Shown piece by piece: positions 1 through 64,000 of a DNA stretch of 64,000 nucleotides (the stretch's first letter is position 1; the number at the start of each line of letters is the position of its first letter). The DNA is from Chloroflexota bacterium (lineage in GTDB: Bacteria > Chloroflexota > Anaerolineae > Anaerolineales > JBFLVL01), in contig JBFLVL010000009.1 in assembly GCA_040758495.1 (NCBI GenBank), positions 27,516 through 91,515 on the forward strand, written 5' to 3'. The position numbers were made by a program, and so were the translations under genes. The notes below the pieces were generated by a model, which saw only the letters and a list, made by a program, of their open reading frames with translations, was not told the origin of the DNA and searched no databases.

Positions 1-775
1 ACTATGGCTAAATCTGCCTCAGTTGTAATGGTGGTATTTTCCTGCACGGTGTTGTTCCCGGTATTGGGGTCAGTCGTAGTACTGCTGACCTCGGCAGCGT
101 TTTGAACCACACCCAATCCAGCACCAGCATCCACGTCTGTGGTAATCGTCACCCCTGCGGTGGCACTCACGGGGAGTGTACCTAGAGTACAGGTCACCAC
201 GCCACCCGCATGGCTGCAGGACCCCTGGCTGGCAGTGGCCTGATTATAGAGCATTTCCACGGGTAACGTGTCGGTGACTACGACCGTGAGGGCGTCGGAT
301 GGACCGTTGTTGGTGATATCCAACGTGTAGGTTATCGGGTTGCCAGCGAGTACCGGATCGGGTGAATCTGACTTGGTTATGCTTAAATCCGCTCTGGTGT
401 TAATCGTGGTCGTCTCGGTATCCGTGTTGTTGCTCTGTACAGGGTCGGGTGTATCTGTGTCAACCTGGACCAGGTTATCTACTGATCCCAGAAGGTTGGG
501 GCTTGTATCTACAGTGAGCGTTACTGTTGCCGTATCACTCACGCCCATGTCACCCAATTCGCAGGTCACCACTCCACCTGCGTGGTTACAGGCTCCCTGG
601 CTGGATACTGCCTGATCGAACGTCACACCAGCCGGTAGCGTATCGGTCATTGTAACCAGAGTACCCGTGTAATTCCCGGTGTTGGTTACAGTTATCGTGT
701 AGGTAAGCGTTTCGCCAGCCACGACCGGATTGGGACTGCCAGCTTTTGAAACTTCCATATCCGCATACAGGAGCT
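1..775 (-). repeat. In-frame tandem repeat, period 372 bp (124 aa), encoding DUF11-like 'conserved repeat' domains within the protease gene
   Basis: The anchor 'ggtcaccac..cc.cc.gc.tgg' occurs at 192 and again at 564, which are 372 bp apart. The repeat units start with ADMEVSKAGSPNP (~772), ADLSITKSDSPDP (~400) and ADLAI (~28). At least 2.1 copies are visible. Confidence 0.75.
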
Positions 776-2429
776 GTAAGTTCATCGTAGCGCCACAAGC
801 TATGCTGAGCACTTGCACACCAACCCCACTGTAGCTGCCGTTATACAGTTTGCTGTTAGGATAAGAAGTGTTGGTAAACCAGAAGTTCGTACTGGACCCT
901 GGATACGGGTCACCATCATCACCCCGATTACTCCCATGATACAAATGGTCCTGTCCATCGGCTTCTTCCAGGTCTACCAGGGGATGATCCTCATCCGCAT
1001 TCGCTGAATTGGTGGAAGTCACGGATTCGTCAATATGCCAGATCAGTAGACCGCATCCAGGTAAGCCAGCATCGTAACCTACATATCTCCGGTTTTCAAT
1101 CAAGAAATACTCCCCTGTCCCCGACTGGTTATAAAAATTCCAATCCACCCCGTTAGGATTAGGTAATAACTGAACCACATCGGGATTGGCCTCCACTTGA
1201 GAAAGGGAAATGACCCCAGTATCCAGCTCCTGGGTGGAGGTCATCACCAGGGTGGGTGTAACCCAACCCTGATACCATTTGCTAAAGGCGTCTGGATGAG
1301 AAGGTTTATCCCCCGAATACTGCCCTCCAGACAACCAGGATCCGGAGCCCATCACACTCCAATAACCTATTCCTTGTGAAGAACCATCCGTATCGTAAAG
1401 GTCTGGCCAATTGATATCATGTCCTAACTCATGAACCATGATCCCAATGGTTGCCATGTGGCCAGGTTGGTCATAGATTTTATAGCAGTGGTATTCCCCA
1501 AATTGGGTATATCCCCCACCGACAGACCAGTGACCGATGATGACACCATCCAGGTTGGGCGCATCAACACCACCCCACCCAAGATCCCACTGATGCCCCC
1601 AAACACTTGGCTCACAAGCGTTAACCGATCCGCCGTAAGCTGTCTCGTAGCCTGCGGCTACAATCACTACATGCAATTCTTTAGGAGTGATGTAACCATC
1701 CGTGTCCGTATCGTAGCTCGAATAATTAATATAGGGGTCTGCAGCCACCAGAGCATCGTGGGTAAGTTGTCGGTTGGCAGTACCTGTGGAACCTCGGGTG
1801 TCAATATGGTTATAGCCAATATTCAACCAACCGATAATGCCATCGTTCACTACACCATCCACCCCGTCTGTAAAGGTCTCGTTGGCGGGGATTAAACCCA
1901 GGTTTCCATAAGAAACTTCGTTGTAATAATCCTTTACGCTATTACTGGCACCGAAAAAGCGTGCATTCCACTGCCCCGCGGTGGTCCCAACTGAGGCTTG
2001 GTCGGTAAATTCAACCAGTATTACTAAAACAGACTGATTGCCTGAGCTGCCCGGCCAGGGAGCTCTCGAAACGGGGGTCGTGTAGGCGAGGCCAAGATCA
2101 GCCGAAACCTTCGGACGCAGGTGGGGCGAAATACCCGCAGGGGCATCCAACCCAACCCGGAAATGGCTGGGCACCAACTCGCCCCGTCTGTTCAACATAG
2201 CATAGTGCCAAAAACCTGTCTCTGGATTCTGGATGATCGTAAATCCGTCCAGCGTCTCATATCCATTCACCCACTCATTACCAAACGAAACCGCAGGAAA
2301 TTGCGTTCCATCTGGCTGTTCAAATGTGAATTCATCTGGAAGAGCTGGCGCTGCCAACCCCACCGCAGGAAGCCCCAAAGCGAATGTGATAACGATGAAA
2401 GTTGTGATAAGCCGCTTAATTAGCTCCAT
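1..2429 (-). CDS. Secreted M6-family (immune-inhibitor-A-like) zinc metalloprotease with C-terminal DUF11-type repeat domains; the C-terminus runs off the window
   Basis: This gene is absent from the ORF track because it has no stop inside the window. The minus frame is open from ATG 2429-2427 to position 1. A GGAGG SD lies at 2437-2441 (complement), 7 nt upstream. The N-terminus is a signal peptide (MELIKRLITTFIVITFALGLPAVGLAAP). An HExxH zinc site (MVHELGHD) is encoded near 1420-1440. The C-terminal part contains repeats ending in ...SQG[AS]C[NS]HAGGVVTC.LG. Confidence 0.8.
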   Translation of the reverse strand, partial: MELIKRLITTFIVITFALGLPAVGLAAPALPDEFTFEQPDGTQFPAVSFGNEWVNGYETLDGFTIIQNPETGFWHYAMLNRRGELVPSHFRVGLDAPAGISPHLRPKVSADLGLAYTTPVSRAPWPGSSGNQSVLVILVEFTDQASVGTTAGQWNARFFGASNSVKDYYNEVSYGNLGLIPANETFTDGVDGVVNDGIIGWLNIGYNHIDTRGSTGTANRQLTHDALVAADPYINYSSYDTDTDGYITPKELHVVIVAAGYETAYGGSVNACEPSVWGHQWDLGWGGVDAPNLDGVIIGHWSVGGGYTQFGEYHCYKIYDQPGHMATIGIMVHELGHDINWPDLYDTDGSSQGIGYWSVMGSGSWLSGGQYSGDKPSHPDAFSKWYQGWVTPTLVMTSTQELDTGVISLSQVEANPDVVQLLPNPNGVDWNFYNQSGTGEYFLIENRRYVGYDAGLPGCGLLIWHIDESVTSTNSANADEDHPLVDLEEADGQDHLYHGSNRGDDGDPYPGSSTNFWFTNTSYPNSKLYNGSYSGVGVQVLSIACGATMNLQLLYADMEVSKAGSPNPVVAGETLTYTITVTNTGNYTGTLVTMTDTLPAGVTFDQAVSSQGACNHAGGVVTCELGDMGVSDTATVTLTVDTSPNLLGSVDNLVQVDTDTPDPVQSNNTDTETTTINTRADLSITKSDSPDPVLAGNPITYTLDITNNGPSDALTVVVTDTLPVEMLYNQATASQGSCSHAGGVVTCTLGTLPVSATAGVTITTDVDAGAGLGVVQNAAEVSSTTTDPNTGNNTVQENTTITTEADLAI

Positions 2430-2556
2430 CTTTTGGCCTCCACTTGAGTCTCTGGTGCAATTGTAACACCCAATGACCAAACTTGCAGGAACTTCCGCCT
2501 CATGCTATAACTGCTTTGTCTTTAACCGTCCTACCTCTTTATCAAGGGAGGGTATC

Positions 2557-3651
2557 GTGACCGTCTCAGGCAAAGGCTACTATCTCTGGAAAATCCTCAA
2601 TTGTGAGGGTGGAAATGTTGAATCTATCGCCAGGCTGGCACAAGAAGCTCAACTCAGCCATTTATTACTGAAAATAGCCGATGGTGTAAATCCATATAAC
2701 TACGACCGAAATGTTGATCTCCTCCCACCTCTGGTTCAAACCTTGCGCAAAAAAGGCATCCAGGCCTGGGGATGGCATTACGTTTATGGAGATAATCCCC
2801 TTAGTGAAGCCCGGATCGCCATCCAGCGGATAGAAGATCTCGGACTGGATGGGTACGTGATTGACGCCGAAGAACAATACAAACAACCTGGAAAAGATAC
2901 GGCTGCAAAAAGGTTTATGCGCGAATTACGTGTTTCGTTGCCGGATTTCCCTATAGCTTTGAGTTCGTACCGTTATCCATCTTACCACCCTCAATTACCC
3001 TGGAGTCAGTTCCTGGAGAAGTGTGATATCAACATGCCCCAGGTATACTGGATGTTTGCCAACAATCCCGGGGCTCAGTTAAACCGCTGCGTTCGTGAAT
3101 TTAAGGGGATGAGTCCAGCTCGACCGATCATTCCTACTGGGGCAGCATTCTCGGAACATGGATGGACGCCACAACCGAACGAAATCACCGAATTTTTACG
3201 CACAGCACAAGAACTCAATCTCACCGCGGTTAATTTTTGGGAGTGGTCTACAGCTCGGAGCATTCCTACAGTTTGGAAAGCCATCAAGGACTTCGAATGG
3301 CCTCTTCCCTGCCCTGAAAAAGACATAACCGAAAAATACATTGATGCATTAAATTCATCCTCTCCCGAAGCAGTAACTGCGTTATACACTCCCGCGGCTG
3401 TACATATCACCTACAGCCGCACAGTGCAGGGACCGGAAGCCATCAAAGCCTGGTATCAAAACCTGTTCACCCAACTTTTACCCCAGGCAAAATACACATT
3501 GACCGGGTTCACGGGAACTGGAAACTCACGACACCTAACCTGGACAGCAACTTCCCCCAATGGCACAGTAGAAAATGGGAACGATACCTTCGGTTTAATC
3601 GAAGCAAAGATCGCCTATCACTATACTTTCTTCACCATTTCACCGATATGA
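2557..3651 (+). CDS. Putative glycoside-hydrolase-like TIM-barrel protein with a C-terminal NTF2/SnoaL-like domain
   Basis: This is the 2473..3651 frame from the ORF track. I prefer GTG 2557 because a strong SD (AGGGAGGG, 2545-2552) sits 4-5 nt upstream, whereas ATG 2473 has no SD. The functional call rests only on a general resemblance: ...LLLKIADGVNPYNY..., WGWHYVYG, DGYVIDAE, and a C-terminal segment ~110 aa long that looks NTF2-like. Confidence 0.55.
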   Translation: MTVSGKGYYLWKILNCEGGNVESIARLAQEAQLSHLLLKIADGVNPYNYDRNVDLLPPLVQTLRKKGIQAWGWHYVYGDNPLSEARIAIQRIEDLGLDGYVIDAEEQYKQPGKDTAAKRFMRELRVSLPDFPIALSSYRYPSYHPQLPWSQFLEKCDINMPQVYWMFANNPGAQLNRCVREFKGMSPARPIIPTGAAFSEHGWTPQPNEITEFLRTAQELNLTAVNFWEWSTARSIPTVWKAIKDFEWPLPCPEKDITEKYIDALNSSSPEAVTALYTPAAVHITYSRTVQGPEAIKAWYQNLFTQLLPQAKYTLTGFTGTGNSRHLTWTATSPNGTVENGNDTFGLIEAKIAYHYTFFTISPI

Positions 3652-4886
3652 AGTACTCCCATGGGGTAAAAGCCAGCTATTTTGTGCGTAAAAGGATAAG
3701 GTTTATCCCCCCCTGGCGCTTCTTATTACTGGTTACCCTGTTCGCTTGCACAACACAACCCACGCTCCTGGAGGCTTCTGTTGAGCCTCAACCCCAACGG
3801 ACGACTTCAAGCACATTCACCCTTACAAGTCCCTCTTATCCTCTACCCTCAACACAACCCAATCCAACCCAAACGCATCCCATTCTCACTGCTCCCAATG
3901 CGGGACTGACACCCACACCCTGGCAGGCCACCAGCACTGCCACCCCCATAATCATCGAAACTTTGCCTGCTTTCACCACCTCGATTTTGCGAAGCGGTGT
4001 ACTCCCACAATCCTACATTACAGATACGTGCAAATACTTACGCCTGCGTTGGACACCCACGAACAGCCTCCCAGGAACCGTAGTGGTTCCCATCTTCTTC
4101 CACGCTATCCGTCCCACTGGAGAAGAATTGTACGACCCATCTTTCATCAGCGCTGACCAATTCCAGGCTATCATTAACCGTGCAGTCCAACTGGGCTTCA
4201 AAACGATTACTACAGCTCAATTGCTCGACTTTTTAACAAAAAACGCACGCATCCCCTCAAGGTCTATGCTGCTTATCCTGGACGATAGGCGCCCGGGAAC
4301 ACTGGAAGAGTACTTTATCCCCGTGGCTGAAAAATACAACTGGACGATCACTTTAGGTTGGATTATAGCTGACACCCGACCCAGCCTCTGGACTCGAATG
4401 GAGAATCTGGCTGCCACGGGTTACCTGGATGTCCAATCCCATGGGTATTGGCACTACTACATCACAGAGACCACACCCGAAGAAACTATCCGGGAGGAAT
4501 TGTTCAACCCTATCCCGGTTCTTGAGGCACACTTTGGAACGCGACCAATAGCGATCATCTGGCCGGGAGGAAATTTCACTCAACTCGCCGTCCGCATCGC
4601 CCGGGAGGCAGAATATGAATTGGGTTTCAGCACGCATTCGCGAGGTCCGTTGATGTTCAACTGGATCCCACTGGGGGAAGCGGAGAGAAATATTCAGGAC
4701 TCCTTAATGGTTCTTCCCCGTTTTTGGAGCACGTCCGCAATCCTAAATCTGGAACAGGCGGCCAATATTAACCAGACCGCCTACTCCTTTGCCCTAAGCA
4801 ATTACCAGAACGAAGCCTCCTGGTATCGAACCTATTGCGGTGGTGAACTGCCCATCCAATCATCAGAAATACACGAATTTAAGTAG
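3648..4886 (+). CDS. Membrane-anchored polysaccharide deacetylase (NodB/CE4-like)
   Basis: The 412-aa ORF has an ATGA overlap with the upstream gene. It has an N-terminal TM segment and a Pro/Thr-rich linker. The deacetylase-like core shows ...LLILDDRRPGT..., ...DVQSHGYWH... and ...IIWPGGNF.... Confidence 0.7.
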   Translation: MKYSHGVKASYFVRKRIRFIPPWRFLLLVTLFACTTQPTLLEASVEPQPQRTTSSTFTLTSPSYPLPSTQPNPTQTHPILTAPNAGLTPTPWQATSTATPIIIETLPAFTTSILRSGVLPQSYITDTCKYLRLRWTPTNSLPGTVVVPIFFHAIRPTGEELYDPSFISADQFQAIINRAVQLGFKTITTAQLLDFLTKNARIPSRSMLLILDDRRPGTLEEYFIPVAEKYNWTITLGWIIADTRPSLWTRMENLAATGYLDVQSHGYWHYYITETTPEETIREELFNPIPVLEAHFGTRPIAIIWPGGNFTQLAVRIAREAEYELGFSTHSRGPLMFNWIPLGEAERNIQDSLMVLPRFWSTSAILNLEQAANINQTAYSFALSNYQNEASWYRTYCGGELPIQSSEIHEFK

Positions 4887-4914
4887 AGACATTGTTTTTA
4901 ATGGCTAATGACCA

Positions 4915-7359
4915 CTATCGCTTGAAAAACCTTGACATGTCAAGTGGGTCAGTAAAAACGACGATCTGGTCGCCAGCTTTCACCGGAATGATTTCCTTCC
5001 CACCAGCCATACGTCCCTGTAATGGAGCTGCATCCAATCGTGTGGACTTCGCAGCTCTTTTCTTCAGGTGTGCTATTACCTGATGAGTCCCTTTACCCAC
5101 GGCTACCCCAACCAGTCGCTGCCTCTTGGATAACTTCCAGGCTATAACCCCCAAACCATACCTTCCCTGGGTAGGAACTTGATCCAAAGCCACACGTTTT
5201 CCACCGCCATCACTTGCCAGGAAGAACACCTCGTCAACATCTCGTAACACAATCCCACCTACGACACAATCCTCATCACGCAATTTAATCCCACCAACCC
5301 CAGCAGCGATCAATCCCATCGGTCGGACATCCGACTCATTAAATCGAATGCACATTCCATCGGCAGTCACCAAAAAGACATCATCCTGACCACGGCTAAA
5401 GCCAACCCAACCCAAGCAGTCACCCTCATTGACCCTCGCCAATGTAAACGTTTGAGCACTTGGTCCGGGGAGCTCCTTCCAATCTGTCTTTTTGACCATG
5501 CCACATTTAGTGAAAGTCAAGATATATCCATCCCCCCTTGCATCTTCTTCCGCAGGCGGGCTAAAAATGGATGCCAGGGGTTTATCTTCCGGCAGTGGTG
5601 TTATTCGCGCAAAGTGCACACCATCTGATGGCGTCTCAGCTACAGGCAAGGAGTGAACTGCAATGGGGGCTGCCTCGCCCTGAAGGTTGACCAGATAAAG
5701 CGTGTCGTGGGTATGGACGCGCACCAACAACCTCGGAGCCGCAGTACCGCTGATTCGCGGCTTCTTATCCGTCCTTGTACAGGAAACTAACCCTTCCGCG
5801 GTCACAGAAACCCAAACAACTTTGGGGGTCACCACATCTTTGGCGGTTAGTACGGTAGACTTATCCTCATCTTCTTCCAGAGTAACTATATGCGTGCGGC
5901 GCCTGTCTGCGTACGTGGACTTTATCACTGACAATTCCTCAGCCACTAAATTTCGGATCTTTTTGGGCGAAGCGAGTAGATTTACAAGTTTCTTTATCCT
6001 GGCAAGAAGTTCCTTATACTCCGAAGTGATTTTCTTGCGCTCCAAGGAGGCTAATCTACGCAAAGGGAGGTCTAGGATGGCACTGGCCTGTTCCTCGGTT
6101 AGTTTGAACTGACGTCGTAATCGGGAGTGTGCCTTAGTAACATTTGGAGATTGTCGGATGGTATTAATCACCTCATCCAGATGATCCAAAGCGACCTGTA
6201 ACCCCTCCAAAACATGGGCTCGTTTACGGGCACGATCTAACTCATACTTACTCCTGCGACGAACGACCGTCAGACGATGTTCCAGGTAAACGCGCAACGC
6301 CTGTTTCAAACTCAACAAGCGCGGCTCCCCATCTACAAGAGCGAGCATAATAATGCCAAACGTCATCTGAAGGCTTGTACGGCTGTAAAGGACTTTCAAT
6401 ACCTCTTCTGGGTCTGCAGTCTTTGTCAATTCAAGCACTATTCGCAACCCCTGACGATCAGACTCATCGCGCAGGTCAGATAACCCCTCTAGATGTCCTT
6501 CCCTGGATAATTGGGCGATGCGCTCGATCAGGGAAGCCTTGTTGGTCATGTATGGCAATTGTGAAACAACGATCCGCTTCCGTCCCCTCTCCATATCCTC
6601 CAAGTGGACCCGGGCTTGGAGGGTAATTCGCCCTCTGCCCGATCCATAGGCACTGGTAAGAGAAATCCCCTGGGATCCCTGAATGATCACTCCCCCAGTT
6701 GGGAAGTCAGGTCCTTTTATATAACGCATCAAATCTTCCACACTCACGTCATCTAACTTTGTCCATCTCTCCAACATGAAAATTAAAGCATCCACAATTT
6801 CCCCAAGGTTGTGCGGAGGTATGTTGGATGAATAACCGACCGCAATACCGGTACCTCCATTAACCATAAGGTTCGGAACGGCAGCAGGTAAAACCACAGG
6901 TTCCAGTAAGGTGCCATCAAAATTATCAACAAAATCAACTGTGTCCTTGTGGATATCATTTAACATTTCCCCAGCTAATGATTCTATCCGTGCTTCGGTG
7001 TATCGCATGGCAGCCGGTGGATCACCATCCATACTTCCAAAGTTTCCTTGTCCATCCACGAGCAGATAACGCATGGAAAAATCCTGAGCCATCCGAGCCA
7101 TGGCATCATACACCGCCATATCCCCATGTGGATGGAATTTTCCTAACACCTCACCAACGATACGGGCACTTTTTTTATAAGGAGAATCAGACCCTATGCC
7201 CATCTCGTGCATGGCATACAAAATCCTGCGGTGTACGGGTTTCAACCCATCACGGGCATCCGGCAAAGCCCGCGAAACAATCACGCTCATGGCGTAATCC
7301 ATGTATGCCTGTTGCATCTCTTCATCTATATCTACCCGCTGTACCATCCCTATTTCCAT
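4915..7359 (-). CDS. gyrA: DNA gyrase subunit A
   Basis: The 814-aa ORF carries ...[26 protein letters not shown]..., the active-site region [10 protein letters not shown] and a C-terminal beta-pinwheel-length tail. A GAGGAGGA SD lies before the ATG. Confidence 0.97.
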
Positions 7360-7430
7360 ACATCCTCCTCACTGAACCAGACAAATAATTTCTACAACCC
7401 GTCTTTATGCATGAGTAGACTTGTGGAGTT

Positions 7431-7459
7431 ATATTAAGACCAAACTGGGAACAAGTCAA
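7431..7459 (-). promoter_or_regulatory. Candidate sigma-A promoter for gyrA (TTGACT-17 nt-TAATAT)
   Basis: On the minus strand, TTGACT is the complement of 7454-7459 and TAATAT is the complement of 7431-7436, with a 17-nt spacer. The element lies ~70 nt upstream of the gyrA ATG and just downstream of the rpoC terminator. Confidence 0.45.
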
Positions 7460-7461
7460 CC

Positions 7462-7503
7462 AAAGGAAAACAAATTTGCCCCTGTCAATCAACAGGGGCA
7501 AAT
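7462..7503 (-). terminator. Rho-independent terminator after rpoC
   Basis: A perfect 12-bp stem (7474-7485 pairs with 7492-7503) has a 6-nt loop. On the minus strand it is followed by TTTGTTTTCC. It lies 38 nt after the rpoC stop. Confidence 0.8.
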
Positions 7504-7540
7504 CGTACTACTAGGGCACTCACTAAAAGATGGAGAAGTT

Positions 7541-10500
7541 TTAATCGGCTGAAGTAGGTTCTTCGATAGGTTTTTCAACTTGAACCTCTTCAACCACCTC
7601 GGCATCCTCTCCCCCTTCCTCAACGAGCTCCTCTTCCGGTTTCATGTCTGCTTCAAAACGATTTGGCACGAAGCCTGTCCCCGCAGGGATTAATTTTCCG
7701 ATGATCACGTTCTCCTTCAGCCCATACAATGGGTCCACACTTCCAGAAACAGCCGCGCTGGTCAATACCTTAATTGTATGCTGGAAGGAAGCTGCTGAAA
7801 GGAAGGACTCAGTATTCAGCGAAGCCTTGGTTATTCCTAATAATATTTCTTTATATTTGGCCGGTCGTTTGCCCTCGGCTAAAAATTGTTCGTTGACATT
7901 CTGAATCTCCAGGCGTCGAACTAAATCGCCGGGCAGATAATCGGTGTCACCAGAGGCTGTCACCTGTATCCTGGACATCATCTTCCGGATGATGATCTCA
8001 AAGTGCTTATCGTGGATGTTCTGACCCTGTGAACGATAAACCTTCTGAACCTCCGATAACAAATACATTTGGCAGGCTTCACGTCCTTGAATCCGAAGGA
8101 GACGGTGTGGGTTAAGAGATCCCTCCGTGAGCGGCTGTCCAGGTTCCACATGATCGCCATCTTTCACCAGCAATCGGGCATTACTCGGTATCTCGTACTC
8201 CTGCTCCTCTTTCTGCTCATAAGAAACGATAATCTTTCCTTTTTCAATACGTACACGACCAGCGTTATGAGCTGTGATGGTGGCATCTTCTTCAGAGGCT
8301 AATACCTCTCCTGGGTTAACTTCCGCCTCTTCTTTCACCTCAATCTTCCAACCTTTGGGGACACCGTACTCGTCGCTGACCATTTCACTGTGTTCAACAC
8401 GTACAACCCGCAAATCGCTATACCGGTCAGACCGTAGAACTTGCACCGTTCCAGCAATTTCAGATACTACTGCTTCACCCTTGGGTGCCTTACGGGCTTC
8501 AAATAACTCTTCAACGCGAGGCAGACCAGTAGTAATATCTCCTCCAGCAGCAACGCCACCCGTGTGGAATGTGCGTAAGGTGAGTTGTGTACCTGGTTCA
8601 CCAATAGACTGAGCCGCGACAATGCCTACTGCTGCGCCCAGCTCAACCATTTCACCTCGACCCAGATCTGTGCCGTAGCATTTCGCGCAGACTCCATGTA
8701 CAAGCCTGCATGTCAAAGGTGAGCGGACTTTTACAGCCTCGACTCCGCTCTTCATAATCTTGCGGACATCACCGCGATCTAACAAATCATCACGTTCGTT
8801 TAATACTTCACCTGTGTCGGGGTCCACCACCCTTTCGGCCACACAACGCCCAAACAGACGCAACTCCATAGACTCATCCACAACATCCCTCTCCCTCGGG
8901 ATGTAAATGCCATCTTCGGTACCGCAGTCTTCTTCATTCACAATGACGTCCTGAGCAATATCCACCAAACGCCGGGTGAGGTATCCCGCATCTGCGGTAC
9001 GCAAGGCGGTATCAGCAAGACCTTTGCGTGCCCCGTGTGTCGAAATGAAATACTCCAGAGAACTCAATCCCTCTCGGAAGTTAGATCGAATTGGCAAGGG
9101 GATAATTCTCCCTGCCGGGTCAGCCATCAAGCCACGCATACCAGCCAATTGAGCGATTGGTCCATACCCACCCTTTGTGGCGCCAGAATTTGCCATGGTT
9201 GCCAGGTTGCCATTTGGGTCCAGGGTATCACGAACAATATCTGATACTTCTCCAGTAGTCCGCTGCCAGATGTTGACCACCTGCTCATTCTGCTCCTGCT
9301 CAGTAAGTAGGCCACGACGAAAATCCCTTTGAACTGCCTCCACTTGCTCCAATGCCTGTTGTATAATCTCACGTTTCTCAGGAGGAACGGTGATATCACC
9401 CACAGCTATCGTGGTCCCAGATTTGGTCGCGTAGTTAAACCCGATGTCTTTGATCCGATCGGCAACTACAGTTGTTACCTTTGACCCACAAACCTCGTAG
9501 ATCTCTGTGAACAAATCCTTGAGATCACCTTTATCTAAAACTTTATTAACGAAGCGTACTTCTCCCGGTAGTATAAAATTAAACAGTACCCGTCCAACGG
9601 TTGTATCTAGCAGTAAATCCTGCTGCTCAGGTAATCGGTTGTATTTATCGTCGTACCAGCTTGGGGTTTTTATCTTGATCCTCGTGTGTACACCAACGTG
9701 ATTCAGGCTGTAAGCAAGCTCCACTTCATCAAAATGGGCAAAGATGCTTCCATCACCAGGGTGTTCCTTATCATCTTCCATAGTCAGGTAATAGACCCCT
9801 AACACCATGCACTTTGAGGGGCTGATGATCGGTTCGCCATCTGCGGGCTTCAATAAGTTTCGAGATGAAAGCATAAGCTCGCGCGCTTCCCATACTGCCT
9901 TCCGGGTCAGCGGAACATGTACAGCCATCTGGTCACCATCAAAGTCAGCGTTGAAAGCCGTCGTCACCAAGGGATGTAGCTGGATTGCTTTTCCTTCGAT
10001 CAGCACGGGTTCAAACGCCTGAATGCCCAGACGGTGCAGAGTTGGCGCACGGTTCAACAGTACCGGACGATCCATTATGACTTCTTCTAGTACCTCCCAT
10101 ACTTCAGGTCGATTTTGCTCAATGAAACGTTTTGCACCTTTGATGTTTTGTGCGTATCCGTTTTCCACCAAACGGGAGATAACGAAAGGACGGTACAACT
10201 CAAGGGCCATCGTTTTGGGTAAACCGCACTGATAAATCTTTAACTGCGGTCCTACAACGATTACAGAGCGTCCCGAGTAATCCACCCGCTTCCCTAGCAG
10301 GTTGCGGCGGAAACGGCCCTTCTTCCCCTTGAGCATATCGCTTAATGATTTGAGTTCTCTTCGTCCCCTTCTTGAGCGTGCTTTTCCTCTTTGCGAGTTA
10401 TCAATCAGCGAGTCCACAGCTTCCTGCAACATACGCTTTTCATTGCGGACGATTACATCTGGAGCCCCAAGTTCCAGTAACCTTTTCAGTCTATTATTAC

Positions 10501-11836
10501 GGTTAATGACCCGGCGATAGAGATCATTCAAATCGGAAGTTGCAAATCGGCCGCCATCCAGTTGCACCATGGGTCTCAGATCCGGTGGGATTACCGGCAG
10601 AACGGTCAATATCATCCACTCTGGTCTATTCCCTGAACGCAGTAAAGATTCAACCACTCTCAGGCGCTTAGTCGCTTTCTTTCTGCGTTGTTTGCTTCGC
10701 GTAGAACGGACCTCATACCATAATTCGTCCCTGGATTCCTCCAAGTCGAGCCGCCTGAGAATGTCATAAAAAGCCTCTGCGCCCATGTCGGCCCGGAAGA
10801 CCTGCCCCCACTTAGACTTCAATTCACGATAACGACTTTCCCCCATAAATGTCAAAGGTCGCAGGTGTAATAGCTCATCCCGCAGACGGTCTTTCTTGAC
10901 CCTCGCTGCGTATTCTTGATCTTCGTATTGATTACGCAATTCTTCAATAGTTAGATCTGCCCGCGCACGTATCTCTTCTTTCTGTATTTCCAACTGGTCA
11001 AGCTGAATTTGCTTCTCTTCACGCAATTCACCCTCAAGCGTATCTAACTTGTCTTTGATCACTTGTTGAACTTTGGACAGATGGTCACTGCTGATGGTTG
11101 CCCCCGCCTCAGCGATTAAAACATCTATTTCTTTGAAAAGAATTGGGGCTTTGACAGTCTTTCCAATCTTATCCTGTATTAACTTCTCTAAACGCTGACC
11201 TTCTATGATTATGGGTTCAAGGGAGGCAGCGATATTCTCCTCGTATTTTTTCTCTAATCCAGTTTTTTGCTTTGCTATATCCGCCAAGCTGTGATCGCGT
11301 TCAGATTTAATCGCCGCGATTCGGGCATTGATCTGAGCCGCGCGTTCGCTCTCCTCCTGAGCCAACTCCTCTTCCAGCCTGTTTAATGCCTTTTCCCGGG
11401 CATCCTCATCTACATAAGTCACAACGTATTGAGCGAAATACAGCACACGGTCAAGATCCCGCCGTGAAATATTCAACAACAAGCCCAATTGTGAAGGTAC
11501 ACGTCGCGTATACCAGACATGAGCCACTGGTGAGGCCAACTCTATGTGCCCCATGCGTTCACGCCGTACAGACGTTCGAGTAACCTCTACCCCACACTTA
11601 TCACAAACAATCCCCCTATACCGGATGTTCTTATATTTACCACAGTAACACTGGTAATCACGGCTTGGACCAAAAATCGCCTCACAAAATAGACCGTCTT
11701 TCTCAGGACGCAGGCGACGGTAGTTAATTGTCTCAGGCTTGGTCACCTCACCGTATGACCAACTGCGAATAATATCTGGAGATGCCAAACTGACCCGAAG
11801 TGCTTTTAGACCTTTTGTTTCCAAAGAAACCTCCAA
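7541..11836 (-). CDS. rpoC: DNA-directed RNA polymerase subunit beta'
   Basis: The 1431-aa ORF carries the Zn finger [15 protein letters not shown], the catalytic NADFDGDQM, and ...[25 protein letters not shown].... The track start is TTG 11836. A TTG at 11824 with a GGAGG SD (complement of 11830-11834) 5 nt upstream is the more likely true start. Confidence 0.97.
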
Positions 11837-11961
11837 GATTCAGATAGGAGAATGTAAGGGGTAATAGGTAATACAATAAATACCCCGCTCCACATGTTGG
11901 ATATTACCCATTCTCTCTAGGAAAACACCTGTAATTCAAAATGGAACAAATGTACTGTTCG

Positions 11962-12009
11962 GGAAACAAAAAAATAACAAGCGCATGAGAGCCCTCGCTT
12001 CTCAAGCGC
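11962..12009 (-). terminator. Intrinsic terminator/attenuator hairpin in the rpoC leader
   Basis: The minus-strand RNA reads GCGCUUGAGA-AGCGAGGGC-UCUCAUGCGC, a 10-bp stem with one mismatch, followed by UUGUUAUUUUUUUGUUUCC. An upstream 5-bp hairpin (GCGCU-GUACG-AGCGC, 12006-12020) shares 4 nt with the terminator's 5' arm. Confidence 0.6.
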
Positions 12010-12042
12010 TCGTACAGCGCCTATTTCCATATTTTCGCCGCT

Positions 12043-12070
12043 ATTATATGGATTTCTAGTTTGTTGTCAA
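12043..12070 (-). promoter_or_regulatory. Consensus sigma-A-type promoter (TTGACA-16 nt-TATAAT) between the kinase stop and rpoC
   Basis: On the minus strand, TTGACA is the complement of 12065-12070 and TATAAT is the complement of 12043-12048. Both hexamers match the consensus perfectly, with a 16-nt spacer. Confidence 0.55.
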
Positions 12071-12123
12071 GAGAAGCTAAAAATTCCCTTTTTTGATTAC
12101 CAGAACTACTGTAAGGTATGGCA

Positions 12124-15100
12124 TCACGTTTCATAGGACGGAGCAGATGTGGTGCTCTTGCCATTTTTCCCTTGTCGAAATGGCACTTCCAGGAAAAAAA
12201 CACTTCCCTTCCCTAATTCGCTCTCTACCCAAACCTTGCCATTGTGCCACTCAGCTACTGACTTCACAATGGCTAATCCCAACCCAAGGCTTTCCACCAC
12301 CCCTTCGCCAATGCGCTTGGCTCGGTAGAACTTTTCGAAAATATGCACTTGGTCTACAGGCGCAATTCCAGCACCGTTATCTATCACCTTAAAGAGCATA
12401 CCACTCGGTCTGCTTTCCACACAGATAGTTACTCTCTCGCCTGCGTTGGAAAATTTTATTGCATTGTCTAGAAGATTAAATAACGCCCGGTGTATAAATG
12501 TACGGTCGGCTTCGAAAACAGGGATGACATCAGATGGTATATCTTTACTAATCTGGATGTTGCGCTGAGCTGCCTCTGCCTTGAGATCATTCACAACTTG
12601 CTCAATTAACTCCGCCACACGCACAACCTCGAACTGCAAACCCAACCCTGCTTCAATACGTCTCATATCCAACAAGTTTGTAACCAACCGTGACATATCC
12701 TCGGCGCCCAACAATATTTTTTCCAAGCAGATTTTTTGTTGATTGTTCAACTCCCCTACTTTTTCTATCATTGAACTGTATCCCTTGATTACTCTAAGTG
12801 GGGTGCGCAGATCGTGACTTACCGTGTCCAGGAAATCGGATTTAAGCTTATCTAACTCCATCAGTCTGGTCACATCCCGTAACACACATACTCGTCCTTG
12901 ATTTTTCCCCTCAGACATAACACCCGATAATGAAATGAAATAATGCCGTTGGTCCGGAAGTTGTATCCTTACCGATTGTCTGTCTGGTACTGCGAGATGA
13001 AATAACTCCAATATGTCAGGAGAAGTTATTACTTGTTCTATTGGCTTTCCCTCGGCATCGCCAAACTTTGTCCCAAACACATTACAGGCTGCAGGGTTTA
13101 GAAGCAATATACATCCTTTTTCGTCTGTAACCAGTACGGGGTCGGGTGTTGACGATAGGATAGCGGCCAGTCGTTGCCGACCCACTTCTGCTCTTTGGTA
13201 CAACTGGGCGTTTGCCACTGCCACAGTAGCGTGACTCGCCAGGGTCGTCAGAAACCGGGTCTCCTCCGCAGAGAAGGCATGAGGTACTTTATAAGCGATC
13301 CATAATGCACCGTAGTACGTCTTTCGATTTCGCAAAGATAATCCCAAAAGGGCTCCAGGTAAAACAGTTGAGGATATCTTGGAAAAGATATGGGATTTTT
13401 CAGTGGAATTTACCACCAATCTTTCTTGTTTATTCAGCCATAAGAAGATTTGCTTATCCAGCACATGATATCGTTCTGCAGATTCGCCTAGCCCAAGCTG
13501 GACCTGCCCTTCTTTATTTAAATTTAATGGCAACACTTCAGGGTTCAGGACAACACGCGCGGAATCAGCACCCACGCTCAAAGCTGCCTCCAGCACCGGT
13601 CGCAAGGACGCCTCCACCTCCAAATTTGCCGCCACTCCCTGACTTACTACCAATAAACGATTTAATTCTCCCAATTGATTATGCAAACTTTGTCGCATTT
13701 GTTCAAATGCTTTGGCAAGCTGCCCAATCTCATCCTCTCCCTTGACAACGAGTGAACGATCAAGATGACCCCTGGCAACATACTTGGTTTCATCCACCAA
13801 AACACGCAAAGAACTGGTCGCTCGTGTGCCAGTAAAATACAAGGCAACAAAAACAAACGCGGCTAAAAATACTAACCACCCAAGTAATGGCGTAGCTATA
13901 TCGAAAGCCAATATCTTGGTGTATTTTCCAGGTATGCTCAAAACGATCGCCCAAGGTTGACCAACCGCGGGTTGATAATAGACAAATTGACGTGTGCCAT
14001 CAGAAGCAATATCTGGCATCAGCGAGGGGGTCGTTGAGGTCTCTCCAGTATATTCACTCATTAACAAACTTGGATCAGGATGATAGATGATTCTGCTTTG
14101 TTCATCTATTACGAAGCCTACACCTCCCGTATCATACAGACTATCTAAATTGTGTATAAAGGGATGAGTAAGGGGGTTGGTCACCAGATCTGTTCGACCC
14201 AGTAATGCACCTAAATAGGTCCCATCTGCTTTTTTCACCCCAGTCATAAATGAAATTTGGGCAGATGTTTCTCCAGGCACAGGAAGTACTATATACGTTA
14301 ACAATGGCACTCCCTGAAGCGATATACCAATGCCTTGGATTTCACCTACAGTGATGTTATCGGCTCGGATTTCTCGCAAAGGATAACCAGCTATATAATT
14401 TCCTTCGCGGTCCAAAATATACAATTGACGGAAAAATGGGACTTCCTGTATCTTTTCAGCTAACAGGTTAGGTAATTCTGCTTGTGGGGTAGTTGATAAC
14501 CGCTCGTCAGAGGCAATTAGCATCAGGAAATTCTGGCCGGCTTCAAAAAATAAAGGGATGGCCTCTGCAGCCGTTTGAGCCGTACCCCTTAACCGGGATG
14601 CTAACATCTCTCTAGCTGCACTATCCGCCCTGTTCCAAATACTCACAGATAGAATAATTAATGTTATGCCAAAAGAAATCCCAACTGGATAGGTTATTTG
14701 GTTTTGTAAACTATTTTCCAAAGGTGAAGTACGCCATGGCTTTTGGCCTCCCCAAGAATGAGGCCAAAACAAGGCTGCACTCTCAGCAATTACACCTGAA
14801 ACGAACAACTGCAATGCCATAGCAAGCATCGTCATTTCCAGTTGTACCTGGACGTAATCTAAACGTTCTATTAGCTGACCCCTTATCTCGAGTAACCTGG
14901 AAGCAAAAAACAATAATACATAACCACAGGGGATAATTAGGGCGTGGGTTATTGGATGGCGCAATGCTCTAAAGGAGAGTGTGCGATAGGATTGCCTGAG
15001 CATAGCCCCAATAACGGTACCTATAATCATCCACTCAAAAATGGTATATGTCGAGTGTGTCTCCCAGAAGCTTACAAGTAAACCAGAAAACGCTGCCAAT

Positions 15101-15444
15101 AATCCAGAATACAACGGGCCATAAAAACCCCCAGCCAACATCCATGGTAAAGAAACAAAAAGTAAAGCAAGGGGGCCTATGGTCTCAACTGACATACCAG
15201 GAGGTGACATAAAACCTGATGCCGGAAACCTCCAGGCAAAAAATAAACTGGTAAAAGGCGAAATGATACAAAGACCGATAAATCCCCCCCAATCACGAGT
15301 GTTTAATCTTCCGTTATAGCCTCGAAATCTCCATTGGAAAAAAAGAGCCAGTCCTAAAAATCCAAATAGCCCCAACCAACCAATCGCCTGGACGGGAAAA
15401 AGGATATACGCTGCATTATCAAGTAGGGAAAATATGAATTTCAT
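12124..15444 (-). CDS. Multi-domain membrane sensor histidine kinase (multi-TM N-terminus, Cache-like, HAMP, GAF, PAS, HisKA, HATPase_c)
   Basis: The 1106-aa ORF has the H-box FLDTVSHDLRTPL, the N-box LFNLLDNAIKFS, and the G-boxes VIDNGAGI and GLGLAIVK. About 8 hydrophobic helices lie in the first ~270 aa, and a second TM pair flanks a segment ~250 aa long that is predicted extracytoplasmic. No response regulator gene is adjacent. Confidence 0.9.
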   Translation of the reverse strand: MKFIFSLLDNAAYILFPVQAIGWLGLFGFLGLALFFQWRFRGYNGRLNTRDWGGFIGLCIISPFTSLFFAWRFPASGFMSPPGMSVETIGPLALLFVSLPWMLAGGFYGPLYSGLLAAFSGLLVSFWETHSTYTIFEWMIIGTVIGAMLRQSYRTLSFRALRHPITHALIIPCGYVLLFFASRLLEIRGQLIERLDYVQVQLEMTMLAMALQLFVSGVIAESAALFWPHSWGGQKPWRTSPLENSLQNQITYPVGISFGITLIILSVSIWNRADSAAREMLASRLRGTAQTAAEAIPLFFEAGQNFLMLIASDERLSTTPQAELPNLLAEKIQEVPFFRQLYILDREGNYIAGYPLREIRADNITVGEIQGIGISLQGVPLLTYIVLPVPGETSAQISFMTGVKKADGTYLGALLGRTDLVTNPLTHPFIHNLDSLYDTGGVGFVIDEQSRIIYHPDPSLLMSEYTGETSTTPSLMPDIASDGTRQFVYYQPAVGQPWAIVLSIPGKYTKILAFDIATPLLGWLVFLAAFVFVALYFTGTRATSSLRVLVDETKYVARGHLDRSLVVKGEDEIGQLAKAFEQMRQSLHNQLGELNRLLVVSQGVAANLEVEASLRPVLEAALSVGADSARVVLNPEVLPLNLNKEGQVQLGLGESAERYHVLDKQIFLWLNKQERLVVNSTEKSHIFSKISSTVLPGALLGLSLRNRKTYYGALWIAYKVPHAFSAEETRFLTTLASHATVAVANAQLYQRAEVGRQRLAAILSSTPDPVLVTDEKGCILLLNPAACNVFGTKFGDAEGKPIEQVITSPDILELFHLAVPDRQSVRIQLPDQRHYFISLSGVMSEGKNQGRVCVLRDVTRLMELDKLKSDFLDTVSHDLRTPLRVIKGYSSMIEKVGELNNQQKICLEKILLGAEDMSRLVTNLLDMRRIEAGLGLQFEVVRVAELIEQVVNDLKAEAAQRNIQISKDIPSDVIPVFEADRTFIHRALFNLLDNAIKFSNAGERVTICVESRPSGMLFKVIDNGAGIAPVDQVHIFEKFYRAKRIGEGVVESLGLGLAIVKSVAEWHNGKVWVESELGKGSVFFLEVPFRQGKNGKSTTSAPSYET

Positions 15445-15460
15445 GCGCTGGTTGCAAGCA

Positions 15461-16189
15461 TTATAGCATCTGAATGGTCTCTTCAGTAGCTTGCGTTAAA
15501 TCCTCATACACACCCCTCCTATCTTCTGGCAACATCCTGGCTACTACGTATAAAGCTTCATCGGTCATCTGACGTAACTGCTCCCTCCTGGCATCTCTTA
15601 GTTCCGGTCTAAAACGGAACGGTCGCCCAAAACATACAACCGCGCCTGATTGCCTCCAAACACGCGAAAGTGGCAATGCGGGGAAACCCTCTGTTCCCTC
15701 AATAGCAATAGGTATCACTGTAGCATTTGTACGGCTGGCCAAATACGCAAACCCTTCTTTGCCCCTCTGAAGTGTTTTATTCCGAGTACCCTCAGGTGCC
15801 ATCAACACGATCTCCCCACCATCAAGAACTGCCTTTGCCTGCCTGAGCGCCTTACGGTCAAACCCCATCCTCTGGACAGGGATGACCCCATAGAGCCGGG
15901 GAAAAATGCCCACTATGGGATAGTCATAAACCTCTTTCTTCGCCAGGGGAACGATATTGCGAGGCACAACATGCAGTACGACGATAGGGTCTACAAAAGC
16001 GATGTGATTCATGATCAAGATGGCGGGTCCTGTTTGAGGTACATTCTCCAAGCCTTCCACTCGTCTTAGTCTAACCAATAAGGTAAATCCAACAGTGCGT
16101 AACAAAAAACGCAAAACATTCCGTTGGGATTCCCATTGAACGTGATGGTACATTCCTTCTACTGCAATACTCGACATGTTGACCCTCAA
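15461..16189 (-). CDS. 1-acyl-sn-glycerol-3-phosphate acyltransferase family protein (PlsC-like), copy 3
   Basis: The 242-aa ORF has the HX4D block NHIAFVDP and the APEGTR block. It has a 4-nt overlap with the upstream gene. Confidence 0.85.
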   Translation of the reverse strand: MRVNMSSIAVEGMYHHVQWESQRNVLRFLLRTVGFTLLVRLRRVEGLENVPQTGPAILIMNHIAFVDPIVVLHVVPRNIVPLAKKEVYDYPIVGIFPRLYGVIPVQRMGFDRKALRQAKAVLDGGEIVLMAPEGTRNKTLQRGKEGFAYLASRTNATVIPIAIEGTEGFPALPLSRVWRQSGAVVCFGRPFRFRPELRDARREQLRQMTDEALYVVARMLPEDRRGVYEDLTQATEETIQML

Positions 16190-16956
16190 TTGGATTCCAC
16201 CCGATGAGCATACACCCCACGGTATTTCTCGGGTAGTTGCTGTGCTAACTTCAACATAATCCGCTCTGTGCCCCCTCGGATGGCTTCCTTACGATCATCC
16301 ATCCATTCCAGACGGAACGCGGGTCCCACGGTCATGCTAACAGGCGTTCGCCGCAAGCGCTTCATGTTCTGGTAGATGATTTTGTTCTCCGTCCCAGTAA
16401 AGGTCACAGGGACAATGGGGACATCCTCTCTCAAAGCAATAAACGCGGCACCGCCCGTACCCGTTTCAAGTGCACCGGTTAAACTTTCGCGTCCTTCTGG
16501 GGCGACCATTAACAACCGCCCCTCCTTCAACGCCTGTAATCCTGCAGATATTGCTTTCCTGTCAGCTCTTCCACGATGTACCCAAATTACTCCAAAGGCA
16601 TCCATTATCTTTCCCAGGACAGGAAAATCATACAATTCGGATTTGGCTAAGGCTTCAAAACTGACCCCTGCCTTGGCAACAAATAGCACCGAATCAACAT
16701 CACCCAGATGGTTGATCACAATCAGTGCTGGTCCTTGGTGAGGTAGATACTCAAGACCCCGCACCTCAGCGGTAGTGAACAACCATAGCAAAAAACGCGT
16801 GAGAATGTGTACAAACCATCGGAACCCTCTTCGCCATATTGTCAAACGTGGCAAACGGGTAATTTTTGGTCGTACAGTTTCACTCCTGGGTTTTGGCGGT
16901 ATCTCGGACATATTCACTGTACACTCCTCGATATTCTCTGGGCAGTAAAGCAGCAA
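16186..16956 (-). CDS. PlsC-like lysophospholipid acyltransferase, copy 2
   Basis: The ORF has an HX4D-like block INHLGDVDS and the block APEGRES. The start is uncertain. The track start at 16956 overlaps the upstream gene by 77 nt, so an internal GTG at 16917 or ATG at 16911 is more likely. Confidence 0.8.
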   Translation of the reverse strand: MLLYCPENIEECTVNMSEIPPKPRSETVRPKITRLPRLTIWRRGFRWFVHILTRFLLWLFTTAEVRGLEYLPHQGPALIVINHLGDVDSVLFVAKAGVSFEALAKSELYDFPVLGKIMDAFGVIWVHRGRADRKAISAGLQALKEGRLLMVAPEGRESLTGALETGTGGAAFIALREDVPIVPVTFTGTENKIIYQNMKRLRRTPVSMTVGPAFRLEWMDDRKEAIRGGTERIMLKLAQQLPEKYRGVYAHRVESN

Positions 16957-17581
16957 TGTGACTCATCACCAGGTCAGTGTTCCGCTGGCGGGCTTCGCGT
17001 AAATCCCTCCCGCGCCCCATTAACGGAGGCACCCTCAATGGCAGGCCAACGCGCATTTCTAACCGCGGTCTTTCGCCCCGCAAAGCGCGGGACAACACAT
17101 CATCCGTCGTGCCCACTACCCCTACTGGGATTAATGGCACGTTGCTTTTTTCCAGCAAATAAGCCACACCAGGTTTCCCCTGGCGCAATCCCGGTTCGTG
17201 CGAACGCCCGCCCTCTGGAGCTATTAACAACGGACGGCCAGCACGCAACACCCTGAGCATGTTATCAATCACGCGTCGGTCGTACATGCCGCGGTGAATC
17301 TGTAAACCTCCGTACATTTTGGCTAACAGTGATTGACCCGCCCTCTCCCACACCTCTGCAGCACCCGCAACCTCTGGAATAACCGGCCAAAAAGCTACCA
17401 CAAAAGGTGGGTCATATAAGGAAACATGGTTAGGACTGATAATGTATGCGCCCTCTTTGGGAACATGTTCCAGACCAGTGATCTGGATGCGGAACAATAC
17501 CCGGAACAACCCGCGAAAAATGACACGCAAGATGGAGCGACCTACACGGTTTCTCATTGGAACTTTATACGTTCTATCCAT
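16880..17581 (-). CDS. PlsC-like lysophospholipid acyltransferase, copy 1
   Basis: The 233-aa ORF has the blocks PNHVSLYDP and APEGGRS. Confidence 0.85.
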   Translation of the reverse strand: MDRTYKVPMRNRVGRSILRVIFRGLFRVLFRIQITGLEHVPKEGAYIISPNHVSLYDPPFVVAFWPVIPEVAGAAEVWERAGQSLLAKMYGGLQIHRGMYDRRVIDNMLRVLRAGRPLLIAPEGGRSHEPGLRQGKPGVAYLLEKSNVPLIPVGVVGTTDDVLSRALRGERPRLEMRVGLPLRVPPLMGRGRDLREARQRNTDLVMSHIAALLPREYRGVYSEYVRDTAKTQE

Positions 17582-17590
17582 ATTGCTTCC

Positions 17591-18274
17591 TCACTCTGTC
17601 CTGGCAGAAGATTTGAGGATGAGTTCTTTCGCCCTTTCAAACACCTGATCAGCGTTTAGATGGTTTGAGTTAAAGATAACCGCATCATCAGCGGGGCGCA
17701 ACGGTGCTACATCCCTACCAGAATCCAATGCATCTCGTTTCTGCATGGATTTCAGGATATCTTCATATCGAACACGTTCTTTGCGCGCCTGACACTCTAA
17801 ATAACGACGACGAGCTCTTTCATCCACAGAAGCATCCAGATAAATTTTCACCTCAGCCTCTGGTAATATTACAGTTCCGATGTCTCTACCCACCATCACT
17901 GTGTTCCCTCGAAGGCCTATGCGCCTCTGTTGGGCAGATAAGGCTTTACGTACCCCAGTGTACATAGAGGGATATGACACGTTGGCATCTACCTGGGAGG
18001 AGCGGATATCCCAGGTTACATCCTCCCCATTCAATAACACGTCATACATCCGACCGTCGTCCTTTGATGGTGGTAACACGTCAATTTCTATTTCGTTCGC
18101 CAGGGTTTGCAAAGCTGCCTCATCTTCCATGTGAATACCCCGCTGCAAGGCAGCCAAAGTAACCGCCCGGTACATCACCCCTGTATCAAAATACAAATAC
18201 CCGAAAGTTTCAGCCAACCTTCGGCCTAGCGTGGATTTTCCAGATGCCGCGGGCCCATCTATAGCTATAATCAT
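17591..18274 (-). CDS. cmk: Cytidylate kinase
   Basis: The 227-aa ORF has the P-loop IIAIDGPAASGKST and the motifs YFDTGVMYRA and VMVGRDIGTVILP. Confidence 0.93.
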   Translation of the reverse strand: MIIAIDGPAASGKSTLGRRLAETFGYLYFDTGVMYRAVTLAALQRGIHMEDEAALQTLANEIEIDVLPPSKDDGRMYDVLLNGEDVTWDIRSSQVDANVSYPSMYTGVRKALSAQQRRIGLRGNTVMVGRDIGTVILPEAEVKIYLDASVDERARRRYLECQARKERVRYEDILKSMQKRDALDSGRDVAPLRPADDAVIFNSNHLNADQVFERAKELILKSSARTE

Positions 18275-18335
18275 CCACCAACACCATATTTTTGATGCAA
18301 TTGCTAATGTCCTGAAAAAGGATCAACACAACCAA

Positions 18336-20102
18336 TCAACGGACAGGCTCCTCTAGCGGCTCCTCAACTGGTTGATGGGTCTCGCTCTCTACGGTGATCT
18401 CACCATTGGGGAACAGATCACCACGCACCCATAACACGAGGGCTTCTGTTCGGGTGGGTAACTCCCTCTGTGTGAGCCATCGGAGTATATTCGTAGACCA
18501 AAGCTCATTCCAGATCACAACGGAACGCCAGGCAAAATCCTGACCGCGGTACATCGCGGTTTGGCGTGGCTCTCCAGATTCTTTAGGCAACACAATCACT
18601 TCAGAGGCTGCACCCGTTTCCAGCCCAGATTGAAATCTGGCATTGGTGAAATCCCTTAAAACCCATCTCAAAGCTGGAGAATCTACATCCACTACCACAA
18701 CATTCACTGCTTCACGATCCCCTGTACGCCACTTGCTCAATTCACCCAGTGTCTGCAACAATAAATCTGCCTGTACAATTTCATCACCAGACCTCCACAA
18801 TGGGTTACTTGCCTGTGATCGAAGTTGAGAAGCTCCAAAGGACGCGCTCACAGTTAGAAGTGCCAACCCCACCCCAAATCCGAATGCGAAACCCCGCCGA
18901 GCTTCTGCCAGGGACCATCCCAAAGATACCAATAAAAACGATAACGTCTGGATGACCACCACCCCACCCAGCGCGATCCACCGCAGCCGGTACATTTCTA
19001 TCTGGGGAGACGTGCGTCCCAGAGAGACCAGATCCAACCAACCGAAGGCAAACAATACCAACGTCAACGCAGCCAGCCCCCACTCAACAGGTGAATGCCT
19101 CCACCTACGAAAAATACGAGCCAACCCAATCCCCGCCAGAGACCACAAAGGCACAAGTGACCAAGCCAGATCACCAAAATCCCTGGCCGGATAGGCTAAC
19201 GCTAAACCTGTTGCAACCACCCACCACAGGCACAACCACCTGCCCAACGCATGCCGTTCCCTCCAAACAACTATTGCCCCCACAACTCCAAACACAATTG
19301 CCAACGACTGGTCGCATAACACCATCAATAAATGGGAAGCAGGTTCACCGCCTCCCGTTCCCCACCCGCGCAGATAAGCAGGCAAGGAACCGACCATGGC
19401 ATTTATTCCATTAGGGAAAAAGAACAACATGGTACCAACAACTAGCAGAGTCGTTCCCCCGGCAATCAAACCTTTCCGGATAAATTCACCAAGGTCACGA
19501 TCGGACATCACGCCTGCTACCGTACCCACATCGGGGGACTCCACCTGGACGGGACCCAAAGCCCGCGCCACCCCCAGCGTGGTCGCCAACCCAATCACCC
19601 CCGGCCAGATTGCCGTCCCCGAGAGCAAAGCCCAAGCCCCCCATATACCTGTCCAGATCGCAGAACCACTCCACAAGGCCGTCAATGCAAACAAGGTAAA
19701 AGCTACCGCCAGTAACGGACTACCAGCCACCCGTGACAACGCCACCAGCCCAGGATCCAACGCCAGCCCAAAAGCAAGGATCAACCCTGCCACCCTTCCT
19801 AACCTATCCCGCCATAAATAGGGCACCCAAACCAGGGCACTGCCTGCCAGTACAGGCCACAACCTGGCCATGATAGCATTCGTACCAAAAAGGAAGAATA
19901 AAAAGGCAGTAGGTAGAACATACCCCGGTTGTGGACCCAGGAGGACTTCTTCACCCCGCACCAAAGCGAGGGCTTGTAAAGCCCAACTGGCCTCCACATC
20001 TGAAAGGGGTATTAAACCCAAATTGATTAACCGCACCCCCACAGCAAGCAAAAATGCCAGCAGATATAAAATGAGTTCGTTAGAGAAATTCCTTTTGTTC
20101 AT
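18336..20102 (-). CDS. Polytopic membrane protein, GT-C (PMT_2/ArnT-like) glycosyltransferase candidate with a C-terminal soluble domain
   Basis: The 588-aa ORF has more than 10 hydrophobic helices. The first loop motif RLINLGLIPLSDVEASWALQA resembles the D/E-containing first-loop motif of GT-C enzymes. The function is inferred. Confidence 0.6.
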   Translation of the reverse strand: MNKRNFSNELILYLLAFLLAVGVRLINLGLIPLSDVEASWALQALALVRGEEVLLGPQPGYVLPTAFLFFLFGTNAIMARLWPVLAGSALVWVPYLWRDRLGRVAGLILAFGLALDPGLVALSRVAGSPLLAVAFTLFALTALWSGSAIWTGIWGAWALLSGTAIWPGVIGLATTLGVARALGPVQVESPDVGTVAGVMSDRDLGEFIRKGLIAGGTTLLVVGTMLFFFPNGINAMVGSLPAYLRGWGTGGGEPASHLLMVLCDQSLAIVFGVVGAIVVWRERHALGRWLCLWWVVATGLALAYPARDFGDLAWSLVPLWSLAGIGLARIFRRWRHSPVEWGLAALTLVLFAFGWLDLVSLGRTSPQIEMYRLRWIALGGVVVIQTLSFLLVSLGWSLAEARRGFAFGFGVGLALLTVSASFGASQLRSQASNPLWRSGDEIVQADLLLQTLGELSKWRTGDREAVNVVVVDVDSPALRWVLRDFTNARFQSGLETGAASEVIVLPKESGEPRQTAMYRGQDFAWRSVVIWNELWSTNILRWLTQRELPTRTEALVLWVRGDLFPNGEITVESETHQPVEEPLEEPVR

Positions 20103-20203
20103 GATACCGTCAAATTATATCGTAATGCTACTGCCCGGTCAGTCGAAAGAGCAGGTATAACCACAGCTATAGGGCTCAATACCCAAAGAAGGGAAAAACA
20201 TCA

Positions 20204-20755
20204 TTAAACCATATGCGATATAACGATACGCATGCCAATCAAGATCACACTGCCAACTATCTGCATTCTTCTTCCGAATGCCCGTCCTAATCTTGATCCC
20301 ATGGCAACCCTGATGACTGAAACCAACAAAGTGACCAGACCAATAAATAAGCTGGGGGTTAACACCTTTATCCTCAACATGGCCAATCCCAACCCAATGG
20401 CCAGTGTATCAATACTCGTGGCAGTTGACAGCATTAATAACATTAATCCCCTCGTCGGATTACTGTGCATTGAGCTTACTTTTTTATCATCATTATCTCT
20501 AATCATACGAATGGCTACAAAAAGCAGGAGCACAAAAGCAACCCAATGATCATAGAGCGCGATGACAGGTTCAATCCATATTCCTAGCGACCATCCAAGG
20601 ACAGTCATAAAGAATTGAAAGAATCCGAAATGGAAGGATAGCCGAAGCATGGACTGGATTCCCGTAGCTTTCCCAGCACTCCCCACTGCCAGGGAAACCG
20701 CGAAAGAGTCCATAGACAAACCGATAGCTATTAATAATATCTCCCAAAATTCCAA
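20204..20755 (-). CDS. mntP: Manganese efflux pump MntP (DUF204 family)
   Basis: The 183-aa ORF has 6 TM segments and the duplicated signature LSMDSFAVS / TSIDTLAIG. Confidence 0.85.
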   Translation of the reverse strand: MEFWEILLIAIGLSMDSFAVSLAVGSAGKATGIQSMLRLSFHFGFFQFFMTVLGWSLGIWIEPVIALYDHWVAFVLLLFVAIRMIRDNDDKKVSSMHSNPTRGLMLLMLSTATSIDTLAIGLGLAMLRIKVLTPSLFIGLVTLLVSVIRVAMGSRLGRAFGRRMQIVGSVILIGMRIVISHMV

Positions 20756-20800
20756 ATCACAGTTCTCCTATTTGTGCCAACAGTTTTTAGGGAGCTGCGT

Positions 20801-23290
20801 CTACGGTTCACTGCCCAATTCCGTTGACCAGGCGTAAATCTTCGTCTGCCCCATTTGAAACACCAGCTCCATGTATCGCTGAAATTTCGTCTCGTTCACC
20901 GAATATGTACGACGCTCCAATGCGCCCACATACACATATCGGATATCATAACGTTCAAGGAGATCTCTTGTCGCACCCCAGTCGTTCGTAGAATATAACT
21001 GCATGATATCACTCTGGCGGGAGCCTAGCTCATCGGCGCTGCCTCGCCACTGGACTTCGTGCCCCGGCCAGTTGAGCACAGAGGGCAACCCGCTATGGGT
21101 AGCAATTCGACCATACTGACTATATGAATTACCCACCGCTTCCACAATGACACCCGCGGGTACGGTCTGTAGCCACTCGACTGCCATCCTGTCCTCGGCA
21201 GTAAGCAAGCCGGAGTTCAATGTGCCATCCAACGTCCAACCAACCGAAGGCTGGAAACCGTTCGTCTTCGTTACCAAGCCCATAGTCGGATACACCATGC
21301 CAGACACCAACACCAGTACGATTACCAGTCTGTAAACCAACCCCCAACCGCCCTTCACCTCCCGCAATAAGATGGCTGTTCCGTACGCAGCGGCACAACT
21401 CCACATCAACCATGACTGGTAGTAGAACTTGAAGATGGTGTTCATCCGGGTGCCAAACTGATCCCGAAGGTAAATAAATTCTGGTATCAGGGTTACCACC
21501 GTACCCAACAACACCATCCCTGTCACGAACACGTTTGGGTGGATATGGACTGTATTCTTCCCGCTTGTTTCAACTTTTTCCTGCGGCCAAAGCCCACTGA
21601 TTGCCAGGCTTAAGAAAAACGCCAGGGTAAGCCACCCGGCCGGGGTCGCCAACCGCCGCCGTATAGCTTCTACAAATAAGGCAAGCGCGCCCGCTTCTCC
21701 TGCTCCCAGATGGTCAAGGAAAAGCTCACCTAACACAGGCAGTCGGGTAATGGCCCAACCTAACATCAAAGAGAAGAACCAGAGTCCAACCACGAGGAGC
21801 AAGCCTAAGCCCATGGCGCACAACATTATCTTCCAATTCATCTGACGAACAACATACAGGAGGTATATTCCAATAGGGATTAGCAAGGTTCCAAACATGA
21901 CCCACAGATGTACGCCGCGTGTGGGGTTGAGCAGGTTAGGAAGTATCCCTCCCGCCTGGGAGGAAAAACCTAAATAAAAAGGTAAATAAATCAGACCACC
22001 TAAAACGCCCAGGGCAAGAACCAAGCCCAAGAACTCTCGTAAACGCCACCAACTCCATCCCGCATATCCCGAACGCTGTAAAACGAAGGTGCCCGCGAAC
22101 AGGGCTAAATAGATGGGAAAATCCCAGGCGTTGAGGGTGAACAGCGAGCCTAACACAAGTCCGCCAAAGAGAAAAGATTGAAGGTTTAACGGTATCCACC
22201 ACTTGCGCCAACCTGTCTCCCCTTGACCACCTCCAAAGTACAGGTTTATGGCCAGAGCGATCGCCAAGAGTCCAAACGGCATGGCCAAGACATGCGGATG
22301 CAAATCGCCCAACAGGTAGGAGAAAAAGGGAAATTCGTCAATCACCTCTCGCCAGACACCGGCAAAGTCGTAGTCCTGTACAACCCGCGAACCCCGCCAC
22401 CACCACCAATGACGCGTGGGTATCCAACCGAAGGGTTGCGAGGGTGGCAGGCTGAGTTCCTTCATGTCTAACCAGGTCCAGAATTTCGACACCATAGTTC
22501 CATCAGACGTCTTTTGCCAGAACAGGCCACGGGCGTGCAACACTTCGAGAACACCCTCGAAGTTGCTCACTATCAATAAAAACAGAGGGCCGAGCAACCC
22601 AAGCCATCCATCAGCCTCGTTCCTAACCGATGGAGAATCTGAACCTCTACATTCCCTTCCCCTTTTCAGAAGGTTATATACCACACCGTAACCCCCTATA
22701 GCGCTCAGAGCGAATACCAGCGCAAGTCCCAGGTTGAAAGCCACACCTGCAGCAGTGTTACTCACTTCTGCAAGCATGGCGACCAAAACATATCCAAAAT
22801 AGTAGTACGAGATAGCATATCCTGACAACCAGGGGTCATGTGGTGGGAAAGTTGGCGAGTGCATGATGGCATTGATAAATGCCAATTCCATCGGCTTCTC
22901 GGTTCCGAAAATTTCCGGGTTAACCGCACGCACAATTGTCCAACCAGCAAAGGCTAACAAAAACAACCATTCTACGAAGAAAACATATATTCGATGTCTT
23001 ACGAACCAGGTTTTGATCTCATCCCAGCCGACGCTTCGAAAAGCCCAACCACTGAGCACCAGCAGCAGGATAAAGGCAGTTAATAACCCTCCACTACTGT
23101 TCGTTAAAAAACCCAAGGAGGTCAACAACCAAAAAACATATCCCCACAGAAGCCACCCAAACGTTCGGCTGAAGGCATAACCACGTCCGGGCAGGGCAGG
23201 TAATAACCGATACAATATGGGAAAAGCAACTAACCCCAAAATGGAGATCAGCACATACCAGAGTACGAATGAGACAATATCGGTAATCAT
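20801..23290 (-). CDS. Large polytopic membrane protein of the YYY-motif family (DUF2298 / 'Chlor_Arch_YYY'-like, named from memory)
   Basis: The 829-aa ORF carries ...SPTFPPHDPWLSGYAISYYYFGYVLV.... It is paralogous to the C-terminal half of the upstream 1627-aa protein. It has a 4-nt start/stop overlap at 23287-23290. Confidence 0.8.
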   Translation of the reverse strand: MITDIVSFVLWYVLISILGLVAFPILYRLLPALPGRGYAFSRTFGWLLWGYVFWLLTSLGFLTNSSGGLLTAFILLLVLSGWAFRSVGWDEIKTWFVRHRIYVFFVEWLFLLAFAGWTIVRAVNPEIFGTEKPMELAFINAIMHSPTFPPHDPWLSGYAISYYYFGYVLVAMLAEVSNTAAGVAFNLGLALVFALSAIGGYGVVYNLLKRGRECRGSDSPSVRNEADGWLGLLGPLFLLIVSNFEGVLEVLHARGLFWQKTSDGTMVSKFWTWLDMKELSLPPSQPFGWIPTRHWWWWRGSRVVQDYDFAGVWREVIDEFPFFSYLLGDLHPHVLAMPFGLLAIALAINLYFGGGQGETGWRKWWIPLNLQSFLFGGLVLGSLFTLNAWDFPIYLALFAGTFVLQRSGYAGWSWWRLREFLGLVLALGVLGGLIYLPFYLGFSSQAGGILPNLLNPTRGVHLWVMFGTLLIPIGIYLLYVVRQMNWKIMLCAMGLGLLLVVGLWFFSLMLGWAITRLPVLGELFLDHLGAGEAGALALFVEAIRRRLATPAGWLTLAFFLSLAISGLWPQEKVETSGKNTVHIHPNVFVTGMVLLGTVVTLIPEFIYLRDQFGTRMNTIFKFYYQSWLMWSCAAAYGTAILLREVKGGWGLVYRLVIVLVLVSGMVYPTMGLVTKTNGFQPSVGWTLDGTLNSGLLTAEDRMAVEWLQTVPAGVIVEAVGNSYSQYGRIATHSGLPSVLNWPGHEVQWRGSADELGSRQSDIMQLYSTNDWGATRDLLERYDIRYVYVGALERRTYSVNETKFQRYMELVFQMGQTKIYAWSTELGSEP

Positions 23291-26200
23291 GGTTGCTTCA
23301 TCACTTCATAGATAACTGTATCCCCATCTCTATATACCGATTGCCAATAGATACCATCCCAGGCAGTAAACTTCTCCAGGCCAGGACCCGGGTAGGCGGC
23401 GCGTTCCAGTTGACCGACGATGATATACTGTACATCATATTCTCGCAGGAATTTCACCGCGGTACCAATATCCCCTGTCAGGTAAAACTCGTTGATTTGG
23501 GTTACACGCTCAGTGACTTTTTCTGGCGAAGCTGGACCCCGTTGTTGACGTTGATGCCAGTCCCACCCCACTACACCTGGGAGGCCAGTGTAAATGGTGA
23601 AGCGAGAGAACCAATGATACAGGTTGAGTGAATTGGCCTCAACAATCACCGGGGAACCTTTTACCTGATCTTGCATCCACCGAATAGCCCGGTAATCCTG
23701 GCTGAGATCAAGTTCCTTGTTGAGGTCAAAGTAGGTAGCATATTGCATATAAGCCATTCCGTCCAGTGTATGTGGAGCTTCTGAGGCCATGCGGTCTTGA
23801 ACCTTGGCTATCGTGCCTACGAAGGGAAAGAGCGCTGCCCCAGCTACCAGGAAAGCGAGTGCCAGTTGCCAGAATAACCTCCAGCCTGGTAGCCAGTATT
23901 TGAGATCACGCCATACTAAGCCAAGTGCCACGGCTGCACTCACCGAGAATAACACCCAGGCTTGAAGATAGAATTTAAACACTGTGTTCATCCGACCGAT
24001 ATCACCGCTAACCACGATGACCTCTACCATGAGCGTGAGTGTTAATCCCAACCCCACAAAGAAGAGCAAAACCCGTTTGGTATCCGATAACCCTGAACGA
24101 AGTAACAAAACCCCTACCCAAACGATCAGTGGTACCACTAACCAGGCTATATGTACCCCATAATACATCAATCCTGCAACACTTACGACCAACAATACCA
24201 CACCAATCTGGATAAGGCCAAAATACGGTCGGATTCTAGATAACGCCGATAAGGGCGTGGAGGCCAACCACTGGCGCGTTTCCCAGATTATCCAACCCAC
24301 AATCACAAACAGGAACAAACCCCAATGGGTTAAATAGGCACCCGATGGGGTCCGTGGCCCCTTCCAAAAATCAACCGTCCGGTAACCTTGAGCGTACCAG
24401 TAAGCATACGGTTGATAAAGCAGTATGGCTAAACCTGCTAGAACAGCCATTCCCAGTAAGATGACTAACACGAGCTTGACCACCCTGATTAACCGCTCCG
24501 ATAAATCCGTAGGATTTTGACCTACCTGAATATCCCTATCTTCGTTTCGATACCACCACAATGTATACGCCACCGCAACCATGCCCAGGGGGAGATAGGA
24601 GTAGATATCGGACAGGTTGATGGGATAAAGAGCACCGATAATCAAGCCACCGAACATGAAACCCCACGCTATCTGCCCAATAGAGCGTCGGCTTTGTCCT
24701 TCCCTCTTCCAGGCACGGCCGAAAACAAATGATAACGCCCAGGCTATCGCCAGCAATGCCACGGGAATAGCAATGAGATGTGCATGTAAATCCGCATACA
24801 AAACAGTAAAAAATGGGAACTCTGTGATGGGCTCCACATCCCCTTGGGGTGGGATCACACGGCTGGGATTCCAATACCATTCATCGGCACGATAAGGCAA
24901 TTTCGCTCCCGACAGCGTCTCGAAAAATCCACGCGCAGCCCAAAACCAACGGATTAACACCCCTCCACCTTCCAATGAACCGGTTGGAGATCCCAGTTGC
25001 TGCAACCCGTGGAAGATCATGCGCACCACACCCAGGTTGCCCAGAACAGCCAACCCTAACCCCGCGGCTATCCCGACAAAAAATGTCATTCCTTTCCAGG
25101 GTTTAGCCCACCGCATGGCCTGAGAGGCAGCATCCTTGTTTTTAGGGAAAACCAGATTCCACCCGATGGAAAAAGCGCCCATGGCCATCAGACTGAATAT
25201 GCTGGGGATAACCAAATTGTACACCACTGTCGGGCTGATACCTAACAGCTTGATCCATACACCCACAAGCACAAATCCGTAGTAGTAATAGTTGATGTAA
25301 CCACCGGCATACCAAGGATCATAGGGCGGGAATGTGGTGCTCTTCATCACAGCATTCAAATAGGAAAAATCCATCGGTTTTTCGCCACCCTTGTATGGGT
25401 GCCATAAATCCGAGTTGCCCAAACGGATAAAGAGGTCGAAGAGGAAAAACGCCAGCATGAGAGCCTCTACCATAAGGAAGTACTTCTTGCGTTCCCTCCA
25501 TTCTTGTCGCAACGCCTCCCTTTGGCAATACGCCAGAATCCCGGACACCAACATGAAACCAAGGAACACCCCCAGGATCGTCAACCGAGTGGCAGGAACA
25601 CCCAGAGACCCTCCCAGCCACACCGGATATGCAAACATCAACAATCCGGCTATCCGCGCCAGAGGATAGCCCCTATCTGCCAACCCGCTCAAAGCCAGAC
25701 GGATGATCGGGTAGGCAAGCAAGCCTAAAATCAGTACGCTCACATACCAGAAGATGGCTCCCAGTGCGGGGTAGAGATTAATTATCCAATCTGAGGGGAA
25801 TAATTCCGCCCAGGTGCCGCCCTCTCGCTGTTCAACCAAACGTCCTTCGGGGAGCATCAGACTCTTCAGAACAACCTTACTGGCTTCCTCGGTCGCGCTC
25901 GCACGGACACTCGAGAGGTCTACGCTACCCAAGATTGCAGCTACTGCTTCGGGATCATAATCCGAGGATTTACGGAAGATGAACACCTTGGGGTGGTCAT
26001 ACACCGTAAAGGATTCTTCTGCAAACTGGTCGTTTATGCGCCATGAACCCAGATTAGGATCGGACTGAAATACTTTAATCAAGTCAAATCCTAAATCCCC
26101 CTCAAAACTACCCACCTGAGCAATGTTGTAACACCACTCCAAAGTATGGCCTTGCGGACATCCCATCAGGTGCTGGTAATACGCCCAGGTGAGAGGGTAA

Positions 26201-28170
26201 TGTCCAGGCAGACGCGTGATGCTACCCCACTGACGGCTCGAAGAAATTATCAGGTATTCCGCATGGTCAAGGATGTTGATAAACCTGGCTAATTTATCGG
26301 AGTTGTCCTCCCAATACAGTTCGAAGGTTAGGCCATTCTGATAGATTCCACCGAAACCATCGTAACCATCTATTCGCAGAGGCAAGCCGTCATCCCAGGA
26401 AGACTCGTTGGCAATTGACGCTCCAGATAAAGCCAGGGCTCCGTCGCCTTCCACCAAAGCCAGGTTAAGGTAGTAACTCTGATCCTGGCTCAAAGCCACC
26501 GGAGAATCAAGAGGCAGCCAGTATCCTTGCCCGAGCTGGTCATCATTCACCAGAAAATCGCTCTTCACGTGAGCCTCTCCGATGGGGCCACCGTCCAGTC
26601 GGGTTGAAACTGTAAATTGCAGCGTCTTTTGTTCAGGGATGGCTTCTTTATCTACCACATGGGGTAAATACATACCCTCCAGAACAGCGTCAACTTGTGG
26701 TGTGATTCCCCGGGTGTATGGTAAATCAGGGGTAATCGTGTAATCATACGGAAAGGCAACAGGTTGGTTGACCTGCCCTTCAGTAGTGACTAATTGCAGA
26801 TTGATAGCTCCCGGTATGTTTGCAAAAATCCAGCGGGAGGCTTCGATGCGGGTAACAGAGCGGGTGTAAATGCGCGAAAAAGCCCAGGCCCAGGCAAAAG
26901 TACTGACCAGGACTGATACACCCACCACAATTGCCACAGACCGCCGGAAGAGCTGACCTTTTCCGCCCCAGGCAAACCTGGCCACTACCCAGGCAGCGAA
27001 GATCGCTAACGTTGGATACACGGGCAGTTGATAGCGCATCATGGGGTTGAAAATGGAGGATTGCCAGACGAAATAAACCGCTGTCCATGACCACAGGATT
27101 GCATGTTGTCTCCATTCCCCGCGCAACATCCTCCAACCAGCAAACAAAAATCCGCACCATGCCAGCAACCCCAAAGGCATCCCCAAACCCCATCTCACCA
27201 TGTTGATCCAGGCGAACCACATGGGACGGTTTGCCCACTGCAAAGAGGGTGGAAACGTATAAACAGAATCTGCACTTGCCAGCCGTTTCAACTCCTGCAA
27301 GTTCCCTATCCATTGTGGGTTCAGCTTTATGCCCCAAAAGCCCGGACCACTGAATGCATACGGTTGCAGCACACGGAAGGTTACTAAAGCGGTGATCGCA
27401 GCCAGGACAAGGTGAACCAGTGCTGCCGGGAAAGTCCGTCTTTGTTCTTCGGGCGAAGTCTTGCTCGCGCGTATCCACTCTGCCAGGAGCAGGACGAACG
27501 CCACGGGAGCTGCGTTCACCTTCGAGGCCACTGCCATTCCCAAAGCCACTCCGAACAATACATACAAAAGAGTGAAGTTGCCAAACAATCCCCGCAACTG
27601 TTTACTGAGTTGAGAACTACCATCTGACGGCCGTTCGTCCGTAGCTACCCTTACCGCAAAGTATACGGTCAGCAAAGCAAAGAAGGCCATAAAAGTGTCT
27701 TCTTTGAAGAAGTGAGAGAGCTGGATGTCCAGGACAGAAAAAGCTAAAAACGCAGCCGCCAACAAACCCACCCAGCGGTTGTACAACCGCCTGGCGATCA
27801 GGTATACCAGCAATACCATCCCCAGGTCCACCAGCGCGGATATCGGTCGGCCCACAAGGTGGATCTGACCGTAATCGGCCTTGTCCAACCATTCTGCCAG
27901 GTAGCGCACCAGAAAGATGGGGAAGGTGCCATACACGAAAAATGGGTGACCGCGGTTATGAGGGTTCAATGTCGAATTGGCTGTATCGAAATATTCCCCC
28001 AAAGACTTTACCGGTTCCAGGCTGGATTCAACCATCATCAGAAACCGCTCATCGGGATGCAGATATACTGCTTCATCCCAATTTAATCCTGCCAGCCGAA
28101 GATACCCCCCCACTATCAGGACTAAAAGCAGACAGATATGTACTATCCACTCGCTTGAGCGTTTACCCAA
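23287..28170 (-). CDS. Giant (1627 aa) fusion membrane protein: N-terminal GT-C (PMT_2-like) module, central extracytoplasmic domain, C-terminal YYY-motif module
   Basis: The N-terminal loop is ...GLNWDEAVYLHPDERFLMM.... The middle ~340 aa are non-hydrophobic. The C-terminal half carries ...STTFPPYDPWYAGGYINYYYYGFVLV... and a C-terminal tail similar to that of the 829-aa paralog. Confidence 0.8.
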   Translation of the reverse strand: MGKRSSEWIVHICLLLVLIVGGYLRLAGLNWDEAVYLHPDERFLMMVESSLEPVKSLGEYFDTANSTLNPHNRGHPFFVYGTFPIFLVRYLAEWLDKADYGQIHLVGRPISALVDLGMVLLVYLIARRLYNRWVGLLAAAFLAFSVLDIQLSHFFKEDTFMAFFALLTVYFAVRVATDERPSDGSSQLSKQLRGLFGNFTLLYVLFGVALGMAVASKVNAAPVAFVLLLAEWIRASKTSPEEQRRTFPAALVHLVLAAITALVTFRVLQPYAFSGPGFWGIKLNPQWIGNLQELKRLASADSVYTFPPSLQWANRPMWFAWINMVRWGLGMPLGLLAWCGFLFAGWRMLRGEWRQHAILWSWTAVYFVWQSSIFNPMMRYQLPVYPTLAIFAAWVVARFAWGGKGQLFRRSVAIVVGVSVLVSTFAWAWAFSRIYTRSVTRIEASRWIFANIPGAINLQLVTTEGQVNQPVAFPYDYTITPDLPYTRGITPQVDAVLEGMYLPHVVDKEAIPEQKTLQFTVSTRLDGGPIGEAHVKSDFLVNDDQLGQGYWLPLDSPVALSQDQSYYLNLALVEGDGALALSGASIANESSWDDGLPLRIDGYDGFGGIYQNGLTFELYWEDNSDKLARFINILDHAEYLIISSSRQWGSITRLPGHYPLTWAYYQHLMGCPQGHTLEWCYNIAQVGSFEGDLGFDLIKVFQSDPNLGSWRINDQFAEESFTVYDHPKVFIFRKSSDYDPEAVAAILGSVDLSSVRASATEEASKVVLKSLMLPEGRLVEQREGGTWAELFPSDWIINLYPALGAIFWYVSVLILGLLAYPIIRLALSGLADRGYPLARIAGLLMFAYPVWLGGSLGVPATRLTILGVFLGFMLVSGILAYCQREALRQEWRERKKYFLMVEALMLAFFLFDLFIRLGNSDLWHPYKGGEKPMDFSYLNAVMKSTTFPPYDPWYAGGYINYYYYGFVLVGVWIKLLGISPTVVYNLVIPSIFSLMAMGAFSIGWNLVFPKNKDAASQAMRWAKPWKGMTFFVGIAAGLGLAVLGNLGVVRMIFHGLQQLGSPTGSLEGGGVLIRWFWAARGFFETLSGAKLPYRADEWYWNPSRVIPPQGDVEPITEFPFFTVLYADLHAHLIAIPVALLAIAWALSFVFGRAWKREGQSRRSIGQIAWGFMFGGLIIGALYPINLSDIYSYLPLGMVAVAYTLWWYRNEDRDIQVGQNPTDLSERLIRVVKLVLVILLGMAVLAGLAILLYQPYAYWYAQGYRTVDFWKGPRTPSGAYLTHWGLFLFVIVGWIIWETRQWLASTPLSALSRIRPYFGLIQIGVVLLVVSVAGLMYYGVHIAWLVVPLIVWVGVLLLRSGLSDTKRVLLFFVGLGLTLTLMVEVIVVSGDIGRMNTVFKFYLQAWVLFSVSAAVALGLVWRDLKYWLPGWRLFWQLALAFLVAGAALFPFVGTIAKVQDRMASEAPHTLDGMAYMQYATYFDLNKELDLSQDYRAIRWMQDQVKGSPVIVEANSLNLYHWFSRFTIYTGLPGVVGWDWHQRQQRGPASPEKVTERVTQINEFYLTGDIGTAVKFLREYDVQYIIVGQLERAAYPGPGLEKFTAWDGIYWQSVYRDGDTVIYEVMKQP

Positions 28171-28183
28171 ACCTCACTCCTTG

Positions 28184-30310
28184 TCAGGGCACAAGAAAAA
28201 TCATGAAATCCTTCCCCTCAACCGCAGAGACATATCGCTGGAGAATACCCGAAGGATACATATCCGTCAACAAGATACCGGTTAGCTCGTCCTCGGGTTT
28301 ATAAATAAACAGCTTCGGAGGGGGGATCTCAAGGGTCGCGGGTAAATCCTTCCCCCATAGGGCATAGTCCTTCTCTGGCAAACCCACGTTGATTCCCACC
28401 ACGCGGGTATCCACCCAATGGGGAAAGGGTACGACCCAGGCAGTTTCCGCCTCACCGATCGAATCAGCGTACGAACGGATGACATGTCCGATTTCGCTCG
28501 TGTTCCATGTGTTTTGCCTCATCTGGCGGAAATATTGATCGAATACCAGATCATAATTCTGGATAGAGGACCACGATAAAAGGAGGAAGACTGCTCCCCA
28601 GAGGATTCCACCCCCCGCGCGGGTTTTCACCGCGGATTTCAGGCTGGTCAAAAAACCCTCAAACAGAATCCCCACCACAACAAAGACCGGCACAATTGCC
28701 CCACCTGTACGATTCAGAGAAGGATTCTCAGCCGGAAACGCCAATGAAAGCACAGAAGGCATCAACAGCATAGGTATGGATAATAATAAAAAGGCGTCTT
28801 CCCATTGCCGCCTGCGGATGTAGCGAGTTAAGAGAAATACTACTCCCAAAAAGAACAACGCCCCCGAAACAACATCCAACGCCGGACGATGGGTAACGGA
28901 GTGCACCCAGGTCGAGCCGTCGTCCCAAAAGAACATGGTCACCGCCCCCCACAGGTTATCAAAAAAGATGCGAACAGGAGAATCGGGGTAACTCCGCTCC
29001 ATCGTACCAATTCGGGTTAGCGTTCGATAGGAAAAGTTAGCCGGCTCTGCCAGAGCATAACGCAGCAGAGGGAGAAAGACGACAAAAGAAACCAACACCA
29101 GAGCCACCAAAGCCCAGATGGTTTGTACGCGAGCGCCCTTAGACACTCTATGCAACAGATACAAACCTACACCCAATAACACTAAGAAAGGTACAAAACG
29201 GAAAGGGCTGTATCCGTGTAACCCTAAACCTAACGCCAACCCTGCCAACAGCAAATCATTACGGTTCCGGTTTCGCAACCCTCGTATCAGGTAATATAGA
29301 GTTGGAGCGACAAACAGAGGATAAAAAGCAAAGCGTAAGGCGATACGAGAAATCACATTTGGCCAGTAAGCAATGCCCGCGAACAGCATGGCCCATAAAC
29401 CCACCCGTTTTCCCCCCACTTCCTTCCCTAGCAGGTACACATAAGGTAAAGTCAAAACACCTGCTAAAGCTGTACCAATTTTTAAGCTGAGGTATGTCAG
29501 GCCAGTCCCCAACACTCTGGCCACCAGCGCGGTCACGACCATTTGTATGGCCTCCCGTCCGGTGTTGCGAGGGAAGAACACCCACCAGTTACCCCGGAGC
29601 ACATCAGCAACATCCAGCAATTTCTCAGCATGGTCACTGATCATCTCCGGAGGGACATCTCCCAGACGATAAAAGCGGAAAAACACTGCCAGACCAAAAA
29701 CCCCCACCCAGGAAATAGCCCAGGGAGTGATACGCACCCACCAGGTACGTTGAGCAATTCCCTCGCGCAACCTCGCAAACCAATCCCTAAAGGACAAGCC
29801 TCGCGACACCCAAAACGTTTTTAACAAGGCTACAACGGTCAATAACCACAGGAAGAGGTTTAAGCCATCAAAGCGCAAGCTACCAAAAGCTAAAAACGTG
29901 AAAACCGCCAGGGGAATAAAAATGTAGAACCAGTTACTTTTGATGGTCAAAGGGTCTTCCATGTGCAGGCTGGGGGGAATATCTGGGCCTGACCACTCCC
30001 CTCGCCAGATTAACCAGACCAACAACAAACCAGCCAGTGCATAAAAAGTTATCCCTACCCAGATGTTCCTGTCCCCTGGTTCTAGGGAACGCTGGGCGAT
30101 AAGAGCCAACGCTACAGGCAGCCACATATACCAGATAACTGCTGGCCTCTTCCCTTCCCTCCCAGGAGGTAGACCACCAGGTTCAGGAAACCCCTCCTCC
30201 ATAGCCTCACGTTTGGGAATGTCAGGCGCGGGACCCTTCCAGGGGGTTAACTTCGCCTTGAGGTAATCTAATACGCTTGGTTCTGGTTGTCCGTTTTCCT
30301 TCATCATCAT
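28184..30310 (-). CDS. Glycosyltransferase family 39-like (ArnT/PMT-like) membrane protein
   Basis: The 708-aa ORF has more than 10 TM segments and the loop FYRLGDVPPEMISDHAEKLLD. The track start overlaps the methyltransferase gene by 89 nt. An internal ATG at 30202 (MEEGFPE...) would remove the overlap. Confidence 0.7.
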   Translation of the reverse strand: MMMKENGQPEPSVLDYLKAKLTPWKGPAPDIPKREAMEEGFPEPGGLPPGREGKRPAVIWYMWLPVALALIAQRSLEPGDRNIWVGITFYALAGLLLVWLIWRGEWSGPDIPPSLHMEDPLTIKSNWFYIFIPLAVFTFLAFGSLRFDGLNLFLWLLTVVALLKTFWVSRGLSFRDWFARLREGIAQRTWWVRITPWAISWVGVFGLAVFFRFYRLGDVPPEMISDHAEKLLDVADVLRGNWWVFFPRNTGREAIQMVVTALVARVLGTGLTYLSLKIGTALAGVLTLPYVYLLGKEVGGKRVGLWAMLFAGIAYWPNVISRIALRFAFYPLFVAPTLYYLIRGLRNRNRNDLLLAGLALGLGLHGYSPFRFVPFLVLLGVGLYLLHRVSKGARVQTIWALVALVLVSFVVFLPLLRYALAEPANFSYRTLTRIGTMERSYPDSPVRIFFDNLWGAVTMFFWDDGSTWVHSVTHRPALDVVSGALFFLGVVFLLTRYIRRRQWEDAFLLLSIPMLLMPSVLSLAFPAENPSLNRTGGAIVPVFVVVGILFEGFLTSLKSAVKTRAGGGILWGAVFLLLSWSSIQNYDLVFDQYFRQMRQNTWNTSEIGHVIRSYADSIGEAETAWVVPFPHWVDTRVVGINVGLPEKDYALWGKDLPATLEIPPPKLFIYKPEDELTGILLTDMYPSGILQRYVSAVEGKDFMIFLVP

Positions 30311-31118
30311 CTACCAGTTGATGGATTTGTCCTCTCAACCGAGTGATATAAAACGTATACACGCCCTCCGGCTGAGGGACGGGCTCATTATAATGTGGCT
30401 CTACCAAACCGCGGGTTAGTGCCAAGTTCCACCGAAAAGGAGCAATAATCCAGCGACCAAACAGCCATTTACAGACCAGGGATGGAAACTCGAAAAAATG
30501 CCCCCACTCCAACACAGCCAAGGCCTCGGGAGAGAAATAATGCCAGTATTGTTCAATCTCATAGCCAGCCCATTCCAACCTGTTTCGCCAAACCTCTACA
30601 GAATCACAGTGATGATGTCGGGAGATTCGGTTGAAAGCTGCTCGATAGCCATTTCCCAACCAGCGCAGACCCACTTTATCGAAAAACCGTCCTATTGAGA
30701 GCTTGGGCAGAAATAAGTGGTTAGGAACACTGAATACAAACCTCGACCCCTGCTTCAACACCCTGGCAATTTCCCTGAGCATCGCATCTACATCACATAC
30801 ATGCTCCAACACAGAATTACTGACCACACTGCAGAAATAGGCCGTTGGAAAAGGAAGGTGACACCCATTCGATTGGATCCTGTACTGGTAAGCCCGGTAC
30901 CCGGCAGCTTCTTGAAGTACCGAGAAATCGCAATCCAAACCTACCTCTAGTGTCCTCTGAAATGCGTTACTGGCGAAATGCCCATCACCACAACCCAGAT
31001 CCAGGGTCGGTGGGTGCAAGGGGATATCCCGATAAAAAACGGCCTCTTTGGCTCGCAGTAATCCGCGGAAATACGGCAGATCGCGGAGATGCATCCATAG
31101 CAGATCTTCGTTCTTCAT
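30222..31118 (-). CDS. Class I SAM-dependent methyltransferase
   Basis: The 298-aa ORF has motif I, LDLGCGDGHF, and the later motif GSRFVFSVPN. Confidence 0.8.
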   Translation of the reverse strand: MKNEDLLWMHLRDLPYFRGLLRAKEAVFYRDIPLHPPTLDLGCGDGHFASNAFQRTLEVGLDCDFSVLQEAAGYRAYQYRIQSNGCHLPFPTAYFCSVVSNSVLEHVCDVDAMLREIARVLKQGSRFVFSVPNHLFLPKLSIGRFFDKVGLRWLGNGYRAAFNRISRHHHCDSVEVWRNRLEWAGYEIEQYWHYFSPEALAVLEWGHFFEFPSLVCKWLFGRWIIAPFRWNLALTRGLVEPHYNEPVPQPEGVYTFYITRLRGQIHQLVDDDEGKRTTRTKRIRLPQGEVNPLEGSRA

Positions 31119-33109
31119 GTGCTGTGTAGGTCATTAACTATGGTTACCTTCTCTGCAGGCTTACTACCTCCAGGAATTCGCCACAGATAAATACACAAGA
31201 CGACACCCACAACAGATATCACCAACCCCAGGACAACATCCCAGGGTAAATAGCGGAAAATAATTGTATGGTTACCTGCTGGCACCTCGACTTCCAACCA
31301 GTTATCTCCCTGCAACATTACCCGCTCACCGTCTCGCCAGGCTTTCCATCCTGACCACATGTTCTCCTTGACTACCAACCGACCGTTCTCTTGTGCTTGG
31401 CAAGAGACTTCAATGTAACCTCCTGCCCCCTGAGCAGTGCAAGGATATTGTGCTTCACCAGCAACCACCGCAGCATAAGGCTGGTCGTTTCGGGCATAGA
31501 TGGGGATACCGTCAATTTCATTCACTTGTTCGACTGGCCCAGGAGGAGGGCCAGCACGGTTGGCCTCCAATACCGGTATAGGAAATTCGCGGTCTTTCCA
31601 GCGCCAGCTCATAATGCCTGGGCTGAGCTTAAAACCCATAGATATAGCCGGTTCAACATAAAAATGCTCTCCAAACGGCGGCTCCACCCATTGCAGATCA
31701 GGCGTTTCTAAACCCCCCAACAAATCATAGATAGGCTGCTCCCAGCAGGATGTGGTGTACCACACCCTTGAAAAGATGTAATTACTGTGCAAACTCAGTA
31801 CCAGTGGGATAACCAACACCCACACTGCGGAAACCCTCCACTGCTCTGTTCTCCCGCTTTTCTTAAAATCCATCCATAACACTGGCCAGTCAAGTCGCAG
31901 CAACCTTTCCAATCCGTAAGCTGCTAACCCCAAAATCAACGGTACTGCTAAAGCCGCAATCTGAGGAGGATGACGGACACCTGCAACCGAGGGAAAAACT
32001 TTCACCAATAAACGCAATACCTCCCCGCTGGCCACCAGGAACTGTAAGAGAATGGCCCCCGAAAAGACATACAACAATCGCCTGTCCTTCGAACGTCCGG
32101 ATGCCACACCAATCACCGCCAAAACCACCGCCACCCAACCGATGTAATTGGCGTATAAATGAGGGTAAGGGAATTTTGACAATGCCTCATCCCAATAAAA
32201 ATCAATTTCATTGATGACCAGATTCAGAGGCACATAGGCTAACGGTTGCGCAGATCGAAACGTCGGATCCGTTTCTTTGACAAAATTTGGCAAGAAATGC
32301 AATGTGGGAATCAAAAAGATTCCCGCCAGGAGCAAAGCTAACCCAACCGCCAATAAAAACTCTTTCCACACCGGTTTCAGGTTAAAACCATCATCGAAGA
32401 GCAGAAAAAAGAAAGCCGGGACGGTTACCAATAGACCGATTTGAATATACCCCTGCCCGGCCACTATGGCGGAGGCGATTGTCACACCCAACAGAACCAT
32501 CGTCCTTCTACCGCCCCTTCGTGCAACCGCAACCACTGCTGGATACACCAGGCTGCACATTGCGATAGAAAGTACAACACCAAACGCACCCAACTCCATG
32601 CGAGCAGACAAATACCCTCCAAATACCGCCATCAGAGAACTCCACAACCTGGGTATTCGAGAAAGTCCCAGCTCGCGTGAAAGCCACCATTGACCCACAC
32701 CCGCGAACCAGATGGCCATCACTAACATAAGTTTTACCCCATTGACCACACCTAACAATAAAGTTAACCCCATCACCAGGGGATGCAACATGCTTCCATG
32801 CAGATCAACAAAGGCTGGATATCCACCTCGCTCAAATCCATTCCATAAGGCACAAATCCCACATTGCTTAAACAGCGTCCAGATATGATGCGTCTGAATC
32901 GCGCTGCCAAATTCACGACCGTTAGCCACAACGCGGGGGGTTAGGTTCAGGTACTCTCTACCCACCCACATTGCAGCTAGGGCCAGAAGTGACAACTCCA
33001 AGGCGGGAACAACCCAGGTTCTGGCACCTAAAAGAAAGCGTTCCCAAAACAGTAGTAGTTGAGTGTTTCTACACATGACTTCTTTTATCCTCTTTCCCCT
33101 TGGTCTCAA
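31115..33109 (-). CDS. Polytopic membrane protein with a C-terminal extracytoplasmic domain and a terminal TM; function unknown (possible GT-C/YfhO-like)
   Basis: The 664-aa ORF has ~12 hydrophobic helices followed by a soluble region ~170 aa long and a final TM segment. It has 4-nt overlaps on both sides. I did not recognise a diagnostic motif. Confidence 0.6.
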   Translation of the reverse strand: MRPRGKRIKEVMCRNTQLLLFWERFLLGARTWVVPALELSLLALAAMWVGREYLNLTPRVVANGREFGSAIQTHHIWTLFKQCGICALWNGFERGGYPAFVDLHGSMLHPLVMGLTLLLGVVNGVKLMLVMAIWFAGVGQWWLSRELGLSRIPRLWSSLMAVFGGYLSARMELGAFGVVLSIAMCSLVYPAVVAVARRGGRRTMVLLGVTIASAIVAGQGYIQIGLLVTVPAFFFLLFDDGFNLKPVWKEFLLAVGLALLLAGIFLIPTLHFLPNFVKETDPTFRSAQPLAYVPLNLVINEIDFYWDEALSKFPYPHLYANYIGWVAVVLAVIGVASGRSKDRRLLYVFSGAILLQFLVASGEVLRLLVKVFPSVAGVRHPPQIAALAVPLILGLAAYGLERLLRLDWPVLWMDFKKSGRTEQWRVSAVWVLVIPLVLSLHSNYIFSRVWYTTSCWEQPIYDLLGGLETPDLQWVEPPFGEHFYVEPAISMGFKLSPGIMSWRWKDREFPIPVLEANRAGPPPGPVEQVNEIDGIPIYARNDQPYAAVVAGEAQYPCTAQGAGGYIEVSCQAQENGRLVVKENMWSGWKAWRDGERVMLQGDNWLEVEVPAGNHTIIFRYLPWDVVLGLVISVVGVVLCIYLWRIPGGSKPAEKVTIVNDLHST

Positions 33110-34302
33110 CGTCGCAGCTCTTTTAACAGATTTCCGAAAAGTACCTCATAGGCCTCAGCAGGTACATCAGGACTGAAACGACGCCTCACCTCCGCGGGGT
33201 TGCCTTTATATGCCTTAGGGTTGCGTAAAACTTTCAGCAAACCAGCGGCCAAACTTTGGGCATCTCCAATTTCAGTCATCTCACCCATCCCGGTAATTCG
33301 TACAGGCTGGCGCACACCGGGTAGGTTCGAGGCCACTACCGGCACACCGTTCATCATCGCCTCAATCTGCACCAGACCAAACGACTCGGTTGCGTTCAAA
33401 CTTGACACAACCAGGACATCCAGATTGGGGTAAAAAGCAGCCATCTCACCAGGAGTCAAGACACCTAGAAACTCCCAATGTCCGGAAGACCGGTAAGCGG
33501 CTAATCTAGGTTCCAGCTTCTTGTAGTATGCCTCTTCACCCAACACATCTTGATATTGACCGGCAAACAGCACCCGTGCATGCGGGTACACTTCCAGGAT
33601 GTACGGCAAGGCGTCGAGAAGCACTTCCACCCCTTTTTCAGCAGCCAGACGGGCAGCCATCCCGATGATGGGCTGCCGTCCTTCCGGGTTGTGTCGCTGC
33701 TTAAACTGTTTTATCTCCGCCGGTGTAACCTCGGGTAGTTCGACCGGAGGCGTGATGATGTGAACTTTATCTGCAAAGCCCTGTAAATAGGGTGAATGAT
33801 CGGCGAAATCCTGGGTGTAGGCTACGATACGATGTGTAAATATGGCCGCCAGATAATTCATCACATGCACAACCTGATTCACCACGCGGTTGAAAATCCC
33901 GGGTGGTAATGTCAGATCACAATGATAAGTAATCACCGTGGGCTTTTTCAGTAATCTGCCTCGCAACGCAATCCCCGCGGCGTCAAACTGTGGCAAATGA
34001 AGATGTACAACATCGTTTTGTAAGACCAACTTCGTAGCTAATAACCCAATAGTGGGCATAATGACCCCCTTGCTGATCCGTAGAATAACCGGAGCGCGCA
34101 CGACGCGCACACCATCCTTCACTTCATCCCGCGGCAAAGAATGGTCATACTGGGAGGTCAACACCGTGACCTGATGCCCACGACGGGCAAGCGCTCTGGT
34201 CAACCGTTCAACATAGATGGTCAACCCGCTGGTATGCGGTCGGTAATAGGTTAGAGCGGTAAGAATTCGCATGAGATCCTGGTCCCCGGAAACCGGTTTC
34301 AA
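33106..34302 (-). CDS. GT4-family (group 1) glycosyltransferase
   Basis: The 398-aa ORF has an EX7E region ESFGLVQIEAMMNG and the N-terminal segment MRILTALTYYRPHTSGL. Confidence 0.85.
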   Translation of the reverse strand: MKPVSGDQDLMRILTALTYYRPHTSGLTIYVERLTRALARRGHQVTVLTSQYDHSLPRDEVKDGVRVVRAPVILRISKGVIMPTIGLLATKLVLQNDVVHLHLPQFDAAGIALRGRLLKKPTVITYHCDLTLPPGIFNRVVNQVVHVMNYLAAIFTHRIVAYTQDFADHSPYLQGFADKVHIITPPVELPEVTPAEIKQFKQRHNPEGRQPIIGMAARLAAEKGVEVLLDALPYILEVYPHARVLFAGQYQDVLGEEAYYKKLEPRLAAYRSSGHWEFLGVLTPGEMAAFYPNLDVLVVSSLNATESFGLVQIEAMMNGVPVVASNLPGVRQPVRITGMGEMTEIGDAQSLAAGLLKVLRNPKAYKGNPAEVRRRFSPDVPAEAYEVLFGNLLKELRR

Positions 34303-35327
34303 GTAAACAAATTCCGGTTTTCAACCACCCAATTATACAGACTTTCCACCCCTTGTCCGACAGATATCCTTGGTCGCCAACCTAGCTCGCTACTAACTTT
34401 GCGGATATCGGATATGTACACCCGTTGATCCCCCGGACGGCTCGGCCCCCATTCCACTTCGATCCGCCTGCCCAAACATTTCTCCAGTAGAGGGCTGAAT
34501 TCAATCCAGATAGATAATGTATTGTCTACACCTCCGCCGACGTTGTACGCTTTTCCGGAGGCAACTCCAATTTTCTGGACGGCTATGTCGTACAAGTCAA
34601 GAAGGTCATCTATGTGCAGCACGTCACGCACTTGTTTGCCACTGCCGTATATCGAAATCGGTCTGCCGGTCACCACAGCAATCGTAAACCAGGCCAACCA
34701 TCCCTGATCTTCGATCCCAAACTGACGTGGCCCGTAGATACAGCTCTGCCGGAATACCACCGTACGCAGACCGTAGATACGATGAAAATCCATCGTGTAC
34801 TGGTCACCCGCACCTTTAGAACAACCATACGGCGAATGAAAATCCAGGGGATGCGTTTCTGATACTCCGTAGGGCAGCTTGGCAAAGCTGTATCGTGTTG
34901 GCTGTTCTATAACTCCCACGGCCTCCAGGGCGCCATAGACTTTGTTGGTGGAAGCATACAAGACAATGGGATCCCGGTCGGATATTCGTGCGGCCTCCAG
35001 CACATTCAACGTCCCTAGAGCATTAACCTCGAAATCCTCGCGTGGTCGGGCTATGGAAGTAGTAACCGCCACCTGTCCCGCCAGATGGAGGATGACATCC
35101 GCATCCTTTACAACCCGAGAAACCAAGTCTTCGTCACGGATATCTCCAACCACCATCTCAAAGGATTGCTGACCAAATGTGCCCATCAGCCACTCCACAT
35201 TCCGGTTTGCTCCAGGTCGCGAAAGGTCATCTAACACGGTAGCGCGTTCTCCGCGGCTCAATAACCGGTAAACATAATTCGAACCAATGAAACCAGCCCC
35301 ACCAGTTACAAGGTACTTCTTCTGCAT
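34299..35327 (-). CDS. NAD-dependent sugar epimerase/dehydratase (extended SDR)
   Basis: The ORF has the Rossmann motif YLVTGGAGFIGSN and the catalytic SPYGCSK (YxxxK). I placed the start at ATG 35327 (MQKKYLVTGG...) because it has a GGGAAGGG SD. The track start at 35381 would overlap the upstream gene. Confidence 0.85.
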   Translation of the reverse strand: MQKKYLVTGGAGFIGSNYVYRLLSRGERATVLDDLSRPGANRNVEWLMGTFGQQSFEMVVGDIRDEDLVSRVVKDADVILHLAGQVAVTTSIARPREDFEVNALGTLNVLEAARISDRDPIVLYASTNKVYGALEAVGVIEQPTRYSFAKLPYGVSETHPLDFHSPYGCSKGAGDQYTMDFHRIYGLRTVVFRQSCIYGPRQFGIEDQGWLAWFTIAVVTGRPISIYGSGKQVRDVLHIDDLLDLYDIAVQKIGVASGKAYNVGGGVDNTLSIWIEFSPLLEKCLGRRIEVEWGPSRPGDQRVYISDIRKVSSELGWRPRISVGQGVESLYNWVVENRNLFT

Positions 35328-35352
35328 ACAACCCTTCCCATACAAAACAAGT

Positions 35353-36315
35353 TTATTCCGAGGAACCCATTCTGGATTCACGCACTATCCTGAAAAGCCC
35401 AAGCATGGATTCACCCTCTCGGGTTAAACCATACAACCCCAGAGGGATAGTGACCAAGAAATATACCAGGTGATTCGTCAGTGCATACGCTAAGGCCACT
35501 TCAGGTCGGACACCAAACACAGCCAGCGCACCCATCATCGAAGCCTCAACTACGCCGATAAACCCTGGAGATGAAGGCACGACCACACCTAAGGCGCCGA
35601 TACCCAAGGCAAAAGCTCCCCATAACCAGGTGGCTTCTGGAATAAAAGCACGCAATAACAAGGTGTATTCAACCAACAATGCACCCCAGACAACCGCCAT
35701 GGCAAACAGCACAACACCAAACTGTCGAATGTCGGTGAGTATCTCCAAACCGGTGACAAATGCCCTCAACCGCCCGACTCCCAGACGTCCAATCCACTTC
35801 CAGCGTGCAGCAACACCATCTAACCAGTTGAAGAATTTTTCCTGATAGCGCGCCAGAAAGTGTAACATCACCAATCCCAGAACCACGACCCCTCCCAAAC
35901 TCATGGCCACATTTCTTGCCCAGGTGGTGCCAACCACAAAGGGTACCGAAGCAAGCAAAATTCCGGCAGCATAGAGAATATCAAAACCCCGTTCAAGCAA
36001 AATGGTCGAAGCGACCCTCCAGAATTCCAGAGGGGTCACCAGGCTGAGCAACACCGCCCGACTTACCTCTCCAACACGGAAGGGCAGCAGGTTGTTAAAT
36101 AGATATCCTACATTGATGGTGAAAAAAAGGCGTGACCAACTAACCTGTCTGTGTAACATCATTCTCCAGGCCAAACTGCGCACGAACAGGGAAAACACAA
36201 ACACAACCGTGCCTGCCAGGATAAAGACAACATTTGCTTCTCGCAAACTGCGGCCTACCTCCGGCAAATCTACGAACCAGAGGATGAGCACGATAGCCAG
36301 AACTGTGATGGCCAC
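35353..36315 (-). CDS. Flippase-like / lysylphosphatidylglycerol-synthase-TM-region family membrane protein
   Basis: The 320-aa ORF has ~8 TM segments and carries ...INVGYLFNNLLPFRVGEVSRAVLLS..., the R.GE..R signature of this family as I recall it. Confidence 0.7.
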   Translation of the reverse strand: MAITVLAIVLILWFVDLPEVGRSLREANVVFILAGTVVFVFSLFVRSLAWRMMLHRQVSWSRLFFTINVGYLFNNLLPFRVGEVSRAVLLSLVTPLEFWRVASTILLERGFDILYAAGILLASVPFVVGTTWARNVAMSLGGVVVLGLVMLHFLARYQEKFFNWLDGVAARWKWIGRLGVGRLRAFVTGLEILTDIRQFGVVLFAMAVVWGALLVEYTLLLRAFIPEATWLWGAFALGIGALGVVVPSSPGFIGVVEASMMGALAVFGVRPEVALAYALTNHLVYFLVTIPLGLYGLTREGESMLGLFRIVRESRMGSSE

Positions 36316-36358
36316 CCCTACCAGCGCTCTGCGCCAGCTTCGCTTCCCAGTAACTGCT

Positions 36359-37201
36359 TTAATTTTTATCCTCCCTTAATCGGCTAGCTTCCACTAATAC
36401 CCTGTCAACGAGTGTCTCTAGATCAACACCTCTCCTTCCAGGCAAACATAAGTGGGTCAGGAACTCAACATTTCCCTTAGGCCCCAGTATTGGTGAGACG
36501 GCCAAGTTCTCGACACCATATCCGTTATCATGCGCCCGTTCCAACACCTCAAAAAGAACTCTCCGGTGTATCTGTGGGTCTCGGATAACACCTTTCCCCT
36601 GGGCAGCCTCCCGGCGGCCTGCTTCAAATTGGGGTTTGATCAAGGCGATAACCTCGCCTCCTTCGGGCGAAAACCAACCGCGAATAACTGGCAGGATATG
36701 TTTCACGGAAATGAAAGACACATCTACTGTGACCAAACTGACTGGCTCTGCCAACCTTTGCAGATAACGGGCGTTCGTCCTTTCCATGGCGACCACGCGT
36801 GGGTCATTGCGTAATTCCCAATGTAATAACCCGTAACCCACATCAATGGCATACACCCGCACGGCTCCCTGTTTTAACAGACAACCGGTAAACCCACCCG
36901 TTGAAGCTCCAACATCCGCGCATACTTTTCCGGTCACATCAATATGAAAAGCCTCCAACGCGGCTTGCAGCTTCTGACCTGCTCGCGAGAAGAACTCCTT
37001 ATCGCTCTCTATAACAATCTCCACATCCGGGGAAACGGTGAGGGAGGGTTTGGCAACGATTTGGTCATCCATGCGCACCTGACCTGCCATTATCAAACGT
37101 TGAGCCAGAGAACGGGTTTCAGCCAGGCCCCTCTCTACCAATAACCTATCCACACGTATCTTCTTTATTGGGGGATTCATCGGGGCGTATTTTATCACCA
37201 T
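36359..37201 (-). CDS. tlyA: TlyA-family rRNA (cytidine-2'-O)-methyltransferase
   Basis: The 280-aa ORF has an S4 domain (RVDRLLVERGLAETRSLAQRLIMAGQV) and an FtsJ-type methyltransferase motif (CADVGASTGGFT). Confidence 0.88.
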   Translation of the reverse strand: MVIKYAPMNPPIKKIRVDRLLVERGLAETRSLAQRLIMAGQVRMDDQIVAKPSLTVSPDVEIVIESDKEFFSRAGQKLQAALEAFHIDVTGKVCADVGASTGGFTGCLLKQGAVRVYAIDVGYGLLHWELRNDPRVVAMERTNARYLQRLAEPVSLVTVDVSFISVKHILPVIRGWFSPEGGEVIALIKPQFEAGRREAAQGKGVIRDPQIHRRVLFEVLERAHDNGYGVENLAVSPILGPKGNVEFLTHLCLPGRRGVDLETLVDRVLVEASRLREDKN

Positions 37202-37252
37202 TCAGGTATCCCCATTTCGCTATCGGTTATCCGCTATTACAGTGTATTGTTG

Positions 37253-37281
37253 TTCAGCGTTCAGCAAACCTCATGTATAAT
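37253..37281 (+). promoter_or_regulatory. Possible promoter giving a leaderless UbiA-family mRNA
   Basis: A perfect TATAAT at 37276-37281 ends 7 nt before ATG 37289, and that ATG has no SD. The -35 element is weak (TTCAGC, 37253-37258). Confidence 0.3.
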
Positions 37282-37288
37282 CACCCCC

Positions 37289-38164
37289 ATGAAAACCTTC
37301 ACCGCCTTGATCAAAACCATGCGTCCGCATCAATGGATAAAAAACGGCTTTCTCTTTGCTGCCCTGATATTCGACCGTCAACTCACCAACCTCCCGGCCA
37401 TGTTGTGCACGGTTGCTGGTTCGGTGATCTTTTGCCTGCTATCCGGCTCGGTGTACATCGTCAACGACTTGATAGACCTGGAAGCCGATAGGAACCATCC
37501 CACCAAACGCAGCCGACCCCTGCCATCGGGGCAACTTCCTATATCCTTAGCCAGGACAACCGCTGTACTGATCCCCCTCCTCACCCTGCCCCTGGCAATG
37601 TCCCTCTCCTGGAGCTTTGGCCTGATTAGCATGCTGTACATGGCGCTAAACCTATCTTACTCAAGGTGGTTCAAACACATCCCCATCCTGGATGTGCTCA
37701 TCCTGGCAAGTTTCTACGTACTGCGTGTGGGTGCTGGGGTAGCCCTGATAGAAGTCGAACGCTTCTCCCCCTGGTTGTATGTATTCACCATTTTCTTAGC
37801 CTTGTTTTTAGGTATCGGGAAACGCCGCGCAGAGCTTGCTCTGTTAGCTGAAAACGCCAACGCCCACCGCCGGGTGCTCGAAGGTTACACCATCCCCCTC
37901 CTCGATCACCTGATCACTATCGTAACCGGAATAACTATCGTTACCTACAGCTTGTATACCTTTTCCGCACCTAATCTGCCCACCAACCACGCCATGATGC
38001 TCACCATTCCCTTCGTCATCTACGGCATCTTCCGCTATCTGTATCTCATCCACGTGAACAAAATTGGTGGTGCTCCTGAAAACGTGCTCTTCACTGATCG
38101 CCCCTTGCAGATTGACCTCGCACTTTGGGGAATAGCTATACTCATCATCTTCTACATCTTCTAG
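37289..38164 (+). CDS. UbiA-family polyprenyl-phosphate transferase, decaprenyl-phosphate phosphoribosyltransferase-like
   Basis: The N-terminus carries MRPHQWIKNGFLF, comparable to the RPRQWVKN of mycobacterial UbiA/Rv3806c as I recall it. The Asp-rich motif is NDLIDLEADRNHPTKRSRPLPSG. There are ~8 TM segments. The track start is TTG 37247, and I prefer ATG 37289. Confidence 0.75.
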   Translation: MKTFTALIKTMRPHQWIKNGFLFAALIFDRQLTNLPAMLCTVAGSVIFCLLSGSVYIVNDLIDLEADRNHPTKRSRPLPSGQLPISLARTTAVLIPLLTLPLAMSLSWSFGLISMLYMALNLSYSRWFKHIPILDVLILASFYVLRVGAGVALIEVERFSPWLYVFTIFLALFLGIGKRRAELALLAENANAHRRVLEGYTIPLLDHLITIVTGITIVTYSLYTFSAPNLPTNHAMMLTIPFVIYGIFRYLYLIHVNKIGGAPENVLFTDRPLQIDLALWGIAILIIFYIF

Positions 38165-38173
38165 ACTGCTTGG

Positions 38174-39130
38174 ATGACCAGGAAAGATATGCCTGCTACC
38201 TCCGCATCCGCCCCCGCAAAAATCATCCTCTTCGGTGAACATGCCGTAGTATATGGACGCCCGGCCATCGCCGTGCCCATATCGAGTGTTATGGCCAAAG
38301 TTTTCATCCGACCAGTTTTGAACGCACCCTCCGGATACATCCACATCCTTTCACCAGGGATTGAGCTGGACACAGACTTATCGGCACTTTCGGACGACCA
38401 TCCGCTTGCTCTCGTTATTCATCACGTTTTCTCGTCCCTGGGAGTGACGCGCCCCCCAGCCATGAAAATCCGCATCACATCCACAATCCCCATCGCCAGT
38501 GGTCTGGGTTCAGGAGCTGCGGTTTCCGTAGCTCTGGCGCGGGCTCTGTCTGCTTTCCTCGGTCATCCCCTGACCAAAGAACAGGTATCCGCCATCGCCT
38601 TCGAAGCTGACAAAATCTATCACCATACCCCCTCAGGTATAGACAACACAGTGATAACCTACCAACAGCCGGTATACTTTATCAAAAACCAGCCTGTACA
38701 AACCTTCAAAGCCTATGAACCCTTCACGATAGTGATTGCTGATACCGGCATACCCTGCCCCACCATGGAGACCGTCCGAGACGTGAGACACGGATGGCAA
38801 GCGAACCCCGGACGCTACGACAAATTATTCGACTCTATCGGTTGTATCGTTGAAAAAGCCCACAAACTGATTCAAACAGGTCATAATGAGGATTTGGGTC
38901 CACTGATGGATGAAAACCACCAACTCCTGTGTGCTCTAGGCGTCTCCTCCCAGGAACTTGATCGCCTGATCGAAATCGCACGGGCTGCCGGGGCGTTAGG
39001 AGCAAAGCTGTCCGGCGGAGGACGTGGAGGCAACATGATTGCCCTTACCGGACGCTTGAATGCGCCAACCATTGCCAAAGCTTTGCAGGAAGCCGGTGCA
39101 GTACACACGATTACCACCACTATACGTTGA
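38174..39130 (+). CDS. mvk: Mevalonate kinase (GHMP kinase)
   Basis: The 318-aa ORF has KIILFGEHAVVYGRPAIAVPI and the GHMP motif PIASGLGSGAAVSVA. It starts 9 nt after the UbiA-family stop. Confidence 0.85.
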   Translation: MTRKDMPATSASAPAKIILFGEHAVVYGRPAIAVPISSVMAKVFIRPVLNAPSGYIHILSPGIELDTDLSALSDDHPLALVIHHVFSSLGVTRPPAMKIRITSTIPIASGLGSGAAVSVALARALSAFLGHPLTKEQVSAIAFEADKIYHHTPSGIDNTVITYQQPVYFIKNQPVQTFKAYEPFTIVIADTGIPCPTMETVRDVRHGWQANPGRYDKLFDSIGCIVEKAHKLIQTGHNEDLGPLMDENHQLLCALGVSSQELDRLIEIARAAGALGAKLSGGGRGGNMIALTGRLNAPTIAKALQEAGAVHTITTTIR

Positions 39131-39133
39131 GAC

Positions 39134-39955
39134 ATGCGGGAAAACCTACAGATTACCTCCAACCTATATTTTCTCAAACTGGGTGGCTCGCTGATCACCG
39201 ATAAAAACACCCCGCAAACACCCCGACGAGAGGTTATCAACCGCACCGCCCAGGAAATCGCTTCCAGCCTGAAACAAAACCCAGAACTACGTCTCCTCAT
39301 TGGGCACGGTTCTGGCTCATTCGGTCACGTTCCGGCACAGAAGTACGGTACACATCAAGGTGTTCGCACCTTCGAACAATGGCAAGGCTTTGTAGAAGTC
39401 TGGCACACCGCCTCCCTTCTCAACCGGTTAGTGGTAGAGGCATTACACCGCGCGGGTGCTCCGGCCATAATTTTTCCCCCCTCGGCAATGGTAACCACCA
39501 ACAACAGAGAGATTGCCTCTTGGGACCTCACACCAATTCGCCTCAGCCTGGAGAAGGGTTTAATCCCTATCATTTATGGTGATGTGGTCTTTGATACGCA
39601 ACTAGGAGGCACGATCCTATCAACTGAGAACCTGTTTGGTTACCTGGCACAATCACTTCATCCTCAACGCATCCTTTTCGCCGGGCATGACCACGGTGTA
39701 TTTTGGGATTATCCCCAATCCAAGCGGCTCATAGACGAGATCACACCTTCCACCCTTTCTGAAGTTCTGCCTGCCCTGGAGGGCTCCTCGGCCACCGATG
39801 TAACCGGAGGTATGGCCAGCAAAGTCCAACAGATGACTGAGCTGGTCAAAGTACTTCCCTCCCTGGAAGTGGTCATCTTCTCAGGCGCAGAAACAGGGGC
39901 TGTAAAACGGGCTTTAGAGGGTGACGTCAGCGGCACAGTCATCCGCTCAGGTTAA
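39134..39955 (+). CDS. ipk: Isopentenyl phosphate kinase (amino-acid-kinase fold)
   Basis: The 273-aa ORF has FLKLGGSLITDK and IGHGSGSFGH. It starts 3 nt after mvk. Confidence 0.8.
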   Translation: MRENLQITSNLYFLKLGGSLITDKNTPQTPRREVINRTAQEIASSLKQNPELRLLIGHGSGSFGHVPAQKYGTHQGVRTFEQWQGFVEVWHTASLLNRLVVEALHRAGAPAIIFPPSAMVTTNNREIASWDLTPIRLSLEKGLIPIIYGDVVFDTQLGGTILSTENLFGYLAQSLHPQRILFAGHDHGVFWDYPQSKRLIDEITPSTLSEVLPALEGSSATDVTGGMASKVQQMTELVKVLPSLEVVIFSGAETGAVKRALEGDVSGTVIRSG

Positions 39956-39962
39956 GGCAGCC

Positions 39963-40634
39963 ATGAATATGGATGCAGAAGATATTGTGTTCTACGAAGA
40001 CCAGACTCTGATTGCGGTCAACAAACCCTCCCAGGTGCTCACCCTTCCGGATGGCTACGATCCACACCTGCCCTATCTACGCAGCCTCTTAGAACCCCTC
40101 TTTGGACCTCTATACATTGTCCACCGTCTGGATCGGGATACCAGTGGGGTTTTACTCCTCGCCCGGACACCAGATGCTCATCGCGCCTTAAACCAGCAAT
40201 TCCAGGAACATGCCGTAAACAAGGTATACCATGCGCTCACCCACAATAATCCTCCCTGGGAGAGCATCACGATAGACTACCCCCTTCGTCCCAACGGAGA
40301 CCGTCATCACCGTACGATAGTTGACCACCAGCATGGTAAAGAAGCGATCACCGAATTTCGAGTGCTCAAACGATTTGAAAGGGTCTGCCTCCTGGAAGCT
40401 CGACCACTCACAGGACGACGACACCAGATACGGGTCCACCTAGCAAGCATAAATCTCCCCATCCTCGCTGATCAGCTCTATGGTCAGGAGTCCTCTCAGG
40501 GTATCATCCAACGTCTGGCTCTCCACGCCTTTTCAATTCGCATCCTCCATCCCACCACAAATGAAACGACCTCGTTTGAAGCCCCCTATCCCCCAGACTT
40601 CGCTCACGCCTTGCGAAGCGCGGGTTCTCTCTAG
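39963..40634 (+). CDS. RluA-family pseudouridine synthase
   Basis: The catalytic motif is HRLDRDTSGVLLLA. ATG 39963 avoids the overlap with ipk that the track start at 39921 would create. Confidence 0.88.
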   Translation: MNMDAEDIVFYEDQTLIAVNKPSQVLTLPDGYDPHLPYLRSLLEPLFGPLYIVHRLDRDTSGVLLLARTPDAHRALNQQFQEHAVNKVYHALTHNNPPWESITIDYPLRPNGDRHHRTIVDHQHGKEAITEFRVLKRFERVCLLEARPLTGRRHQIRVHLASINLPILADQLYGQESSQGIIQRLALHAFSIRILHPTTNETTSFEAPYPPDFAHALRSAGSL

Positions 40635-40635
40635 G

Positions 40636-42717
40636 ATGCCTATGGTTGACCTGTTCACCTACATCACCAAAAAGCTGTGGCCAGGCCTGGAAACCTTACC
40701 CGATGAACGGCAGCAAATCGGGATCAGCGAAGTAATTACCTTCCTTTACACCACTCCTCTGGCAATTGCTGGCCTGATATGGCTGGCAAGTACGACCGAT
40801 TGGTCAAACCTAGGGAAAAATATTGCTTTCCTGCTGGTGCACGCCCTGTTCTTGATGTTCTTCAACAGGTTTAAGTATTTCGTCATTATCGAATTGCGCA
40901 CAGATCGTTATGGCAGCTCCGAGGGAACGTTGACCAACATCATATTATGGTCAACCACTTTGCTCATCGGACCCTCTGCGTTGTGGCTGGCTGTCGCCTG
41001 GACGACTGTCCTTTTCATCCGGAACTGGATAGGGGCAAAATCTGTTGCTGCGCGCTGGCCTCTATTACGCAACCTTACCACCGACCTGGCTACTAATTCA
41101 TTCGTGTTTCTCTTATCTCTTAGCCTCTATCAGGCCATCGGAGGAAGTTATCCACCGAAAACGTTAGAACCAATCCTGATCATACAACTCTTCGGAGTTA
41201 TGACTTCATTTTTTGTTTTTTCATTAGTCCTGTGGTTGGGTTACATGGCATTTGGGGTAGGGATTCAAAAGCGGTTTGCTCACTCCAATCCTATTCGTCC
41301 CCTCGTCACCTTCTTTGCCCTGGCACTCAGTCTGCCCCACCTGGTCTCACCTTTCGCTATTATTTCCTCCAGCTTATACGCTCAGAGCGGTATTTTCGCC
41401 TATCTATTCTTTTTGAGTGGTTTTTGTGTCATCGCCCTGGCTACTCATCAACTAAGTTGGGCAGCCGAGACCAGCCGGGTACAATCTCGAGCTTTAGAGA
41501 AATTAGAAAAGTTAGGAAGGAATATCATTAATTCTTTCCCCGACAGGGCTTCCCTACAGGAGATCTTGCAGGAAAACGTGGCCAACATGTTCCCCTCCGG
41601 ATTCCTGGCTATCTGGACAGTTTACGACGAACTGCTCCGCAAACAACCGGATTATTGGGAAGCCGAGATTGAAAAAATATTACCCTGGGCAATGCCCCTC
41701 GAGGAGGCGCGCTGCTTTACAGCCAACGAAACCCTCCCCTGGGAAGAGGAGGGAAAGAAGGATCATAATCCCATTATCCTGGCTCCCATTCAGGATTCTG
41801 AGGGGGAAACTTCCATCGGATTTATCTACCTGGAATTACGCTTGCTGGCCCAACCCTGGACACACAAAGCCCTCCAAAACCTGCTTCCGGCTGTTCAGGC
41901 ATTAGCCTCACTCATCACTTCCGCTGACCACCAAGCCCACACGTATTCACAAAACCTGGAATATCAACGCTTGACGCAGGAATTGAAACTGGCTGCCCGC
42001 ATCCAGTACAGCCTGCTCCCCTCCAGAGTGCCAACCATCCCTGGCTGGCAGCTCGCGGTCACCTTCGATCCGGTGGGTGAAACTTCCGGCGACTTCTTCG
42101 ACATCATACCGCTGTCTGAAGGGAGAATTGGCCTGGTAGTGGCAGATGTTGCCGATAAGGGTTTTGGCCCCGCTCTTTTCATGGCGATCAGCCGGACGCT
42201 GTTGCGTACCTATGCTTATGAATTCGAAACCCAACCCGAGATGATCATCCGGGCTACTAACGAGCGCATTCTAAGAGATAGCCGTGCCGGTCTCTTTGTC
42301 ACTGTCTTTTTCAGCATTTTAGACCAGGAAACCAGGACGCTGAGCTACGCCAACGCCGGTCACCATCCTCCCATCTTACACAGTGCTCACAACCAGGTAA
42401 AAACCCAGGTGCTTATGAACACTGGCATCCCCGTTGGCATTGATGAGAAAGCTACCTGGGGGTGTGAGAGCGTCAAGATGTTCCCTGGTGACCTCTTGGT
42501 TCTCTACACGGATGGACTAACCGATGCGCAAAATGCCCACGGTAAGTTCTACGGGCAAGAGAACCTGATATACTCGATTATTGAAAATCATGGTAAGCCT
42601 GCCGACGAAGTTCAAAAGAACATTCTGGATAGCGTGTACCAATTTACCAGCGAGGCTCCCCAGTTCGATGACATCACCCTGATGGTATTGTGCAGGAACT
42701 TTGCTGAAGAGGTGTGA
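40636..42717 (+). CDS. Membrane-bound PP2C/SpoIIE-family serine phosphatase with a multi-TM N-terminus and a GAF-like middle region
   Basis: The PP2C blocks are GDFFD, VADVADKGFGPALFM, NAGHHPP, LYTDGLTDA and FDDITLMV. About 8 TM segments precede them. ATG 40636 immediately follows the rluA-family stop, and the track's 52-aa N-terminal extension overlaps that gene. Confidence 0.85.
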   Translation: MPMVDLFTYITKKLWPGLETLPDERQQIGISEVITFLYTTPLAIAGLIWLASTTDWSNLGKNIAFLLVHALFLMFFNRFKYFVIIELRTDRYGSSEGTLTNIILWSTTLLIGPSALWLAVAWTTVLFIRNWIGAKSVAARWPLLRNLTTDLATNSFVFLLSLSLYQAIGGSYPPKTLEPILIIQLFGVMTSFFVFSLVLWLGYMAFGVGIQKRFAHSNPIRPLVTFFALALSLPHLVSPFAIISSSLYAQSGIFAYLFFLSGFCVIALATHQLSWAAETSRVQSRALEKLEKLGRNIINSFPDRASLQEILQENVANMFPSGFLAIWTVYDELLRKQPDYWEAEIEKILPWAMPLEEARCFTANETLPWEEEGKKDHNPIILAPIQDSEGETSIGFIYLELRLLAQPWTHKALQNLLPAVQALASLITSADHQAHTYSQNLEYQRLTQELKLAARIQYSLLPSRVPTIPGWQLAVTFDPVGETSGDFFDIIPLSEGRIGLVVADVADKGFGPALFMAISRTLLRTYAYEFETQPEMIIRATNERILRDSRAGLFVTVFFSILDQETRTLSYANAGHHPPILHSAHNQVKTQVLMNTGIPVGIDEKATWGCESVKMFPGDLLVLYTDGLTDAQNAHGKFYGQENLIYSIIENHGKPADEVQKNILDSVYQFTSEAPQFDDITLMVLCRNFAEEV

Positions 42718-42812
42718 GACTGCTAAGCCGAACGACTTGAGCCAAGCCGACGTCCTCGTTGGCGGCTGTACCGATAAAAATGTAATTACACGATTAATAC
42801 CTGGAGGAGACT

Positions 42813-43748
42813 ATGAAAATTGCAATAATGGGTACTGGGGGAGTAGGTGGTTATTACGGCGGCCTACTGGCCCTTAAAGGACATGATGTGACCTTCATCG
42901 CTCGCGGCGCGCACCTTGAAGCCATCCTCAAGTATGGTCTGCAGGTCAAAAGCATCCACGGGGACTTTACAATTTCTCCCTCCAAGGCCACAGAAGACCC
43001 GACCGAAATCGGAACGGTAGACCTGGTTTTGTTCTGTGTGAAAACCTACAGCACAGACCAAGCCGCGCAGGCCATCAGACCGATTGTTGGCTCAAAGACG
43101 ACAGTGATGAGCCTGCAGAATGGGATTGACGCCATTGAGCGGATCGGGGCAGTCATCGGGATGAAGCACATGGTTGGTGGTGCGACGTGGATCTCGTCAA
43201 CGGTCGAAGCGCCAGGGATAATCAAGCAAGTCTCACAATTTCGACGCATCGTAATAGGCGAGTTAGATGGCAGCCTAAGCCCGAGGGTGGAGACAATCGT
43301 GGAGGCCTTCAAACCAACCGGCATTACTATTGAAACCACAGACGATATCCAGAAAATTTTATGGACAAAGTTCGTTTTCATATCAGCTATAAGCGGTATC
43401 GGCTCCCTCGTCCGATTGGAGGTGGGTGACTACCGATTCGTCCCGGAGACGCGCACCCTGCTGGAAAATCTGATGCGCGAAGTAGTTTCCCTGGCGCGCG
43501 CTTCAGCAGTCAACCTTGACACAAACGTGGTTGAACAATCTATGGCGTTCATTGATAATGCCGCGCCTCACATCAAACCTTCCATGCAACGTGATATTGA
43601 ATCAGGTCGCCAATCTGAACTGGAATCCATGATTGGTCTGATCGGGCATAAGGGGCGTGCGTTAGGCATCCTAACCCCAACAGCCAACGTGATATATGCG
43701 TTGCTTTTGCCCTGCGATTTGAAAGCCCGTCAGGGAACCACCACATAG
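42813..43748 (+). CDS. panE: 2-dehydropantoate 2-reductase (ketopantoate reductase)
   Basis: The 311-aa ORF has an N-terminal Rossmann motif MKIAIMGTGGVGGYYGG, length and layout typical of ApbA/PanE, and a GGAGGAG SD. Confidence 0.75.
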   Translation: MKIAIMGTGGVGGYYGGLLALKGHDVTFIARGAHLEAILKYGLQVKSIHGDFTISPSKATEDPTEIGTVDLVLFCVKTYSTDQAAQAIRPIVGSKTTVMSLQNGIDAIERIGAVIGMKHMVGGATWISSTVEAPGIIKQVSQFRRIVIGELDGSLSPRVETIVEAFKPTGITIETTDDIQKILWTKFVFISAISGIGSLVRLEVGDYRFVPETRTLLENLMREVVSLARASAVNLDTNVVEQSMAFIDNAAPHIKPSMQRDIESGRQSELESMIGLIGHKGRALGILTPTANVIYALLLPCDLKARQGTTT

Positions 43749-44552
43749 TAGTGATAATAGTACGTATCGCATAGGAAGTGAAAATTCATCTATAATCCAC
43801 TTTAAATTTGATTTATAATAAGCAAGAATAATAGCAACGATCTCTCCAAAAAAGTGTTTCTATATACGACAAAGCATCCTGGGCCAAAAGCTAACAGTCA
43901 ATGTATGCTCTATATTCATGCTTTTGCCAAAAGACCATAGCGGATTGGCACATGGGGGTTACCAATCCGAGGGTTGTTGTACGTATTAACGTCAATGAGC
44001 GTTAATTGCTCTTGGCGTTTTTGTTTTATTGGTTTTGGAGCGGCACCTTTCAAGCGTAGCCTCAGCGTGGCGAGCATATACAGAAGCAGGCCAGACATCT
44101 AGCACGGCATTAAATTCTACCCTGGCACGTGCACTCATGTTCTTACGAAGGTAAGCCACACCGAGGTTGTAGTGCGCAGCAGCCTCATTACGCCTAAATA
44201 CCCCTGGTTATCCTGCTGCAAAACATCAGTGAACAAGGTAGTGGTTTCTTCTAATCACCTGAGCAGTGATACTCCTCCAAACAGGACTACGTAGTAGAAA
44301 CCTTCAAGTAAAAGAATTACAAGCAGACTCACAATACCACTAATGTTATCCAGAATTATTCATCAGTATGCCTGCCTTATCAAGATCAAGTGTATCAATG
44401 GAAGATTGGATGAATGAAAAGGAGGTGAGCATATCGGAGAACTACGTATTGAATACACCTTTTCATCGTGGCATAAGCCCGAGTTATGCGGGTGAATGCT
44501 AACCAAATACCATCATTTTTTTTGTACAATCTTTTTCTATAAGGAGAAAAAT

Positions 44553-46268
44553 ATGAATTCCCTTCTTGTTCTAATTTTGGCAGCCCTTGGTATCGGTATT
44601 GGATATGGCATCTATGCCAAGAACGTCGACAAAAAGATCGTCGAACCCAATCCAGATAAAGCAACGCCGGCAAAGATGTACATGGACGGGGTAGACTTCA
44701 CCCCAGCTACCCGTAATGTGTTGTTTGGTTACCAGTTCAAATCTGTGGCAGCGTTGGCGCCTCTCACAGGGCCTGTCATTGCCGTTCAATGGGGCTGGCT
44801 ACCCGCGCTGCTGTGGATCATCCTGGGCGTCTTCTTCATTGGTTGGGTGCAGGACTACGGTGCCATGATCATGGGCGTACGCCGCGAAGGAGAGACCATG
44901 GGAGCGTTAAGCTACAAGCTGATTTCTCCACGCGCACGCACCATCCTGATGATCTTCATCTACTTCTACCTGCTGCTGATCATGGGCGCTTTCGGCAACG
45001 CAGTCGGAAAGACCTTGATGGTCAAACCCACGGTGCCGTTCGGCATTATTGCCCTTGTGCTGATGGGCGTGCTGGCTGGGCAGATGACCTACCGCTGGAA
45101 GCAAGACATCATTCTTACATCCATCGTCACCGTCATCTTGACTTTCGTTGGCATCTGGCTCGGTACCACTGAGGCTGTCTCAAATTTCTTTGGCGCTCTC
45201 TATGGTCTTCCCGAATCACCCCAGTGGTTCCTGGGCAATACCCAGGCGGCTGTGCTGGGCACCATCCTGATGGTTATCTTCTGTTATCTCGGCGCGGTAT
45301 TGCCTATCTGGAGCTTCGCCCAGCCGGTTAACTATGTGTCCTTCTGGATCGTGACGTTGGGTATGATCAGCGCTGTGCTTGGTCTGTTGATCTGGCGTCC
45401 CGGCATGGGAGATTTCCCAATCTTCACCCAGTTCACCACCGCCAGCGGACCGCTATGGCCGATGCTCTTCGTTACCATCGCCTGTGGTGCCATCTCCGGC
45501 TGGCATAGCCTGGTTTCCACCTCAGGTACGGCGCGCCAGCTCGAAAAAGAGACCGATGCCCTGCCGGTTGGCGGCGGAGCCATGTTTATGGAAGCCGCTT
45601 TCGCTGTTGTCGCTTTCCTGACCGCCACAGTCGCCTTTGGCAGCTTCCAGGGATATATGGATGCCGGCGGCCCAGGCGCAGCGTTGGGGGTCTTTGCCAA
45701 AGGGCTTGCTGCTTTCATGAACAGGGTTGGCGTCCCTGAAACCTTCGGTGTGGCTTACGGCTCCGTTTTCCTGACCATCATGGCGATTACAATCATGCAA
45801 TTGGTGGTGCGCTTCATGCGAGTGGCCAGCGCTGAGTTGCTTGGCGATAAAATGCCAGTGATGAAAAATGTGCATGTGGGCACCATCATAGCATTGCTTC
45901 TGACCCTGCTGTTCGTCTGGATCATCCCCTGGTTGGCAATCTGGGGCGCCTTCGGCGCGGCTAACCAGTTGATGGCCGGGCTGGCCTTGCTGTTGATCGC
46001 CCTGTGGTTGAAGTCGGAGGGCAGGAAGAATGGCTGGGCGCTCTATCCGGCCATCTTCATGATCGTCACAGACATGGCCGCCCTGATCTTCCTGGCGTAT
46101 GTAAACTTCAAGAAGCTGGCTACTCCCGAGATCACCACACAGGCTTTCATCGCCTCCATACTCCTGGGGATCATCGCGGTGGTTCTGATCGTCGCAGCGG
46201 CCATTCTGATCATCGATGCCTGGAAGGCACTGCGCGCCCCAACAAAAGAGGTTGCCAGGGCAGCCTGA
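44553..46268 (+). CDS. cstA: Carbon starvation protein A-family transporter
   Basis: The ORF has more than 14 TM segments and carries ...TPAKMYMDGVDFTPATRNVLFGYQFKSVAALAPLTGPVIAVQWGWLPALLWI.... ATG 44553 is preceded by AAGGAG at 44541-44546. The track's 19-aa extension is rejected. Confidence 0.85.
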   Translation: MNSLLVLILAALGIGIGYGIYAKNVDKKIVEPNPDKATPAKMYMDGVDFTPATRNVLFGYQFKSVAALAPLTGPVIAVQWGWLPALLWIILGVFFIGWVQDYGAMIMGVRREGETMGALSYKLISPRARTILMIFIYFYLLLIMGAFGNAVGKTLMVKPTVPFGIIALVLMGVLAGQMTYRWKQDIILTSIVTVILTFVGIWLGTTEAVSNFFGALYGLPESPQWFLGNTQAAVLGTILMVIFCYLGAVLPIWSFAQPVNYVSFWIVTLGMISAVLGLLIWRPGMGDFPIFTQFTTASGPLWPMLFVTIACGAISGWHSLVSTSGTARQLEKETDALPVGGGAMFMEAAFAVVAFLTATVAFGSFQGYMDAGGPGAALGVFAKGLAAFMNRVGVPETFGVAYGSVFLTIMAITIMQLVVRFMRVASAELLGDKMPVMKNVHVGTIIALLLTLLFVWIIPWLAIWGAFGAANQLMAGLALLLIALWLKSEGRKNGWALYPAIFMIVTDMAALIFLAYVNFKKLATPEITTQAFIASILLGIIAVVLIVAAAILIIDAWKALRAPTKEVARAA

Positions 46269-46301
46269 TCGGTTCAGTCTTATCTAATCAATATCCTTAA
46301 T

Positions 46302-46329
46302 AAGGGAGGGTAGTTGCCTACCCTCCCTT
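46302..46329 (+). terminator. Strong hairpin after cstA (12-bp perfect stem, 4-nt loop)
   Basis: The sequence AAGGGAGGGTAG-TTGC-CTACCCTCCCTT lies 34 nt after the cstA stop. The U-tract is poor (T then ATAAAAA), so termination efficiency is uncertain. Confidence 0.5.
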
Positions 46330-46377
46330 TATAAAAAGCATTTCGGAGTAGCTACTCAACCTGATGTAAATGCTTCC

Positions 46378-46422
46378 GAAAATGGTAAACGAAGGGGAGG
46401 GACCCCTTCGTTACCATTTTTA
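46378..46422. terminator. Bidirectional intrinsic terminator
   Basis: The sequence GAAAATGGTAAACGAAGGGG-AGGGA-CCCCTTCGTTACCATTTTT forms a stem of ~18 bp with one bulged A. It is flanked by an A-tract on the 5' side and a T-tract on the 3' side. Confidence 0.7.
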
Positions 46423-46464
46423 TGAGTAATTCTGTTCCATAATTTCTTCGAGTGCGATATCGTT

Positions 46465-46839
46465 ATGCCCAAACCAATAAAACTGGAAATCCTTTCGCTG
46501 GTGCCCATGACGTACAAACAGTGACCGCACTGCGAAAAGTTATATGACCAATCGGGCATTGGGCAACAGGTACACAATCAAATACTGGCGGAATATCCTC
46601 AGGACCTTCTCGAAGATCATCATCGACTCTCCTCTCTGGTGGTAGAATTAAGTAGTCGCTTCAAAGATGACATTGTTATTTCTGTTATCGATCCCCAATC
46701 ATTGCCGGGAATCTTCAAATCGTTCCGTTACCGGGTACGAAAGTATCCCACTTTTATCATAGACGGACAGGAATTAGTTACCGGTTGGGATCGGGCAGCA
46801 TTGGATCGTGCGCTGGAATCTCGGCTTTCGTCTCCATAG
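46465..46839 (+). CDS. Thioredoxin/glutaredoxin-fold protein with an in-frame TGA (46522-46524) at the first position of a U/C-P-H-C motif; candidate selenoprotein
   Basis: The track calls only a GTG-started 66-aa ORF (46639..46839). The same frame is open back to ATG 46465 apart from one TGA. The translation is MPKPIKLEILSLVPMTYKQ-[TGA]-PHCEKLYDQ...KYPTFIIDGQELVTGWDRAALDRALESRL. This gives a beta1 strand, the redox motif, and a cis-Pro/beta3-beta4/alpha3 signature. There is no clear SD at 46465. Confidence 0.5.
46545..46565 (+). other. Candidate bacterial SECIS hairpin
   Basis: The hairpin UG(A)CCAAU-CGGGC-AUUGG(G)CA has 7 bp plus one mismatch and a G-rich 5-nt apical loop that starts 28 nt after the UGA. 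Confidence 0.35.
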
Positions 46840-46890
46840 AGGATTGAGCTGAGAGTACAATCAGTTCAGCTATGGAAAGCTAAGGAGTTC

Positions 46891-47178
46891 ATGTTCTCTC
46901 AAGCGAAAACCTGCGTAAAGAACGCGCTACAAACCATCCGTGAAGTCTTATACGGCATGACCATATACGATTGGGCGCGCGAACTCGAAAGGGCCCGCAA
47001 CGAACGTGATCGTCTCTTCACAATGATCGCATACGGAGAACTGCTCGGTATTCCTATCCTGCCTCCCTATTACATCTTACGCCTGATACCCTATATTGTG
47101 CCAGACTTCCCAAGCTGGCAGCGAAGTATGTTGCGCGAACGAGATCTCACCGATCTCTTCGATCAAGAAATTGGATAA
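46891..47178 (+). CDS. Small protein A (95 aa), unassigned family; paralog of the next gene
   Basis: An AAGGAG SD lies at 46882-46887. The C-terminal half is ...GELLGIPILPPYYILRLIPYIVPDFPSWQRSMLRERDLTDLF. Confidence 0.75.
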   Translation: MFSQAKTCVKNALQTIREVLYGMTIYDWARELERARNERDRLFTMIAYGELLGIPILPPYYILRLIPYIVPDFPSWQRSMLRERDLTDLFDQEIG

Positions 47179-47197
47179 ATATAAGGAGAACTTCACC

Positions 47198-47476
47198 ATG
47201 ACAGAAGAAGAACGACAAAATATCCTCAAGAGAGCAGGAAAATCGGCCATCGAATTCATCTATGGCATGGCCGGTCACGATATGACTCGCTTCGCCCTGA
47301 AAACCAGGGGGAGTATGGAGCATTTGTTTATCCTGATCACCATGGGTGACTTGCTCGGTGTGCCCATCCTGCCACCTTATTATTCGCTGCGGTTGCTGCC
47401 ATATGTCGTTCCACAAATTTCGACCTGGAAACGGCGCATGTTGCGCGAGCGCGACCTGACCGATGCCCTGGCTTAG
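47198..47476 (+). CDS. Small protein B (92 aa), paralog of small protein A
   Basis: An AAGGAG SD lies at 47183-47188. The C-terminal half is ...GDLLGVPILPPYYSLRLLPYVVPQISTWKRRMLRERDLTDAL. The track's extension to 47096 overlaps gene A and is rejected. Confidence 0.75.
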   Translation: MTEEERQNILKRAGKSAIEFIYGMAGHDMTRFALKTRGSMEHLFILITMGDLLGVPILPPYYSLRLLPYVVPQISTWKRRMLRERDLTDALA

Positions 47477-47490
47477 AAGGGAGCTGATGC

Positions 47491-48492
47491 ATGTCTCTGG
47501 CACGCATTTTTGACGAACATCCAGAACGACGCTACATTATGTTTGGCGGCAAGGGCGGCCTGGGAAAGACCACCTTTTCGGCTGCCACGGCCTATTATCT
47601 GGCCAAAAAAGGCCATAAGGTGTTAGTTTTTTCCGTAGATCCCCAGGCTTCCCTCTCCGACATCTTCGAGCGCGACATCTTTGGACAGGGGGCAGTGGAG
47701 ATTATGCCCAACCTCTACGCCCAGGAGATCGACGCCGACCGTCACATCAAGGAATACCAGGACGAAATCCGCCAGAAGATCTTCGATATGTACGGCCTGG
47801 AGGAAATCCCTGAAGAGATCGAAAGTTATATCCAGGCTGCCGCGGCCGAACCGGCCATGGAAGAGAGCGCCATCTTCGACCAGGTGGTTGATATCGTGGT
47901 CAGCGCAGAATATGACTACTATATCTACGACCTGGTACCTCTCGGTCACGCGCTTTATTACCTGAGCATGGCCAGCGTGTACGACGAGTGGATCGACAAG
48001 ATCACCAAGCTTCGCCAGGAGATGGAGGAATACAGCAAGGTGGCCTCACTTATCAAGCGCGAAAAAGAATTCGAAGAGGATATGATCCTCCAAGAATTGC
48101 TCGATATCAAATACCGCATCAACACCTCCTCCGGTATCCTGACAGATAAAGATAAGACGGCCTTCTTTTTTGTGATCATCCCGGAAGAGATGGCCTTGCT
48201 GGACACCCAAAAAGCAGCCGGTTTGTTTGCCAAATACCAAGTGCCCCTAAGCGGTTACGTGGTAAACCGGGTCATTCCACCCGAATTAGAGCAGCAAAAT
48301 ATCCCCGATTATTTACGTCATCGCTTGGATATGCAAGGAGGCTATCTAAAACGAATTGACGACCTATTCAAAGAGAATGTGTTGGCCCGAATCCCTGAGT
48401 TCGAGCGCGACATCACTGGGCTGCCAATGATTCGCAAAGTTGCCGAGGCGATGTTTGGCACGATACCAGCAGACGAAGGAGCATTGTCATGA
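47491..48492 (+). CDS. ArsA/Get3-family P-loop ATPase, paralog 1
   Basis: The 333-aa ORF has the deviant Walker A FGGKGGLGKTT, the switch-I-like SVDPQASLSD, and the switch-II position YDLVPLGHA, which keeps GH but has lost TAPT. An AAGGGAG SD is present. Confidence 0.85.
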   Translation: MSLARIFDEHPERRYIMFGGKGGLGKTTFSAATAYYLAKKGHKVLVFSVDPQASLSDIFERDIFGQGAVEIMPNLYAQEIDADRHIKEYQDEIRQKIFDMYGLEEIPEEIESYIQAAAAEPAMEESAIFDQVVDIVVSAEYDYYIYDLVPLGHALYYLSMASVYDEWIDKITKLRQEMEEYSKVASLIKREKEFEEDMILQELLDIKYRINTSSGILTDKDKTAFFFVIIPEEMALLDTQKAAGLFAKYQVPLSGYVVNRVIPPELEQQNIPDYLRHRLDMQGGYLKRIDDLFKENVLARIPEFERDITGLPMIRKVAEAMFGTIPADEGALS

Positions 48493-49466
48493 TTGAGAAG
48501 TCAATGCAAGATTATTTAAAAGAGAATCCCCGGCTGAAATACACCTTTTTCGGTGGTAAGGGTGGTGTTGGAAAGACGGTTCTGGCAGGTGCGATGGCCT
48601 TGGGATATGCCAGGCAGGGTAAGAGCACCATCCTGGCCTCCACAAACCCTGTTCACAGTCTCACCAGCCTGCTCGATCAAGATGTCTTCGGAAAACCAAC
48701 GCTTGTCTCTGGTGTACCCAATCTGACAGCTTATGAGATCGACACGCGTGATACCATCGAACGGTCGAAGCTGGAAATCCGCGAGAAGATCAGCTGGTTC
48801 CTCAAATTCGCCGACATCAAAACCAAGGCTGATGAATTCGTCGAATCGGCTACAATGAATCCTGCATTCGAAGAGTCGGCCATGTTCGAAAACATGATAG
48901 ACCTGATGTTCAAAGACGAGTATGAAGTCTATGTCTTCGATACGGCTCCGACCGCCAATGCACGTCGCTTGCTAGGCATGTCATCGGTCTATTCGATGTG
49001 GGTCAACAAGATGGTCAAAAGCCGCGAAGAGGCAAGGTCGTTGCGCGAACTGCTATCGTATAGCAAAAAGAAAGAGGAAAAGGATCCTCTTATGGAATAT
49101 CTCCTCAACCTCCAAGATCGGATGGGACGCGCTAAAAACCTGCTTACCAATCCCGCGTTGACTGCCTTCTTCTTCGTCACCCTTCCCGAAGCGCTGCCGA
49201 TTGCCGTGATTACCCGTTTCATCAATTGGTTCGAGGAATTCGGCATTCCAGTTGGGGGGGTAGTGGTTAATATGCTTATTGACAAAGACAGCGTTGCTGA
49301 GGACGCGCCCGAGTTTGTGAGAAACCGGGTCAAGATGCAGGCAAACTATATGAACGAGATATGGAAAATATTCAATGGAAGCGTTCGCTCGCTTGTGCCA
49401 TTATACGAAACTGAGGTGCGCGGCGTCGAGATGCTAGAGAGAACCGCCGACTCCCTGTTCGCTTGA
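48489..49466 (+). CDS. ArsA/Get3-family P-loop ATPase, paralog 2
   Basis: The 325-aa ORF has a 4-nt overlap with paralog 1. It has FGGKGGVGKTV, the switch-I position STNPVHSLTS (D replaced by N), and switch II FDTAPTANA, which keeps DTAPT but has lost GH. Confidence 0.85.
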   Translation: MIEKSMQDYLKENPRLKYTFFGGKGGVGKTVLAGAMALGYARQGKSTILASTNPVHSLTSLLDQDVFGKPTLVSGVPNLTAYEIDTRDTIERSKLEIREKISWFLKFADIKTKADEFVESATMNPAFEESAMFENMIDLMFKDEYEVYVFDTAPTANARRLLGMSSVYSMWVNKMVKSREEARSLRELLSYSKKKEEKDPLMEYLLNLQDRMGRAKNLLTNPALTAFFFVTLPEALPIAVITRFINWFEEFGIPVGGVVVNMLIDKDSVAEDAPEFVRNRVKMQANYMNEIWKIFNGSVRSLVPLYETEVRGVEMLERTADSLFA

Positions 49467-49490
49467 GGAGGAGCGGGTGATCTATGAGAA

Positions 49491-49524
49491 ATGCCCTGGA
49501 CCTCGACCAGGCCAGGGCGTTTTC
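49491..49524 (+). terminator. Possible attenuator hairpin between ArsA paralog 2 and the TPR gene
   Basis: The hairpin GCCCTGG-(12 nt)-CCAGGGC is followed by GTTTTC. The stem is only 7 bp and the T-tract is short. Confidence 0.3.
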
Positions 49525-49544
49525 ATTGACAAAAAGGTTTACTT

Positions 49545-50162
49545 ATGAACCCATACTTGATGATCCTGCTAATCGGGTTGTTCTATATTGTCCTTTTCGG
49601 AGGATTATCCTTGCTTCGCCGCGAGGGCCTGTCGCTCCAATTTGCCTTCGAGGTGTTGGGCGTTACCGCACTGGTCGAGGCCTTCGCCATCCTGACAGGA
49701 ATACCGATCAACCCGCTCATTTTCATAATAATCATCTACCTGATCTCGATGCGGGTTCGTCTGATTGTCGATCTGGCTAATGTGCTTTCAAACCGCGGGC
49801 GTCAGCGAGATGCAATAAACCTGTTGCAATTTGCCTTGCGCCTGTACCCCGACCACAGCGCCCGCCTGGTTGTCTACGTCAATATGGGCATCGTTCAATT
49901 ACGCAGGCAGAATCCCGAAAGCGCCAGAGACCTCTTCGATCAAGCTCTAGAAGAATCCCAACAGGGGGGCCTGGGGATCAAGTACGAAGCGGCCTGTCGC
50001 TACAACCTGGCTCTGGCACTGCAACACCTGGGCAAAGAGGCAGAAGCTGTGCGCCAATTCAACGAAACGATCGTCATTTTCCCCAATTCGATCTACGGCA
50101 GAGCAGCCGAGCGCGCCCTGGAAAAGCACCGCCATCGGCACCGCGGGGAGAGTCAGGAATGA
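49545..50162 (+). CDS. Membrane protein with 3 N-terminal TM helices and a cytoplasmic TPR domain
   Basis: The 205-aa ORF has a hydrophobic N-terminus (MILLIGLFYIVLFGG..., ...LIFIIIIYLISM). TPR-like repeats follow (...AINLLQFALRLYPDH..., ...ARDLFDQALEE..., ...ACRYNLALALQHLGKEAEAVRQFNETIVIFP). Confidence 0.75.
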   Translation: MNPYLMILLIGLFYIVLFGGLSLLRREGLSLQFAFEVLGVTALVEAFAILTGIPINPLIFIIIIYLISMRVRLIVDLANVLSNRGRQRDAINLLQFALRLYPDHSARLVVYVNMGIVQLRRQNPESARDLFDQALEESQQGGLGIKYEAACRYNLALALQHLGKEAEAVRQFNETIVIFPNSIYGRAAERALEKHRHRHRGESQE

Positions 50163-50228
50163 AACCGATCTAAAAATAGACACCAGGGGGGCATCCATCC
50201 GGCATCTCTTTTTAGGGTTCATCTATCC

Positions 50229-50900
50229 CTACGCTTTGACTAAACTTATACTTTGCAACCAGGCCTGTAAGGATGAAAAGAATTCTTCCGAAGGACTACT
50301 CATCAAAGGGGAGATGAATACTCGCACAGCCAGATGAGGCGCCTTACGCCCCAAGGAAATCCTTTGCACCGTCGCCCCTTCTCGCGCCATAAATGCCTCT
50401 AGTTTCTCCAGGCTTTCAGGATTGGCCTTGCCTCGATAAGCAATCTGAAATTGCTCCAGGCCAGATACAAGCTGGAAGGGACGCTTAGGATCATGCGCTA
50501 ATAATTTCGCGAAAGATCGATCGCGTTTCCGGGCTACCTCCAATTCCAGAGGCGGTGAATTTCGCAACCAGGCTTTTAAAATCATCTCGTCACGCTTGTT
50601 TCTCAACAGATTGAACAACCACAATGGCAACAACTCGCGCGACTCCAACAGAAAAACCACCTCAATCTTTTGAAAAGGGGCTGTTGCTCTTTTTACTGCA
50701 ATCTGAGCGCCAGATCCCGATGAGCCAATCCAGCTCACTTCTGATAGCTTGCCAATTTTTTCTAACCCATCACGTATCCACCGGTAAATCAGGATGCCCC
50801 GTTTGCGGTTCAGGTAGGCAGCCACCACATACCAGGCTAGCAGGAAAATACACAATCCGATGACAATCCACTGTCCTAAATCCCATTCTCCGAAATTCAT
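50229..50900 (-). CDS. Hypothetical protein with a single N-terminal TM helix
   Basis: The 223-aa ORF is convergent with the TPR gene. I recognised no motif. Confidence 0.6.
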   Translation of the reverse strand: MNFGEWDLGQWIVIGLCIFLLAWYVVAAYLNRKRGILIYRWIRDGLEKIGKLSEVSWIGSSGSGAQIAVKRATAPFQKIEVVFLLESRELLPLWLFNLLRNKRDEMILKAWLRNSPPLELEVARKRDRSFAKLLAHDPKRPFQLVSGLEQFQIAYRGKANPESLEKLEAFMAREGATVQRISLGRKAPHLAVRVFISPLMSSPSEEFFSSLQAWLQSISLVKA

Positions 50901-51033
50901 AGCAGCCTACTTATATCAATGATGGATCTCAAAAATTATGCATAGTTTAGCCCAGGGAGGCGGGTGTGTCAAAGCCTCTCGCAATCCTGGATCGCTTACA
51001 CAATACGAAAGGAAAAAAATGGAACTCCAATAA

Positions 51034-51180
51034 AACGATAAAGTCGCCGTAGTAGTGACTGCCGCATCGAAAGTCGTGGGAAAGGCTGCGGCACTGGCCT
51101 TCGCTCGTGAGGGAGCGGCAGTGGCGATGAGCACCCGCAGCGAAACCCTCAACCTCGCCGCTATGAATCGCGAAACCCCT
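51034..51180 (+). pseudogene. Relic of a short-chain dehydrogenase/reductase N-terminus (no start codon, degenerate Gly motif)
   Basis: The frame opens directly after a TAA. It reads NDKVAVVVTAASKVVGKAAALAFAREGAAVAMSTRSETL, compared with the SDR pattern K.A.VTGAS.GIG.A.A..FA.EGA.V. Both glycines of TGxxxGxG are lost. The frame runs into the 3' end of the opposite-strand gene. Confidence 0.3.
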
Positions 51181-51598
51181 AATCAAATCTCTTCACCATG
51201 GTTAATTCATTTCCCTTATCTGTAAACTCATAAGAAACCTCATCCATTATCTGGCGCATTAAAAACAAACCTACACCCCTTGGGGAAACTTCATGGAGGG
51301 ATTTCTTTATTTCCGGTTCTGGGACAAGTGTGGGATCAAACCTGTTCCCCTGATCTCTCAACCGAACCGTCAACCCCTCCTCGGTTATTTGACAGGTACA
51401 CTCAATGTCCCCCAACCCCTCTCCACCATAGGCATGGTCAATAATGTTCGTAAAGGCTTCATCTACCGCCAGGATAACCCTATAAATTACCTTGTCAACA
51501 AATCCTGCTTGTTTAGCCAACTCAGCCACAAAATCACGAACCTGGGAGAGATTCTCATATCGGGCAGGATATATCATGGTGGGCATTATCAAAGTCAA
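51179..51598 (-). CDS. Anti-sigma regulatory factor Ser/Thr kinase (RsbW/SpoIIAB-like, HATPase_c_2)
   Basis: The 139-aa ORF carries ...ILAVDEAFTNIIDHAYGG... and ...RGVGLFLMRQIMDEVSY.... Confidence 0.8.
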   Translation of the reverse strand: MTLIMPTMIYPARYENLSQVRDFVAELAKQAGFVDKVIYRVILAVDEAFTNIIDHAYGGEGLGDIECTCQITEEGLTVRLRDQGNRFDPTLVPEPEIKKSLHEVSPRGVGLFLMRQIMDEVSYEFTDKGNELTMVKRFD

Positions 51599-51604
51599 AA
51601 CCGG

Positions 51605-51940
51605 TTAGAAACTGCCAACTGCGTCTGTTACACTATCGTACATTTTGAAATACTTTTGTAGCCCCACTAATCTCAATGAGTCACGGATTTCATCGCTGAT
51701 ACCCACCAACACCAATTCCCCCCGGTTGTAGCGTTTACACAGCTTCTGGGTTTCAATTAAAACCCACCATCCCCTACTGGATATGAAGTCAACATCGCTT
51801 AAATCAAAAACCAGTCGGTAGCGACCTTCCTCAGCTTTCTGTTGAAATGCCTGCTCTAAATAGGGTGAGTTAAAACTATCAATCCTCCCTGAGGTCCTGA
51901 TTACTGAGCAACGCTTATAATCAGTGGTAACAACATCCAT
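51605..51940 (-). CDS. STAS-domain anti-sigma-factor antagonist
   Basis: The ORF carries ...RTSGRIDSFNSPYLEQ...LVFDLSDVDFISSRGWWVL...LVLVGISDEIRDSLRLVGL.... I prefer ATG 51940 because of a GGAG SD 9 nt upstream. ATG 51955 is possible. The track start at 52072 is rejected. Confidence 0.78.
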   Translation of the reverse strand: MDVVTTDYKRCSVIRTSGRIDSFNSPYLEQAFQQKAEEGRYRLVFDLSDVDFISSRGWWVLIETQKLCKRYNRGELVLVGISDEIRDSLRLVGLQKYFKMYDSVTDAVGSF

Positions 51941-52090
51941 GGTGTTACGCTCCATTTTTTTCAAGATGTTAGCTAATTTTGGGAACACTTTTCTCAGCTT
52001 TTGATACTGAAAGTATAACACAGCATATGTTCCTTGGTGCGGAGCAGGATAGTGGTTGGGTAACAGAACCACCTTACTTTATAATATACG

Positions 52091-52119
52091 TTGACAACCC
52101 ATAGTGCCTGCATTAGACT
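52091..52119 (+). promoter_or_regulatory. Candidate promoter for the dgt-like gene (TTGACA-17 nt-TAGACT)
   Basis: A perfect -35 lies at 52091-52096 and a 4/6 -10 at 52114-52119. The track's GTG start at 52104 lies inside this spacer, which supports ATG 52161 as the true start. Confidence 0.4.
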
Positions 52120-52160
52120 CCCAAGCACCTAATAGCAAGTCTATCAGAAAGGTCAGCAAC

Positions 52161-53312
52161 ATGTATTTCGATCGCCAACAACTGGAAGATATCGAAGACC
52201 GCTATCTTGCACCTTATGGTTGCCGGAGCAAATTCTCTCAAGGGCGAGAATTTTCTGAAGAAGAACCTACATACCGTACTGCATTCCAGCGTGACCGCGA
52301 TCGCATCTTACATACTACAGCTTTCCGACGTCTTGAATACAAAACACAGGTCTTTATCAACTACGAAGGTGATTACTACCGAACCCGGCTAACCCATACT
52401 CTAGAAGTTGCCCAGATCGCTCGTACAATTGCCCGAACCCTGGGGGTCAACGAAGATCTGGTGGAAGCGATATCTCTGGCCCACGACCTTGGACATCCCC
52501 CCTTCGGTCATTCAGGCGAAGTGGCATTAAACAGAATGATGAAAGACTTTGGCGGATTCGACCATAACAAACAATCCCTGCGTATCGTTACTGAATTAGA
52601 AAAACGTTTTAACCACTTCCCTGGCCTTAACCTGACCTGGGAGTTGCGGGAGGGCATTGTCAAACACGAAACAGAATACGACGTGTCAGACGCCAAAGAT
52701 TACAACCCCGATCTGCGCGGAAATACTGAAACACAAATAGCCAACCTTGCCGATGAGCTGGCTTACACCGCCCACGATTTAGATGATGGCCTGCGATCCA
52801 ATATGCTCACCCCCAATATGCTCGCAGGACGGGAAACTTGGGAAATATTGTGTCAAACTGTTGGATGGCAAGGGGAGGTCCTTGATGAACTTACCCGACA
52901 TAAAATCATCCGCCAATTAATAGGTATGGAGGTCACAGACATCGTCACCACTTCTGCCCAAAAACTGAAAGTAAGTAGGGTTCGATCAGTTGAGGCTGTG
53001 CAACAACTACCTTATAATGTAATCAGCTTCAGCGAAGATACAATTCGTCGTAACCGAGAATTAAAAGACCTCCTTTATTCAAAGCTCTATCGCCACCATC
53101 GCATCGTGCGAATGGCTGTCAAAGCCGAGCGGATCATAAAGGATTTGTTCACCTCATACCTTTCCGAACCTGAAACCCTACCCGAACACGTGCAATCGCG
53201 CATAAAAGACACCGGTTTGGAGCGAACGATCTGCGATCATATCGCTGGGATGACAGATCGCTTTGCCATCCAAGAACACGAAAAATTATTCAACGTCACC
53301 CGAAGGACGTAG
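52161..53312 (+). CDS. dgt: dGTP triphosphohydrolase-like HD-domain protein
   Basis: The ORF carries FQRDRDRILHTTAFRRLEYKTQVF, RTRLTHTLEVAQIAR and HDLGHPPFGH. Confidence 0.88.
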   Translation: MYFDRQQLEDIEDRYLAPYGCRSKFSQGREFSEEEPTYRTAFQRDRDRILHTTAFRRLEYKTQVFINYEGDYYRTRLTHTLEVAQIARTIARTLGVNEDLVEAISLAHDLGHPPFGHSGEVALNRMMKDFGGFDHNKQSLRIVTELEKRFNHFPGLNLTWELREGIVKHETEYDVSDAKDYNPDLRGNTETQIANLADELAYTAHDLDDGLRSNMLTPNMLAGRETWEILCQTVGWQGEVLDELTRHKIIRQLIGMEVTDIVTTSAQKLKVSRVRSVEAVQQLPYNVISFSEDTIRRNRELKDLLYSKLYRHHRIVRMAVKAERIIKDLFTSYLSEPETLPEHVQSRIKDTGLERTICDHIAGMTDRFAIQEHEKLFNVTRRT

Positions 53313-53380
53313 GTCCACACCTTTAACGCAAGTGCGATTACCAGTTTATCTAACAGCAATATTCCACATTGGAGTACTCC

Positions 53381-53851
53381 ATGAATACCGATGAAATTTA
53401 TCTAACTGCCGATGGCGCTCGACAACTGCGCAAAGAATTACAAGATCTCACCGGTCCAAAACGTAAAGAACTCGCTGACCGACTGCGGGTGGCCATACAA
53501 CAAGGTGATCTCACCGAAAATGCGGATTACATTACCACGAAAGAAGAACAGGGTTTTCTGGAAGGCCGTATCCAGGAAATTGAATACCTCCTGCGTAATG
53601 CGGTCATAGTTGAGCAACCAACCGAAAAACAAGATGAGGTTTCACTGGGAGTGCGTGTTACCATACAAATAGACGACTCGCCAGCCGAAACCTATCAGCT
53701 TGTGGGTATTAAAGAAGCAAACCCCAAAAATGGTTGTATCTCGTACGAATCCCCCATCGGCAAGGCACTTATTGGCAAACGTGAAGGTGACCAGTTTTTA
53801 GTAGAAACCCCCGGGGGTGAAATTAACATCAAAATCCTCGAGATAGATTGA
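53381..53851 (+). CDS. greA: Transcription elongation factor GreA
   Basis: The ORF carries LTADGARQLRKELQDL...RLRVAIQQGDLTENADY and a C-terminal ISYESPIGKALIGKREGD. ATG 53381 is preceded by GGAG. Confidence 0.92.
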   Translation: MNTDEIYLTADGARQLRKELQDLTGPKRKELADRLRVAIQQGDLTENADYITTKEEQGFLEGRIQEIEYLLRNAVIVEQPTEKQDEVSLGVRVTIQIDDSPAETYQLVGIKEANPKNGCISYESPIGKALIGKREGDQFLVETPGGEINIKILEID

Positions 53852-53972
53852 CCTGCAAGTTGTAACCATCTTGTTATCATATCGTACAGGCACCTGCCAT
53901 AACCACCCTGGCAACATGTCAAATCGTCTCACGAAATTAAATATCATAGAAAACCCGAAGTGCAATTCTAAT

Positions 53973-55991
53973 ATGCCCGTGAAAAGGCCGTCGCATTATT
54001 TAATAATAACTGGCTTGATACTCGCCCTGTTCTTATCGGCGTGTTCATCTGCGGGAACAGCTGCCCTCCCGACCGAAGACCACATTGAGACAGTAACTAC
54101 CAGCCTTGTAGAAAATGAGGAAGAAGAGCGAATCATCGGAATCATCACTGCGGTGATCGGACTTTTACTCATGGCCTCCCTGGTTGGCATCGTCACCAAC
54201 CAGTTACGTTTGCCGTACACGGTAGGATTGGTGCTCATTGGGCTTGCCCTGTCACTGCGGGGTCAGGAAAGAATATACATTCCACCTGAAATATTTCTGG
54301 GCTTACTTGTACCACCCCTGATATTCGAGGCTGCCTTCCATATCAAAATAAGAGACCTGCAAAGGGACCTAATGCCCATACTTACCCTGGCTATCCCCGG
54401 TGTGTTGATCACCACATTACTTGTAGGCGGTGTCGTAGCCTGGGGCACAGGCTTCCCACTGGCAGTAGCTCTCGTCTTCGGAGCCTTGGTGGCAGCCACC
54501 GACCCAGTAGCTGTAGTGGCACTCTTCCGAACATTGGGAGTTCCTAAACGACTACAGGTACTTCTGGAGGGCGAGAGCCTCTTCAATGATGGTACAGCCA
54601 TTGTTGTCTTCAACTTGATGACGGTTATAGCGGTGAGCGGGGTTTTCGAACCTCTGAGGAGTATGATGGATTTCGTCATTGTTTCCGGGGGAGGTTTAGC
54701 TGTCGGTTTCGTGTTGGGTATATTCATCTCCCAGGCCATCAGCCTCTTCCACAATCCCATGATCGAAACCACATTGACCACCGTCCTTGCGTTCGGAGCT
54801 TATATCGTCGCCGAGCAACTGCATGTCAGCGGCGTATTAGCTGTTGTAGCTGCCGGCCTGGTCAGCGGGAACATTGGCCCACGCGGCATGTCACCATCTA
54901 CACGTATTTTAGTATTCAACTTTTGGGAATACGCTGCTTTTTTAGCCAACTCGATTGTCTTTTTGTTGATTGGTTTTCAAATCAACTTGCAGGTGTTGTT
55001 GGTCAACTGGCAGGTCACAACCTGGGCGATACTGGCAGTGTTAGTCGCTCGCGCCGTAAGTGTATACGGGCTCTCAGGGGTTGGTCCAGGGGTGCCAAAG
55101 CGCTATAAACACGTTCTATATTGGGGAGGATTACGTGGTGCTATTTCGCTGGCACTGGCTCTCAGCATCCCCACCTCTTTGGGTGCCCCCAGAGACGAAA
55201 TTCAAACCATGGCCTTTGGTGTGGTGCTTTTTACCCTCCTGGTGCAAGGTCTGACGATGAAACCTTTGATCACCAAAATGGGCCTCATTCAACGCACCAG
55301 AGCCCAGGAGGAGTACCAACGCCGTCACGCCCGTGCCATAATGGCCCGGGCTGCGTATGACCGCCTGGAGTACATGTATAAGGAGGGGTTGCTCTCCAAC
55401 CACGTCTGGGGGTTGTTATCCGAACCCATCCGGTTACACGCTGAAGGCTTGGCAAGCGCGGTGACTGAAGTCCTGCAAGCTGATCCAGGTTTAGAAGCTG
55501 AAGAAGTGGACTCGGCGTTGCGAGATCTGCTGCAAACCCAACGCAGTTCACTGACTACCATGCTCAGGGACGGGTTGATCTCCGAAGACACATTCTCACA
55601 GCTCGTCATGGAGGTAGACACAGCGTTAACCGAACAACGTTCAAACTTGATCGAACTCCTGGTGTACAGAACCAGCCGAGCTATCCATGGGCTGATGGCC
55701 ATTGTTTTACAGGAAGCAGATGTAGAGAACGTGGTCGCGGCACTGAGCCGCCAGGGTCTACCCACAACCAGACTATCCAGCATCGGTGGCTTCCTGCACC
55801 AGAAAAACACCACTCTGTTAGTGGGAGTACCGGAAGGACAAGAGGATGCCATCCTTAAAACCGTCACCAAAACCAGCCGCCAGCGGGTTGAATCGTTCCG
55901 CGTCTCCGCGGATGGCATCGACACTTCTCCTCCTGTCACTGTGGGTTCAACGATCTTCGTCTTTGACGTCGAGCGATATGAGGAACTCTGA
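53973..55991 (+). CDS. CPA1 (NhaP-type) Na+(K+)/H+ antiporter with a long cytoplasmic tail ending in a PII-like cyclic-di-AMP-receptor (DarA/PstA-like) domain
   Basis: The core has ~12 TM segments with ...FGALVAATDPVAV... and ...LEGESLFNDGTAIV.... The C-terminal ~105 aa are LMAIVLQEADVENVVAALSRQGLPTTRLSSIGGFLHQKNTTLLVGVPEG...GSTIFVFDVERYEEL. The start was placed at ATG 53973 (MPVKRPSHYLIITGLILALFLSAC). Confidence 0.85.
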   Translation: MPVKRPSHYLIITGLILALFLSACSSAGTAALPTEDHIETVTTSLVENEEEERIIGIITAVIGLLLMASLVGIVTNQLRLPYTVGLVLIGLALSLRGQERIYIPPEIFLGLLVPPLIFEAAFHIKIRDLQRDLMPILTLAIPGVLITTLLVGGVVAWGTGFPLAVALVFGALVAATDPVAVVALFRTLGVPKRLQVLLEGESLFNDGTAIVVFNLMTVIAVSGVFEPLRSMMDFVIVSGGGLAVGFVLGIFISQAISLFHNPMIETTLTTVLAFGAYIVAEQLHVSGVLAVVAAGLVSGNIGPRGMSPSTRILVFNFWEYAAFLANSIVFLLIGFQINLQVLLVNWQVTTWAILAVLVARAVSVYGLSGVGPGVPKRYKHVLYWGGLRGAISLALALSIPTSLGAPRDEIQTMAFGVVLFTLLVQGLTMKPLITKMGLIQRTRAQEEYQRRHARAIMARAAYDRLEYMYKEGLLSNHVWGLLSEPIRLHAEGLASAVTEVLQADPGLEAEEVDSALRDLLQTQRSSLTTMLRDGLISEDTFSQLVMEVDTALTEQRSNLIELLVYRTSRAIHGLMAIVLQEADVENVVAALSRQGLPTTRLSSIGGFLHQKNTTLLVGVPEGQEDAILKTVTKTSRQRVESFRVSADGIDTSPPVTVGSTIFVFDVERYEEL

Positions 55992-55993
55992 CC

Positions 55994-56260
55994 ATGAAAA
56001 TGATCGTTGCTATTGTTGACGATACCAAATGTACCGAAATCACTCAGGCCTTGTTAGAGGCAAACTTCCGTATCACTCGCCTGGCCTCCACGGGTAGTCT
56101 GCTGCGGGTGGGCATGACCACTCTCATGGTGGGTACGGAAGACGAACAATTAGACCAAGCTCTGAACGTGATACGGGAAAGATTTCCCCCCTCCTCAGAC
56201 CCCAACAATACACAGGCTACCGTTTATGTCCTCAACGTAACGGGATACAAACGGGTATAG
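55994..56260 (+). CDS. Short stand-alone PII-like DarA/PstA-family protein, copy 1 (degenerate ligand-loop signature)
   Basis: The 88-aa protein begins MKMIVAIVDDTKCTEITQALLEANFRITRLASTGSLLRVGMTTLMVGTED.... It starts 2 nt after the antiporter stop. Confidence 0.8.
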   Translation: MKMIVAIVDDTKCTEITQALLEANFRITRLASTGSLLRVGMTTLMVGTEDEQLDQALNVIRERFPPSSDPNNTQATVYVLNVTGYKRV

Positions 56261-56283
56261 AACATGTATGGGAGATCGAGCCA

Positions 56284-56550
56284 ATGAAGATGATTGTCGC
56301 CATCCTCGACGACGAAGACGCAGAAGTTGTTATCCAGGCTCTACATGAAGCTGATTTCATCGTTTCTTGCATTGATTCCACCGGAGGCTTCCTCCGCCAG
56401 GGAACCAGCACGCTCATGATTGGCTCAGACGAAACCCGCATAGACCAGGCAATTCAAATTATCAACACACATTGCGCCCCTACCATCGAGCCCATACAGC
56501 GCAAAGCAACAATATTCGTCCTCCATGCAGAACATTTTGAGCAAATGTAA
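56284..56550 (+). CDS. Short stand-alone PII-like DarA/PstA-family protein, copy 2
   Basis: The 88-aa protein begins MKMIVAILDDEDAEVVIQALHEADFIVSCIDSTGGFLRQGTSTLMIGSDE.... Confidence 0.8.
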   Translation: MKMIVAILDDEDAEVVIQALHEADFIVSCIDSTGGFLRQGTSTLMIGSDETRIDQAIQIINTHCAPTIEPIQRKATIFVLHAEHFEQM

Positions 56551-56623
56551 CCAGGGATTACATTAAGAGCGCGTTATGAACCTGACAAAGCGCCAATAAT
56601 TTTTCTAATCCTTCTTACCCCTT

Positions 56624-57631
56624 TTACATCACCGGAGGATTCTGCCACACTGCCATTTCCAAGGTCACACGGGAGAAAAAGCTCTCTGGGGGTAACGCTC
56701 CTTCTCCATATTTCATATCCACAACGCGTGCCACCAGTTGCAGTGCTCTTGTTTCCAATACAATCTGTATCCCGGGTTCGACCAATATCGGTTCGCCTTT
56801 AGCTGATAAGCGTTCCCGGGTAGCTTCATCATTGAACAGATGAGCCGACATACAAACCTTGGTTACTGTTTGAATATCATTCTTATCAAAAAGCCACAAC
56901 TCGAATGCACTCACCTTCTTGGGGTCACCTACTCCAATGGTCTCAGATATCCCCACCCCACATTCGCCCAGGAACTCCCCCGAAGGCGAATCAATAGCAA
57001 ACGAGTTGTCGTACAAATCATCTCCCAACTCATATGTGGTCATAAATTGCGCCAGGGGAGGTTCCTGTGAGACCTCTTCCTCAGATAAAAACGACTCGGC
57101 CATATCTAATGAAGGCTCTCTCCCTGGAGAAACCACCTGAGTAGGGCGAGCCCCACCTTTTCGCTTGCGTAAATAGAAAATACCCAACAAAGCAGCAGCA
57201 AACAATAAGGTTATCCCACACATCCAGGGTAACCATACTTTTGGACTGGCTACACCCTCTACTGCCTCTTCGGTTGGTATCTCCCCCACCAGCAGAGCAC
57301 CAGTAACCATAGACTTAAAGGCAGCAATTGCAGCCTCACTCTGCAATCCCGGATTCTCCTCAACCTTCGCCAACAATAGTGGAGCCTCTTCCCCTAAATC
57401 ATTCCACCGCCTCTTAGCAACCTCTAAATCCATATTCGTGGAAAACGAGTCGATCGCCATGCGCAAGTAGTCTTCTTTTAAATCTTCTCGTAGATGGGCT
57501 GGCGCTGCATCCATCCATTGTACAGGCATCAGCCACCACCCAAGCACAACCAGGCCAATCACCACCCCAATCGCAAACCCCATCCCGAGTGCAATCCAAG
57601 GATTTTTCAAGTACTCACGAATCTTGTCCAT
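56624..57631 (-). CDS. Hypothetical bitopic membrane protein (2 TM segments, acidic linker, C-terminal globular domain)
   Basis: The 335-aa ORF has TM segments at about aa 12-35 and aa 150-170. I recognised no family motif. Confidence 0.6.
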   Translation of the reverse strand: MDKIREYLKNPWIALGMGFAIGVVIGLVVLGWWLMPVQWMDAAPAHLREDLKEDYLRMAIDSFSTNMDLEVAKRRWNDLGEEAPLLLAKVEENPGLQSEAAIAAFKSMVTGALLVGEIPTEEAVEGVASPKVWLPWMCGITLLFAAALLGIFYLRKRKGGARPTQVVSPGREPSLDMAESFLSEEEVSQEPPLAQFMTTYELGDDLYDNSFAIDSPSGEFLGECGVGISETIGVGDPKKVSAFELWLFDKNDIQTVTKVCMSAHLFNDEATRERLSAKGEPILVEPGIQIVLETRALQLVARVVDMKYGEGALPPESFFSRVTLEMAVWQNPPVM

Positions 57632-57787
57632 TTTTCCTCTCCTTCACATTGGCGACGGGTAATTTACAGATAACAGCTACACCAAGGGGGTAAAAATACC
57701 CTGAAGTAAAACACCGAAGGTATGTTGCCATATTTTAGACTACCCTAAAGAAAATCGCAATCTGCTAACTTGCAAGTTTCATGCCTG

Positions 57788-60148
57788 TCACGTTTCACTA
57801 ACTTCCGACACCTCTTCTTTTAATGAATACTCTGTCTCACATACCAGACATTGGGAGGTGCGCTTATTCTTCACCACCAACAGACCACCACAATCTGGGC
57901 AGGAGGTAGGCAATGGTCGGTTCCAGGTAGAGAAGTCACATTCAGGGTATTTCGCACATCCATAAAAAATGCGCCCTTTGCGCGTCTTGCGGACAACCAG
58001 CTCGCCTCCATCCTGGGGACATTGCACCCCTATTTTCTCCAGCCAGGCTTCGGTATATCTACAATCTGGAAAACTGCTGCAACTGACAAACTTACCATAT
58101 CGCCCCCAGCGGATGACCAGATCGTGGTTACATTTCGGGCACTCTCGACCAATTTTCTCCAGTTCGGCTTTCTCCACGGGGATAAGCTGTTCCGCCCGAG
58201 ATACTCGCTTTGAAAAGGGAGCATAAAACGTCTCTACAACCGTTACCCACTCACGATCTCCAGAAGCTATACGATCCAGGTCCTCTTCCATTTTGGCTGT
58301 AAAACCAACGTCCATGACATCCGAAAAGTACTCCACCAACATGTTGTTGACGCGTACACCGATCTCTGTGGGGCATAATTGTTTACCTTCCCGGATGACA
58401 TAACCTCGTTTGCGCAAGGTACTTAAAATGGGTGCATAGGTTGATGGTCTACCAATGCCGTTTTCCTCCAGAGCGCGCACCAGCGTAGCTTCACTATACC
58501 TTGGAGGTGGTTTGGTAAAGTGTTGTTCTGGAAACAAGTCAATCAACTTCTGCCTTTGATCTTCCCGAATATCAGGCGGGATTTCAGCCTGCTCTTCCTC
58601 CTCGGGCTGATCCTCGTCCTTGATATCCTCATACACCGACAAGAAACCCGGAAATTGCAACCGTGATCCAGACACCCGGAGCAGGTACTCATGCGCTTCT
58701 GTCTTACCAACTATGTCCACCGAGATCGTTTCATACACTGCCGGGTTCATCTGAGAAGCCACGAACCGCTTCCAGATCAACTGATAAAGGCGATGCTGAT
58801 CCCGGCTGAGAAATGGCTTAATCTCCTCAGGGAGGCGTAAAACAGAAGTTGGACGAATGGCTTCATGGGCTTCCTGAGCACTACGTGCTCGTGTACGGTA
58901 TATTGGCGCAGCCTCCGGAAGATAATCCTTTCCAAAAGCTTGAAGAATATACGTACGCGCTTCCTCCTGTGCCTGCTGGGAAACACTGTAAGAATCCGTA
59001 CGCATATAAGTTATCAGACCAGTAGACCCACTATCGCCAATGTCTATACCCTCATAGAGCTGTTGGGCTATTGCCATGGTACGACCAGCCGTAAAACCCA
59101 ACCGACGAGAGGCTTCCTGCTGCAAGGTGCTGGTGGCAAATGGAGCGGATGGCTTACGACGTCTTTGACCTCGTTTGATCTTCGTAAGTATGTATTCCCC
59201 CTTATGCATATCTTCCAGGATGGGTTGAACCTGAGCCTCGTTGGGTAACTCTGGCTTTTCACCATCTACCTGGGCAAGTTTTGCACGATAAGTTGTATTT
59301 CCTCCTTCAGGTAGGAACTCCGCCTCTATCGTCCAGTATTCCTGGGGCACGAAGGCTTCAATCTCGCTTTCTCGTTCGACAATCAAGCGCAAGGCCACTG
59401 ACTGCACTCTGCCAGCCGACAAGCGACCCCGGATCTTGCGCCACAGCAAAGGGCTGAGACTATACCCCACCAAGCGATCCAATACCCGACGGGCTTGTTG
59501 TGCATCTACCAGATCCGAGTTAATTTCTCGGGGGTGATTGAAAGCTTCAGCGATGGCTGGTTTTGTTATCTCGTGAAACACAACACGGCGCGCCTGCTCG
59601 GCCTCCATATCGGTCACCTCTTTCAGGTGCCAGGCGATGGCCTCCCCTTCTCTATCCGGATCAGTCGCCAGGTATACCTCTTCAGCCGTTTCTACAGCCG
59701 ACTTAATCTCTTTGACCACCTCGCGTTTTTCATTGGGCACGCGGTACTGAGGTTTGAATCCGTTCTCCACATCCACCGATAACTTCGAGCGCAATAAATC
59801 ACGTACATGCCCCAGAGAAGCCTTTACCTGATATTCCTTGCCCAGGAAGCGACCGACTGTGCGTGCCTTTGCCGGGGATTCAACAATCACCAGCTTCCCT
59901 TTTCTCATTTGAGATTTTTTATTTTTTCGTTCTTCTGGGGTCGGAGGCACAAGACCTTCGTGGTCAGAGGTATATCCCATACGAAACACATTGGTTCCAC
60001 AAACTGAGCACACGCCTCGCGTACCAGGTGTGCCCCTATCCGTAAACACCGCTTCAGGGTTTTGCATTTCCCGTTTCTCTCTACATTTCACACAATAAGC
60101 TTCCAAAATTGACTCCTTATCATTGGCATAAACCATCAATAACTTCAC
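57788..60148 (-). CDS. topA: DNA topoisomerase I with an extra N-terminal zinc ribbon and three C-terminal zinc ribbons
   Basis: The TOPRIM region carries KLVIVESPAKA and ATDPDREGEAIAWH, and the active-site Tyr is in ITYMRTDS. The C-terminus has CPKC..C..C, CPQDGG..C..C and CPDCGG..C..C. The N-terminal extension is CVKC...CSVC. Confidence 0.95.
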   Translation of the reverse strand: MKLLMVYANDKESILEAYCVKCREKREMQNPEAVFTDRGTPGTRGVCSVCGTNVFRMGYTSDHEGLVPPTPEERKNKKSQMRKGKLVIVESPAKARTVGRFLGKEYQVKASLGHVRDLLRSKLSVDVENGFKPQYRVPNEKREVVKEIKSAVETAEEVYLATDPDREGEAIAWHLKEVTDMEAEQARRVVFHEITKPAIAEAFNHPREINSDLVDAQQARRVLDRLVGYSLSPLLWRKIRGRLSAGRVQSVALRLIVERESEIEAFVPQEYWTIEAEFLPEGGNTTYRAKLAQVDGEKPELPNEAQVQPILEDMHKGEYILTKIKRGQRRRKPSAPFATSTLQQEASRRLGFTAGRTMAIAQQLYEGIDIGDSGSTGLITYMRTDSYSVSQQAQEEARTYILQAFGKDYLPEAAPIYRTRARSAQEAHEAIRPTSVLRLPEEIKPFLSRDQHRLYQLIWKRFVASQMNPAVYETISVDIVGKTEAHEYLLRVSGSRLQFPGFLSVYEDIKDEDQPEEEEQAEIPPDIREDQRQKLIDLFPEQHFTKPPPRYSEATLVRALEENGIGRPSTYAPILSTLRKRGYVIREGKQLCPTEIGVRVNNMLVEYFSDVMDVGFTAKMEEDLDRIASGDREWVTVVETFYAPFSKRVSRAEQLIPVEKAELEKIGRECPKCNHDLVIRWGRYGKFVSCSSFPDCRYTEAWLEKIGVQCPQDGGELVVRKTRKGRIFYGCAKYPECDFSTWNRPLPTSCPDCGGLLVVKNKRTSQCLVCETEYSLKEEVSEVSET

Positions 60149-60172
60149 TCATAAAATCAAACCAACAGCCTT

Positions 60173-61282
60173 TTAAATGTAACCCCCATGGTTAATGTGT
60201 AAATCTTTGACTACCTGTCGGATTTTCTGGGCTTGCCCTTTATCACACACCAACAATACATCGCCTGTGTCAACGACGATAACATCGTTTATCCCGATAG
60301 TCACGATCAACCTATCCACATCGCTCGAATATACCAGAGAATTGTTCGTTTCCATAGCGATGTGGGAACCCCCTAAGAGCAGATTACCATGTTCATCAAC
60401 AGGCAGGACATTGAAGAGCGAATCCCAACTTCCAACATCGTGCCATCCCAAATCAGAAGCCGGGACAACCGCTACCTTTTGAGCCCCTTCCATCACCCCA
60501 TAATCAATGGTCTGCTCCTCCAAACCAGACCATACCTCCTCTATCACTTTGGTCTGTCCGGAGGTGCCCCAAGAGGCAGCAATCCGCTGTAAACCAACGG
60601 CTAAACCAGGCATCTGTTGGGTTATTTCCTCAAGGACGCGAGAAGCCTTCCAGATGAACATGCCAGAATTCCAAAGGTGGTCTCCCGCCTGGAGCATGAT
60701 GACTGCCCGGGACGCATCTGGTTTCTCTTTAAACCGTAGCACGCGAAATGCCGGATTGTCCCTGTACACCCCAATCTGATTTCCCTTTTGAATGTAACCA
60801 TATCCTGTAGCCGGATAGGTGGGCGTTATCCCTAAGGTCACCAAATAATCTTCCAGCGCAACTTCATATGCAGTGTACAAGATTTCAAGAAAGCTATCTT
60901 CTCTATGAATGATGTGGTCTGCAGGCAACACAGCCATTACCGCCTGAGGGTCAAGCCGGCTCATGGCAACTGCAGCCAATCCGACAACCGAGGCAGTGCC
61001 CTTGGGCCCGGGTTCAATCAAGTAATTTTGGCTGGGGATATGTGGACAATCCCTTTGCAAGGCGGCAACCTGGTTCTCCACTGAGACCACGAATACTTGC
61101 TCGGGAGCAAACAATCCTTCCAAGCGATCCACGGTTGTCTGAAATAACGTGCGGTTGTCAATCAACCGAAGCAACTGTTTTGGACAAGATTGGCGGGAGA
61201 GGGGCCATAAACGAGTCCCGCCTCCCCCCGCCATGATTACTGCGTAATAATGTTCACTCATCTTCTTCCACACTGTATTCAT
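60173..61282 (-). CDS. manC: Mannose-1-phosphate guanylyltransferase (nucleotidyltransferase, no PMI domain)
   Basis: The 369-aa ORF has the N-terminal AVIMAGGGGTRLWPLSR. The start is uncertain: either 61282 or ATG 61261. Either start overlaps the 3' end of dprA. Confidence 0.8.
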   Translation of the reverse strand: MNTVWKKMSEHYYAVIMAGGGGTRLWPLSRQSCPKQLLRLIDNRTLFQTTVDRLEGLFAPEQVFVVSVENQVAALQRDCPHIPSQNYLIEPGPKGTASVVGLAAVAMSRLDPQAVMAVLPADHIIHREDSFLEILYTAYEVALEDYLVTLGITPTYPATGYGYIQKGNQIGVYRDNPAFRVLRFKEKPDASRAVIMLQAGDHLWNSGMFIWKASRVLEEITQQMPGLAVGLQRIAASWGTSGQTKVIEEVWSGLEEQTIDYGVMEGAQKVAVVPASDLGWHDVGSWDSLFNVLPVDEHGNLLLGGSHIAMETNNSLVYSSDVDRLIVTIGINDVIVVDTGDVLLVCDKGQAQKIRQVVKDLHINHGGYI

Positions 61283-62375
61283 CCCTTCGTTCCATGACAG
61301 CCATATAGTTCATCCCTCCGAGTGAACGTACCATACCCTTTAGCTCCATCAACGCTAAGGTTGAAGAAACTTCCTCAACCATCCAACCTGTCCGTTCGCA
61401 AAGCTCGTCCACATGGTAGGGTTCGTTACGTAACAGTTCCATCAATTGGGCCTCTTTTGCGTCCGCGGGTAGTAAGGTACGGGCTTCCATAAAAGCTGGT
61501 AATTGGGTCAGGTTTAGAACATCCAAGACATCTTGCGGATCAAGCAAAGGCCGGGCTCCCTGTTGTATCAGGTGATTGGTTCCCTTGCTTTGTGGTGCAA
61601 TGATATTACCGGGGACAGCAAAGACTTCACGCCCTTGTTCAGCAGCAAAACTGGCCGTAATCAGGGCTCCACTCTTCTTGCCAGCCTCAACCACAATGAC
61701 TGCCTTTGACAATCCAGAAATAATCCGGTTGCGTGGTGGAAAATTTGAACTTTCAGGAGGGGTGCCAGGAGGGTAATCACTGATCAGAGCTCCACACTCG
61801 ATGATGCGCTGGGCTAAACGCCGGTGTTCCGGCGGATAGATGATATCCACACCATTTCCAAGCACTGCTATCGTTCTTCCACCAACCTGTAATGCCGCTT
61901 CGTGAGCCACAGAATCAATCCCGCGCGCTAATCCACTAATTATGGTGACGCCGCGACTGGCGAGATAAGAGGCGACATCCGTAGCCACCTGACGGCCGTA
62001 ACCCGTCATCCGCCTGGTGCCAACCATTGCCACCGCCCAGTCATCGTCGGGAAGCAATTCTCCGCGAATGTACAACACTGGTGGAGAATAATCCAGGTCC
62101 TTCAGCCTTCGTGGATAATTTTCATCTATCCAGGTTATCACTCCTACATTTTTTGCCTCGATGGAAGCCCAAATCTGCTCGAGGTCAATCTCCTCACGCA
62201 CCTGCACCATCTGTTCAAAAATCTGTGTACCTAACCCTGCCTCGCGCAGGTCGGACACGGAAGCCTTCCACGCGGTTTCGGCATCCCCAAAAACATCCAG
62301 CAGGGCGCGCAAGCGTGCGGGTCCAATCCCTTTCACCAGATTGAATCCAACCCAATACTTTCTAGAATCGTTCAT
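61254..62375 (-). CDS. dprA: DNA processing protein DprA
   Basis: The ORF carries ...GLARGIDSVAHEAAL..., ...FPPRNRIISGLS... and a C-terminal winged-helix tail. ATG 62375 has a GGGGA SD and is preferred over the track's TTG at 62387. Confidence 0.9.
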   Translation of the reverse strand: MNDSRKYWVGFNLVKGIGPARLRALLDVFGDAETAWKASVSDLREAGLGTQIFEQMVQVREEIDLEQIWASIEAKNVGVITWIDENYPRRLKDLDYSPPVLYIRGELLPDDDWAVAMVGTRRMTGYGRQVATDVASYLASRGVTIISGLARGIDSVAHEAALQVGGRTIAVLGNGVDIIYPPEHRRLAQRIIECGALISDYPPGTPPESSNFPPRNRIISGLSKAVIVVEAGKKSGALITASFAAEQGREVFAVPGNIIAPQSKGTNHLIQQGARPLLDPQDVLDVLNLTQLPAFMEARTLLPADAKEAQLMELLRNEPYHVDELCERTGWMVEEVSSTLALMELKGMVRSLGGMNYMAVMERRDEYSVEEDE

Positions 62376-62493
62376 AACTATCCCCAACTCAGGCTACACC
62401 CAACGGAACATGGCCTCACATGTTTTCTTCATGTCAAATTACCGGTCAAGGAGATTTGGAAAATTTTTACAAGACACGCGCTACTGAAAACCT

Positions 62494-63057
62494 CTACTCC
62501 GGTAATATACCAGGAAGAATGTGCACACGCATGATGCCATTTTCTATATCTACATCCAATATTACAGAGTCAATCGCCGGTAATAACACCTCTGAACCAT
62601 TATCTCGCTTAACCACATATACATCATTAGCACCAGTCACCATAATCTCATCCAGAATGCCCAGAGTTTTATTATCATCGGTAATAACTTCTATCCCCAG
62701 CAATTCGTGGTGATAATATTCTCCTTCGGGTAGAGAGGGACGATCATCACTACGAACATACAAAAATTCATTAACCAACTCCCGAGCCATCTCCGGATTT
62801 GAGAATCCCTCGAAACGTAAAATAAGCAATTTGGTGTGCCATCGAACAGTTTTTATACCTAAGGGGCGATAATCCTCACCAAGATACACCACAGTTCCTG
62901 GTGTCAATCGTTCTGGAAAATCGGTCAGCACCCTAACCTGCAGCTCTCCTCTCACACCATGAGGCCTGAGCACCTTACCAACTGCCAAGAATACAGGCCC
63001 GCCAGTCGGCGAGCCTGATGGCTTTCTTTTTCCGCGAGGAGGGTGCTGAGTTCTCAC
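62494..63057 (-). CDS. rimM: 16S rRNA processing protein RimM
   Basis: The 187-aa ORF carries LAVGKVLRPHGVRGELQVRVLTDFPERL and a PRC-barrel C-terminus. Confidence 0.9.
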   Translation of the reverse strand: MRTQHPPRGKRKPSGSPTGGPVFLAVGKVLRPHGVRGELQVRVLTDFPERLTPGTVVYLGEDYRPLGIKTVRWHTKLLILRFEGFSNPEMARELVNEFLYVRSDDRPSLPEGEYYHHELLGIEVITDDNKTLGILDEIMVTGANDVYVVKRDNGSEVLLPAIDSVILDVDIENGIMRVHILPGILPE

Positions 63058-63290
63058 CTCGGTTCAACAATTTCCAGATAAGCACGTTTTCCCAGACGCA
63101 CAGCAGCTACCTGTAACAGGGTGCGCATTGCCTCCGCAACGCGACCGCCTCTACCAATCACCCTGCCCATATCTTCTTTCGCTACTCGCAGGTCTATATT
63201 TATCCCATTCCGCCCTGGATACTCAGTTACCTGTACTTGTGTTGGGTCTTCCACCAACGAACAGGCGATGTACTCGATTAATTCTTTCAT
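63054..63290 (-). CDS. KH-domain RNA-binding protein (YlqC/UPF0109 family)
   Basis: The protein reads MKELIEYIACSLVEDP...RVIGRGGRVAEAMRTLL, which contains the GxxG loop. The track's N-terminal extension to 63359 is hydrophobic and is rejected. Confidence 0.85.
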   Translation of the reverse strand: MKELIEYIACSLVEDPTQVQVTEYPGRNGINIDLRVAKEDMGRVIGRGGRVAEAMRTLLQVAAVRLGKRAYLEIVEPR

Positions 63291-63379
63291 TACGGACGTC
63301 CCTTGCTGTTTTAGGGTGGATACAAACAATAACCAAACTACTACCCTGGTGCTAATCACAACCGGGGTAAGAAGATGCT

Positions 63380-63763
63380 CTATTCTTTTTCCTTACCCTT
63401 CTTTTCAGACTGTTGAGGGGATTCTCTGCGAGTTTTGGGATCTACCTCTCTCTCAGCCAGGGCGGTTTCTGCTTCTTGAAGCAACTTTTCTATCGGCTCC
63501 CCTGCTACGAAGCGAGCATACCGATCTAAAGTACCCATGGTGTTAAAGATTTTTTTTACCGTATCACTCGGCTGAGCTCCTTTGCTCAACCAGTCATAGA
63601 CACGGTCTTCTTTTATCTGAATCGTTTCGGGTTCCGTGCGCGGATTGTAGAACCCCAGCACTTCCAAAAATCGCCCGTCCCTAGGACTCTCCCTATCCGC
63701 TGCCACAATGCGGTAACTGGCCTGCTTTTTTGTACCAACTCTGCGTAGTCGAATACGAACCAT
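63380..63763 (-). CDS. rpsP: 30S ribosomal protein S16 with a ~45-aa C-terminal extension
   Basis: The protein begins MVRIRLRRVGTKKQASYRIVAADRESPRDGRFLEVLGFYNP. A GGAG SD is present. Confidence 0.95.
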   Translation of the reverse strand: MVRIRLRRVGTKKQASYRIVAADRESPRDGRFLEVLGFYNPRTEPETIQIKEDRVYDWLSKGAQPSDTVKKIFNTMGTLDRYARFVAGEPIEKLLQEAETALAEREVDPKTRRESPQQSEKKGKEKE

Positions 63764-63845
63764 TAGTGTCTTTCTCCTTCTGTTTCAATGCTTTCTTCGA
63801 AAAAGTTCAATGCCATTTTCGAGATTTTATCTGTCCGGTTATTTT

Positions 63846-64000
63846 CTAACCCAATCTGCTTAATAAGCTGTTCAAACCCGATTTCTGCATGCGCTTGATC
63901 AATTTGCGCATTTCATTATATTCCATAATTAAACGATTGACATCCTGAACCTGGGAACCTGAACCTTTAGCAATTCGCCGTCTTCTACTGGCATTGAGCA
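63846..64000 (-). CDS. ffh: Signal recognition particle protein Ffh, C-terminal end only (5' part lies outside the window)
   Basis: The minus frame reads ...RRRRIAKGSGSQVQDVNRLIMEYNEMRKLIKRMQKSGLNSLLSRLG* with TAG at 63846-63848. The ffh-rpsP-KH-rimM order is the classic arrangement. Confidence 0.85.
   Translation of the reverse strand, partial: LNASRRRRIAKGSGSQVQDVNRLIMEYNEMRKLIKRMQKSGLNSLLSRLG

Follow-up and report, generated by a model that had tools for sequence, protein, structure and literature searches.

A locus in the genome of a Chloroflexota bacterium probably builds a cell-envelope glycan that has not been described before. The explanation that we favour, and to which we give about an even chance, is a class-wide operon of Anaerolineae (filamentous Chloroflexota) in which a flipped glycolipid is elongated by five extracytoplasmic GT-C modules into a lipid-anchored glycan. 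By analogy with actinobacterial PIM/LM/LAM, the product is plausibly a lipid-anchored heteroglycan (lipoglycan). If this is true, the locus would be the functional counterpart of PIM/LM/LAM in an organism that lacks LPS. No Chloroflexi lipoglycan was found in the literature, and full-text literature gave no ortholog of these genes that had been tied experimentally to a known glycan.

Three stages are envisaged. In the cytoplasm, a TyvE-type epimerase would turn an NDP-glucose-type sugar into its manno-configured C2 epimer, a PimA-like GT4 would move this sugar to a membrane lipid, and one or two SAM methyltransferases may alter the intermediate. A stand-alone MprF-type (UPF0104/PplT) protein would then flip the glycolipid to the outer leaflet. 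Outside, a 708-aa PMT_2 protein, a 1627-aa fusion, an 829-aa YYY protein and a 588-aa ArnT-like protein would lengthen or decorate it with sugars taken from polyprenyl-phosphate-linked donors. The lipid acceptor of the GT4, the cargo of the flippase-like protein, the sugars, the donor of each GT-C module and the final product are those that we infer.

Layout and conservation of the locus

The window analysed comprises 64,000 nucleotides of the assembly GCA_040758495.1 (contig JBFLVL010000009.1, 27,516-91,515, forward strand). The original prediction described ten co-directional minus-strand ORFs from 36315 down to 18336, and an ORF check of the window recovered all of them in place. These genes and their relevant neighbours are as follows.

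39134-39955, plus strand: isopentenyl-phosphate kinase (IPK; NF040647 196.6 bits, above cutoff)
38174-39130, plus strand: mevalonate kinase (TIGR00549 266 bits, above cutoff)
37247..38164, plus strand: UbiA-family polyprenyl-phosphate phosphoribosyltransferase of the Rv3806c/DPPR-synthase type (NF008977, NF008978)
35353..36315, minus strand: stand-alone MprF-type (UPF0104/PplT, LPG_synthase_TM) flippase-like protein, 320 aa (PF03706 and TIGR00374)
34299..35381, minus strand: TyvE-type NAD-dependent NDP-hexose C2-epimerase, an extended SDR (CDP-tyvelose 2-epimerase matches)
33106..34302, minus strand: GT4 (GT-B, retaining) glycosyltransferase, nearest PimA (Pfam Glycos_transf_1, Glyco_transf_4)
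31115..33109, minus strand: accessory YfhO-like polytopic protein, 664 aa as the longest ORF and 653 aa at NCBI (YfhO C-terminal match)
30222..31118, minus strand: class-I SAM-dependent methyltransferase, 298 aa (Methyltransf_11, _23, _25 and _31, all above cutoff)
28184..30310, minus strand: PMT_2-family GT-C, 708 aa (PF13231 39.3 bits, cutoff 26.1)
23287..28170, minus strand: 1627-aa fusion of a PMT_2-like GT-C, a soluble region and YYY/DUF2298 (profile matches)
20801..23290, minus strand: stand-alone YYY/DUF2298 (TIGR03662) protein, 829 aa (TIGR03662 479.3 bits, cutoff 300.25)
20204..20755, minus strand: mntP, manganese efflux pump family member (PF02659 141 bits)
18336..20102, minus strand: 588-aa ArnT-like GT-C, last core gene (AF2/Foldseek; weak N-terminal Agl23/TIGR03663 likeness)
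15461..18274, minus strand: cmk and three tandem PlsC-type acyltransferases (Cytidylate_kin, three PF01553 matches)

Spacing is tight throughout the operon, with no intergenic gap longer than about 100 nt, and an intergenic scan of the locus found no terminator-like sites between its genes. Translational coupling had been proposed from four 4-nt start/stop overlaps. Those at 31115/31118 and 23287/23290 remain plausible, whereas those of the GT4 (34299/34302) and the 664-aa gene (33106/33109) are artefacts of longest-ORF calling. The GT4 start is almost certainly ATG 34272, since M11 is invariant in 13 homologs and AGGA stands at -8, and the 653-aa NCBI annotation of the YfhO-like gene fits a start at ATG 33076. 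Further, a comparison of start alternatives makes ATG 35327 the likely true start of the SDR, and an alternative start of the 708-aa PMT_2 gene at ATG 30202 would abolish its 89-nt overlap with the methyltransferase.

Each of the large proteins is polytopic, with 8-21 hydrophobic segments, in line with the predicted 13 kb or so of integral-membrane-protein coding sequence. The five giant polytopic proteins of the original prediction are all present, but the 664-aa protein is not part of the core, and what is conserved is four giants carrying five GT-C modules. Neither the 664-aa YfhO-like gene nor mntP has a tblastn match in any of 165 related loci, and both are therefore taken as insertions specific to this genome; mntP does not belong to the system. 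The YfhO-like protein has 11 hydrophobic segments and a C-terminal YfhO match of 28.2 bits against a cutoff of 28.5; the precomputed Pfam annotation gives PF09586. In the three further genomes inspected, its homologs have acetyl-CoA carboxylase genes as neighbours and an acyl-CoA dehydrogenase gene upstream (adjacent in two), and one of the three is next to a GT2.

Anaerolineae genomes and related metagenome contigs supplied the 165 loci, which were gathered with YYY and GT4 queries. The core reads, 5' to 3', flippase-like protein, epimerase, GT4, methyltransferase, PMT_2, PMT_2+YYY fusion, YYY and 588-aa protein, an order that is collinear in most of these loci; across Anaerolineae the genes are not scattered. 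The flippase-like gene precedes SDR-GT4 in 47/52 GT4-centred loci and the SDR precedes the GT4 in 60/62, while a methyltransferase lies downstream of the GT4 in 40/53. Similarly, YYY is preceded by PMT_2 in 42 of 48 loci and followed by the 588-aa gene in 56 of 70, and 51 of 55 loci have the fusion. This adjacency partly reflects general gene-order conservation, as the housekeeping genes tlyA, lepA, cmk and rpoC are as syntenic as the operon genes.

The conserved order of unrelated housekeeping genes lends some weight to the idea that two independent systems are merely neighbours here. The flippase-like, SDR and GT4 genes would form a glycolipid module like gpgSDF or hexSDF that adjusts membrane surface properties, and the GT-C proteins would make a separate wall polysaccharide, such as an arabinan- or ribofuranan-like polymer from UbiA-derived polyprenyl-P-pentose. 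Indeed, the triad occurs without the YYY cluster in eight of the 36 GT4-centred loci, and it stands alone, amid varying neighbours, in L088, L097, L101, L104, L110, L111, L125 and L138; being found alone in about a fifth of loci, it behaves as a self-contained unit. A few YYY genes occur without these neighbours, and on these two observations the halves could be independent. The Rv3806c-type UbiA and the presence of AftA among the best YYY fold matches also suit such a wall polysaccharide. However, the GT-C genes follow the GT4 directly, on the same strand and with minimal gaps, in 28/36 GT4-centred loci, where usually only methyltransferase gene(s) intervene. Further, a PMT_2 GT-C stands beside the triad in two of the three variant loci that keep the downstream 469-aa/PIG-L set and have their upstream flank covered by the contig. 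We consider two separate systems unlikely.

Proposed cytoplasmic synthesis and flipping of a glycolipid

The domain identities of the original prediction all hold, although 'GT39-like' is better given as PMT_2/ArnT-like GT-C and the epimerase and GT4 could be refined. The family calls likewise stood in HMM searches for PMT_2, DUF2298, TIGR03662/TIGR03663, YfhO and LPG_synthase_TM, with TIGR03663 and YfhO below cutoff. The best solved relatives of the SDR are the CDP-tyvelose 2-epimerases 9rl0 (TaTyvE, E 2.8e-101) and 1orr (StTyvE, E 2.8e-92); GalE and RmlB reach no better than about 1e-37. The SDR keeps Thr124, Asn125, Lys126, Tyr164, Lys168, Asp204, Gln205, Arg237 and Arg299 of TaTyvE, which include catalytic and pyrophosphate-binding residues, and the sole change among the residues compared is Tyr203 to Glu. 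By prediction it turns gluco-configured NDP-sugars into manno-configured ones and back, and as the NDP-pyrophosphate-binding residues are kept it probably acts on a nucleotide sugar and not on polyprenyl-P-ribose.

The GT4, which shows 58-75% identity across loci, aligns over its full length with its best PDB relatives, the PimA structures 4n9w and 2gej (E ~1.5e-16). No NCBIfam equivalog scores above cutoff, and the GlcN_PG_synth profile gives 49 bits against a cutoff of 480. The predicted role of the enzyme is to attach a hexose to a membrane lipid on the cytoplasmic side; which lipid is a guess, because the likeness to PimA is modest and under every NCBIfam cutoff. The methyltransferase is predicted to act in the cytoplasm on a sugar or lipid-linked intermediate. 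Locus L004 has two copies of its gene.

The flippase-like protein matches PF03706 (138.8 bits) and TIGR00374 (69.8 bits), both above cutoff, and has 7 hydrophobic segments; a PDB sequence search gave no match to any solved structure. It is a putative translocase, which would carry the GT4 product, a lipid-linked sugar, across the membrane. Glycolipid synthase-(deacetylase)-flippase modules include P. aeruginosa gpgSDF (GlcN-PG), C. difficile hexSDF and archaeal AglD, a GT2+UPF0104 fusion. The locus resembles them in that a cytoplasmic GT acting, here by prediction, on a membrane lipid is encoded beside a UPF0104/LPG_synthase_TM protein or in one chain with it, and GpgS is also a GT4. It differs in that the window has no deacetylase and a C2-epimerase takes its place. 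Here five GT-C modules follow the triad, which implies further extracytoplasmic processing and not a terminal glycolipid. The pairing of a cytoplasmic lipid-directed GT with a UPF0104 protein is itself an established module (PMC12713373, PMC5898192).

The GT-C proteins, predicted to act outside the membrane

Four proteins carry the five GT-C modules, two of them YYY. The fusion scores 38.1 bits with PMT_2, 349.5 with DUF2298 and 478 with TIGR03662. It has 21 hydrophobic segments and divides into an N-module (~25774-28170) and a C-terminal YYY module (23287-25773, residues 804-1623); the soluble region of ~370 residues in the middle has no Pfam or PDB match. Judged by profile score, the two YYY modules truly belong to TIGR03662. 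A full-text literature search (DUF2298, TIGR03662, PF10060, 'YYY domain') found no paper giving the YYY family a function.

That the YYY proteins have a GT-C fold is supported by structure prediction. The AF2 model of the 829-aa protein (pLDDT 87.5, pTM 0.92) retrieves DPY19 (6.6e-6), AftA (6.1e-5) and ArnT (1.3e-3) in Foldseek, each at probability 1.00, and its C-terminal globular domain resembles that of AglB (probability 1.0); global TM-scores against solved GT-Cs are low, at 0.3-0.46. Y162, Y163, Y164 and G166 are invariant among homologs, and the Asp after TM1 is not. The 588-aa protein has no Pfam family of its own. Its model (pLDDT 88.9, pTM 0.88) matches ArnT 5f15 (E 2.2e-8, TM 0.51/0.55) as well as ALG9, STT3, Pmt4 and EmbB, and R24 and E37 are invariant in its first loop. 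The other two modules pass the PMT_2 cutoff, so that all the large core proteins are GT-C-like. Acidic motifs after TM1 are invariant ('SDHAEK', 'HPDE', 'pL.d.EA'). The first belongs to 'SDHAEK...RNTGRE' of the 708-aa protein, which follows a TM helix and is invariant in 59 homologs; the second stands after TM1 of the fusion N-module. The GT-C proteins have no detectable sequence similarity to solved GT-Cs in the PDB, mycobacterial ones included. In other organisms the N-module and two YYY copies form single chains of 2000-2750 aa, which supports a physical or functional GT-C complex.

These fold matches bear on whether the acceptor could be protein. The GT-C proteins would then O- or N-glycosylate secreted envelope proteins (S-layer, sheath, pilin) from lipid-phosphate sugars, as Pmt, AglB, TfpW and DPY19 do, and the flipped GT4 product would be a donor or primer and not an anchor. 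The PMT_2 family name, the Pmt4 and STT3/OST matches of the 588-aa model, the top YYY match to the protein C-mannosyltransferase DPY19, the likeness to the peptide-binding globular domain of AglB and the use of an Rv3806c-type donor pathway in TfpW-type pilin arabinosylation all fit this idea. However, the matches are superfamily-level and do not tell acceptors apart, no conserved candidate acceptor-protein gene lies in the locus, and the PimA-like GT4 and phospholipid-type flippase point to a lipid substrate. Further, we know of no protein-glycosylation system that uses as many as five GT-C modules. Protein glycosylation thus appears improbable, and a lipid-anchored glycan is preferred.

The YYY modules adjoin PMT-like GT-Cs, as in the TIGR03662 (Chlor_Arch_YYY)/TIGR03663 (Agl23) pairs of Archaea and Chloroflexi, where Agl23 is reported to flip Dol-P-hexose or lipid-linked oligosaccharide and not to act as a transferase. 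In liposomes, the purified Haloarcula protein translocates M5GN2-PP-Dol, and it rescues a yeast rft1 deletion (PMC11182771). Some GT-C-fold proteins here, especially the 588-aa protein and the fusion N-module, could by the same token be flippases or scramblases of lipid-linked sugars, and their N-terminal TIGR03663 matches (39.8 and 35.1 bits, respectively) lean that way. However, both scores are far under the cutoff of 126, so neither is a member, and a dedicated flippase-like protein is already among the products of the locus. The ArnT-like fold and the invariant acidic motifs of the first loop, though compatible with transport, fit catalysis, and a flippase role for these proteins is very unlikely.

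Candidate donor supply and comparison with known systems

The original prediction noted the absence of Wzx/Wzy, an ABC exporter, Wzz and a GT2 polyprenyl-P-sugar synthase, and none of these was found among the annotated ORFs of the window. A UbiA-type donor synthase is nevertheless present about 1 kb upstream of the cluster, on the opposite strand, with tlyA between. The view that the locus is not a standard O-antigen, capsule or teichoic-acid pathway is supported, but not that part of the argument which leaned on the missing donor synthase. The UbiA protein passes NF008977 (236.7 bits, cutoff 234) and NF008978 (225.6 bits, cutoff 207), aligns end to end with Rv3806c 8j8j (E 1.4e-40, residues 14-297 on 10-293) and conserves the equivalents of its catalytic Tyr70, Asn73, Asp77 and Tyr138. 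It is upstream in 10 of the 23 loci reaching at least 9 kb, and in most other inspected loci lepA also stands between it and the cluster. On sequence grounds it is the candidate for making a lipid-linked pentofuranose that the GT-C enzymes would use as donor. Known users of the Rv3806c-type product are GT-C enzymes (PMC11127046).

The mevalonate kinase and IPK genes lie directly downstream of UbiA on the same strand, and the IPK-MVK-UbiA order is kept in related loci. The two kinases supply isoprenoid precursors; whether they belong to the system is uncertain. Since the best candidate donor synthase is of the Rv3806c type and lies by mevalonate-pathway kinases, pentofuranose (Rib f or Ara f) donors are implied. 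The window holds no 5-phosphatase, DprE1/E2-type epimerase or GT2 polyprenyl-P-hexose synthase.

In actinobacterial PIM/LM/LAM (and arabinan) synthesis, the GT4 enzymes PimA/PimB' act in the cytoplasm, the flippase has not been identified, and the GT-Cs PimE, MptA-C, EmbC and AftA-D follow, with polyprenyl-P-Man and DPA derived from Rv3806c as donors. The present locus shares a GT4 whose nearest solved relative is PimA, several different extracytoplasmic GT-Cs, an Rv3806c-type phosphoribosyltransferase with its catalytic residues, and AftA and EmbB among the fold matches. However, the host is a member of the Chloroflexota and not of the Corynebacteriales, and the GT-C families are YYY/DUF2298, PMT_2 and an orphan ArnT-like one, with no sequence similarity detected to the solved mycobacterial GT-Cs. 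The window lacks a Ppm1-type GT2, PI synthase, DprE1/E2 and an Rv3807c homolog, whereas a TyvE-type 2-epimerase, an explicit UPF0104 flippase and methyltransferases are additional here.

Three-component extracytoplasmic glycosylation systems, of the GtrA/B/V type or CsbB/GtcA/YfhO, offer a second comparison. Their sequence of lipid-linked sugar synthase, flippase and GT-C recurs here, but the flippase is UPF0104 and not MATE, SMR or GtrA, and the PPPRS is divergently oriented with housekeeping genes between. In the pentofuranose system, a PPPRS is combined with a MATE/SMR flippase, a GT136 GT-C and an auxiliary SDR epimerase (Kelly et al. 2024, PMC11127046). The locus likewise has a UbiA-type PPPRS, an SDR epimerase and GT-Cs, but its SDR is probably directed at a nucleotide sugar. 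Five GT-C modules instead of the one in three-component systems suggest polymer assembly and not side-chain decoration.

On the other flank, the 588-aa gene is followed by cmk in 50 of 63 loci and, in many of these, then by the acyltransferases. A link of cmk and the acyltransferases to the system, through lipid-anchor synthesis or acylation, is possible.

Gene content and putative transcription unit of the cluster

The cluster comprises ten co-directional open reading frames on the minus strand, running from 36315 down to 18336 exactly where the original prediction had placed them, and every domain assigned to them at that stage was recovered in Pfam and NCBIfam scans.

Genes of the cluster, in order (source of the assignment in brackets)
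Gene 1, 35353-36315, minus: flippase-like protein, LPG_synthase_TM/TIGR00374 (Pfam/NCBIfam)
Gene 2, 34299-35381, minus: extended SDR epimerase (Pfam/NCBIfam)
Gene 3, 33106-34302, minus: GT4 glycosyltransferase (Pfam/NCBIfam)
Gene 4, minus: 664-aa polytopic protein (borderline C-terminal YfhO match)
Gene 5, minus: class-I SAM methyltransferase (Pfam)
Gene 6, minus: 708-aa PMT_2 protein (Pfam)
Gene 7, 23287-28170, minus: 1627-aa fusion of a PMT_2-like module and a DUF2298/TIGR03662 'YYY' module (Pfam/NCBIfam)
Gene 8, 20801-23290, minus: 829-aa YYY protein (Pfam/NCBIfam)
Gene 9, minus: MntP (Pfam)
Gene 10, 18336-20102, minus: 588-aa protein (weak N-terminal similarity to TIGR03663/Agl23)

In a simple hydropathy scan, 7–21 hydrophobic segments were counted in each of the six large or flippase-like membrane proteins tested. 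The YfhO match (PF09586) of the 664-aa protein covers only its C-terminal 100 residues and scores 28.2 bits against a gathering cutoff of 28.5; in precomputed annotation, the identical NCBI protein and some homologs carry PF09586.17. NCBI proteins of the source Chloroflexota MAG are MEW6717082.1 and MEW6717080.1.

Four 4-nt start/stop overlaps had been proposed, and those at 31115/31118 and 23287/23290 are plausible, whereas the two others are an effect of calling the longest ORF. Homologs align with the N-terminus of the GT4 only from its Met11 onward, a residue that does not vary among 13 sequences, and this ATG (34272) has AGGA at −8. The 664-aa gene is annotated at NCBI as 653 aa, which fits a start at ATG 33076 with GAGG upstream. 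For the SDR, Met19 (35327) is the probable start, and Met37 may be that of the 708-aa gene.

Gaps between the cluster genes do not exceed about 100 nt. Terminator-like matches in the window all lie within coding sequences, their count slightly above the shuffle expectation, and promoter-like matches are fewer than shuffling predicts. Given the tight spacing and the intragenic position of every terminator-like match, it is reasonable to read the cluster as a putative long transcription unit. The sole intergenic site returned by the scan is a promoter-like CTGACC-17-TATAAT (10/12 matches) at 20114-20142 on the minus strand, upstream of the 588-aa gene and within the 101-nt mntP/588-aa gap; insertion of mntP may have created an internal promoter here or left an existing one in place. 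Searches of the 64-kb window for tRNAs and Rfam elements gave no match.

Conservation of the gene order

Related loci were collected by a genome scan with the YYY alignment, which returned at least 560 matching stretches, and by a metagenome scan with the GT4 alignment, which contributed 80 further loci. The best 80 loci among the at least 560 YYY stretches come essentially all from Anaerolineae/Chloroflexota MAGs, one being labelled Nitrosomonadaceae. All loci were searched by tblastn with the window proteins, and the synteny counts below have as denominators the loci whose contig extends far enough.

Neighbours of the YYY and GT4 genes in related loci
YYY-centred loci, fusion upstream: 51/55
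YYY-centred loci, PMT_2 upstream: 42/48
YYY-centred loci, 588-aa gene downstream: 56/70
GT4-centred loci, SDR upstream: 60/62
GT4-centred loci, flippase-like gene upstream: 47/52
GT4-centred loci, GT-C genes downstream: 28/36

The genes are thus collinear among related loci and not scattered. The core begins with the flippase-like gene, the SDR, the GT4, a methyltransferase (often two) and PMT_2, and continues with the PMT_2+YYY fusion, the stand-alone YYY gene and the 588-aa gene, followed by cmk and acyltransferase genes. Neither the 664-aa gene nor mntP had a counterpart in any of the related loci by tblastn. Homologs of the 664-aa protein looked up in three other genomes have acetyl-CoA carboxylase genes as neighbours; an acyl-CoA dehydrogenase gene lies upstream and directly adjoins the homolog in two of the three, and one homolog is next to a GT2. 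Based on this absence and these other contexts, the 664-aa gene and mntP are local insertions. The claim of five giant membrane proteins accordingly holds in part: the large polytopic proteins are real, but the conserved set numbers four, which carry five GT-C-type modules.

In about a fifth of loci the flippase-like, SDR and GT4 genes (the triad) are found without the YYY cluster and with varying neighbours, so that the triad behaves as a self-contained unit. This bears on the reading that the triad and the GT-C genes are two independent systems that are merely neighbours, which we consider rather unlikely beside the collinearity of the two parts in the counts listed above. The preferred reading is that of a single pathway.

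Triads without the YYY cluster were observed in eight loci (L088, L097, L101, L104, L110, L111, L125 and L138; in L111, for example, at 5320-15274), and the GT4 of such variants is 63-68% identical to that of the window. In L104 and L111 the triad adjoins a divergent 672-aa PMT_2 protein. In these two and in L125 it is followed by genes for a soluble 469-496-aa protein of no known family, a PIG-L-family deacetylase and an NTP-transferase, after which come ROK and NamZ genes. A GPI-like pathway, suggested by the deacetylase and NTP-transferase in these three loci, was rejected because both accompany the peptidoglycan-recycling genes ROK and NamZ and neither is present in the other variant loci. 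A further variant is found in a complete 4.96-Mb genome (L001, 6698-9528), where two IS110-family transposase genes separate the fusion gene from the stand-alone YYY gene, showing that a break at this junction is tolerated.

Predicted enzymes of the two membrane faces

The 829-aa protein is a Chlor_Arch_YYY/DUF2298 member, scoring 479.3 bits with TIGR03662 (cutoff 300.25) and 356 bits with PF10060 (cutoff 27.8), and the C-terminal half of the fusion reaches 478 bits with TIGR03662. The family, which by its TIGRFAM definition we take to occur also in Archaea, has about 9,800 representatives at 50% clustering, 4,720 of these at E ≤ 1e-30. The YYYxG signature is invariant across 46 sequences of the 829-aa family (Y162, Y163, Y164 and G166), and the second YYY module carries 'YINYYYyGf'. 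Alignments of 52-61 orthologs further identified 'E-x-P-M-[ED]', 'FPPxDPW', 'YYY' and 'EFPFF...DLH[PA]H' as common to both modules.

An AlphaFold2 model of the 829-aa protein, built from a 46-sequence alignment (pLDDT 87.5, pTM 0.92), was compared with the PDB using Foldseek. The top five matches, each with a probability of 1.00, were three structures of the C-mannosyltransferase DPY19 (E from 6.6e-6), one of the arabinofuranosyltransferase AftA (6.1e-5) and one of ArnT (1.3e-3), and non-GT-C matches had a probability of 0.41 or lower. As global TM-scores against solved GT-C enzymes are only 0.3-0.46, the assignment holds at the superfamily level, where the predicted fold is that of GT-C enzymes. 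Full-text searches turned up no work on the function of DUF2298, TIGR03662 or YYY proteins, and the predicted GT-C fold is the first structural assignment for this family.

The remaining GT-C modules were examined in the same manner. Both the 708-aa protein (39.3 bits) and the N-terminal module of the fusion (38.1 bits) exceed the cutoff of PMT_2 (PF13231, 26.1). The 588-aa model (46-sequence alignment, pLDDT 88.9, pTM 0.88) matches ArnT (5f15, E 2.2e-8, TM 0.51/0.55), and also ALG9, STT3, Pmt4 and EmbB at probability 1.00. Catalytic residues of GT-C enzymes are positioned directly after the first TM helix, and invariant acidic motifs occur at this position in the 708-aa protein ('SDHAEK'), the fusion N-module ('HPDE') and the 588-aa protein ('pL.d.EA', within which R24 and E37 are invariant) across 52-61 orthologs. 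The 588-aa protein is thus modelled as a GT-C fold with a conserved acidic residue after TM1, and for it, as for the YYY protein, structure prediction bears out the GT-C-like fold originally proposed. The Asp that follows TM1 in the YYY protein (D35) reaches a conservation of at least 90% without being invariant, and the invariant acidic residues E131, D152, E319 and D329 sit in later loops. Profile-profile comparison of the 588-aa family with YYY and with PMT_2 gave probabilities below 3%, so kinship among the three is seen only at the level of the fold. A PDB sequence search gave no match for the three largest proteins or for the soluble inter-module domain, and no Pfam family matched the soluble C-terminal domains.

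Several YYY chains of 2,000-2,750 aa contain more than one matched stretch (representatives P0393, P0408, P0422, P0423, P0426, P0427, P0433, P0437, P0439, P0473 and P0500), and the layout of several fits two YYY copies behind an N-terminal module of ~700 residues. Such a chain would be the single-chain equivalent of the 1627-aa and 829-aa pair, and by a Rosetta-stone argument the two proteins would act together.

The TIGR03663 (Agl23) matches, 39.8 bits for the 588-aa protein and 35.1 bits for the fusion N-module, fall short of the cutoff of 126.25 and cover N-terminal regions only, so that neither is a member. A flippase role has been reported for Agl23 (PMC11182771), and some of the GT-C-fold proteins here might likewise be flippases; we consider this very improbable and continue to read them as glycosyltransferases. 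The C-terminal globular domain of the YYY model matches that of archaeal AglB in Foldseek. That the cluster serves protein glycosylation is a rather unlikely alternative to the lipid-anchored glycan favoured below, for which the putatively lipid-directed proteins of the cytoplasmic side argue.

The closest solved relatives of the SDR are CDP-tyvelose 2-epimerases (TaTyvE 9rl0, E 2.8e-101; next 2.8e-92), with GalE/RmlB at about 1e-37. It keeps the catalytic Thr/Tyr/Lys and the TNK motif (T124, N125, K126, Y164, K168), D204 and Q205, and the pyrophosphate-binding K126, R237 and R299; it departs from TaTyvE in Y203, which is Glu, and in VAM, which is VAV. Judged from its sequence, it is a TyvE-type (SDR1E) member of the CDP-tyvelose 2-epimerase family and not a generic GalE/RmlB. 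The Thermodesulfatator TyvE interconverts CDP-glucose and CDP-mannose. That the SDR could stand in for DprE1/E2 as a single 2-epimerase taking polyprenyl-P-ribose to the arabinose form, for which ORF13 is a precedent (Kelly et al., PMC11127046), is disfavoured by the full-length similarity to TaTyvE (E 2.8e-101) and the retained NDP-pyrophosphate-binding Lys/Arg. The best PDB relative of the GT4 is PimA (full-length alignment, E about 1.5e-16); as it reaches no cutoff of the NCBIfam equivalogs, 'PimA-like' is a lead and not a statement of membership. The flippase-like protein is of the UPF0104/PplT family, and the pairing of such a protein with a lipid-directed GT of the cytoplasm is an established make-and-flip module (PMC12713373, PMC5898192), exemplified by P. 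aeruginosa gpgSDF (GpgS being a GT4), C. difficile hexSDF and archaeal AglD (a GT2-UPF0104 fusion).

The original prediction listed a GT2 polyprenyl-P-sugar synthase among the components missing from the window, but it overlooked a candidate donor synthase of another type, encoded by a UbiA-family gene upstream of the cluster.

Flanks of the cluster (ordinary bacterial housekeeping genes)
Upstream: tlyA, then the divergent UbiA-family gene (37247-38164, plus), mevalonate kinase and isopentenyl-phosphate kinase
Downstream: cmk, three PlsC-type acyltransferases, histidine kinase, rpoC and gyrA

The UbiA protein scores, borderline, above two NCBIfam decaprenyl-phosphate phosphoribosyltransferase equivalogs (NF008977, 236.7, cutoff 234; NF008978, 225.6, cutoff 207). 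It aligns end to end with M. tuberculosis Rv3806c (8j8j, E 1.4e-40, 284 residues; the next UbiA-family structure is at 1e-6) and keeps the equivalents of its Tyr70, Asn73, Asp77 and Tyr138. We classify it as a polyprenyl-phosphate phosphoribosyltransferase of the Rv3806c/PPPRS type. The products of such enzymes, polyprenyl-P-ribofuranose and its epimers, are donors of GT-C pentofuranosyltransferases, and are used in mycobacteria, Pseudomonas pilin glycosylation and three-component O-antigen systems (PMC11127046). Of the 23 loci reaching at least 9 kb, 10 have an IPK-MVK-UbiA block upstream of the cluster, with tlyA, and in most other loci inspected also lepA, in between. As these genes intervene and the housekeeping order is equally conserved, the link is lowered from proof to a strong lead that the UbiA enzyme functions together with the cluster.

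Two features of the flanks deserve mention. At 37247-39955 (plus), UbiA stands in a block with a mevalonate kinase and an archaeal-type isopentenyl-phosphate kinase, in an order kept in related loci, which suggests an alternative mevalonate pathway coupled to polyprenyl-P-pentose supply in a Chloroflexota. Right after cmk, at 15461-17581 (minus), lie three tandem PlsC-type paralogs, kept downstream of the cluster in many Anaerolineae loci; they possibly acylate the glycan or build its anchor.

Proposed pathway and envelope product

The analysis establishes the gene content and its conserved order, the modelled GT-C folds, the invariant motifs and the families to which the epimerase and the UbiA enzyme belong; from these a pathway in five steps is inferred. 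An NDP-gluco-sugar would be epimerised at C2, loaded onto a membrane lipid by the GT4 and optionally modified by the methyltransferase(s). The glycolipid would then be flipped by the UPF0104 protein and, outside the membrane, extended or decorated by the five GT-C modules with polyprenyl-P-sugars, possibly UbiA-derived pentofuranoses. By analogy, the product is most likely a lipid-anchored heteroglycan comparable to PIM/LM/LAM.

Neither the classes of enzyme nor the general synthase-flippase-GT-C logic is new. With the GT4 adjoining a UPF0104 protein, the locus would work like the gpgSDF/hexSDF module without being a member of it: the deacetylase of those systems is missing from the window locus, and PIG-L occurs only in three related variant loci, beside peptidoglycan-recycling genes. 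In the three-component pentofuranose system, a PPPRS is combined with a MATE/SMR flippase and a GT136; here the PPPRS is divergent and separated by tlyA (elsewhere also lepA), and no MATE or SMR protein was detected. What is new is the combination of a TyvE-type epimerase, a PimA-like GT4, a UPF0104 flippase and five GT-C modules, two of them YYY, conserved across a class of Chloroflexota.

The Chloroflexota envelope is poorly understood; it lacks LPS, and its monoderm or diderm nature is a matter of debate. Full-text searches returned nothing on a Chloroflexi lipoglycan. Given its class-wide conservation and the ~13 kb that it devotes to extracytoplasmic glycosyltransferases, the cluster probably makes a major component of the cell surface. 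In sediments, anaerobic digesters and activated sludge, Anaerolineae rank with the most abundant filamentous bacteria, and the product could influence filament integrity, sheath and floc formation, and phage and host interactions. Testable hypotheses follow for the epimerase, the GT4, the flippase and the UbiA enzyme. To our knowledge, the mycobacterial flippase of the PimA-type glycolipid primer has never been identified as a protein. A more far-reaching proposal, which we hold to be quite unlikely, is that a LAM-like lipid-anchored pentofuranose/mannose heteroglycan is produced in Anaerolineae, and perhaps elsewhere among monoderm Chloroflexota, by a pathway parallel to the actinobacterial one, with YYY, which has no characterised member, as a new and very large polymerising GT-C family and the stand-alone UPF0104 protein as the dedicated flippase of a PimA-type primer.

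Other genes of the window were also of note. A ManC-like mannose-1-phosphate guanylyltransferase at 60173-61282 (minus; TIGR01479 300 bits, below the cutoff) and a CE4 polysaccharide deacetylase at 3648-4886 (plus) lie 13-24 kb from the cluster and could supply or modify envelope glycans. The gene at 53871-55991 (plus) encodes a Na+/H+ exchanger with a cyclic-di-AMP receptor (CdAMP_rec) domain fused at its C-terminus, an architecture suggestive of c-di-AMP-gated cation/proton antiport. Finally, a topoisomerase I at 57788-60148 (minus) carries an N-terminal DUF5679 besides its Toprim, core and zinc-ribbon domains.

Follow-up and report, generated by a model that had tools for sequence, protein, structure and literature searches.

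Organization of the locus

Six co-directional genes lie between positions 46465 and 50162 of the window, the 64,000-nucleotide stretch of Chloroflexota DNA analyzed here, with all six open reading frames (ORFs) present where the initial annotation had placed them. On the forward strand, these encode a divergent thioredoxin (Trx)-fold protein of 124 amino acids with a U-P-H-C motif (46465–46839; identified from its translation and an ortholog profile), the small proteins sA (46891–47178; 95 amino acids) and sB (47198–47476; 92 amino acids), the single-domain ArsA/Get3-type ATPases AT1 (47491–48492; 333 amino acids) and AT2 (48489–49466; 325 amino acids), and a TPR membrane protein of 205 amino acids (49545–50162; TPR and ~3 N-terminal transmembrane (TM) segments predicted). 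As calculated from the coordinates, and in agreement with the annotation, the intergenic gaps are 51, 19, 14, and 78 nt, and AT1 and AT2 overlap by 4 nt. Likewise, four Shine-Dalgarno (SD)-like sequences are found (AAGGAG before sA and sB, AGGGAG before AT1, and GAAGGAG before AT2), with no obvious SD 5' of the Trx-like or TPR gene. The stated absence of arsenic genes also holds: there are no ars genes among the neighbors (37 to 56 kb of the window), and no ArsB, Acr3, ArsR, ArsC, or other metal or arsenic genes near AT1 and AT2.

The most informative neighbor of this module is a CstA-family permease (carbon starvation protein A; pyruvate/peptide transporter family), encoded at 44553–46268 of the forward strand (PF02554, E 3.5e-114). 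The probable start is ATG 44553, within an ORF opening at 44496. This permease was overlooked initially because the boundary of the block had been placed at a terminator. The terminator-like inverted repeat is indeed present between cstA and the downstream genes (46378–46422, forward strand) and contains a strong hairpin and T-run (46388–46412, stem of 10 pairs), and a second hairpin (46304–46329) is located immediately 3' of the cstA stop codon. The terminator is not conserved, with a strong hairpin and T-run in only 18 of 67 orthologous loci. In the window, a strong terminator does part cstA from the module genes, an observation that counts against coupling of the module to CstA. An ApbA/PanE-type 2-oxoacid reductase gene (42813–43748, forward strand; PF02558 and PF08546) is found 5' of cstA. 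A gene of this family is also directly 5' of cstA in a sister lineage (loci L081–L083), and the reductase is possibly associated with the cstA unit.

The downstream gene (50229–50900, reverse strand) is convergent, as annotated, but is a conserved component of the unit rather than a mere boundary. It encodes a 223-amino acid protein with a single N-terminal TM segment (residues 7–32) and no Pfam or NCBIfam match. Homologs remain in the neighborhood at variable positions, and the protein is related (E 2e-23) to the product of a 215-amino acid gene between cstA and the DUF7990 genes of the sister lineage. It is CstY-like in size and topology (PMC2963123). The six genes are therefore a genuine block but not the complete unit, since the CstA and 223-amino acid protein genes also belong to the conserved set.

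The arrangement occurs far beyond chance, with 264 confirmed loci in species-representative genomes. It is strongly conserved in Chloroflexota, where sA is followed by sB, AT1, and AT2 in 55 of the 56 loci with enough flank, and the core of CstA, small protein, and ATPase occurs in Cytobacillus as well. Among 64 related Chloroflexota loci, 61 have cstA directly 5' of the small-protein gene, ending within 2 kb of sA (an adjacent cstA is missing in the other three), and cstA is also linked to small-protein genes in the sister lineage and in Cytobacillus. Shared ancestry could be a partial cause of conserved adjacency inside one class. Of 35 loci whose flanks are complete, 31 have the TPR gene. 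It has moved 5' of cstA on the opposite strand in ~12 loci and is missing from L081/L083 and from Cytobacillus. The TPR membrane protein is a lineage-specific accessory. Its suggested role as a receptor is unproven, and the sister lineage and Bacillaceae do without the gene.

Relationship to CstA-CstX-ArsA clusters

The six genes are part of the Chloroflexota form of the CstA-CstX-(CstY)-ArsA gene cluster first noted in 2010, and the system, initially considered undescribed, matches these published clusters in its gene set. Castillo and Saier (Int J Microbiol 2010:187373, PMC2963123) described this operon type in silico from 26 clusters of CstA with ArsA homologs in bacteria and archaea, in which CstX has ~90 amino acids and is scored as having a single TMS, CstY ~210 amino acids, and the ATPases ~330 amino acids. 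Based on context, they proposed that the ATPase energizes CstA, with CstX acting as a coupler. The two sets share CstA, the ~90-amino acid protein, the ~210-amino acid single-TMS protein, and the ~330-amino acid ArsA homologs, as well as the absence of arsR and other ars genes and the co-evolution of components; in some of the published genomes, the ATPase is likewise present as an adjacent pair of paralogs and CstX as a pair, and the component trees are congruent (PMC2963123). sA and sB are homologs of the protein encoded at the CstX position in a Bacillaceae operon. In contrast to the present locus, no Chloroflexi occur among the published CstA-linked clusters (PMC2963123). The locus further differs in a fixed, complementary degeneration of ATPase motifs, in CstX proteins that lack the C-terminal Cys-Cys, and in two extra genes, for the Trx-fold seleno/Cys protein and the TPR membrane protein. 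In Cytobacillus spongiae, the genes for CstA, a 95-amino acid protein, cory-CC-star, and an ATPase of the ArsA family follow one another, and the core of the sister lineage (L081–L083) is ApbA-CstA-215aa-DUF7990x2-ArsAx2, without Trx and TPR genes.

A small protein is also encoded beside the CstA-family permease in the CstA-YbdD and BtsT-YjiX systems, which unlike the present one have no ATPase. YbdD is needed together with CstA for pyruvate uptake in E. coli (PMC5847655). We detected no homology between DUF466, the family of YbdD and YjiX, and DUF7990 (hhalign probability 1%). The NCBIfam model of the KCU-star family also recognizes E. coli YbdD. YbdD and YjiX end in RCC, as does cory-CC-star, and a related Campylobacter/Helicobacter DUF466 selenoprotein ends in KCU; the U/CxxC protein here resembles these vicinal Cys-Cys or Cys-Sec pairs in spirit.

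Small proteins

The small proteins, which the initial annotation could place in no known family, belong to Pfam DUF7990 (PF25952) and are remote homologs of NCBIfam cory-CC-star. sA exactly matches P0001, which carries a precomputed PF25952 assignment, and matches cory-CC-star with an E of 4.6e-11, under the family cutoff; the DUF7990 profile matches the Cytobacillus cory-CC-star protein (hhalign 96.5%, E 1e-9). sB, likewise a DUF7990 protein, is a paralog of sA (48% identity, E 2e-30), is homologous to this Cytobacillus protein, whose gene lies between cstA and arsA, and is the best-conserved component (77–95% identity). PPYY.LRL.P is invariant in the small proteins. A hydrophobic stretch is located ~22 residues from the C-terminus of each (KD19 max 1.41 in sA and 1.59 in sB). 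This stretch lies under the usual TM threshold and hardly varies in sequence, its Pro-Pro, Asp, and Arg being fully invariant. AlphaFold predicts helices and no stable monomer fold, as expected of an interface subunit.

ATPase pair

AT1 and AT2 both carry the deviant Walker A motif GGKGG[LV]GKT, as first described, and match PF02374 (E 3e-72 and 7e-64, respectively) and, above cutoff, TIGR00345. They are paralogs (32% identity, E 1e-59) with intact P-loops and no cysteines. AT1 retains the switch-I Asp (SVDPQAS) and has DLVPLGH as switch II, while in AT2 the Asp is replaced by Asn (STNPVHS) and switch II is DTAPTAN. This Asp/Asn asymmetry is invariant across 63–67 orthologs; the single Cytobacillus ATPase has the canonical STDPAHN/DTAPTGHT. 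These complementary, invariant changes in more than 60 orthologs uphold the idea of a dedicated heterodimeric Get3/ArsA-type ATPase. AT1·AT2 is predicted to be an obligate asymmetric heterodimer, in which AT2 is probably the hydrolysis-deficient partner.

Among solved structures, AT1 and AT2 are closest to those of archaeal Get3 proteins (3UG6 and 3ZQ6; E 1e-60 and 2e-52; 37% and 33% identity), which chaperone tail-anchored proteins and are not pump subunits, an observation at odds with coupling to CstA. AT1 and AT2 share the deviant Walker A, single-domain dimeric architecture, and TIGR00345 membership with Get3/TRC40. However, they form a putative heterodimer rather than a homodimer, lack the CxxC zinc motif, have Asn for the switch-I Asp in AT2, and are found next to a permease rather than a GET-pathway receptor. 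In addition, where MjGet3 has its Met-rich lid (MSGFMKMMKKLLPF), the aligned segments of AT1 and AT2 (MEEYSKVASLIKRE and ARSLRELLSYSKKK) are charged. The mycobacterial BagA/BagB (Rv3679/Rv3680) similarly are two adjacent, diverged Get3-like ATPases thought to be heterodimeric, but AT1 and AT2 are not orthologs of these (50 bits for NF053622, with a cutoff of 400, and 40 bits for NF053621, with a cutoff of 521). BagA/BagB-type proteins are also longer, with Mycobacterium entries of 415–425 amino acids before Cluster 11 in Table 1 of PMC2963123, where Clusters 8–13 are given neither a functional clue nor a CstA link.

Thioredoxin-fold selenoprotein

The Trx-like ORF is full-length only if the in-frame TGA at 46522–46524 is decoded; otherwise, it would begin at GTG 46639. 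The codons 5' of the TGA evolve as coding sequence does. C-x-x-C-E is invariant among orthologs, with TGA in place of the first Cys codon in the window, L016, and L071, and in these three genomes the protein is a predicted selenoprotein (U-x-x-C). This Sec/Cys alternation bears out the proposed redox-type accessory. A candidate bacterial SECIS hairpin (GACCAAT-CGGGC-ATTGGGC; 46546–46564, forward strand) begins 24 nt after the UGA. Its stem is a perfect 7 bp in L016 and L071 (60-nt folds of about -13.5 and -14.3 kcal/mol) and has one mismatch in the window (-6.3 kcal/mol). As the hairpin is partly present in a Cys ortholog too, it is only compatible with a SECIS. The suggested analogy to ArsD was not sustained: the top PDB matches of the ortholog profile are thioredoxins, weakly (E ~1e-3), with no match to ArsD. 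The sister lineage has no Trx-like gene.

Co-evolution of components

Partial Mantel tests on 44 loci, which are liberal under phylogenetic autocorrelation, gave signals (p=0.0003 each) for CstA-sB (r=0.36), sB-AT1 (r=0.26), AT1-AT2 (r=0.48), and sA-AT2 (r=0.34), and none for CstA-AT1 (-0.02, p=0.67) or sB-AT2 (-0.01, p=0.55). This supports the proposal that the small paralogs are cognate partners of the ATPases, and the pattern suggests a contact order of CstA-sB-AT1·AT2-sA. Mean p-distances are 0.16 for sB, 0.21 for AT1, and 0.22 for AT2, as compared to 0.34 for CstA, the least conserved of the four.

Proposed mechanism and alternatives

With moderate confidence, we infer a physical complex, the Anaerolineae form of the CstA-CstX-(CstY)-ArsA cluster, in which a CstA-family secondary permease would be coupled to a cytoplasmic AT1·AT2 module through CstX adaptors. 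AT1 would be the catalytically competent site and AT2 the degenerate one. The DUF7990/CstX microproteins, whose extreme conservation and sub-threshold hydrophobicity favor adaptors, would be fixed in place rather than cargo, with sB linking CstA to AT1 and sA bound to AT2. ATP binding and hydrolysis in the dimer may then act via CstX on the permease, driving or gating uptake of a substrate of the pyruvate or peptide class. The single-pass 223-amino acid protein and the TPR membrane protein would be membrane-side accessories, and the cytoplasmic C/U-x-x-C protein may contribute a thiol/selenol step. CstA family members studied so far are proton-coupled carriers without an ATPase, which counts against this reading. 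The ArsB secondary carrier, made an ATP-driven pump by ArsA, may serve by analogy as a precedent. In both cases, the proposal is that an ATPase of this superfamily docks on a secondary carrier, whose transport thereby comes to depend on ATP, and that a small thiol protein (ArsD in the pump) acts as accessory. ArsA differs in being a fused, two-domain protein of ~580 amino acids with metalloid-binding cysteines (AT1 and AT2 score 98 bits against the TIGR04291 cutoff of 650).

Alternatively, much as first proposed, AT1·AT2 could be a self-contained Get3-like targeting machine that captures sA and sB by their hydrophobic C-proximal segments, as tail-anchor-like clients, and carries them to the membrane. 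The TPR protein would then serve as the receptor, and CstA adjacency would be either incidental or due to the clients becoming CstA subunits. The archaeal Get3 homologs, the TIGR00345 match, the near-C-terminal hydrophobic stretch, the published TMS in CstX (PMC2963123), and a monomer model unstructured save for predicted helices are all consistent with this. We nevertheless consider it unlikely, as tail-anchor sequences drift while the stretch here is near-invariant, sub-threshold, and interrupted by Pro-Pro, Asp, and Arg; the Met-rich lid and zinc motif are missing; CstX and ATPase persist where the TPR gene is absent; and the near-obligate CstA neighborhood and CstA-sB co-evolution are left unexplained.

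Assistance by the ATPase pair and CstX in CstA folding, insertion, or oligomer assembly, as a dedicated chaperone and not as participants in every transport cycle, would account for the same CstA linkage, would suit an ATPase family of chaperone ancestry, and is permitted by the terminator, which allows separate expression. It appears quite improbable, however, as most other bacterial CstA-family genes need no such factor (E. coli has cstA-ybdD only), and the stoichiometric-looking co-duplication of CstX and ATPase, like the very strong conservation of sB, points to a stable complex.

Highly improbable is ArsA/ArsD-type trafficking of a metal(loid), selenium, or sulfur, with the C/U-x-x-C protein passing a thiophilic ligand to the ATPase/CstX complex for transport by CstA: vicinal thiols or selenols do recur beside CstA-type permeases (RCC, KCU, and U/CxxC), one sister-lineage DUF7990 copy has a His-rich DEHDYHLHGL tail, and P0134, P0142, and P0147 are possible Trx-DUF7990 fusions, but AT1, AT2, and sB are Cys-free in most orthologs and so lack an ArsA-type ligand site, sA has no compensating Cys in loci without the Trx-like gene, and neither an ArsD match nor neighboring metal or arsenic genes are found.

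What is new in the Chloroflexota variant of this cluster is its predicted asymmetric ATPase heterodimer, duplicated CstX, Trx-fold (seleno)protein, and TPR membrane protein.

Gene content and conserved neighborhood

The six-gene block described in the initial annotation proved correct as a whole. All six open reading frames were found in the window: a Trx-like protein with a U-x-x-C motif (46465-46839), two small proteins, sA (46891-47178, 95 aa) and sB (47198-47476, 92 aa), two ArsA/Get3-type ATPases, AT1 (47491-48492) and AT2 (48489-49466), and a TPR protein (49545-50162). The intergenic gaps are 51, 19, 14, and 78 nt, and AT1 and AT2 overlap by 4 nt. Shine-Dalgarno sequences of the AAGGAG type precede sA, sB, AT1, and AT2; a check upstream of all six genes found none of this type before the Trx-like or TPR gene. 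The small proteins are paralogs (48% identity, E 2e-30), as are the ATPases (32% identity, E 1e-59), both of which score above cutoff for PF02374 and for TIGR00345 (TRC40/GET3/ArsA; 237.6 and 209.2 bits, cutoff 135). The TPR protein is 205 amino acids in length, with ~3 N-terminal transmembrane segments followed by the TPRs. As noted earlier, there are no arsenic genes among the neighbors, from 37 to 56 kb of the window. The defense-system models of PADLOC gave a match at the level of the P-loop only.

The unit is larger than the six genes. A terminator-like hairpin is indeed present at 46388-46412, upstream of the Trx-like gene, and the unit had been bounded there because this hairpin was taken as insulation. 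The gene upstream of it (44553-46268) encodes a bona fide CstA (PF02554, E 3.5e-114), and both CstA and a 223-aa protein encoded on the opposite strand (50229-50900) belong to the conserved neighborhood. The terminator is not conserved: a strong hairpin with a T-run was found in only 18 of 67 loci, by a weak criterion in that the same simple scan also fired in 13 of 63 coding controls. The gap between cstA and the next gene is mostly 60-200 nt. In the window, this 197-nt spacer holds two stem-loops, the second being a perfect 9-bp GC-rich hairpin (46304-46329, GGGAGGGTA-gttgcc-TACCCTCCC) that lies ~35 nt past the cstA stop codon and before the main terminator. The paired stem-loops are a possible site of regulated read-through.

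A scan of one genome per species identified 264 loci with a gene related to those of the small proteins. The best 80 of these (L001-L080) come nearly all from Anaerolineae, Thermoflexia, Caldilineae, or other Chloroflexota MAGs. With the window proteins as tblastn queries, the order CstA, Trx-like, sA, sB, AT1, AT2 was found in essentially every sufficiently flanked locus: sB, AT1, and AT2 follow sA in 55 of 56 loci, and cstA ends less than 2 kb upstream of sA in 61 of 64. The TPR gene mostly follows AT2, and in ~12 loci it is located on the opposite strand, upstream of cstA. The gene for the 223-aa protein likewise stays nearby at a variable position. Three loci with typical Chloroflexota synteny and 84-93% identical AT1 proteins (L012, L016, L031) carry the MAG labels Zixiibacteriota, Actinomycetota, and Egibacteraceae, and one protein (P0382) bears a Bacteroidota label; mistakes in binning or labelling, not horizontal transfer, are the probable cause.

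A sister lineage of Anaerolineales (L081-L083) has the order ApbA, CstA, 215-aa protein, DUF7990, DUF7990, ArsA, ArsA, DUF7990, where DUF7990 is the family of sA and sB. It lacks the Trx-like and TPR genes, and its 215-aa protein is homologous to the 223-aa protein of the window (E 2e-23). The third DUF7990 gene follows both ATPases (L081 10692-10901, L082 9695-9955, L083 10653-10901), and the first copy (L081 8001-8300) terminates in a His-rich stretch (…DEHDYHLHGL) that could bind metal.

Other genes near cstA are also of note. The gene immediately preceding cstA codes for an ApbA/PanE-type 2-oxoacid (ketopantoate) reductase in the window (42813-43748), in L081 (3976-4902), and in L083 (3594-4535); its presence in both lineages hints at a 2-oxo acid, for example pyruvate, as the transported substrate. 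In E. coli, a hydroxycarboxylate dehydrogenase gene (hcxA) also adjoins cstA-ybdD. Partner-switching signaling genes are located on both flanks (40480-42717, plus strand; 51179-51598 and 51605-52072, minus strand) and encode a SpoIIE-type PP2C phosphatase (745 aa), an RsbW-like anti-sigma kinase (HATPase_c_2), and a STAS-domain antagonist. Further downstream (53871-55991, plus strand) is a Na+/H+ exchanger (PF00999) with a C-terminal cyclic-di-AMP receptor domain (PF06153), a domain pairing that suggests c-di-AMP control of cation/proton exchange.

Relationship to described CstA-ArsA clusters

The initial annotation considered this a candidate undescribed system, whereas the gene set matches clusters reported by Castillo and Saier in 2010 (PMC2963123). 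Using SEED contexts and comparison of trees, these authors described 26 bacterial and archaeal clusters in which CstA is encoded with a single-domain ArsA homolog of ~330 amino acids (PMC2963123). A protein of ~90 amino acids, termed CstX, occurred in 24 of the 26 clusters, and one of ~210 amino acids with a single TMS, termed CstY, in five archaea (PMC2963123). Adjacent ATPase paralogs were noted in Pyrobaculum arsenaticum and Symbiobacterium thermophilum, and paired CstX paralogs in Pyrobaculum and Thermococcus kodakarensis (PMC2963123). The authors concluded that these proteins had evolved together and suggested that CstA is energized by the ATPase, to which CstX would couple it (PMC2963123). 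Chloroflexi were absent from the CstA-linked clusters of that study, and Bacillaceae were present in its cluster 17, operons of B. halodurans and Oceanobacillus also being listed (PMC2963123), consistent with the operon that we found in Cytobacillus (see below).

The locus shares with these clusters the adjacency of an ArsA homolog and CstA, a protein of CstX size, an ATPase of ~330 amino acids, and a context free of arsR and arsB. Its 223-aa protein, a candidate CstY, resembles archaeal CstY in size and in its one N-terminal TMS, and is conserved in the neighborhood. There is good support for assigning the locus to the CstA-CstX-ArsA type; it is a new, elaborated variant of the 2010 pattern rather than a categorically new system. 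We found no later literature using CstX in the 2010 sense, and none on PF25952, DUF7990, cory-CC-star, or Get3 together with 'carbon starvation protein'. The system is thus known genomically and uncharacterized.

The small proteins are CstX-type members of DUF7990

The small proteins, which had been placed in no family, match Pfam DUF7990 (PF25952) and are homologous to the NCBIfam family cory-CC-star (NF041419). The exact sA sequence has an NCBI entry, in which it is called a hypothetical protein from a Chloroflexota MAG, and sA (P0001) and ~1,200 relatives have the precomputed Pfam assignment PF25952.1. A profile search of 1.84 billion representatives recovered 437 clusters, with several types of C-terminal tail and some fused forms. 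sA, sB, and diverse other DUF7990 members match NF041419 with E-values down to 4.5e-12, all below its curated cutoff of 80 bits (sA 42.6 bits, sB 33.5 bits). The C-terminal Cys-Cys is also absent, sA ending in …DQEIG and sB in …TDALA, as compared with …IRCC in cory-CC-star of Cytobacillus. By these sequence criteria, sA and sB are homologous to cory-CC-star and lie outside the NF041419 equivalog.

The link to Cytobacillus came from a tblastn search of annotated plasmids with AT1, which returned one informative record, a megaplasmid of Cytobacillus spongiae with the order carbon starvation protein A, 95-aa hypothetical protein, cory-CC-star (85 aa), ArsA family ATPase. This cory-CC-star aligns to the DUF7990 profile with an hhalign probability of 96.5% (E 1e-9), through the common core LF.L..Y.D.LG.P....YY.L.L.PY.V....W. 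The size of sA and sB (~90 aa) and their homology to the Cytobacillus protein in the CstX position identify them as CstX-type proteins. The same plasmid search with sB gave zero matches. P0213, the DUF7990 member that diverges most, was used to look for relatives in cultured genomes outside Chloroflexota, and every sequence retrieved was metagenomic or from Anaerolineae. A similar 'GM..YD' stretch and the common CstA context had suggested that DUF7990 and E. coli YbdD (DUF466) are homologous, an idea that was rejected (hhalign probability 1%; no match of sA or sB to PF04328 or NF033934).

Peak 19-residue hydropathy windows of the two small proteins are 1.41 and 1.59, as compared with a usual threshold of 1.6, and the hydrophobic stretch holds invariant G-D, P-P-Y-Y, and L-R-L motifs. 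Of all proteins in the set, sB shows the strongest conservation (mean pairwise distance 0.16, versus 0.34 for CstA). An AlphaFold2 model of sB from a 54-sequence alignment has three helices whose packing is not confident (pLDDT 60.5, pTM 0.24), and a natural tandem of two DUF7990 units (P0121) likewise gave no confident tertiary structure (pLDDT 59).

Besides this tandem, we observed apparent fusions of a Trx-like protein with DUF7990 (P0134, 215 aa; P0147, 224 aa; P0142, 184 aa) and of the C-terminal transmembrane region of CstA with DUF7990 (P0199). If real, these five proteins would count as Rosetta-stone evidence that the partners associate physically; alternatively, they may be artefacts of gene calling or assembly on short contigs.

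An asymmetric pair of ATPases

AT1 (333 aa) and AT2 (325 aa) are single-domain proteins. Their closest structurally characterized relatives are the methanogen Get3 homologs 3UG6 (E 1e-60, 37% identity) and 3ZQ6 (E 2e-52, 33% identity), well ahead of E. coli ArsA. The CstA-linked ATPase of Cytobacillus is about as distant as these (31% identity). The deviant Walker A motif noted earlier holds up as a GKGGVGKT-type P-loop that is invariant across 63-67 orthologs. It is intact in both AT1 and AT2, and in the single Cytobacillus ATPase it reads GGKGGVGKS, with the Lys kept and Ser for the final Thr. Switch I is S-V-D-P-Q-A-S in AT1, S-T-N-P-V-H-S in AT2, and STDPAHN in Cytobacillus; switch II is D-L-V-P-L-G-H, D-T-A-P-T-A-N, and DTAPTGHT, respectively. 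These patterns are invariant in 67 AT1 and 63 AT2 orthologs and recur in the sister lineage.

The switch-I Asp of Get3 is the catalytic residue, and its substitution by Asn (D57N) yields a protein that binds ATP without hydrolyzing it. Given this behavior, and with Asp in AT1 and Asn in AT2 at this position, AT1·AT2 appears to be an obligate heterodimer in which a single site is active, a state reached by subfunctionalization. The initial interpretation was partly supported overall: its dedicated heterodimer is borne out by invariant, complementary motifs in 63-67 orthologs, and its undescribed system is not.

Unlike Get3 sensu stricto, AT1 and AT2 have lost the interface CxxC zinc motif, the CDFC of MjGet3 aligning with PDYL in AT1 and PEFV in AT2. 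Both have zero cysteines, as do most orthologs, which excludes an ArsA-type metalloid site. The ArsA pump has two fused domains and metalloid-binding cysteines, in contrast to the single, cysteine-free domains and absence of an ars operon here, and the arsenical pump ATPase model TIGR04291 scored 98 bits (cutoff 650). The BagA and BagB models (NF053622 and NF053621) also scored below cutoff (49.8/43.0 and 40.0/30.3 bits; cutoffs 400 and 521). The 14-mer aligned with the Met-rich lid of MjGet3 has a mean hydropathy of -0.68 in AT1 and -1.05 in AT2, versus +0.45 in MjGet3, and contains one and zero Met, respectively, versus four. A charged lid segment in both subunits weakens the case for a classical tail-anchor groove, as read from the sequence of this single segment only.

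A thioredoxin-like protein with Sec/Cys alternation

The gene at 46465-46839 reads MPKPIKLEILSLVPMTYKQ, then an in-frame TGA (46522-46524), then PHCE. Without read-through of the TGA, only a 66-aa open reading frame starting from GTG at 46639 is available. Across 31 aligned orthologs, C20-x-x-C23 is invariant, and Y94-P95 lies within a Y-P-T-F motif characteristic of cis-Pro loops in thioredoxin folds. With the ortholog profile, the top matches among all PDB sequences (E<=1) were thioredoxins (E 8e-4 to 3e-3); Pfam Thioredoxin and Thioredoxin_3 scored below cutoff, and the CxxC (residues 20-23) lies ~25 residues N-terminal of the position at which the canonical motif aligns. A thioredoxin fold is probable from these matches. 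The analogy to ArsD drawn initially was not upheld, as the same PDB search (E<=1) returned no ArsD chain and no ArsD family was matched in Pfam or NCBIfam.

In the window, L016, and L071, the TGA occupies the position of the first Cys, which is invariant in the other ~55 orthologs. Because of this Sec/Cys alternation, the selenoprotein assignment in these three genomes is well supported, in line with the redox (seleno)thiol accessory proposed earlier. In the 17 codons upstream of the TGA, synonymous and non-synonymous differences are ~1:1, as downstream, so coding conservation extends to both sides of the UGA. A candidate SECIS hairpin starts 24 nt after the UGA. It is strong in L016 and L071 (GACCAAT-CGGGC-ATTGGTC), and its counterpart in the window is weaker and has one mismatch; it overlaps conserved codons, is partly present in a Cys ortholog, and is not Sec-specific. 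No tRNA-Sec was found in the 64-kb window. The Trx-like gene was detected in 26 of 35 fully flanked loci and is therefore accessory rather than core.

sB, like AT1 and AT2, has no Cys. Lineage-specific conserved cysteines occur in the sA tail (L055, L058, L061, L064, L069, L071, L073-L077, and others), as in …TDLCDQEIT, …RDICELFDQEIG, and …WKRCILRERD. Such a Cys is present in 48% of loci with the Trx-like gene and 29% of those without, a difference that is not significant at these numbers. The data did not support the C/UxxC protein as a replacement in trans for the Cys-Cys tail of cory-CC-star, since sA does not gain cysteines at loci that lack the Trx-like gene (0.95 vs 1.07 per protein). 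Nor did they support the 95-aa Cytobacillus protein, encoded between cstA and cory-CC-star, as a truncated Trx-like relative (hhalign probability 1.5%). Just downstream of cstA, cory-CC-star, and arsA in Cytobacillus spongiae (NZ_CP089998.1; L086 8488-12231) is a sulfur-trafficking set composed of a metal-sensitive (CsoR-like) regulator, TusA, a DsrE/F-like protein, TusA, an MBL-fold hydrolase, and a TauE/SafE exporter. This set echoes the thiol/selenol theme around CstA and may be a coincidence.

Co-evolution and a model for coupling

Partial Mantel tests were carried out on 44 loci, each protein pair being controlled for the other three proteins. Co-evolution, reported for the 2010 clusters, was seen here too by this liberal test, for AT1-AT2 (partial r 0.48), CstA-sB (0.36), sA-AT2 (0.34), and sB-AT1 (0.26), all with p=0.0003. 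No such signal was observed for CstA-AT1 (partial r -0.02, p=0.67) or sB-AT2 (-0.01, p=0.55). This selective pattern fits a chain CstA - sB - AT1·AT2 - sA, in which CstX would be the linker, in agreement with the 2010 proposal. Together with the traits of the small proteins, it favors fixed adaptors over cargo.

We propose that the CstX pair tethers the asymmetric Get3/ArsA-type heterodimer to the CstA permease, and that ATP turnover in the heterodimer would drive or gate transport by CstA. Such coupling is suggested by genomic context, co-evolution, and the precedent of ArsA-ArsB, and we give the proposal an even chance of being correct. A more specific form, which we regard as less probable, has a Get3-derived heterodimer permanently docked through the two DUF7990/CstX adaptors, making CstA an ATP-driven or ATP-gated importer under redox control by the selenol/thiol Trx-fold protein.

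The initial annotation favored a Get3-like machine with the small proteins as partners or clients and the TPR protein as membrane receptor. Similarity to Get3 and the hydrophobic stretch of the small proteins are both accounted for by a client-receptor machine of this kind, which nevertheless leaves unexplained the linkage to CstA, the invariance of the supposed anchor sequence, and the dispensability of the TPR gene, and we consider it unlikely. That the ATPase pair and CstX form a dedicated chaperone for CstA assembly seems to us improbable. A module for trafficking a thiophilic ligand, an idea suggested by the recurrence of CC, CU, or CxxC proteins beside CstA-type permeases, is highly improbable.

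Implications

Single-domain ArsA/Get3 homologs are common in prokaryotes, and their roles are mostly obscure. In 2010, some were proposed to energize CstA permeases. Two database families with no assigned function, DUF7990 in Pfam and cory-CC-star in NCBIfam, are now tied to the CstA-ArsA system, and a family of U-x-x-C proteins with a probable thioredoxin fold, in which Sec and Cys clearly alternate, is added to it. The locus type predicts which subunit hydrolyzes ATP, which microprotein touches the permease, and which redox accessory is removable. It occurs in at least 264 Chloroflexota species and has simpler, genetically manipulable relatives in Bacillaceae. The family link, the ATPase asymmetry, the wiring suggested by co-evolution, and the Sec/Cys accessory thus make the 2010 hypothesis directly testable. 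If the permanently docked form of the model is true, CstA with its ATPase would constitute a second, widespread class of 'hybrid' transporter besides ArsAB, energized by an ArsA/Get3-type ATPase, and many prokaryotic Get3 homologs would gain a function unrelated to tail-anchored proteins.

Follow-up and report, generated by a model that had tools for sequence, protein, structure and literature searches.

The question raised by this locus is whether a TGA triplet at positions 46522–46524 of a 64,000-nucleotide stretch of Chloroflexota DNA, referred to here as the window, ends a short reading frame or is decoded as selenocysteine (Sec) inside a longer gene. The initial annotation had proposed the latter, a candidate selenoprotein missed by ORF calling, and this proposal is supported by the comparisons of codon state (TGA or Cys), of selection and of hairpin pairing described below. 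Judging from these comparisons of sequences, we conclude that the region 46465–46839 is very probably a genuine Sec-encoding gene. Coordinates are those of the window throughout, and all features discussed lie on the forward (+) strand.

The reading frame and its internal TGA

The candidate selenoprotein coding sequence spans 46465–46839 and, in translation, comprises 124 codons followed by a TAG stop, the UGA that would be read through being codon 20. There is one internal stop within this translation, the TGA at 46522–46524, and it is followed by Pro-His-Cys, giving a U-P-H-C motif in which the proposed Sec is U20. The initial annotation had described the frame as open from 46465 to 46839 except for one TGA, and had noted that the ORF list shows in this frame only a 66-aa ORF initiated at GTG 46639 (46639–46839); translation and the ORF list bear out both statements. 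We take the 66-aa ORF to be the C-terminal half of the 46465–46839 gene and not a separate gene.

The translation is written MPKPIKLEILSLVPMTYKQ*PHCEKLYDQSGIGQQVH...KYPTFIIDGQELVTGWDRAALDRALESRLSSP and the read-through product is MPKPIKLEILSLVPMTYKQ-U-PHCE..., the predicted Sec-spanning peptide being LEILSLVPMTYKQ-U-PHCEK. The resolving Cys of the UxxC motif, C23, is encoded by the TGC at 46531–46533. Further along the product the segment KYPTFIIDG is found; its Pro95, the presumed cis-proline, has its codon at 46747–46749, at the end of an R-K-Y-P loop encoded by 46738–46749. The ATG at 46465 lines up with the Met of full-length homologs in the protein alignment. Inspection of the sequence before this ATG revealed no Shine–Dalgarno-like sequence, a caveat that had been entered at the outset and that stands.

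The bare frame is not in itself unusual. As many as 81 ORF pairs in the 64-kb window are bridged by a single TGA, and such a frame at 46465–46839 could readily arise by chance; it is the comparative evidence that raises the case above chance. A window-wide scan for other TGA-bridged ORFs with redox motifs produced none that was convincing. In the window, TGA serves as an ordinary stop more often than any other triplet, ending 22 of the 41 long ORFs. An alternative genetic code is thereby ruled out, and it follows that any recoding is confined to the TGA at 46522–46524.

Fold and family of the predicted product

An AlphaFold2 model was built for the alignment headed by P0001, a Cys-form protein that is 79% identical to the window protein. 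The model has a pLDDT of 93.7 and is made up of strands 5–10, 70–75, 96–99 and 103–106 and helices 21–29, 33–42, 46–69, 80–88 and 110–123. The CxxC motif at residues 20–23 opens helix 1, with C20 directly before the helix and C23 inside it, in the first turn. As modelled, the chain has the beta-alpha-beta/beta-beta-alpha core of the thioredoxin superfamily in a four-stranded, glutaredoxin-like variant that carries a helical insert. Comparison of the P0001 model with the PDB using Foldseek gave a top 50 consisting almost entirely of thioredoxins or thioredoxin fusions, with a best E-value of 2.8e-3 and TM values of 0.5–0.6. The model and these matches agree with the earlier suggestion that the two halves of the frame make up one thioredoxin/glutaredoxin fold. 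The cis-Pro region that had been assigned to the C-terminal half is likewise upheld, Pro95 being conserved and placed directly before strand 3 (residues 96–99) in the model.

Of 1.84 billion representative clusters, an exhaustive profile search identified 358 at E ≤ 1e-3. Within the best 150 of these 358 clusters, 104 of 114 have Cys at position 20 and 108 of 115 have it at position 23, Pro95 is shared by 140 of 146 and the Tyr of the R-K-Y-P loop by 106, and D76, S79 and G82 are nearly invariant. The dipeptide between the two Cys residues is variable across the family (QH, LH, AH, MH, TS and others), Pro-His being the form in the window protein and in the delta-proteobacterial clade. The active site of DsbA is CPHC, and the window protein thus shares with DsbA a Pro-His between its redox residues; it has, however, neither a signal peptide nor the DsbA helical domain. 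Because the dipeptide varies across the family, we regard the likeness to DsbA as a coincidence of motif and not as homology.

Among the same best 150 clusters, 41 are without an N-terminus, most of them starting at profile positions 24–41. Such truncated sequences bear on the reading that translation ends at the UGA and that the 66-aa protein initiated at GTG 46639, possibly with a 19-aa leader peptide beside it, is the functional product. A product of this kind matches the output of ORF callers, and many such short calls are present in public databases, but their starts differ by locus within profile positions 24–41. Moreover, the interval from the TGA to GTG 46639, 38 codons that contain no start codon in the window, is conserved as protein in all homologs and includes the second Cys and helices 1–3, and the 66-aa product would retain only half of the fold, with neither strand 1 nor the active site. 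Nor do homologs begin at the equivalent of 46639, an outcome that the initial annotation had named as counting against a selenoprotein; the full-length relatives have the N-terminal strand and the CxxC motif. We consider it extremely unlikely that the 66-aa protein is the functional product, and the 124-codon gene is the reading pursued here.

The family falls outside existing models. The window protein misses the Pfam gathering thresholds for Thioredoxin (PF00085; 14.3 versus 23.5 bits) and Thioredoxin_3 (PF13192; 13.4 versus 24.8 bits) and has no Pfam match to Glutaredoxin (PF00462), and none of 28 family members matches PF00085, PF00462 or PF13192 at E ≤ 0.01. The sole NCBIfam match of the window protein is to GlrX_YruB (TIGR02196), at 16 bits versus a cut-off of 88.6 bits; the cut-offs of SaoT (NF040730), HUIPC-motif (NF047660), VPGUxxT (NF041383), GOS_C (NF045500) and the other NF and TIGR models of the selenoprotein inventory cited below were unreached. 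The 28 members give stray weak matches to TIGR03757/DUF1525, TIGR00412 and SaoT (one member, E = 0.009), none of them near its cut-off, and a PDB profile search with the window protein returned marginal thioredoxin matches only (best E = 0.12). Those members that carry a name in the databases are all 'hypothetical protein' save one with a spurious label. The inventory in question, Table 1 of PMC13188914, holds 119 selenoprotein families defined by InterPro, Pfam or NCBIfam identifiers. As judged by the Pfam and NCBIfam models, none of which was reached, the family is new to this list.

Table 1 contains Sec-containing bacterial thioredoxin (PF00085, UxxC) and glutaredoxin (PF00462, UxxC) (PMC13188914), and it is with these that the predicted protein has most features to compare. 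Like them, it would be a small protein of Trx fold with Sec in place of the N-terminal Cys of a CxxC motif at the start of helix 1, a Pro loop before strand 3, Cys orthologs and an intragenic SECIS hairpin just past the UGA. Unlike them, the window family lies below the Pfam cut-offs, has strand 1 separated from the motif by a long loop, carries a helical insert of 40 residues (33–42, 46–69) between helix 1 and strand 2, and is marked by the invariants IDPQS, G82, RKYP and G107. The MTH895/ArsE 'redox-active disulfide protein 2' family (TIGR00412, PF13192) offers a further likeness in that it, too, combines a minimal, four-stranded Trx fold of the Grx type with a redox motif at the N-terminus. 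The window family is nevertheless ~45 residues longer, and its weak matches over YPTFIIDG...G (Thioredoxin_3, E = 0.083; TIGR00412, E = 0.004, in one of 28 members; GlrX_YruB, E = 0.012) are far below cut-off. The thioredoxin-like selenoproteins Sec.1 and Sec.2, which are listed with the MTH895/ArsE family, have the motifs CxU and UxC (PMC13188914), whereas the motif of the window family is UxxC.

Codon state and hairpin pairing among the relatives

A homolog search with the read-through protein as the query, U being written as C, found 53 relatives, of which ~20 are full length (119–141 aa); the others are 68–96 aa long and start after the motif. In all, 95 related loci from genomes and metagenomes were translated across the region, and codon counts were made for the window and ~78 loci. 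The first residue of the CxxC motif corresponds to TGA in 29 of these (window included), to TGC or TGT in ~47 and to TTA in two, L013 and L082, whose locus translations identify them as one decayed gene with a second in-frame stop. Whether homologs have Cys or Sec in this column had been posed as a decisive check in the initial annotation, and the column proves to be Cys or TGA.

Many of the database records can be accounted for in the same way. The proteins of 75–96 aa are calls shortened by the motif TGA, and two short proteins on long contigs, P0038 and P0030, trace to a TGA at the motif codon. The nearest relative of the window gene, L016 (79% identical), likewise has TGA there. Four full-length database proteins (P0003, P0007, P0014 and P0015) have Trp at the motif codon. 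One of these, P0014, departs from the L023 translation only in having W in place of TGA, and the Trp is for this reason most likely an artefact of calling genes under a code that treats TGA as sense.

In TGA-bearing loci, dN/dS upstream of the TGA (16 codons) is 0.08 in the Chloroflexota clade (9 sequences) and 0.13 in the delta-proteobacterial clade (12 sequences); downstream of it (32 codons) the values are 0.085 and 0.087, respectively. Purifying selection is thus alike on the two sides of the TGA, from which it follows that the upstream stretch is translated, and in the same frame as the downstream one. In a neighbour-joining tree the TGA forms are distributed over at least four clades, and in the window clade TGA and Cys forms are interleaved (L023/L020, L018/L021, L017, L003/L004). 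This interleaving across clades indicates repeated exchange of Sec and Cys, which in turn argues against a one-off nonsense mutation or sequencing error.

The nonsense mutation or error deserves consideration in its own right, since only a single base change is needed to convert TGC or TGT to TGA, Cys forms are the majority of the family and a decayed copy does exist in L013/L082, with its TTA and second in-frame stop. The window gene would on that reading be a pseudogene, or a plain CxxC gene with a sequencing or assembly error in its Cys codon. Set against this are the TGA triplets found at the same codon, within intact frames, in 28 further independent loci that come from different samples and from different clades; the TGA in the nearest relative, L016; the equality of purifying selection upstream and downstream of the TGA; and the hairpin considered next, which goes with the TGA. 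The comparative data have already largely refuted the idea of a mutation or error, to which we attach a very low probability, and they favour a Sec codon.

Downstream of the UGA, a SECIS-like hairpin occupies 46546–46564, its stem (46546–46552/46558–46564) enclosing the 5-nt loop CGGGC (46553–46557), which begins 28 nt past the UGA. Six of the seven stem positions are paired, as five contiguous pairs plus one, with an A×G mismatch at 46547/46563, and there is an outer U–A pair at 46545/46565. A hairpin at 46545–46565 with a G-rich loop 28 nt after the UGA had been reported in the initial annotation, and this is confirmed. In the bacterial SECIS consensus, the loop is 3–9 nt, the stem 4–16 bp and the spacing from the UGA 16–37 nt; the first two loop positions include a G, after which G or U is usual, and the free-energy limit of the model is −7.5 kcal/mol or lower (PMC13188914). 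With its 5-nt loop, a G at loop position 2 followed by another G, 5–7 bp and a spacing of 28 nt, the window hairpin is within this geometry.

It also resembles bacterial SECIS elements of the E. coli fdhF type (the Zhang and Gladyshev consensus, as given in PMC13188914) in being a stem-loop in the ORF, 3′ of the UGA. It differs from the consensus in its short stem, in its free energy of −3.7 kcal/mol versus ≤ −7.5 kcal/mol, and in having no conserved lower stem and no Rfam match; the Rfam searches, which covered the whole window at the gathering threshold and 46450–46650 at E ≤ 10, gave nothing relevant. That value of −3.7 kcal/mol refers to the hairpin alone, those of other loci ranging from −2.5 to −9.9 kcal/mol. 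The 82-nt region 46519–46600 folds at −11.5 kcal/mol, which is not better than shuffled sequence (z = +1.25).

RNAalifold gave no consensus structure for the 26-sequence TGA alignment, and we therefore resorted to explicit pair counts, with the Cys forms and slid registers as controls. Gap-free alignments from −3 to +60 were used, one of 26 distinct TGA sequences (A2) and one of 35 Cys-codon sequences (A3). In the TGA forms, 89% of the cells in stem columns 28–34/40–46 are standard pairs, compared with 14–44% in slid registers. Changes on both sides are seen in four of the seven pairs (25 cells), and none of 500 shuffles matches these values. The same stem columns in the Cys forms are 46% paired, which is the level of their slid registers (24–51%). 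Nearly all TGA forms share the apical loop C-G-G-G-N. No other feature separates TGA from Cys forms as the hairpin does, and it is this separation, together with the agreement with the published model, that sustains the earlier claim that the hairpin fits bacterial SECIS geometry.

The pairing is also visible in the residues encoded on either side of the loop. TGA lineages have either Ser and Ile (UCG...AUU, with a U–A closing pair) or Ala and Leu (GCG...CUU, with a G–C closing pair), and most Cys lineages have Ala and Ile, Ala and Val, Thr and Val or other combinations by which the loop-closing pair is broken. The SECIS-like stem would in this way constrain the permitted pairs of amino acids to Ser and Ile or Ala and Leu.

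The hairpin could alternatively be a by-product of the conserved peptide DQSGIG/GQAGLD and of shared ancestry, any SECIS being elsewhere. It does lie within a conserved peptide, and the RNAalifold result is in keeping with this; in addition, L003 has no hairpin but a different, stronger fold instead. Three Cys forms, L017, L020 and L021, which are the closest, retain the hairpin, which is to be expected if their conversion was recent, so its conservation in the window clade could be partly a matter of inheritance. Weighing on the other side, Cys lineages with the same or a similar peptide (e.g. QAGIG) use non-pairing codons, their stem columns pairing no more than the slid controls, and the double compensatory changes of the TGA forms affect four of the seven pairs across clades. 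Overall, we regard a by-product as unlikely and favour a hairpin that serves decoding of the UGA.

Proposed decoding and mechanism, and the gene neighbourhood

Searches with tblastn using E. coli SelA, SelB and SelD as queries found no selA, selB or selD in the 64-kb window, and in the window and all fetched loci together the only match was the selD of L010. A tRNA scan found no tRNA-Sec in the window or in 58 loci. These results agree with the caveat in the initial annotation that no Sec machinery is visible in the window. L010 is a TGA-form locus from a delta-proteobacterial MAG, and its selD, 4.3 kb upstream, has a TGA of its own where E. coli SelD has Cys17, from which we infer that the L010 organism decodes Sec. 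By synteny and identity, the closest relatives of the window are Anaerolineae/Anaerolineales MAGs. Both SelB and formate dehydrogenases of the Sec type are reported for single-cell genomes of Anaerolineales, and SelB is also encoded by A. thermophila (PMC4959059); BSepDB lists Chloroflexota MAGs with 46–49 selenoprotein genes (PMC13326102). The selD of L010 and the SelB of Anaerolineales lend indirect support to Sec decoding in the window organism.

The absence of the Sec machinery from the 64-kb window leaves room for the idea that the UGA is read through by a route other than Sec, namely near-cognate insertion of Trp or Cys or a suppressor tRNA, with the hairpin as a general stimulator of read-through. 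The Trp in P0003, P0007, P0014 and P0015 might be cited in support, although it is most likely the gene-calling artefact described above. The relatives that are not TGA forms, however, have Cys in the CxxC motif, the classic partner of Sec, and never Trp from TGG; TGA is the main stop codon in the window; the loop composition and spacing of the hairpin agree with the SelB-type SECIS model; and the related locus L010 encodes a Sec-containing SelD. Read-through by such a route is in our estimation very unlikely, and Sec insertion remains the preferred reading.

In bacterial Sec decoding, SelB-GTP carrying Sec-tRNASec binds an mRNA hairpin, and Sec is delivered to the UGA that lies a fixed number of nucleotides upstream of it. 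Applied to this locus, SelB would bind the hairpin 46546–46564, whose apical loop CGGGC is 28 nt past the UGA at 46522–46524, and Sec would be inserted at this UGA in the window organism. The region 46465–46839 would accordingly be one gene encoding a 124-residue cytoplasmic protein of thioredoxin/glutaredoxin fold with the active site Sec20-Pro-His-Cys23. We envisage that the product would cycle between the selenol/thiol and selenenylsulfide states, acting as a thiol-disulfide oxidoreductase, and that the relatives with Cys20 would carry out equivalent chemistry through CxxC. A redox function of this type, as read from the modelled fold and the motif only, is reasonably probable.

Recoding of a UGA in the SelB manner by an intragenic hairpin is of a textbook kind, and so is a UxxC oxidoreductase of Trx fold that has Cys orthologs. 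Our understanding of Sec decoding and of Trx-fold chemistry is unchanged by them, and specialists will not be surprised. The analysis adds a well-supported Sec/Cys family to the ~120 bacterial selenoprotein families, a sound but incremental step, and the family displays repeated Sec/Cys switching and a compact SECIS-like hairpin. Its practical consequence is for annotation: the gene is mis-called here, as it is in numerous public records, as a fragment of 66–96 aa, as a protein with an active-site Trp or as a 'hypothetical protein', and annotation pipelines are unable to rescue it because the family has no Pfam or NCBIfam model.

The order of genes around the candidate is conserved, essentially all Chloroflexota-type loci having cstA, the candidate selenoprotein gene, two DUF7990 genes, two genes for Get3/ArsA-type ATPases and a gene for a TPR protein. 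In the window, the upstream neighbour encodes a CstA-family transporter (44496–46268; Pfam CstA, E = 4e-114), and it is directly upstream in most Chloroflexota-type loci. Downstream are the DUF7990 small proteins 1 (46891–47178) and 2 (47198–47476), each assigned from a sub-threshold match to NF041419 'cory-CC-star', from orthologs that match PF25952 and from synteny. They are followed by ATPase 1 (47491–48492; Pfam ArsA_ATPase, 3e-72; TIGR00345) and ATPase 2 (48489–49466; TIGR00345 GET3_arsA_TRC40), which overlaps the stop of ATPase 1; both are Get3/ArsA-family members by these models and by synteny, and neither contains Cys. The last of the conserved order is a TPR protein with a hydrophobic N-terminal half (49545–50162; Pfam TPR families and synteny). 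A search of the literature on BagAB and CC-star gave nothing usable.

The adjoining ATPase genes, together with the length of ~120 aa and the Trx-like fold, recall ArsD, the Trx-fold metallochaperone of ArsA. An ArsD-like chaperone role was nevertheless rejected. With an approximate ArsD query sequence the hhalign probability was 0.5%, there is no ArsD in the Foldseek top 50, and the delta-proteobacterial members have no ArsA neighbour. Binding of As(III) in the manner of ArsA is in any case impossible for the neighbouring ATPases, since they are without any Cys.

The delta-proteobacterial members also occur without the other neighbours of the Chloroflexota type, and the association in gene order is thus lineage-specific. 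Functional coupling of the selenoprotein to the Get3-like/DUF7990 module is, in our view, doubtful. A wider proposal takes the gene to be the first member recognised from a selenoprotein family outside the 2026 inventory (119 families) and, at the same time, its Sec/Cys redox centre to be the redox partner or switch of the DUF7990/Get3/ArsA/TPR module in Anaerolineae-type Chloroflexota, a module in which a TPR membrane protein is joined by two small hydrophobic DUF7990 proteins and a heterodimeric Get3/ArsA-type ATPase without Cys. This combined proposal we hold to be rather improbable; if true, it would connect the redox chemistry of selenium with a Get3-like system for protein handling in bacteria.

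At the least, the conserved Chloroflexota operon with its two DUF7990 genes and ATPase pair gains a candidate redox component. A terminator scan placed a terminator-like hairpin with a T run at 46388–46422, between cstA and the selenoprotein gene, and the gap from the latter to DUF7990 gene 1 is 51 nt. These two features suggest that the selenoprotein gene probably heads the downstream operon. The downstream genes are far more conserved than the selenoprotein, small protein 2 being mostly 75–96% and ATPase 1 73–95% identical across loci. A second hairpin, at 46303–46328, is seen in the sequence between cstA and the selenoprotein gene.

Codon variants and mis-called entries

Comparison of the candidate selenoprotein gene with its relatives revealed more than one state of the codon at the first position of the CxxC motif. 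One Ardenticatenales metagenome-assembled genome carries the gene in two versions, one with TGA (locus L003, 93–446) and one with TGC (locus L004, 2907–3260). These lie on separate contigs and their upstream DNA is nearly identical; the pair represents either strain variants, that is, a Sec/Cys polymorphism within the population, or recent paralogs. In Deltaproteobacteria bacterium RBG_13_49_15, the codon is TTA (Leu) in a copy at locus L013 (10001–10351), identical in sequence to that at locus L082. This copy has a second in-frame stop further downstream and looks like a gene in decay.

In four public proteins of the family, P0003, P0007, P0014 and P0015, the active-site residue is given as Trp, most likely the result of translating TGA under a code in which it is a sense codon; P0014 corresponds to the product of related locus L023. 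N-terminally truncated calls make up about one-quarter of the family's representative clusters, among the best 150 of 358.

selD at a delta-proteobacterial locus

Locus L010, from a delta-proteobacterial metagenome-assembled genome, contains a selD gene (4709–5722) 4.3 kb upstream of a TGA-form family member. Its product is 40% identical to E. coli SelD, and the gene has an in-frame TGA at the position of Cys17 in the E. coli protein. At delta-proteobacterial loci the family's gene has other neighbours than in the Chloroflexota: proteins resembling universal stress proteins and dienelactone hydrolases, and a 242-residue protein (locus L011, 11499–12227) that, by eye, looks like a tandem DsrC/TusE-type repeat.

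Flanking regions of the candidate selenoprotein gene

Two strong GC-rich hairpins lie between cstA and the candidate selenoprotein gene, at 46303–46328 and 46388–46422. A T run comes after the second, which a scan marked as terminator-like. The region 46200–47000 yielded no σ70-like promoter.

Downstream is a module (46891–50162) of two DUF7990 small proteins, two Get3/ArsA-type ATPases and a TPR protein whose N-terminal half is hydrophobic. Both ATPases are free of Cys, and their reading frames overlap at the stop of the upstream one. The DUF7990 proteins give sub-threshold matches to the NCBIfam model 'cory-CC-star', and the module also gives weak NCBIfam matches to BagA/BagB and NosAFP. Across the related loci, the module is far more tightly conserved than the candidate selenoprotein, with identities of mostly 75–96% for small protein 2 and 73–95% for ATPase 1, versus 40–79%.

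Other genes in the window

The presence of gyrA (4915–7359) and rpoC (7541–11836) indicates that the window is chromosomal. A series of very large membrane proteins is encoded on the reverse strand at 20801–33109; its members are two DUF2298 proteins (one, of 1627 residues, also carries PMT_2), another PMT_2 protein and a YfhO-like protein, which suggests a glycosyltransferase or cell-envelope cluster. At 53871–55991 is a Na+/H+ exchanger-family protein with a cyclic-di-AMP receptor domain (CdAMP_rec) at its C-terminus.
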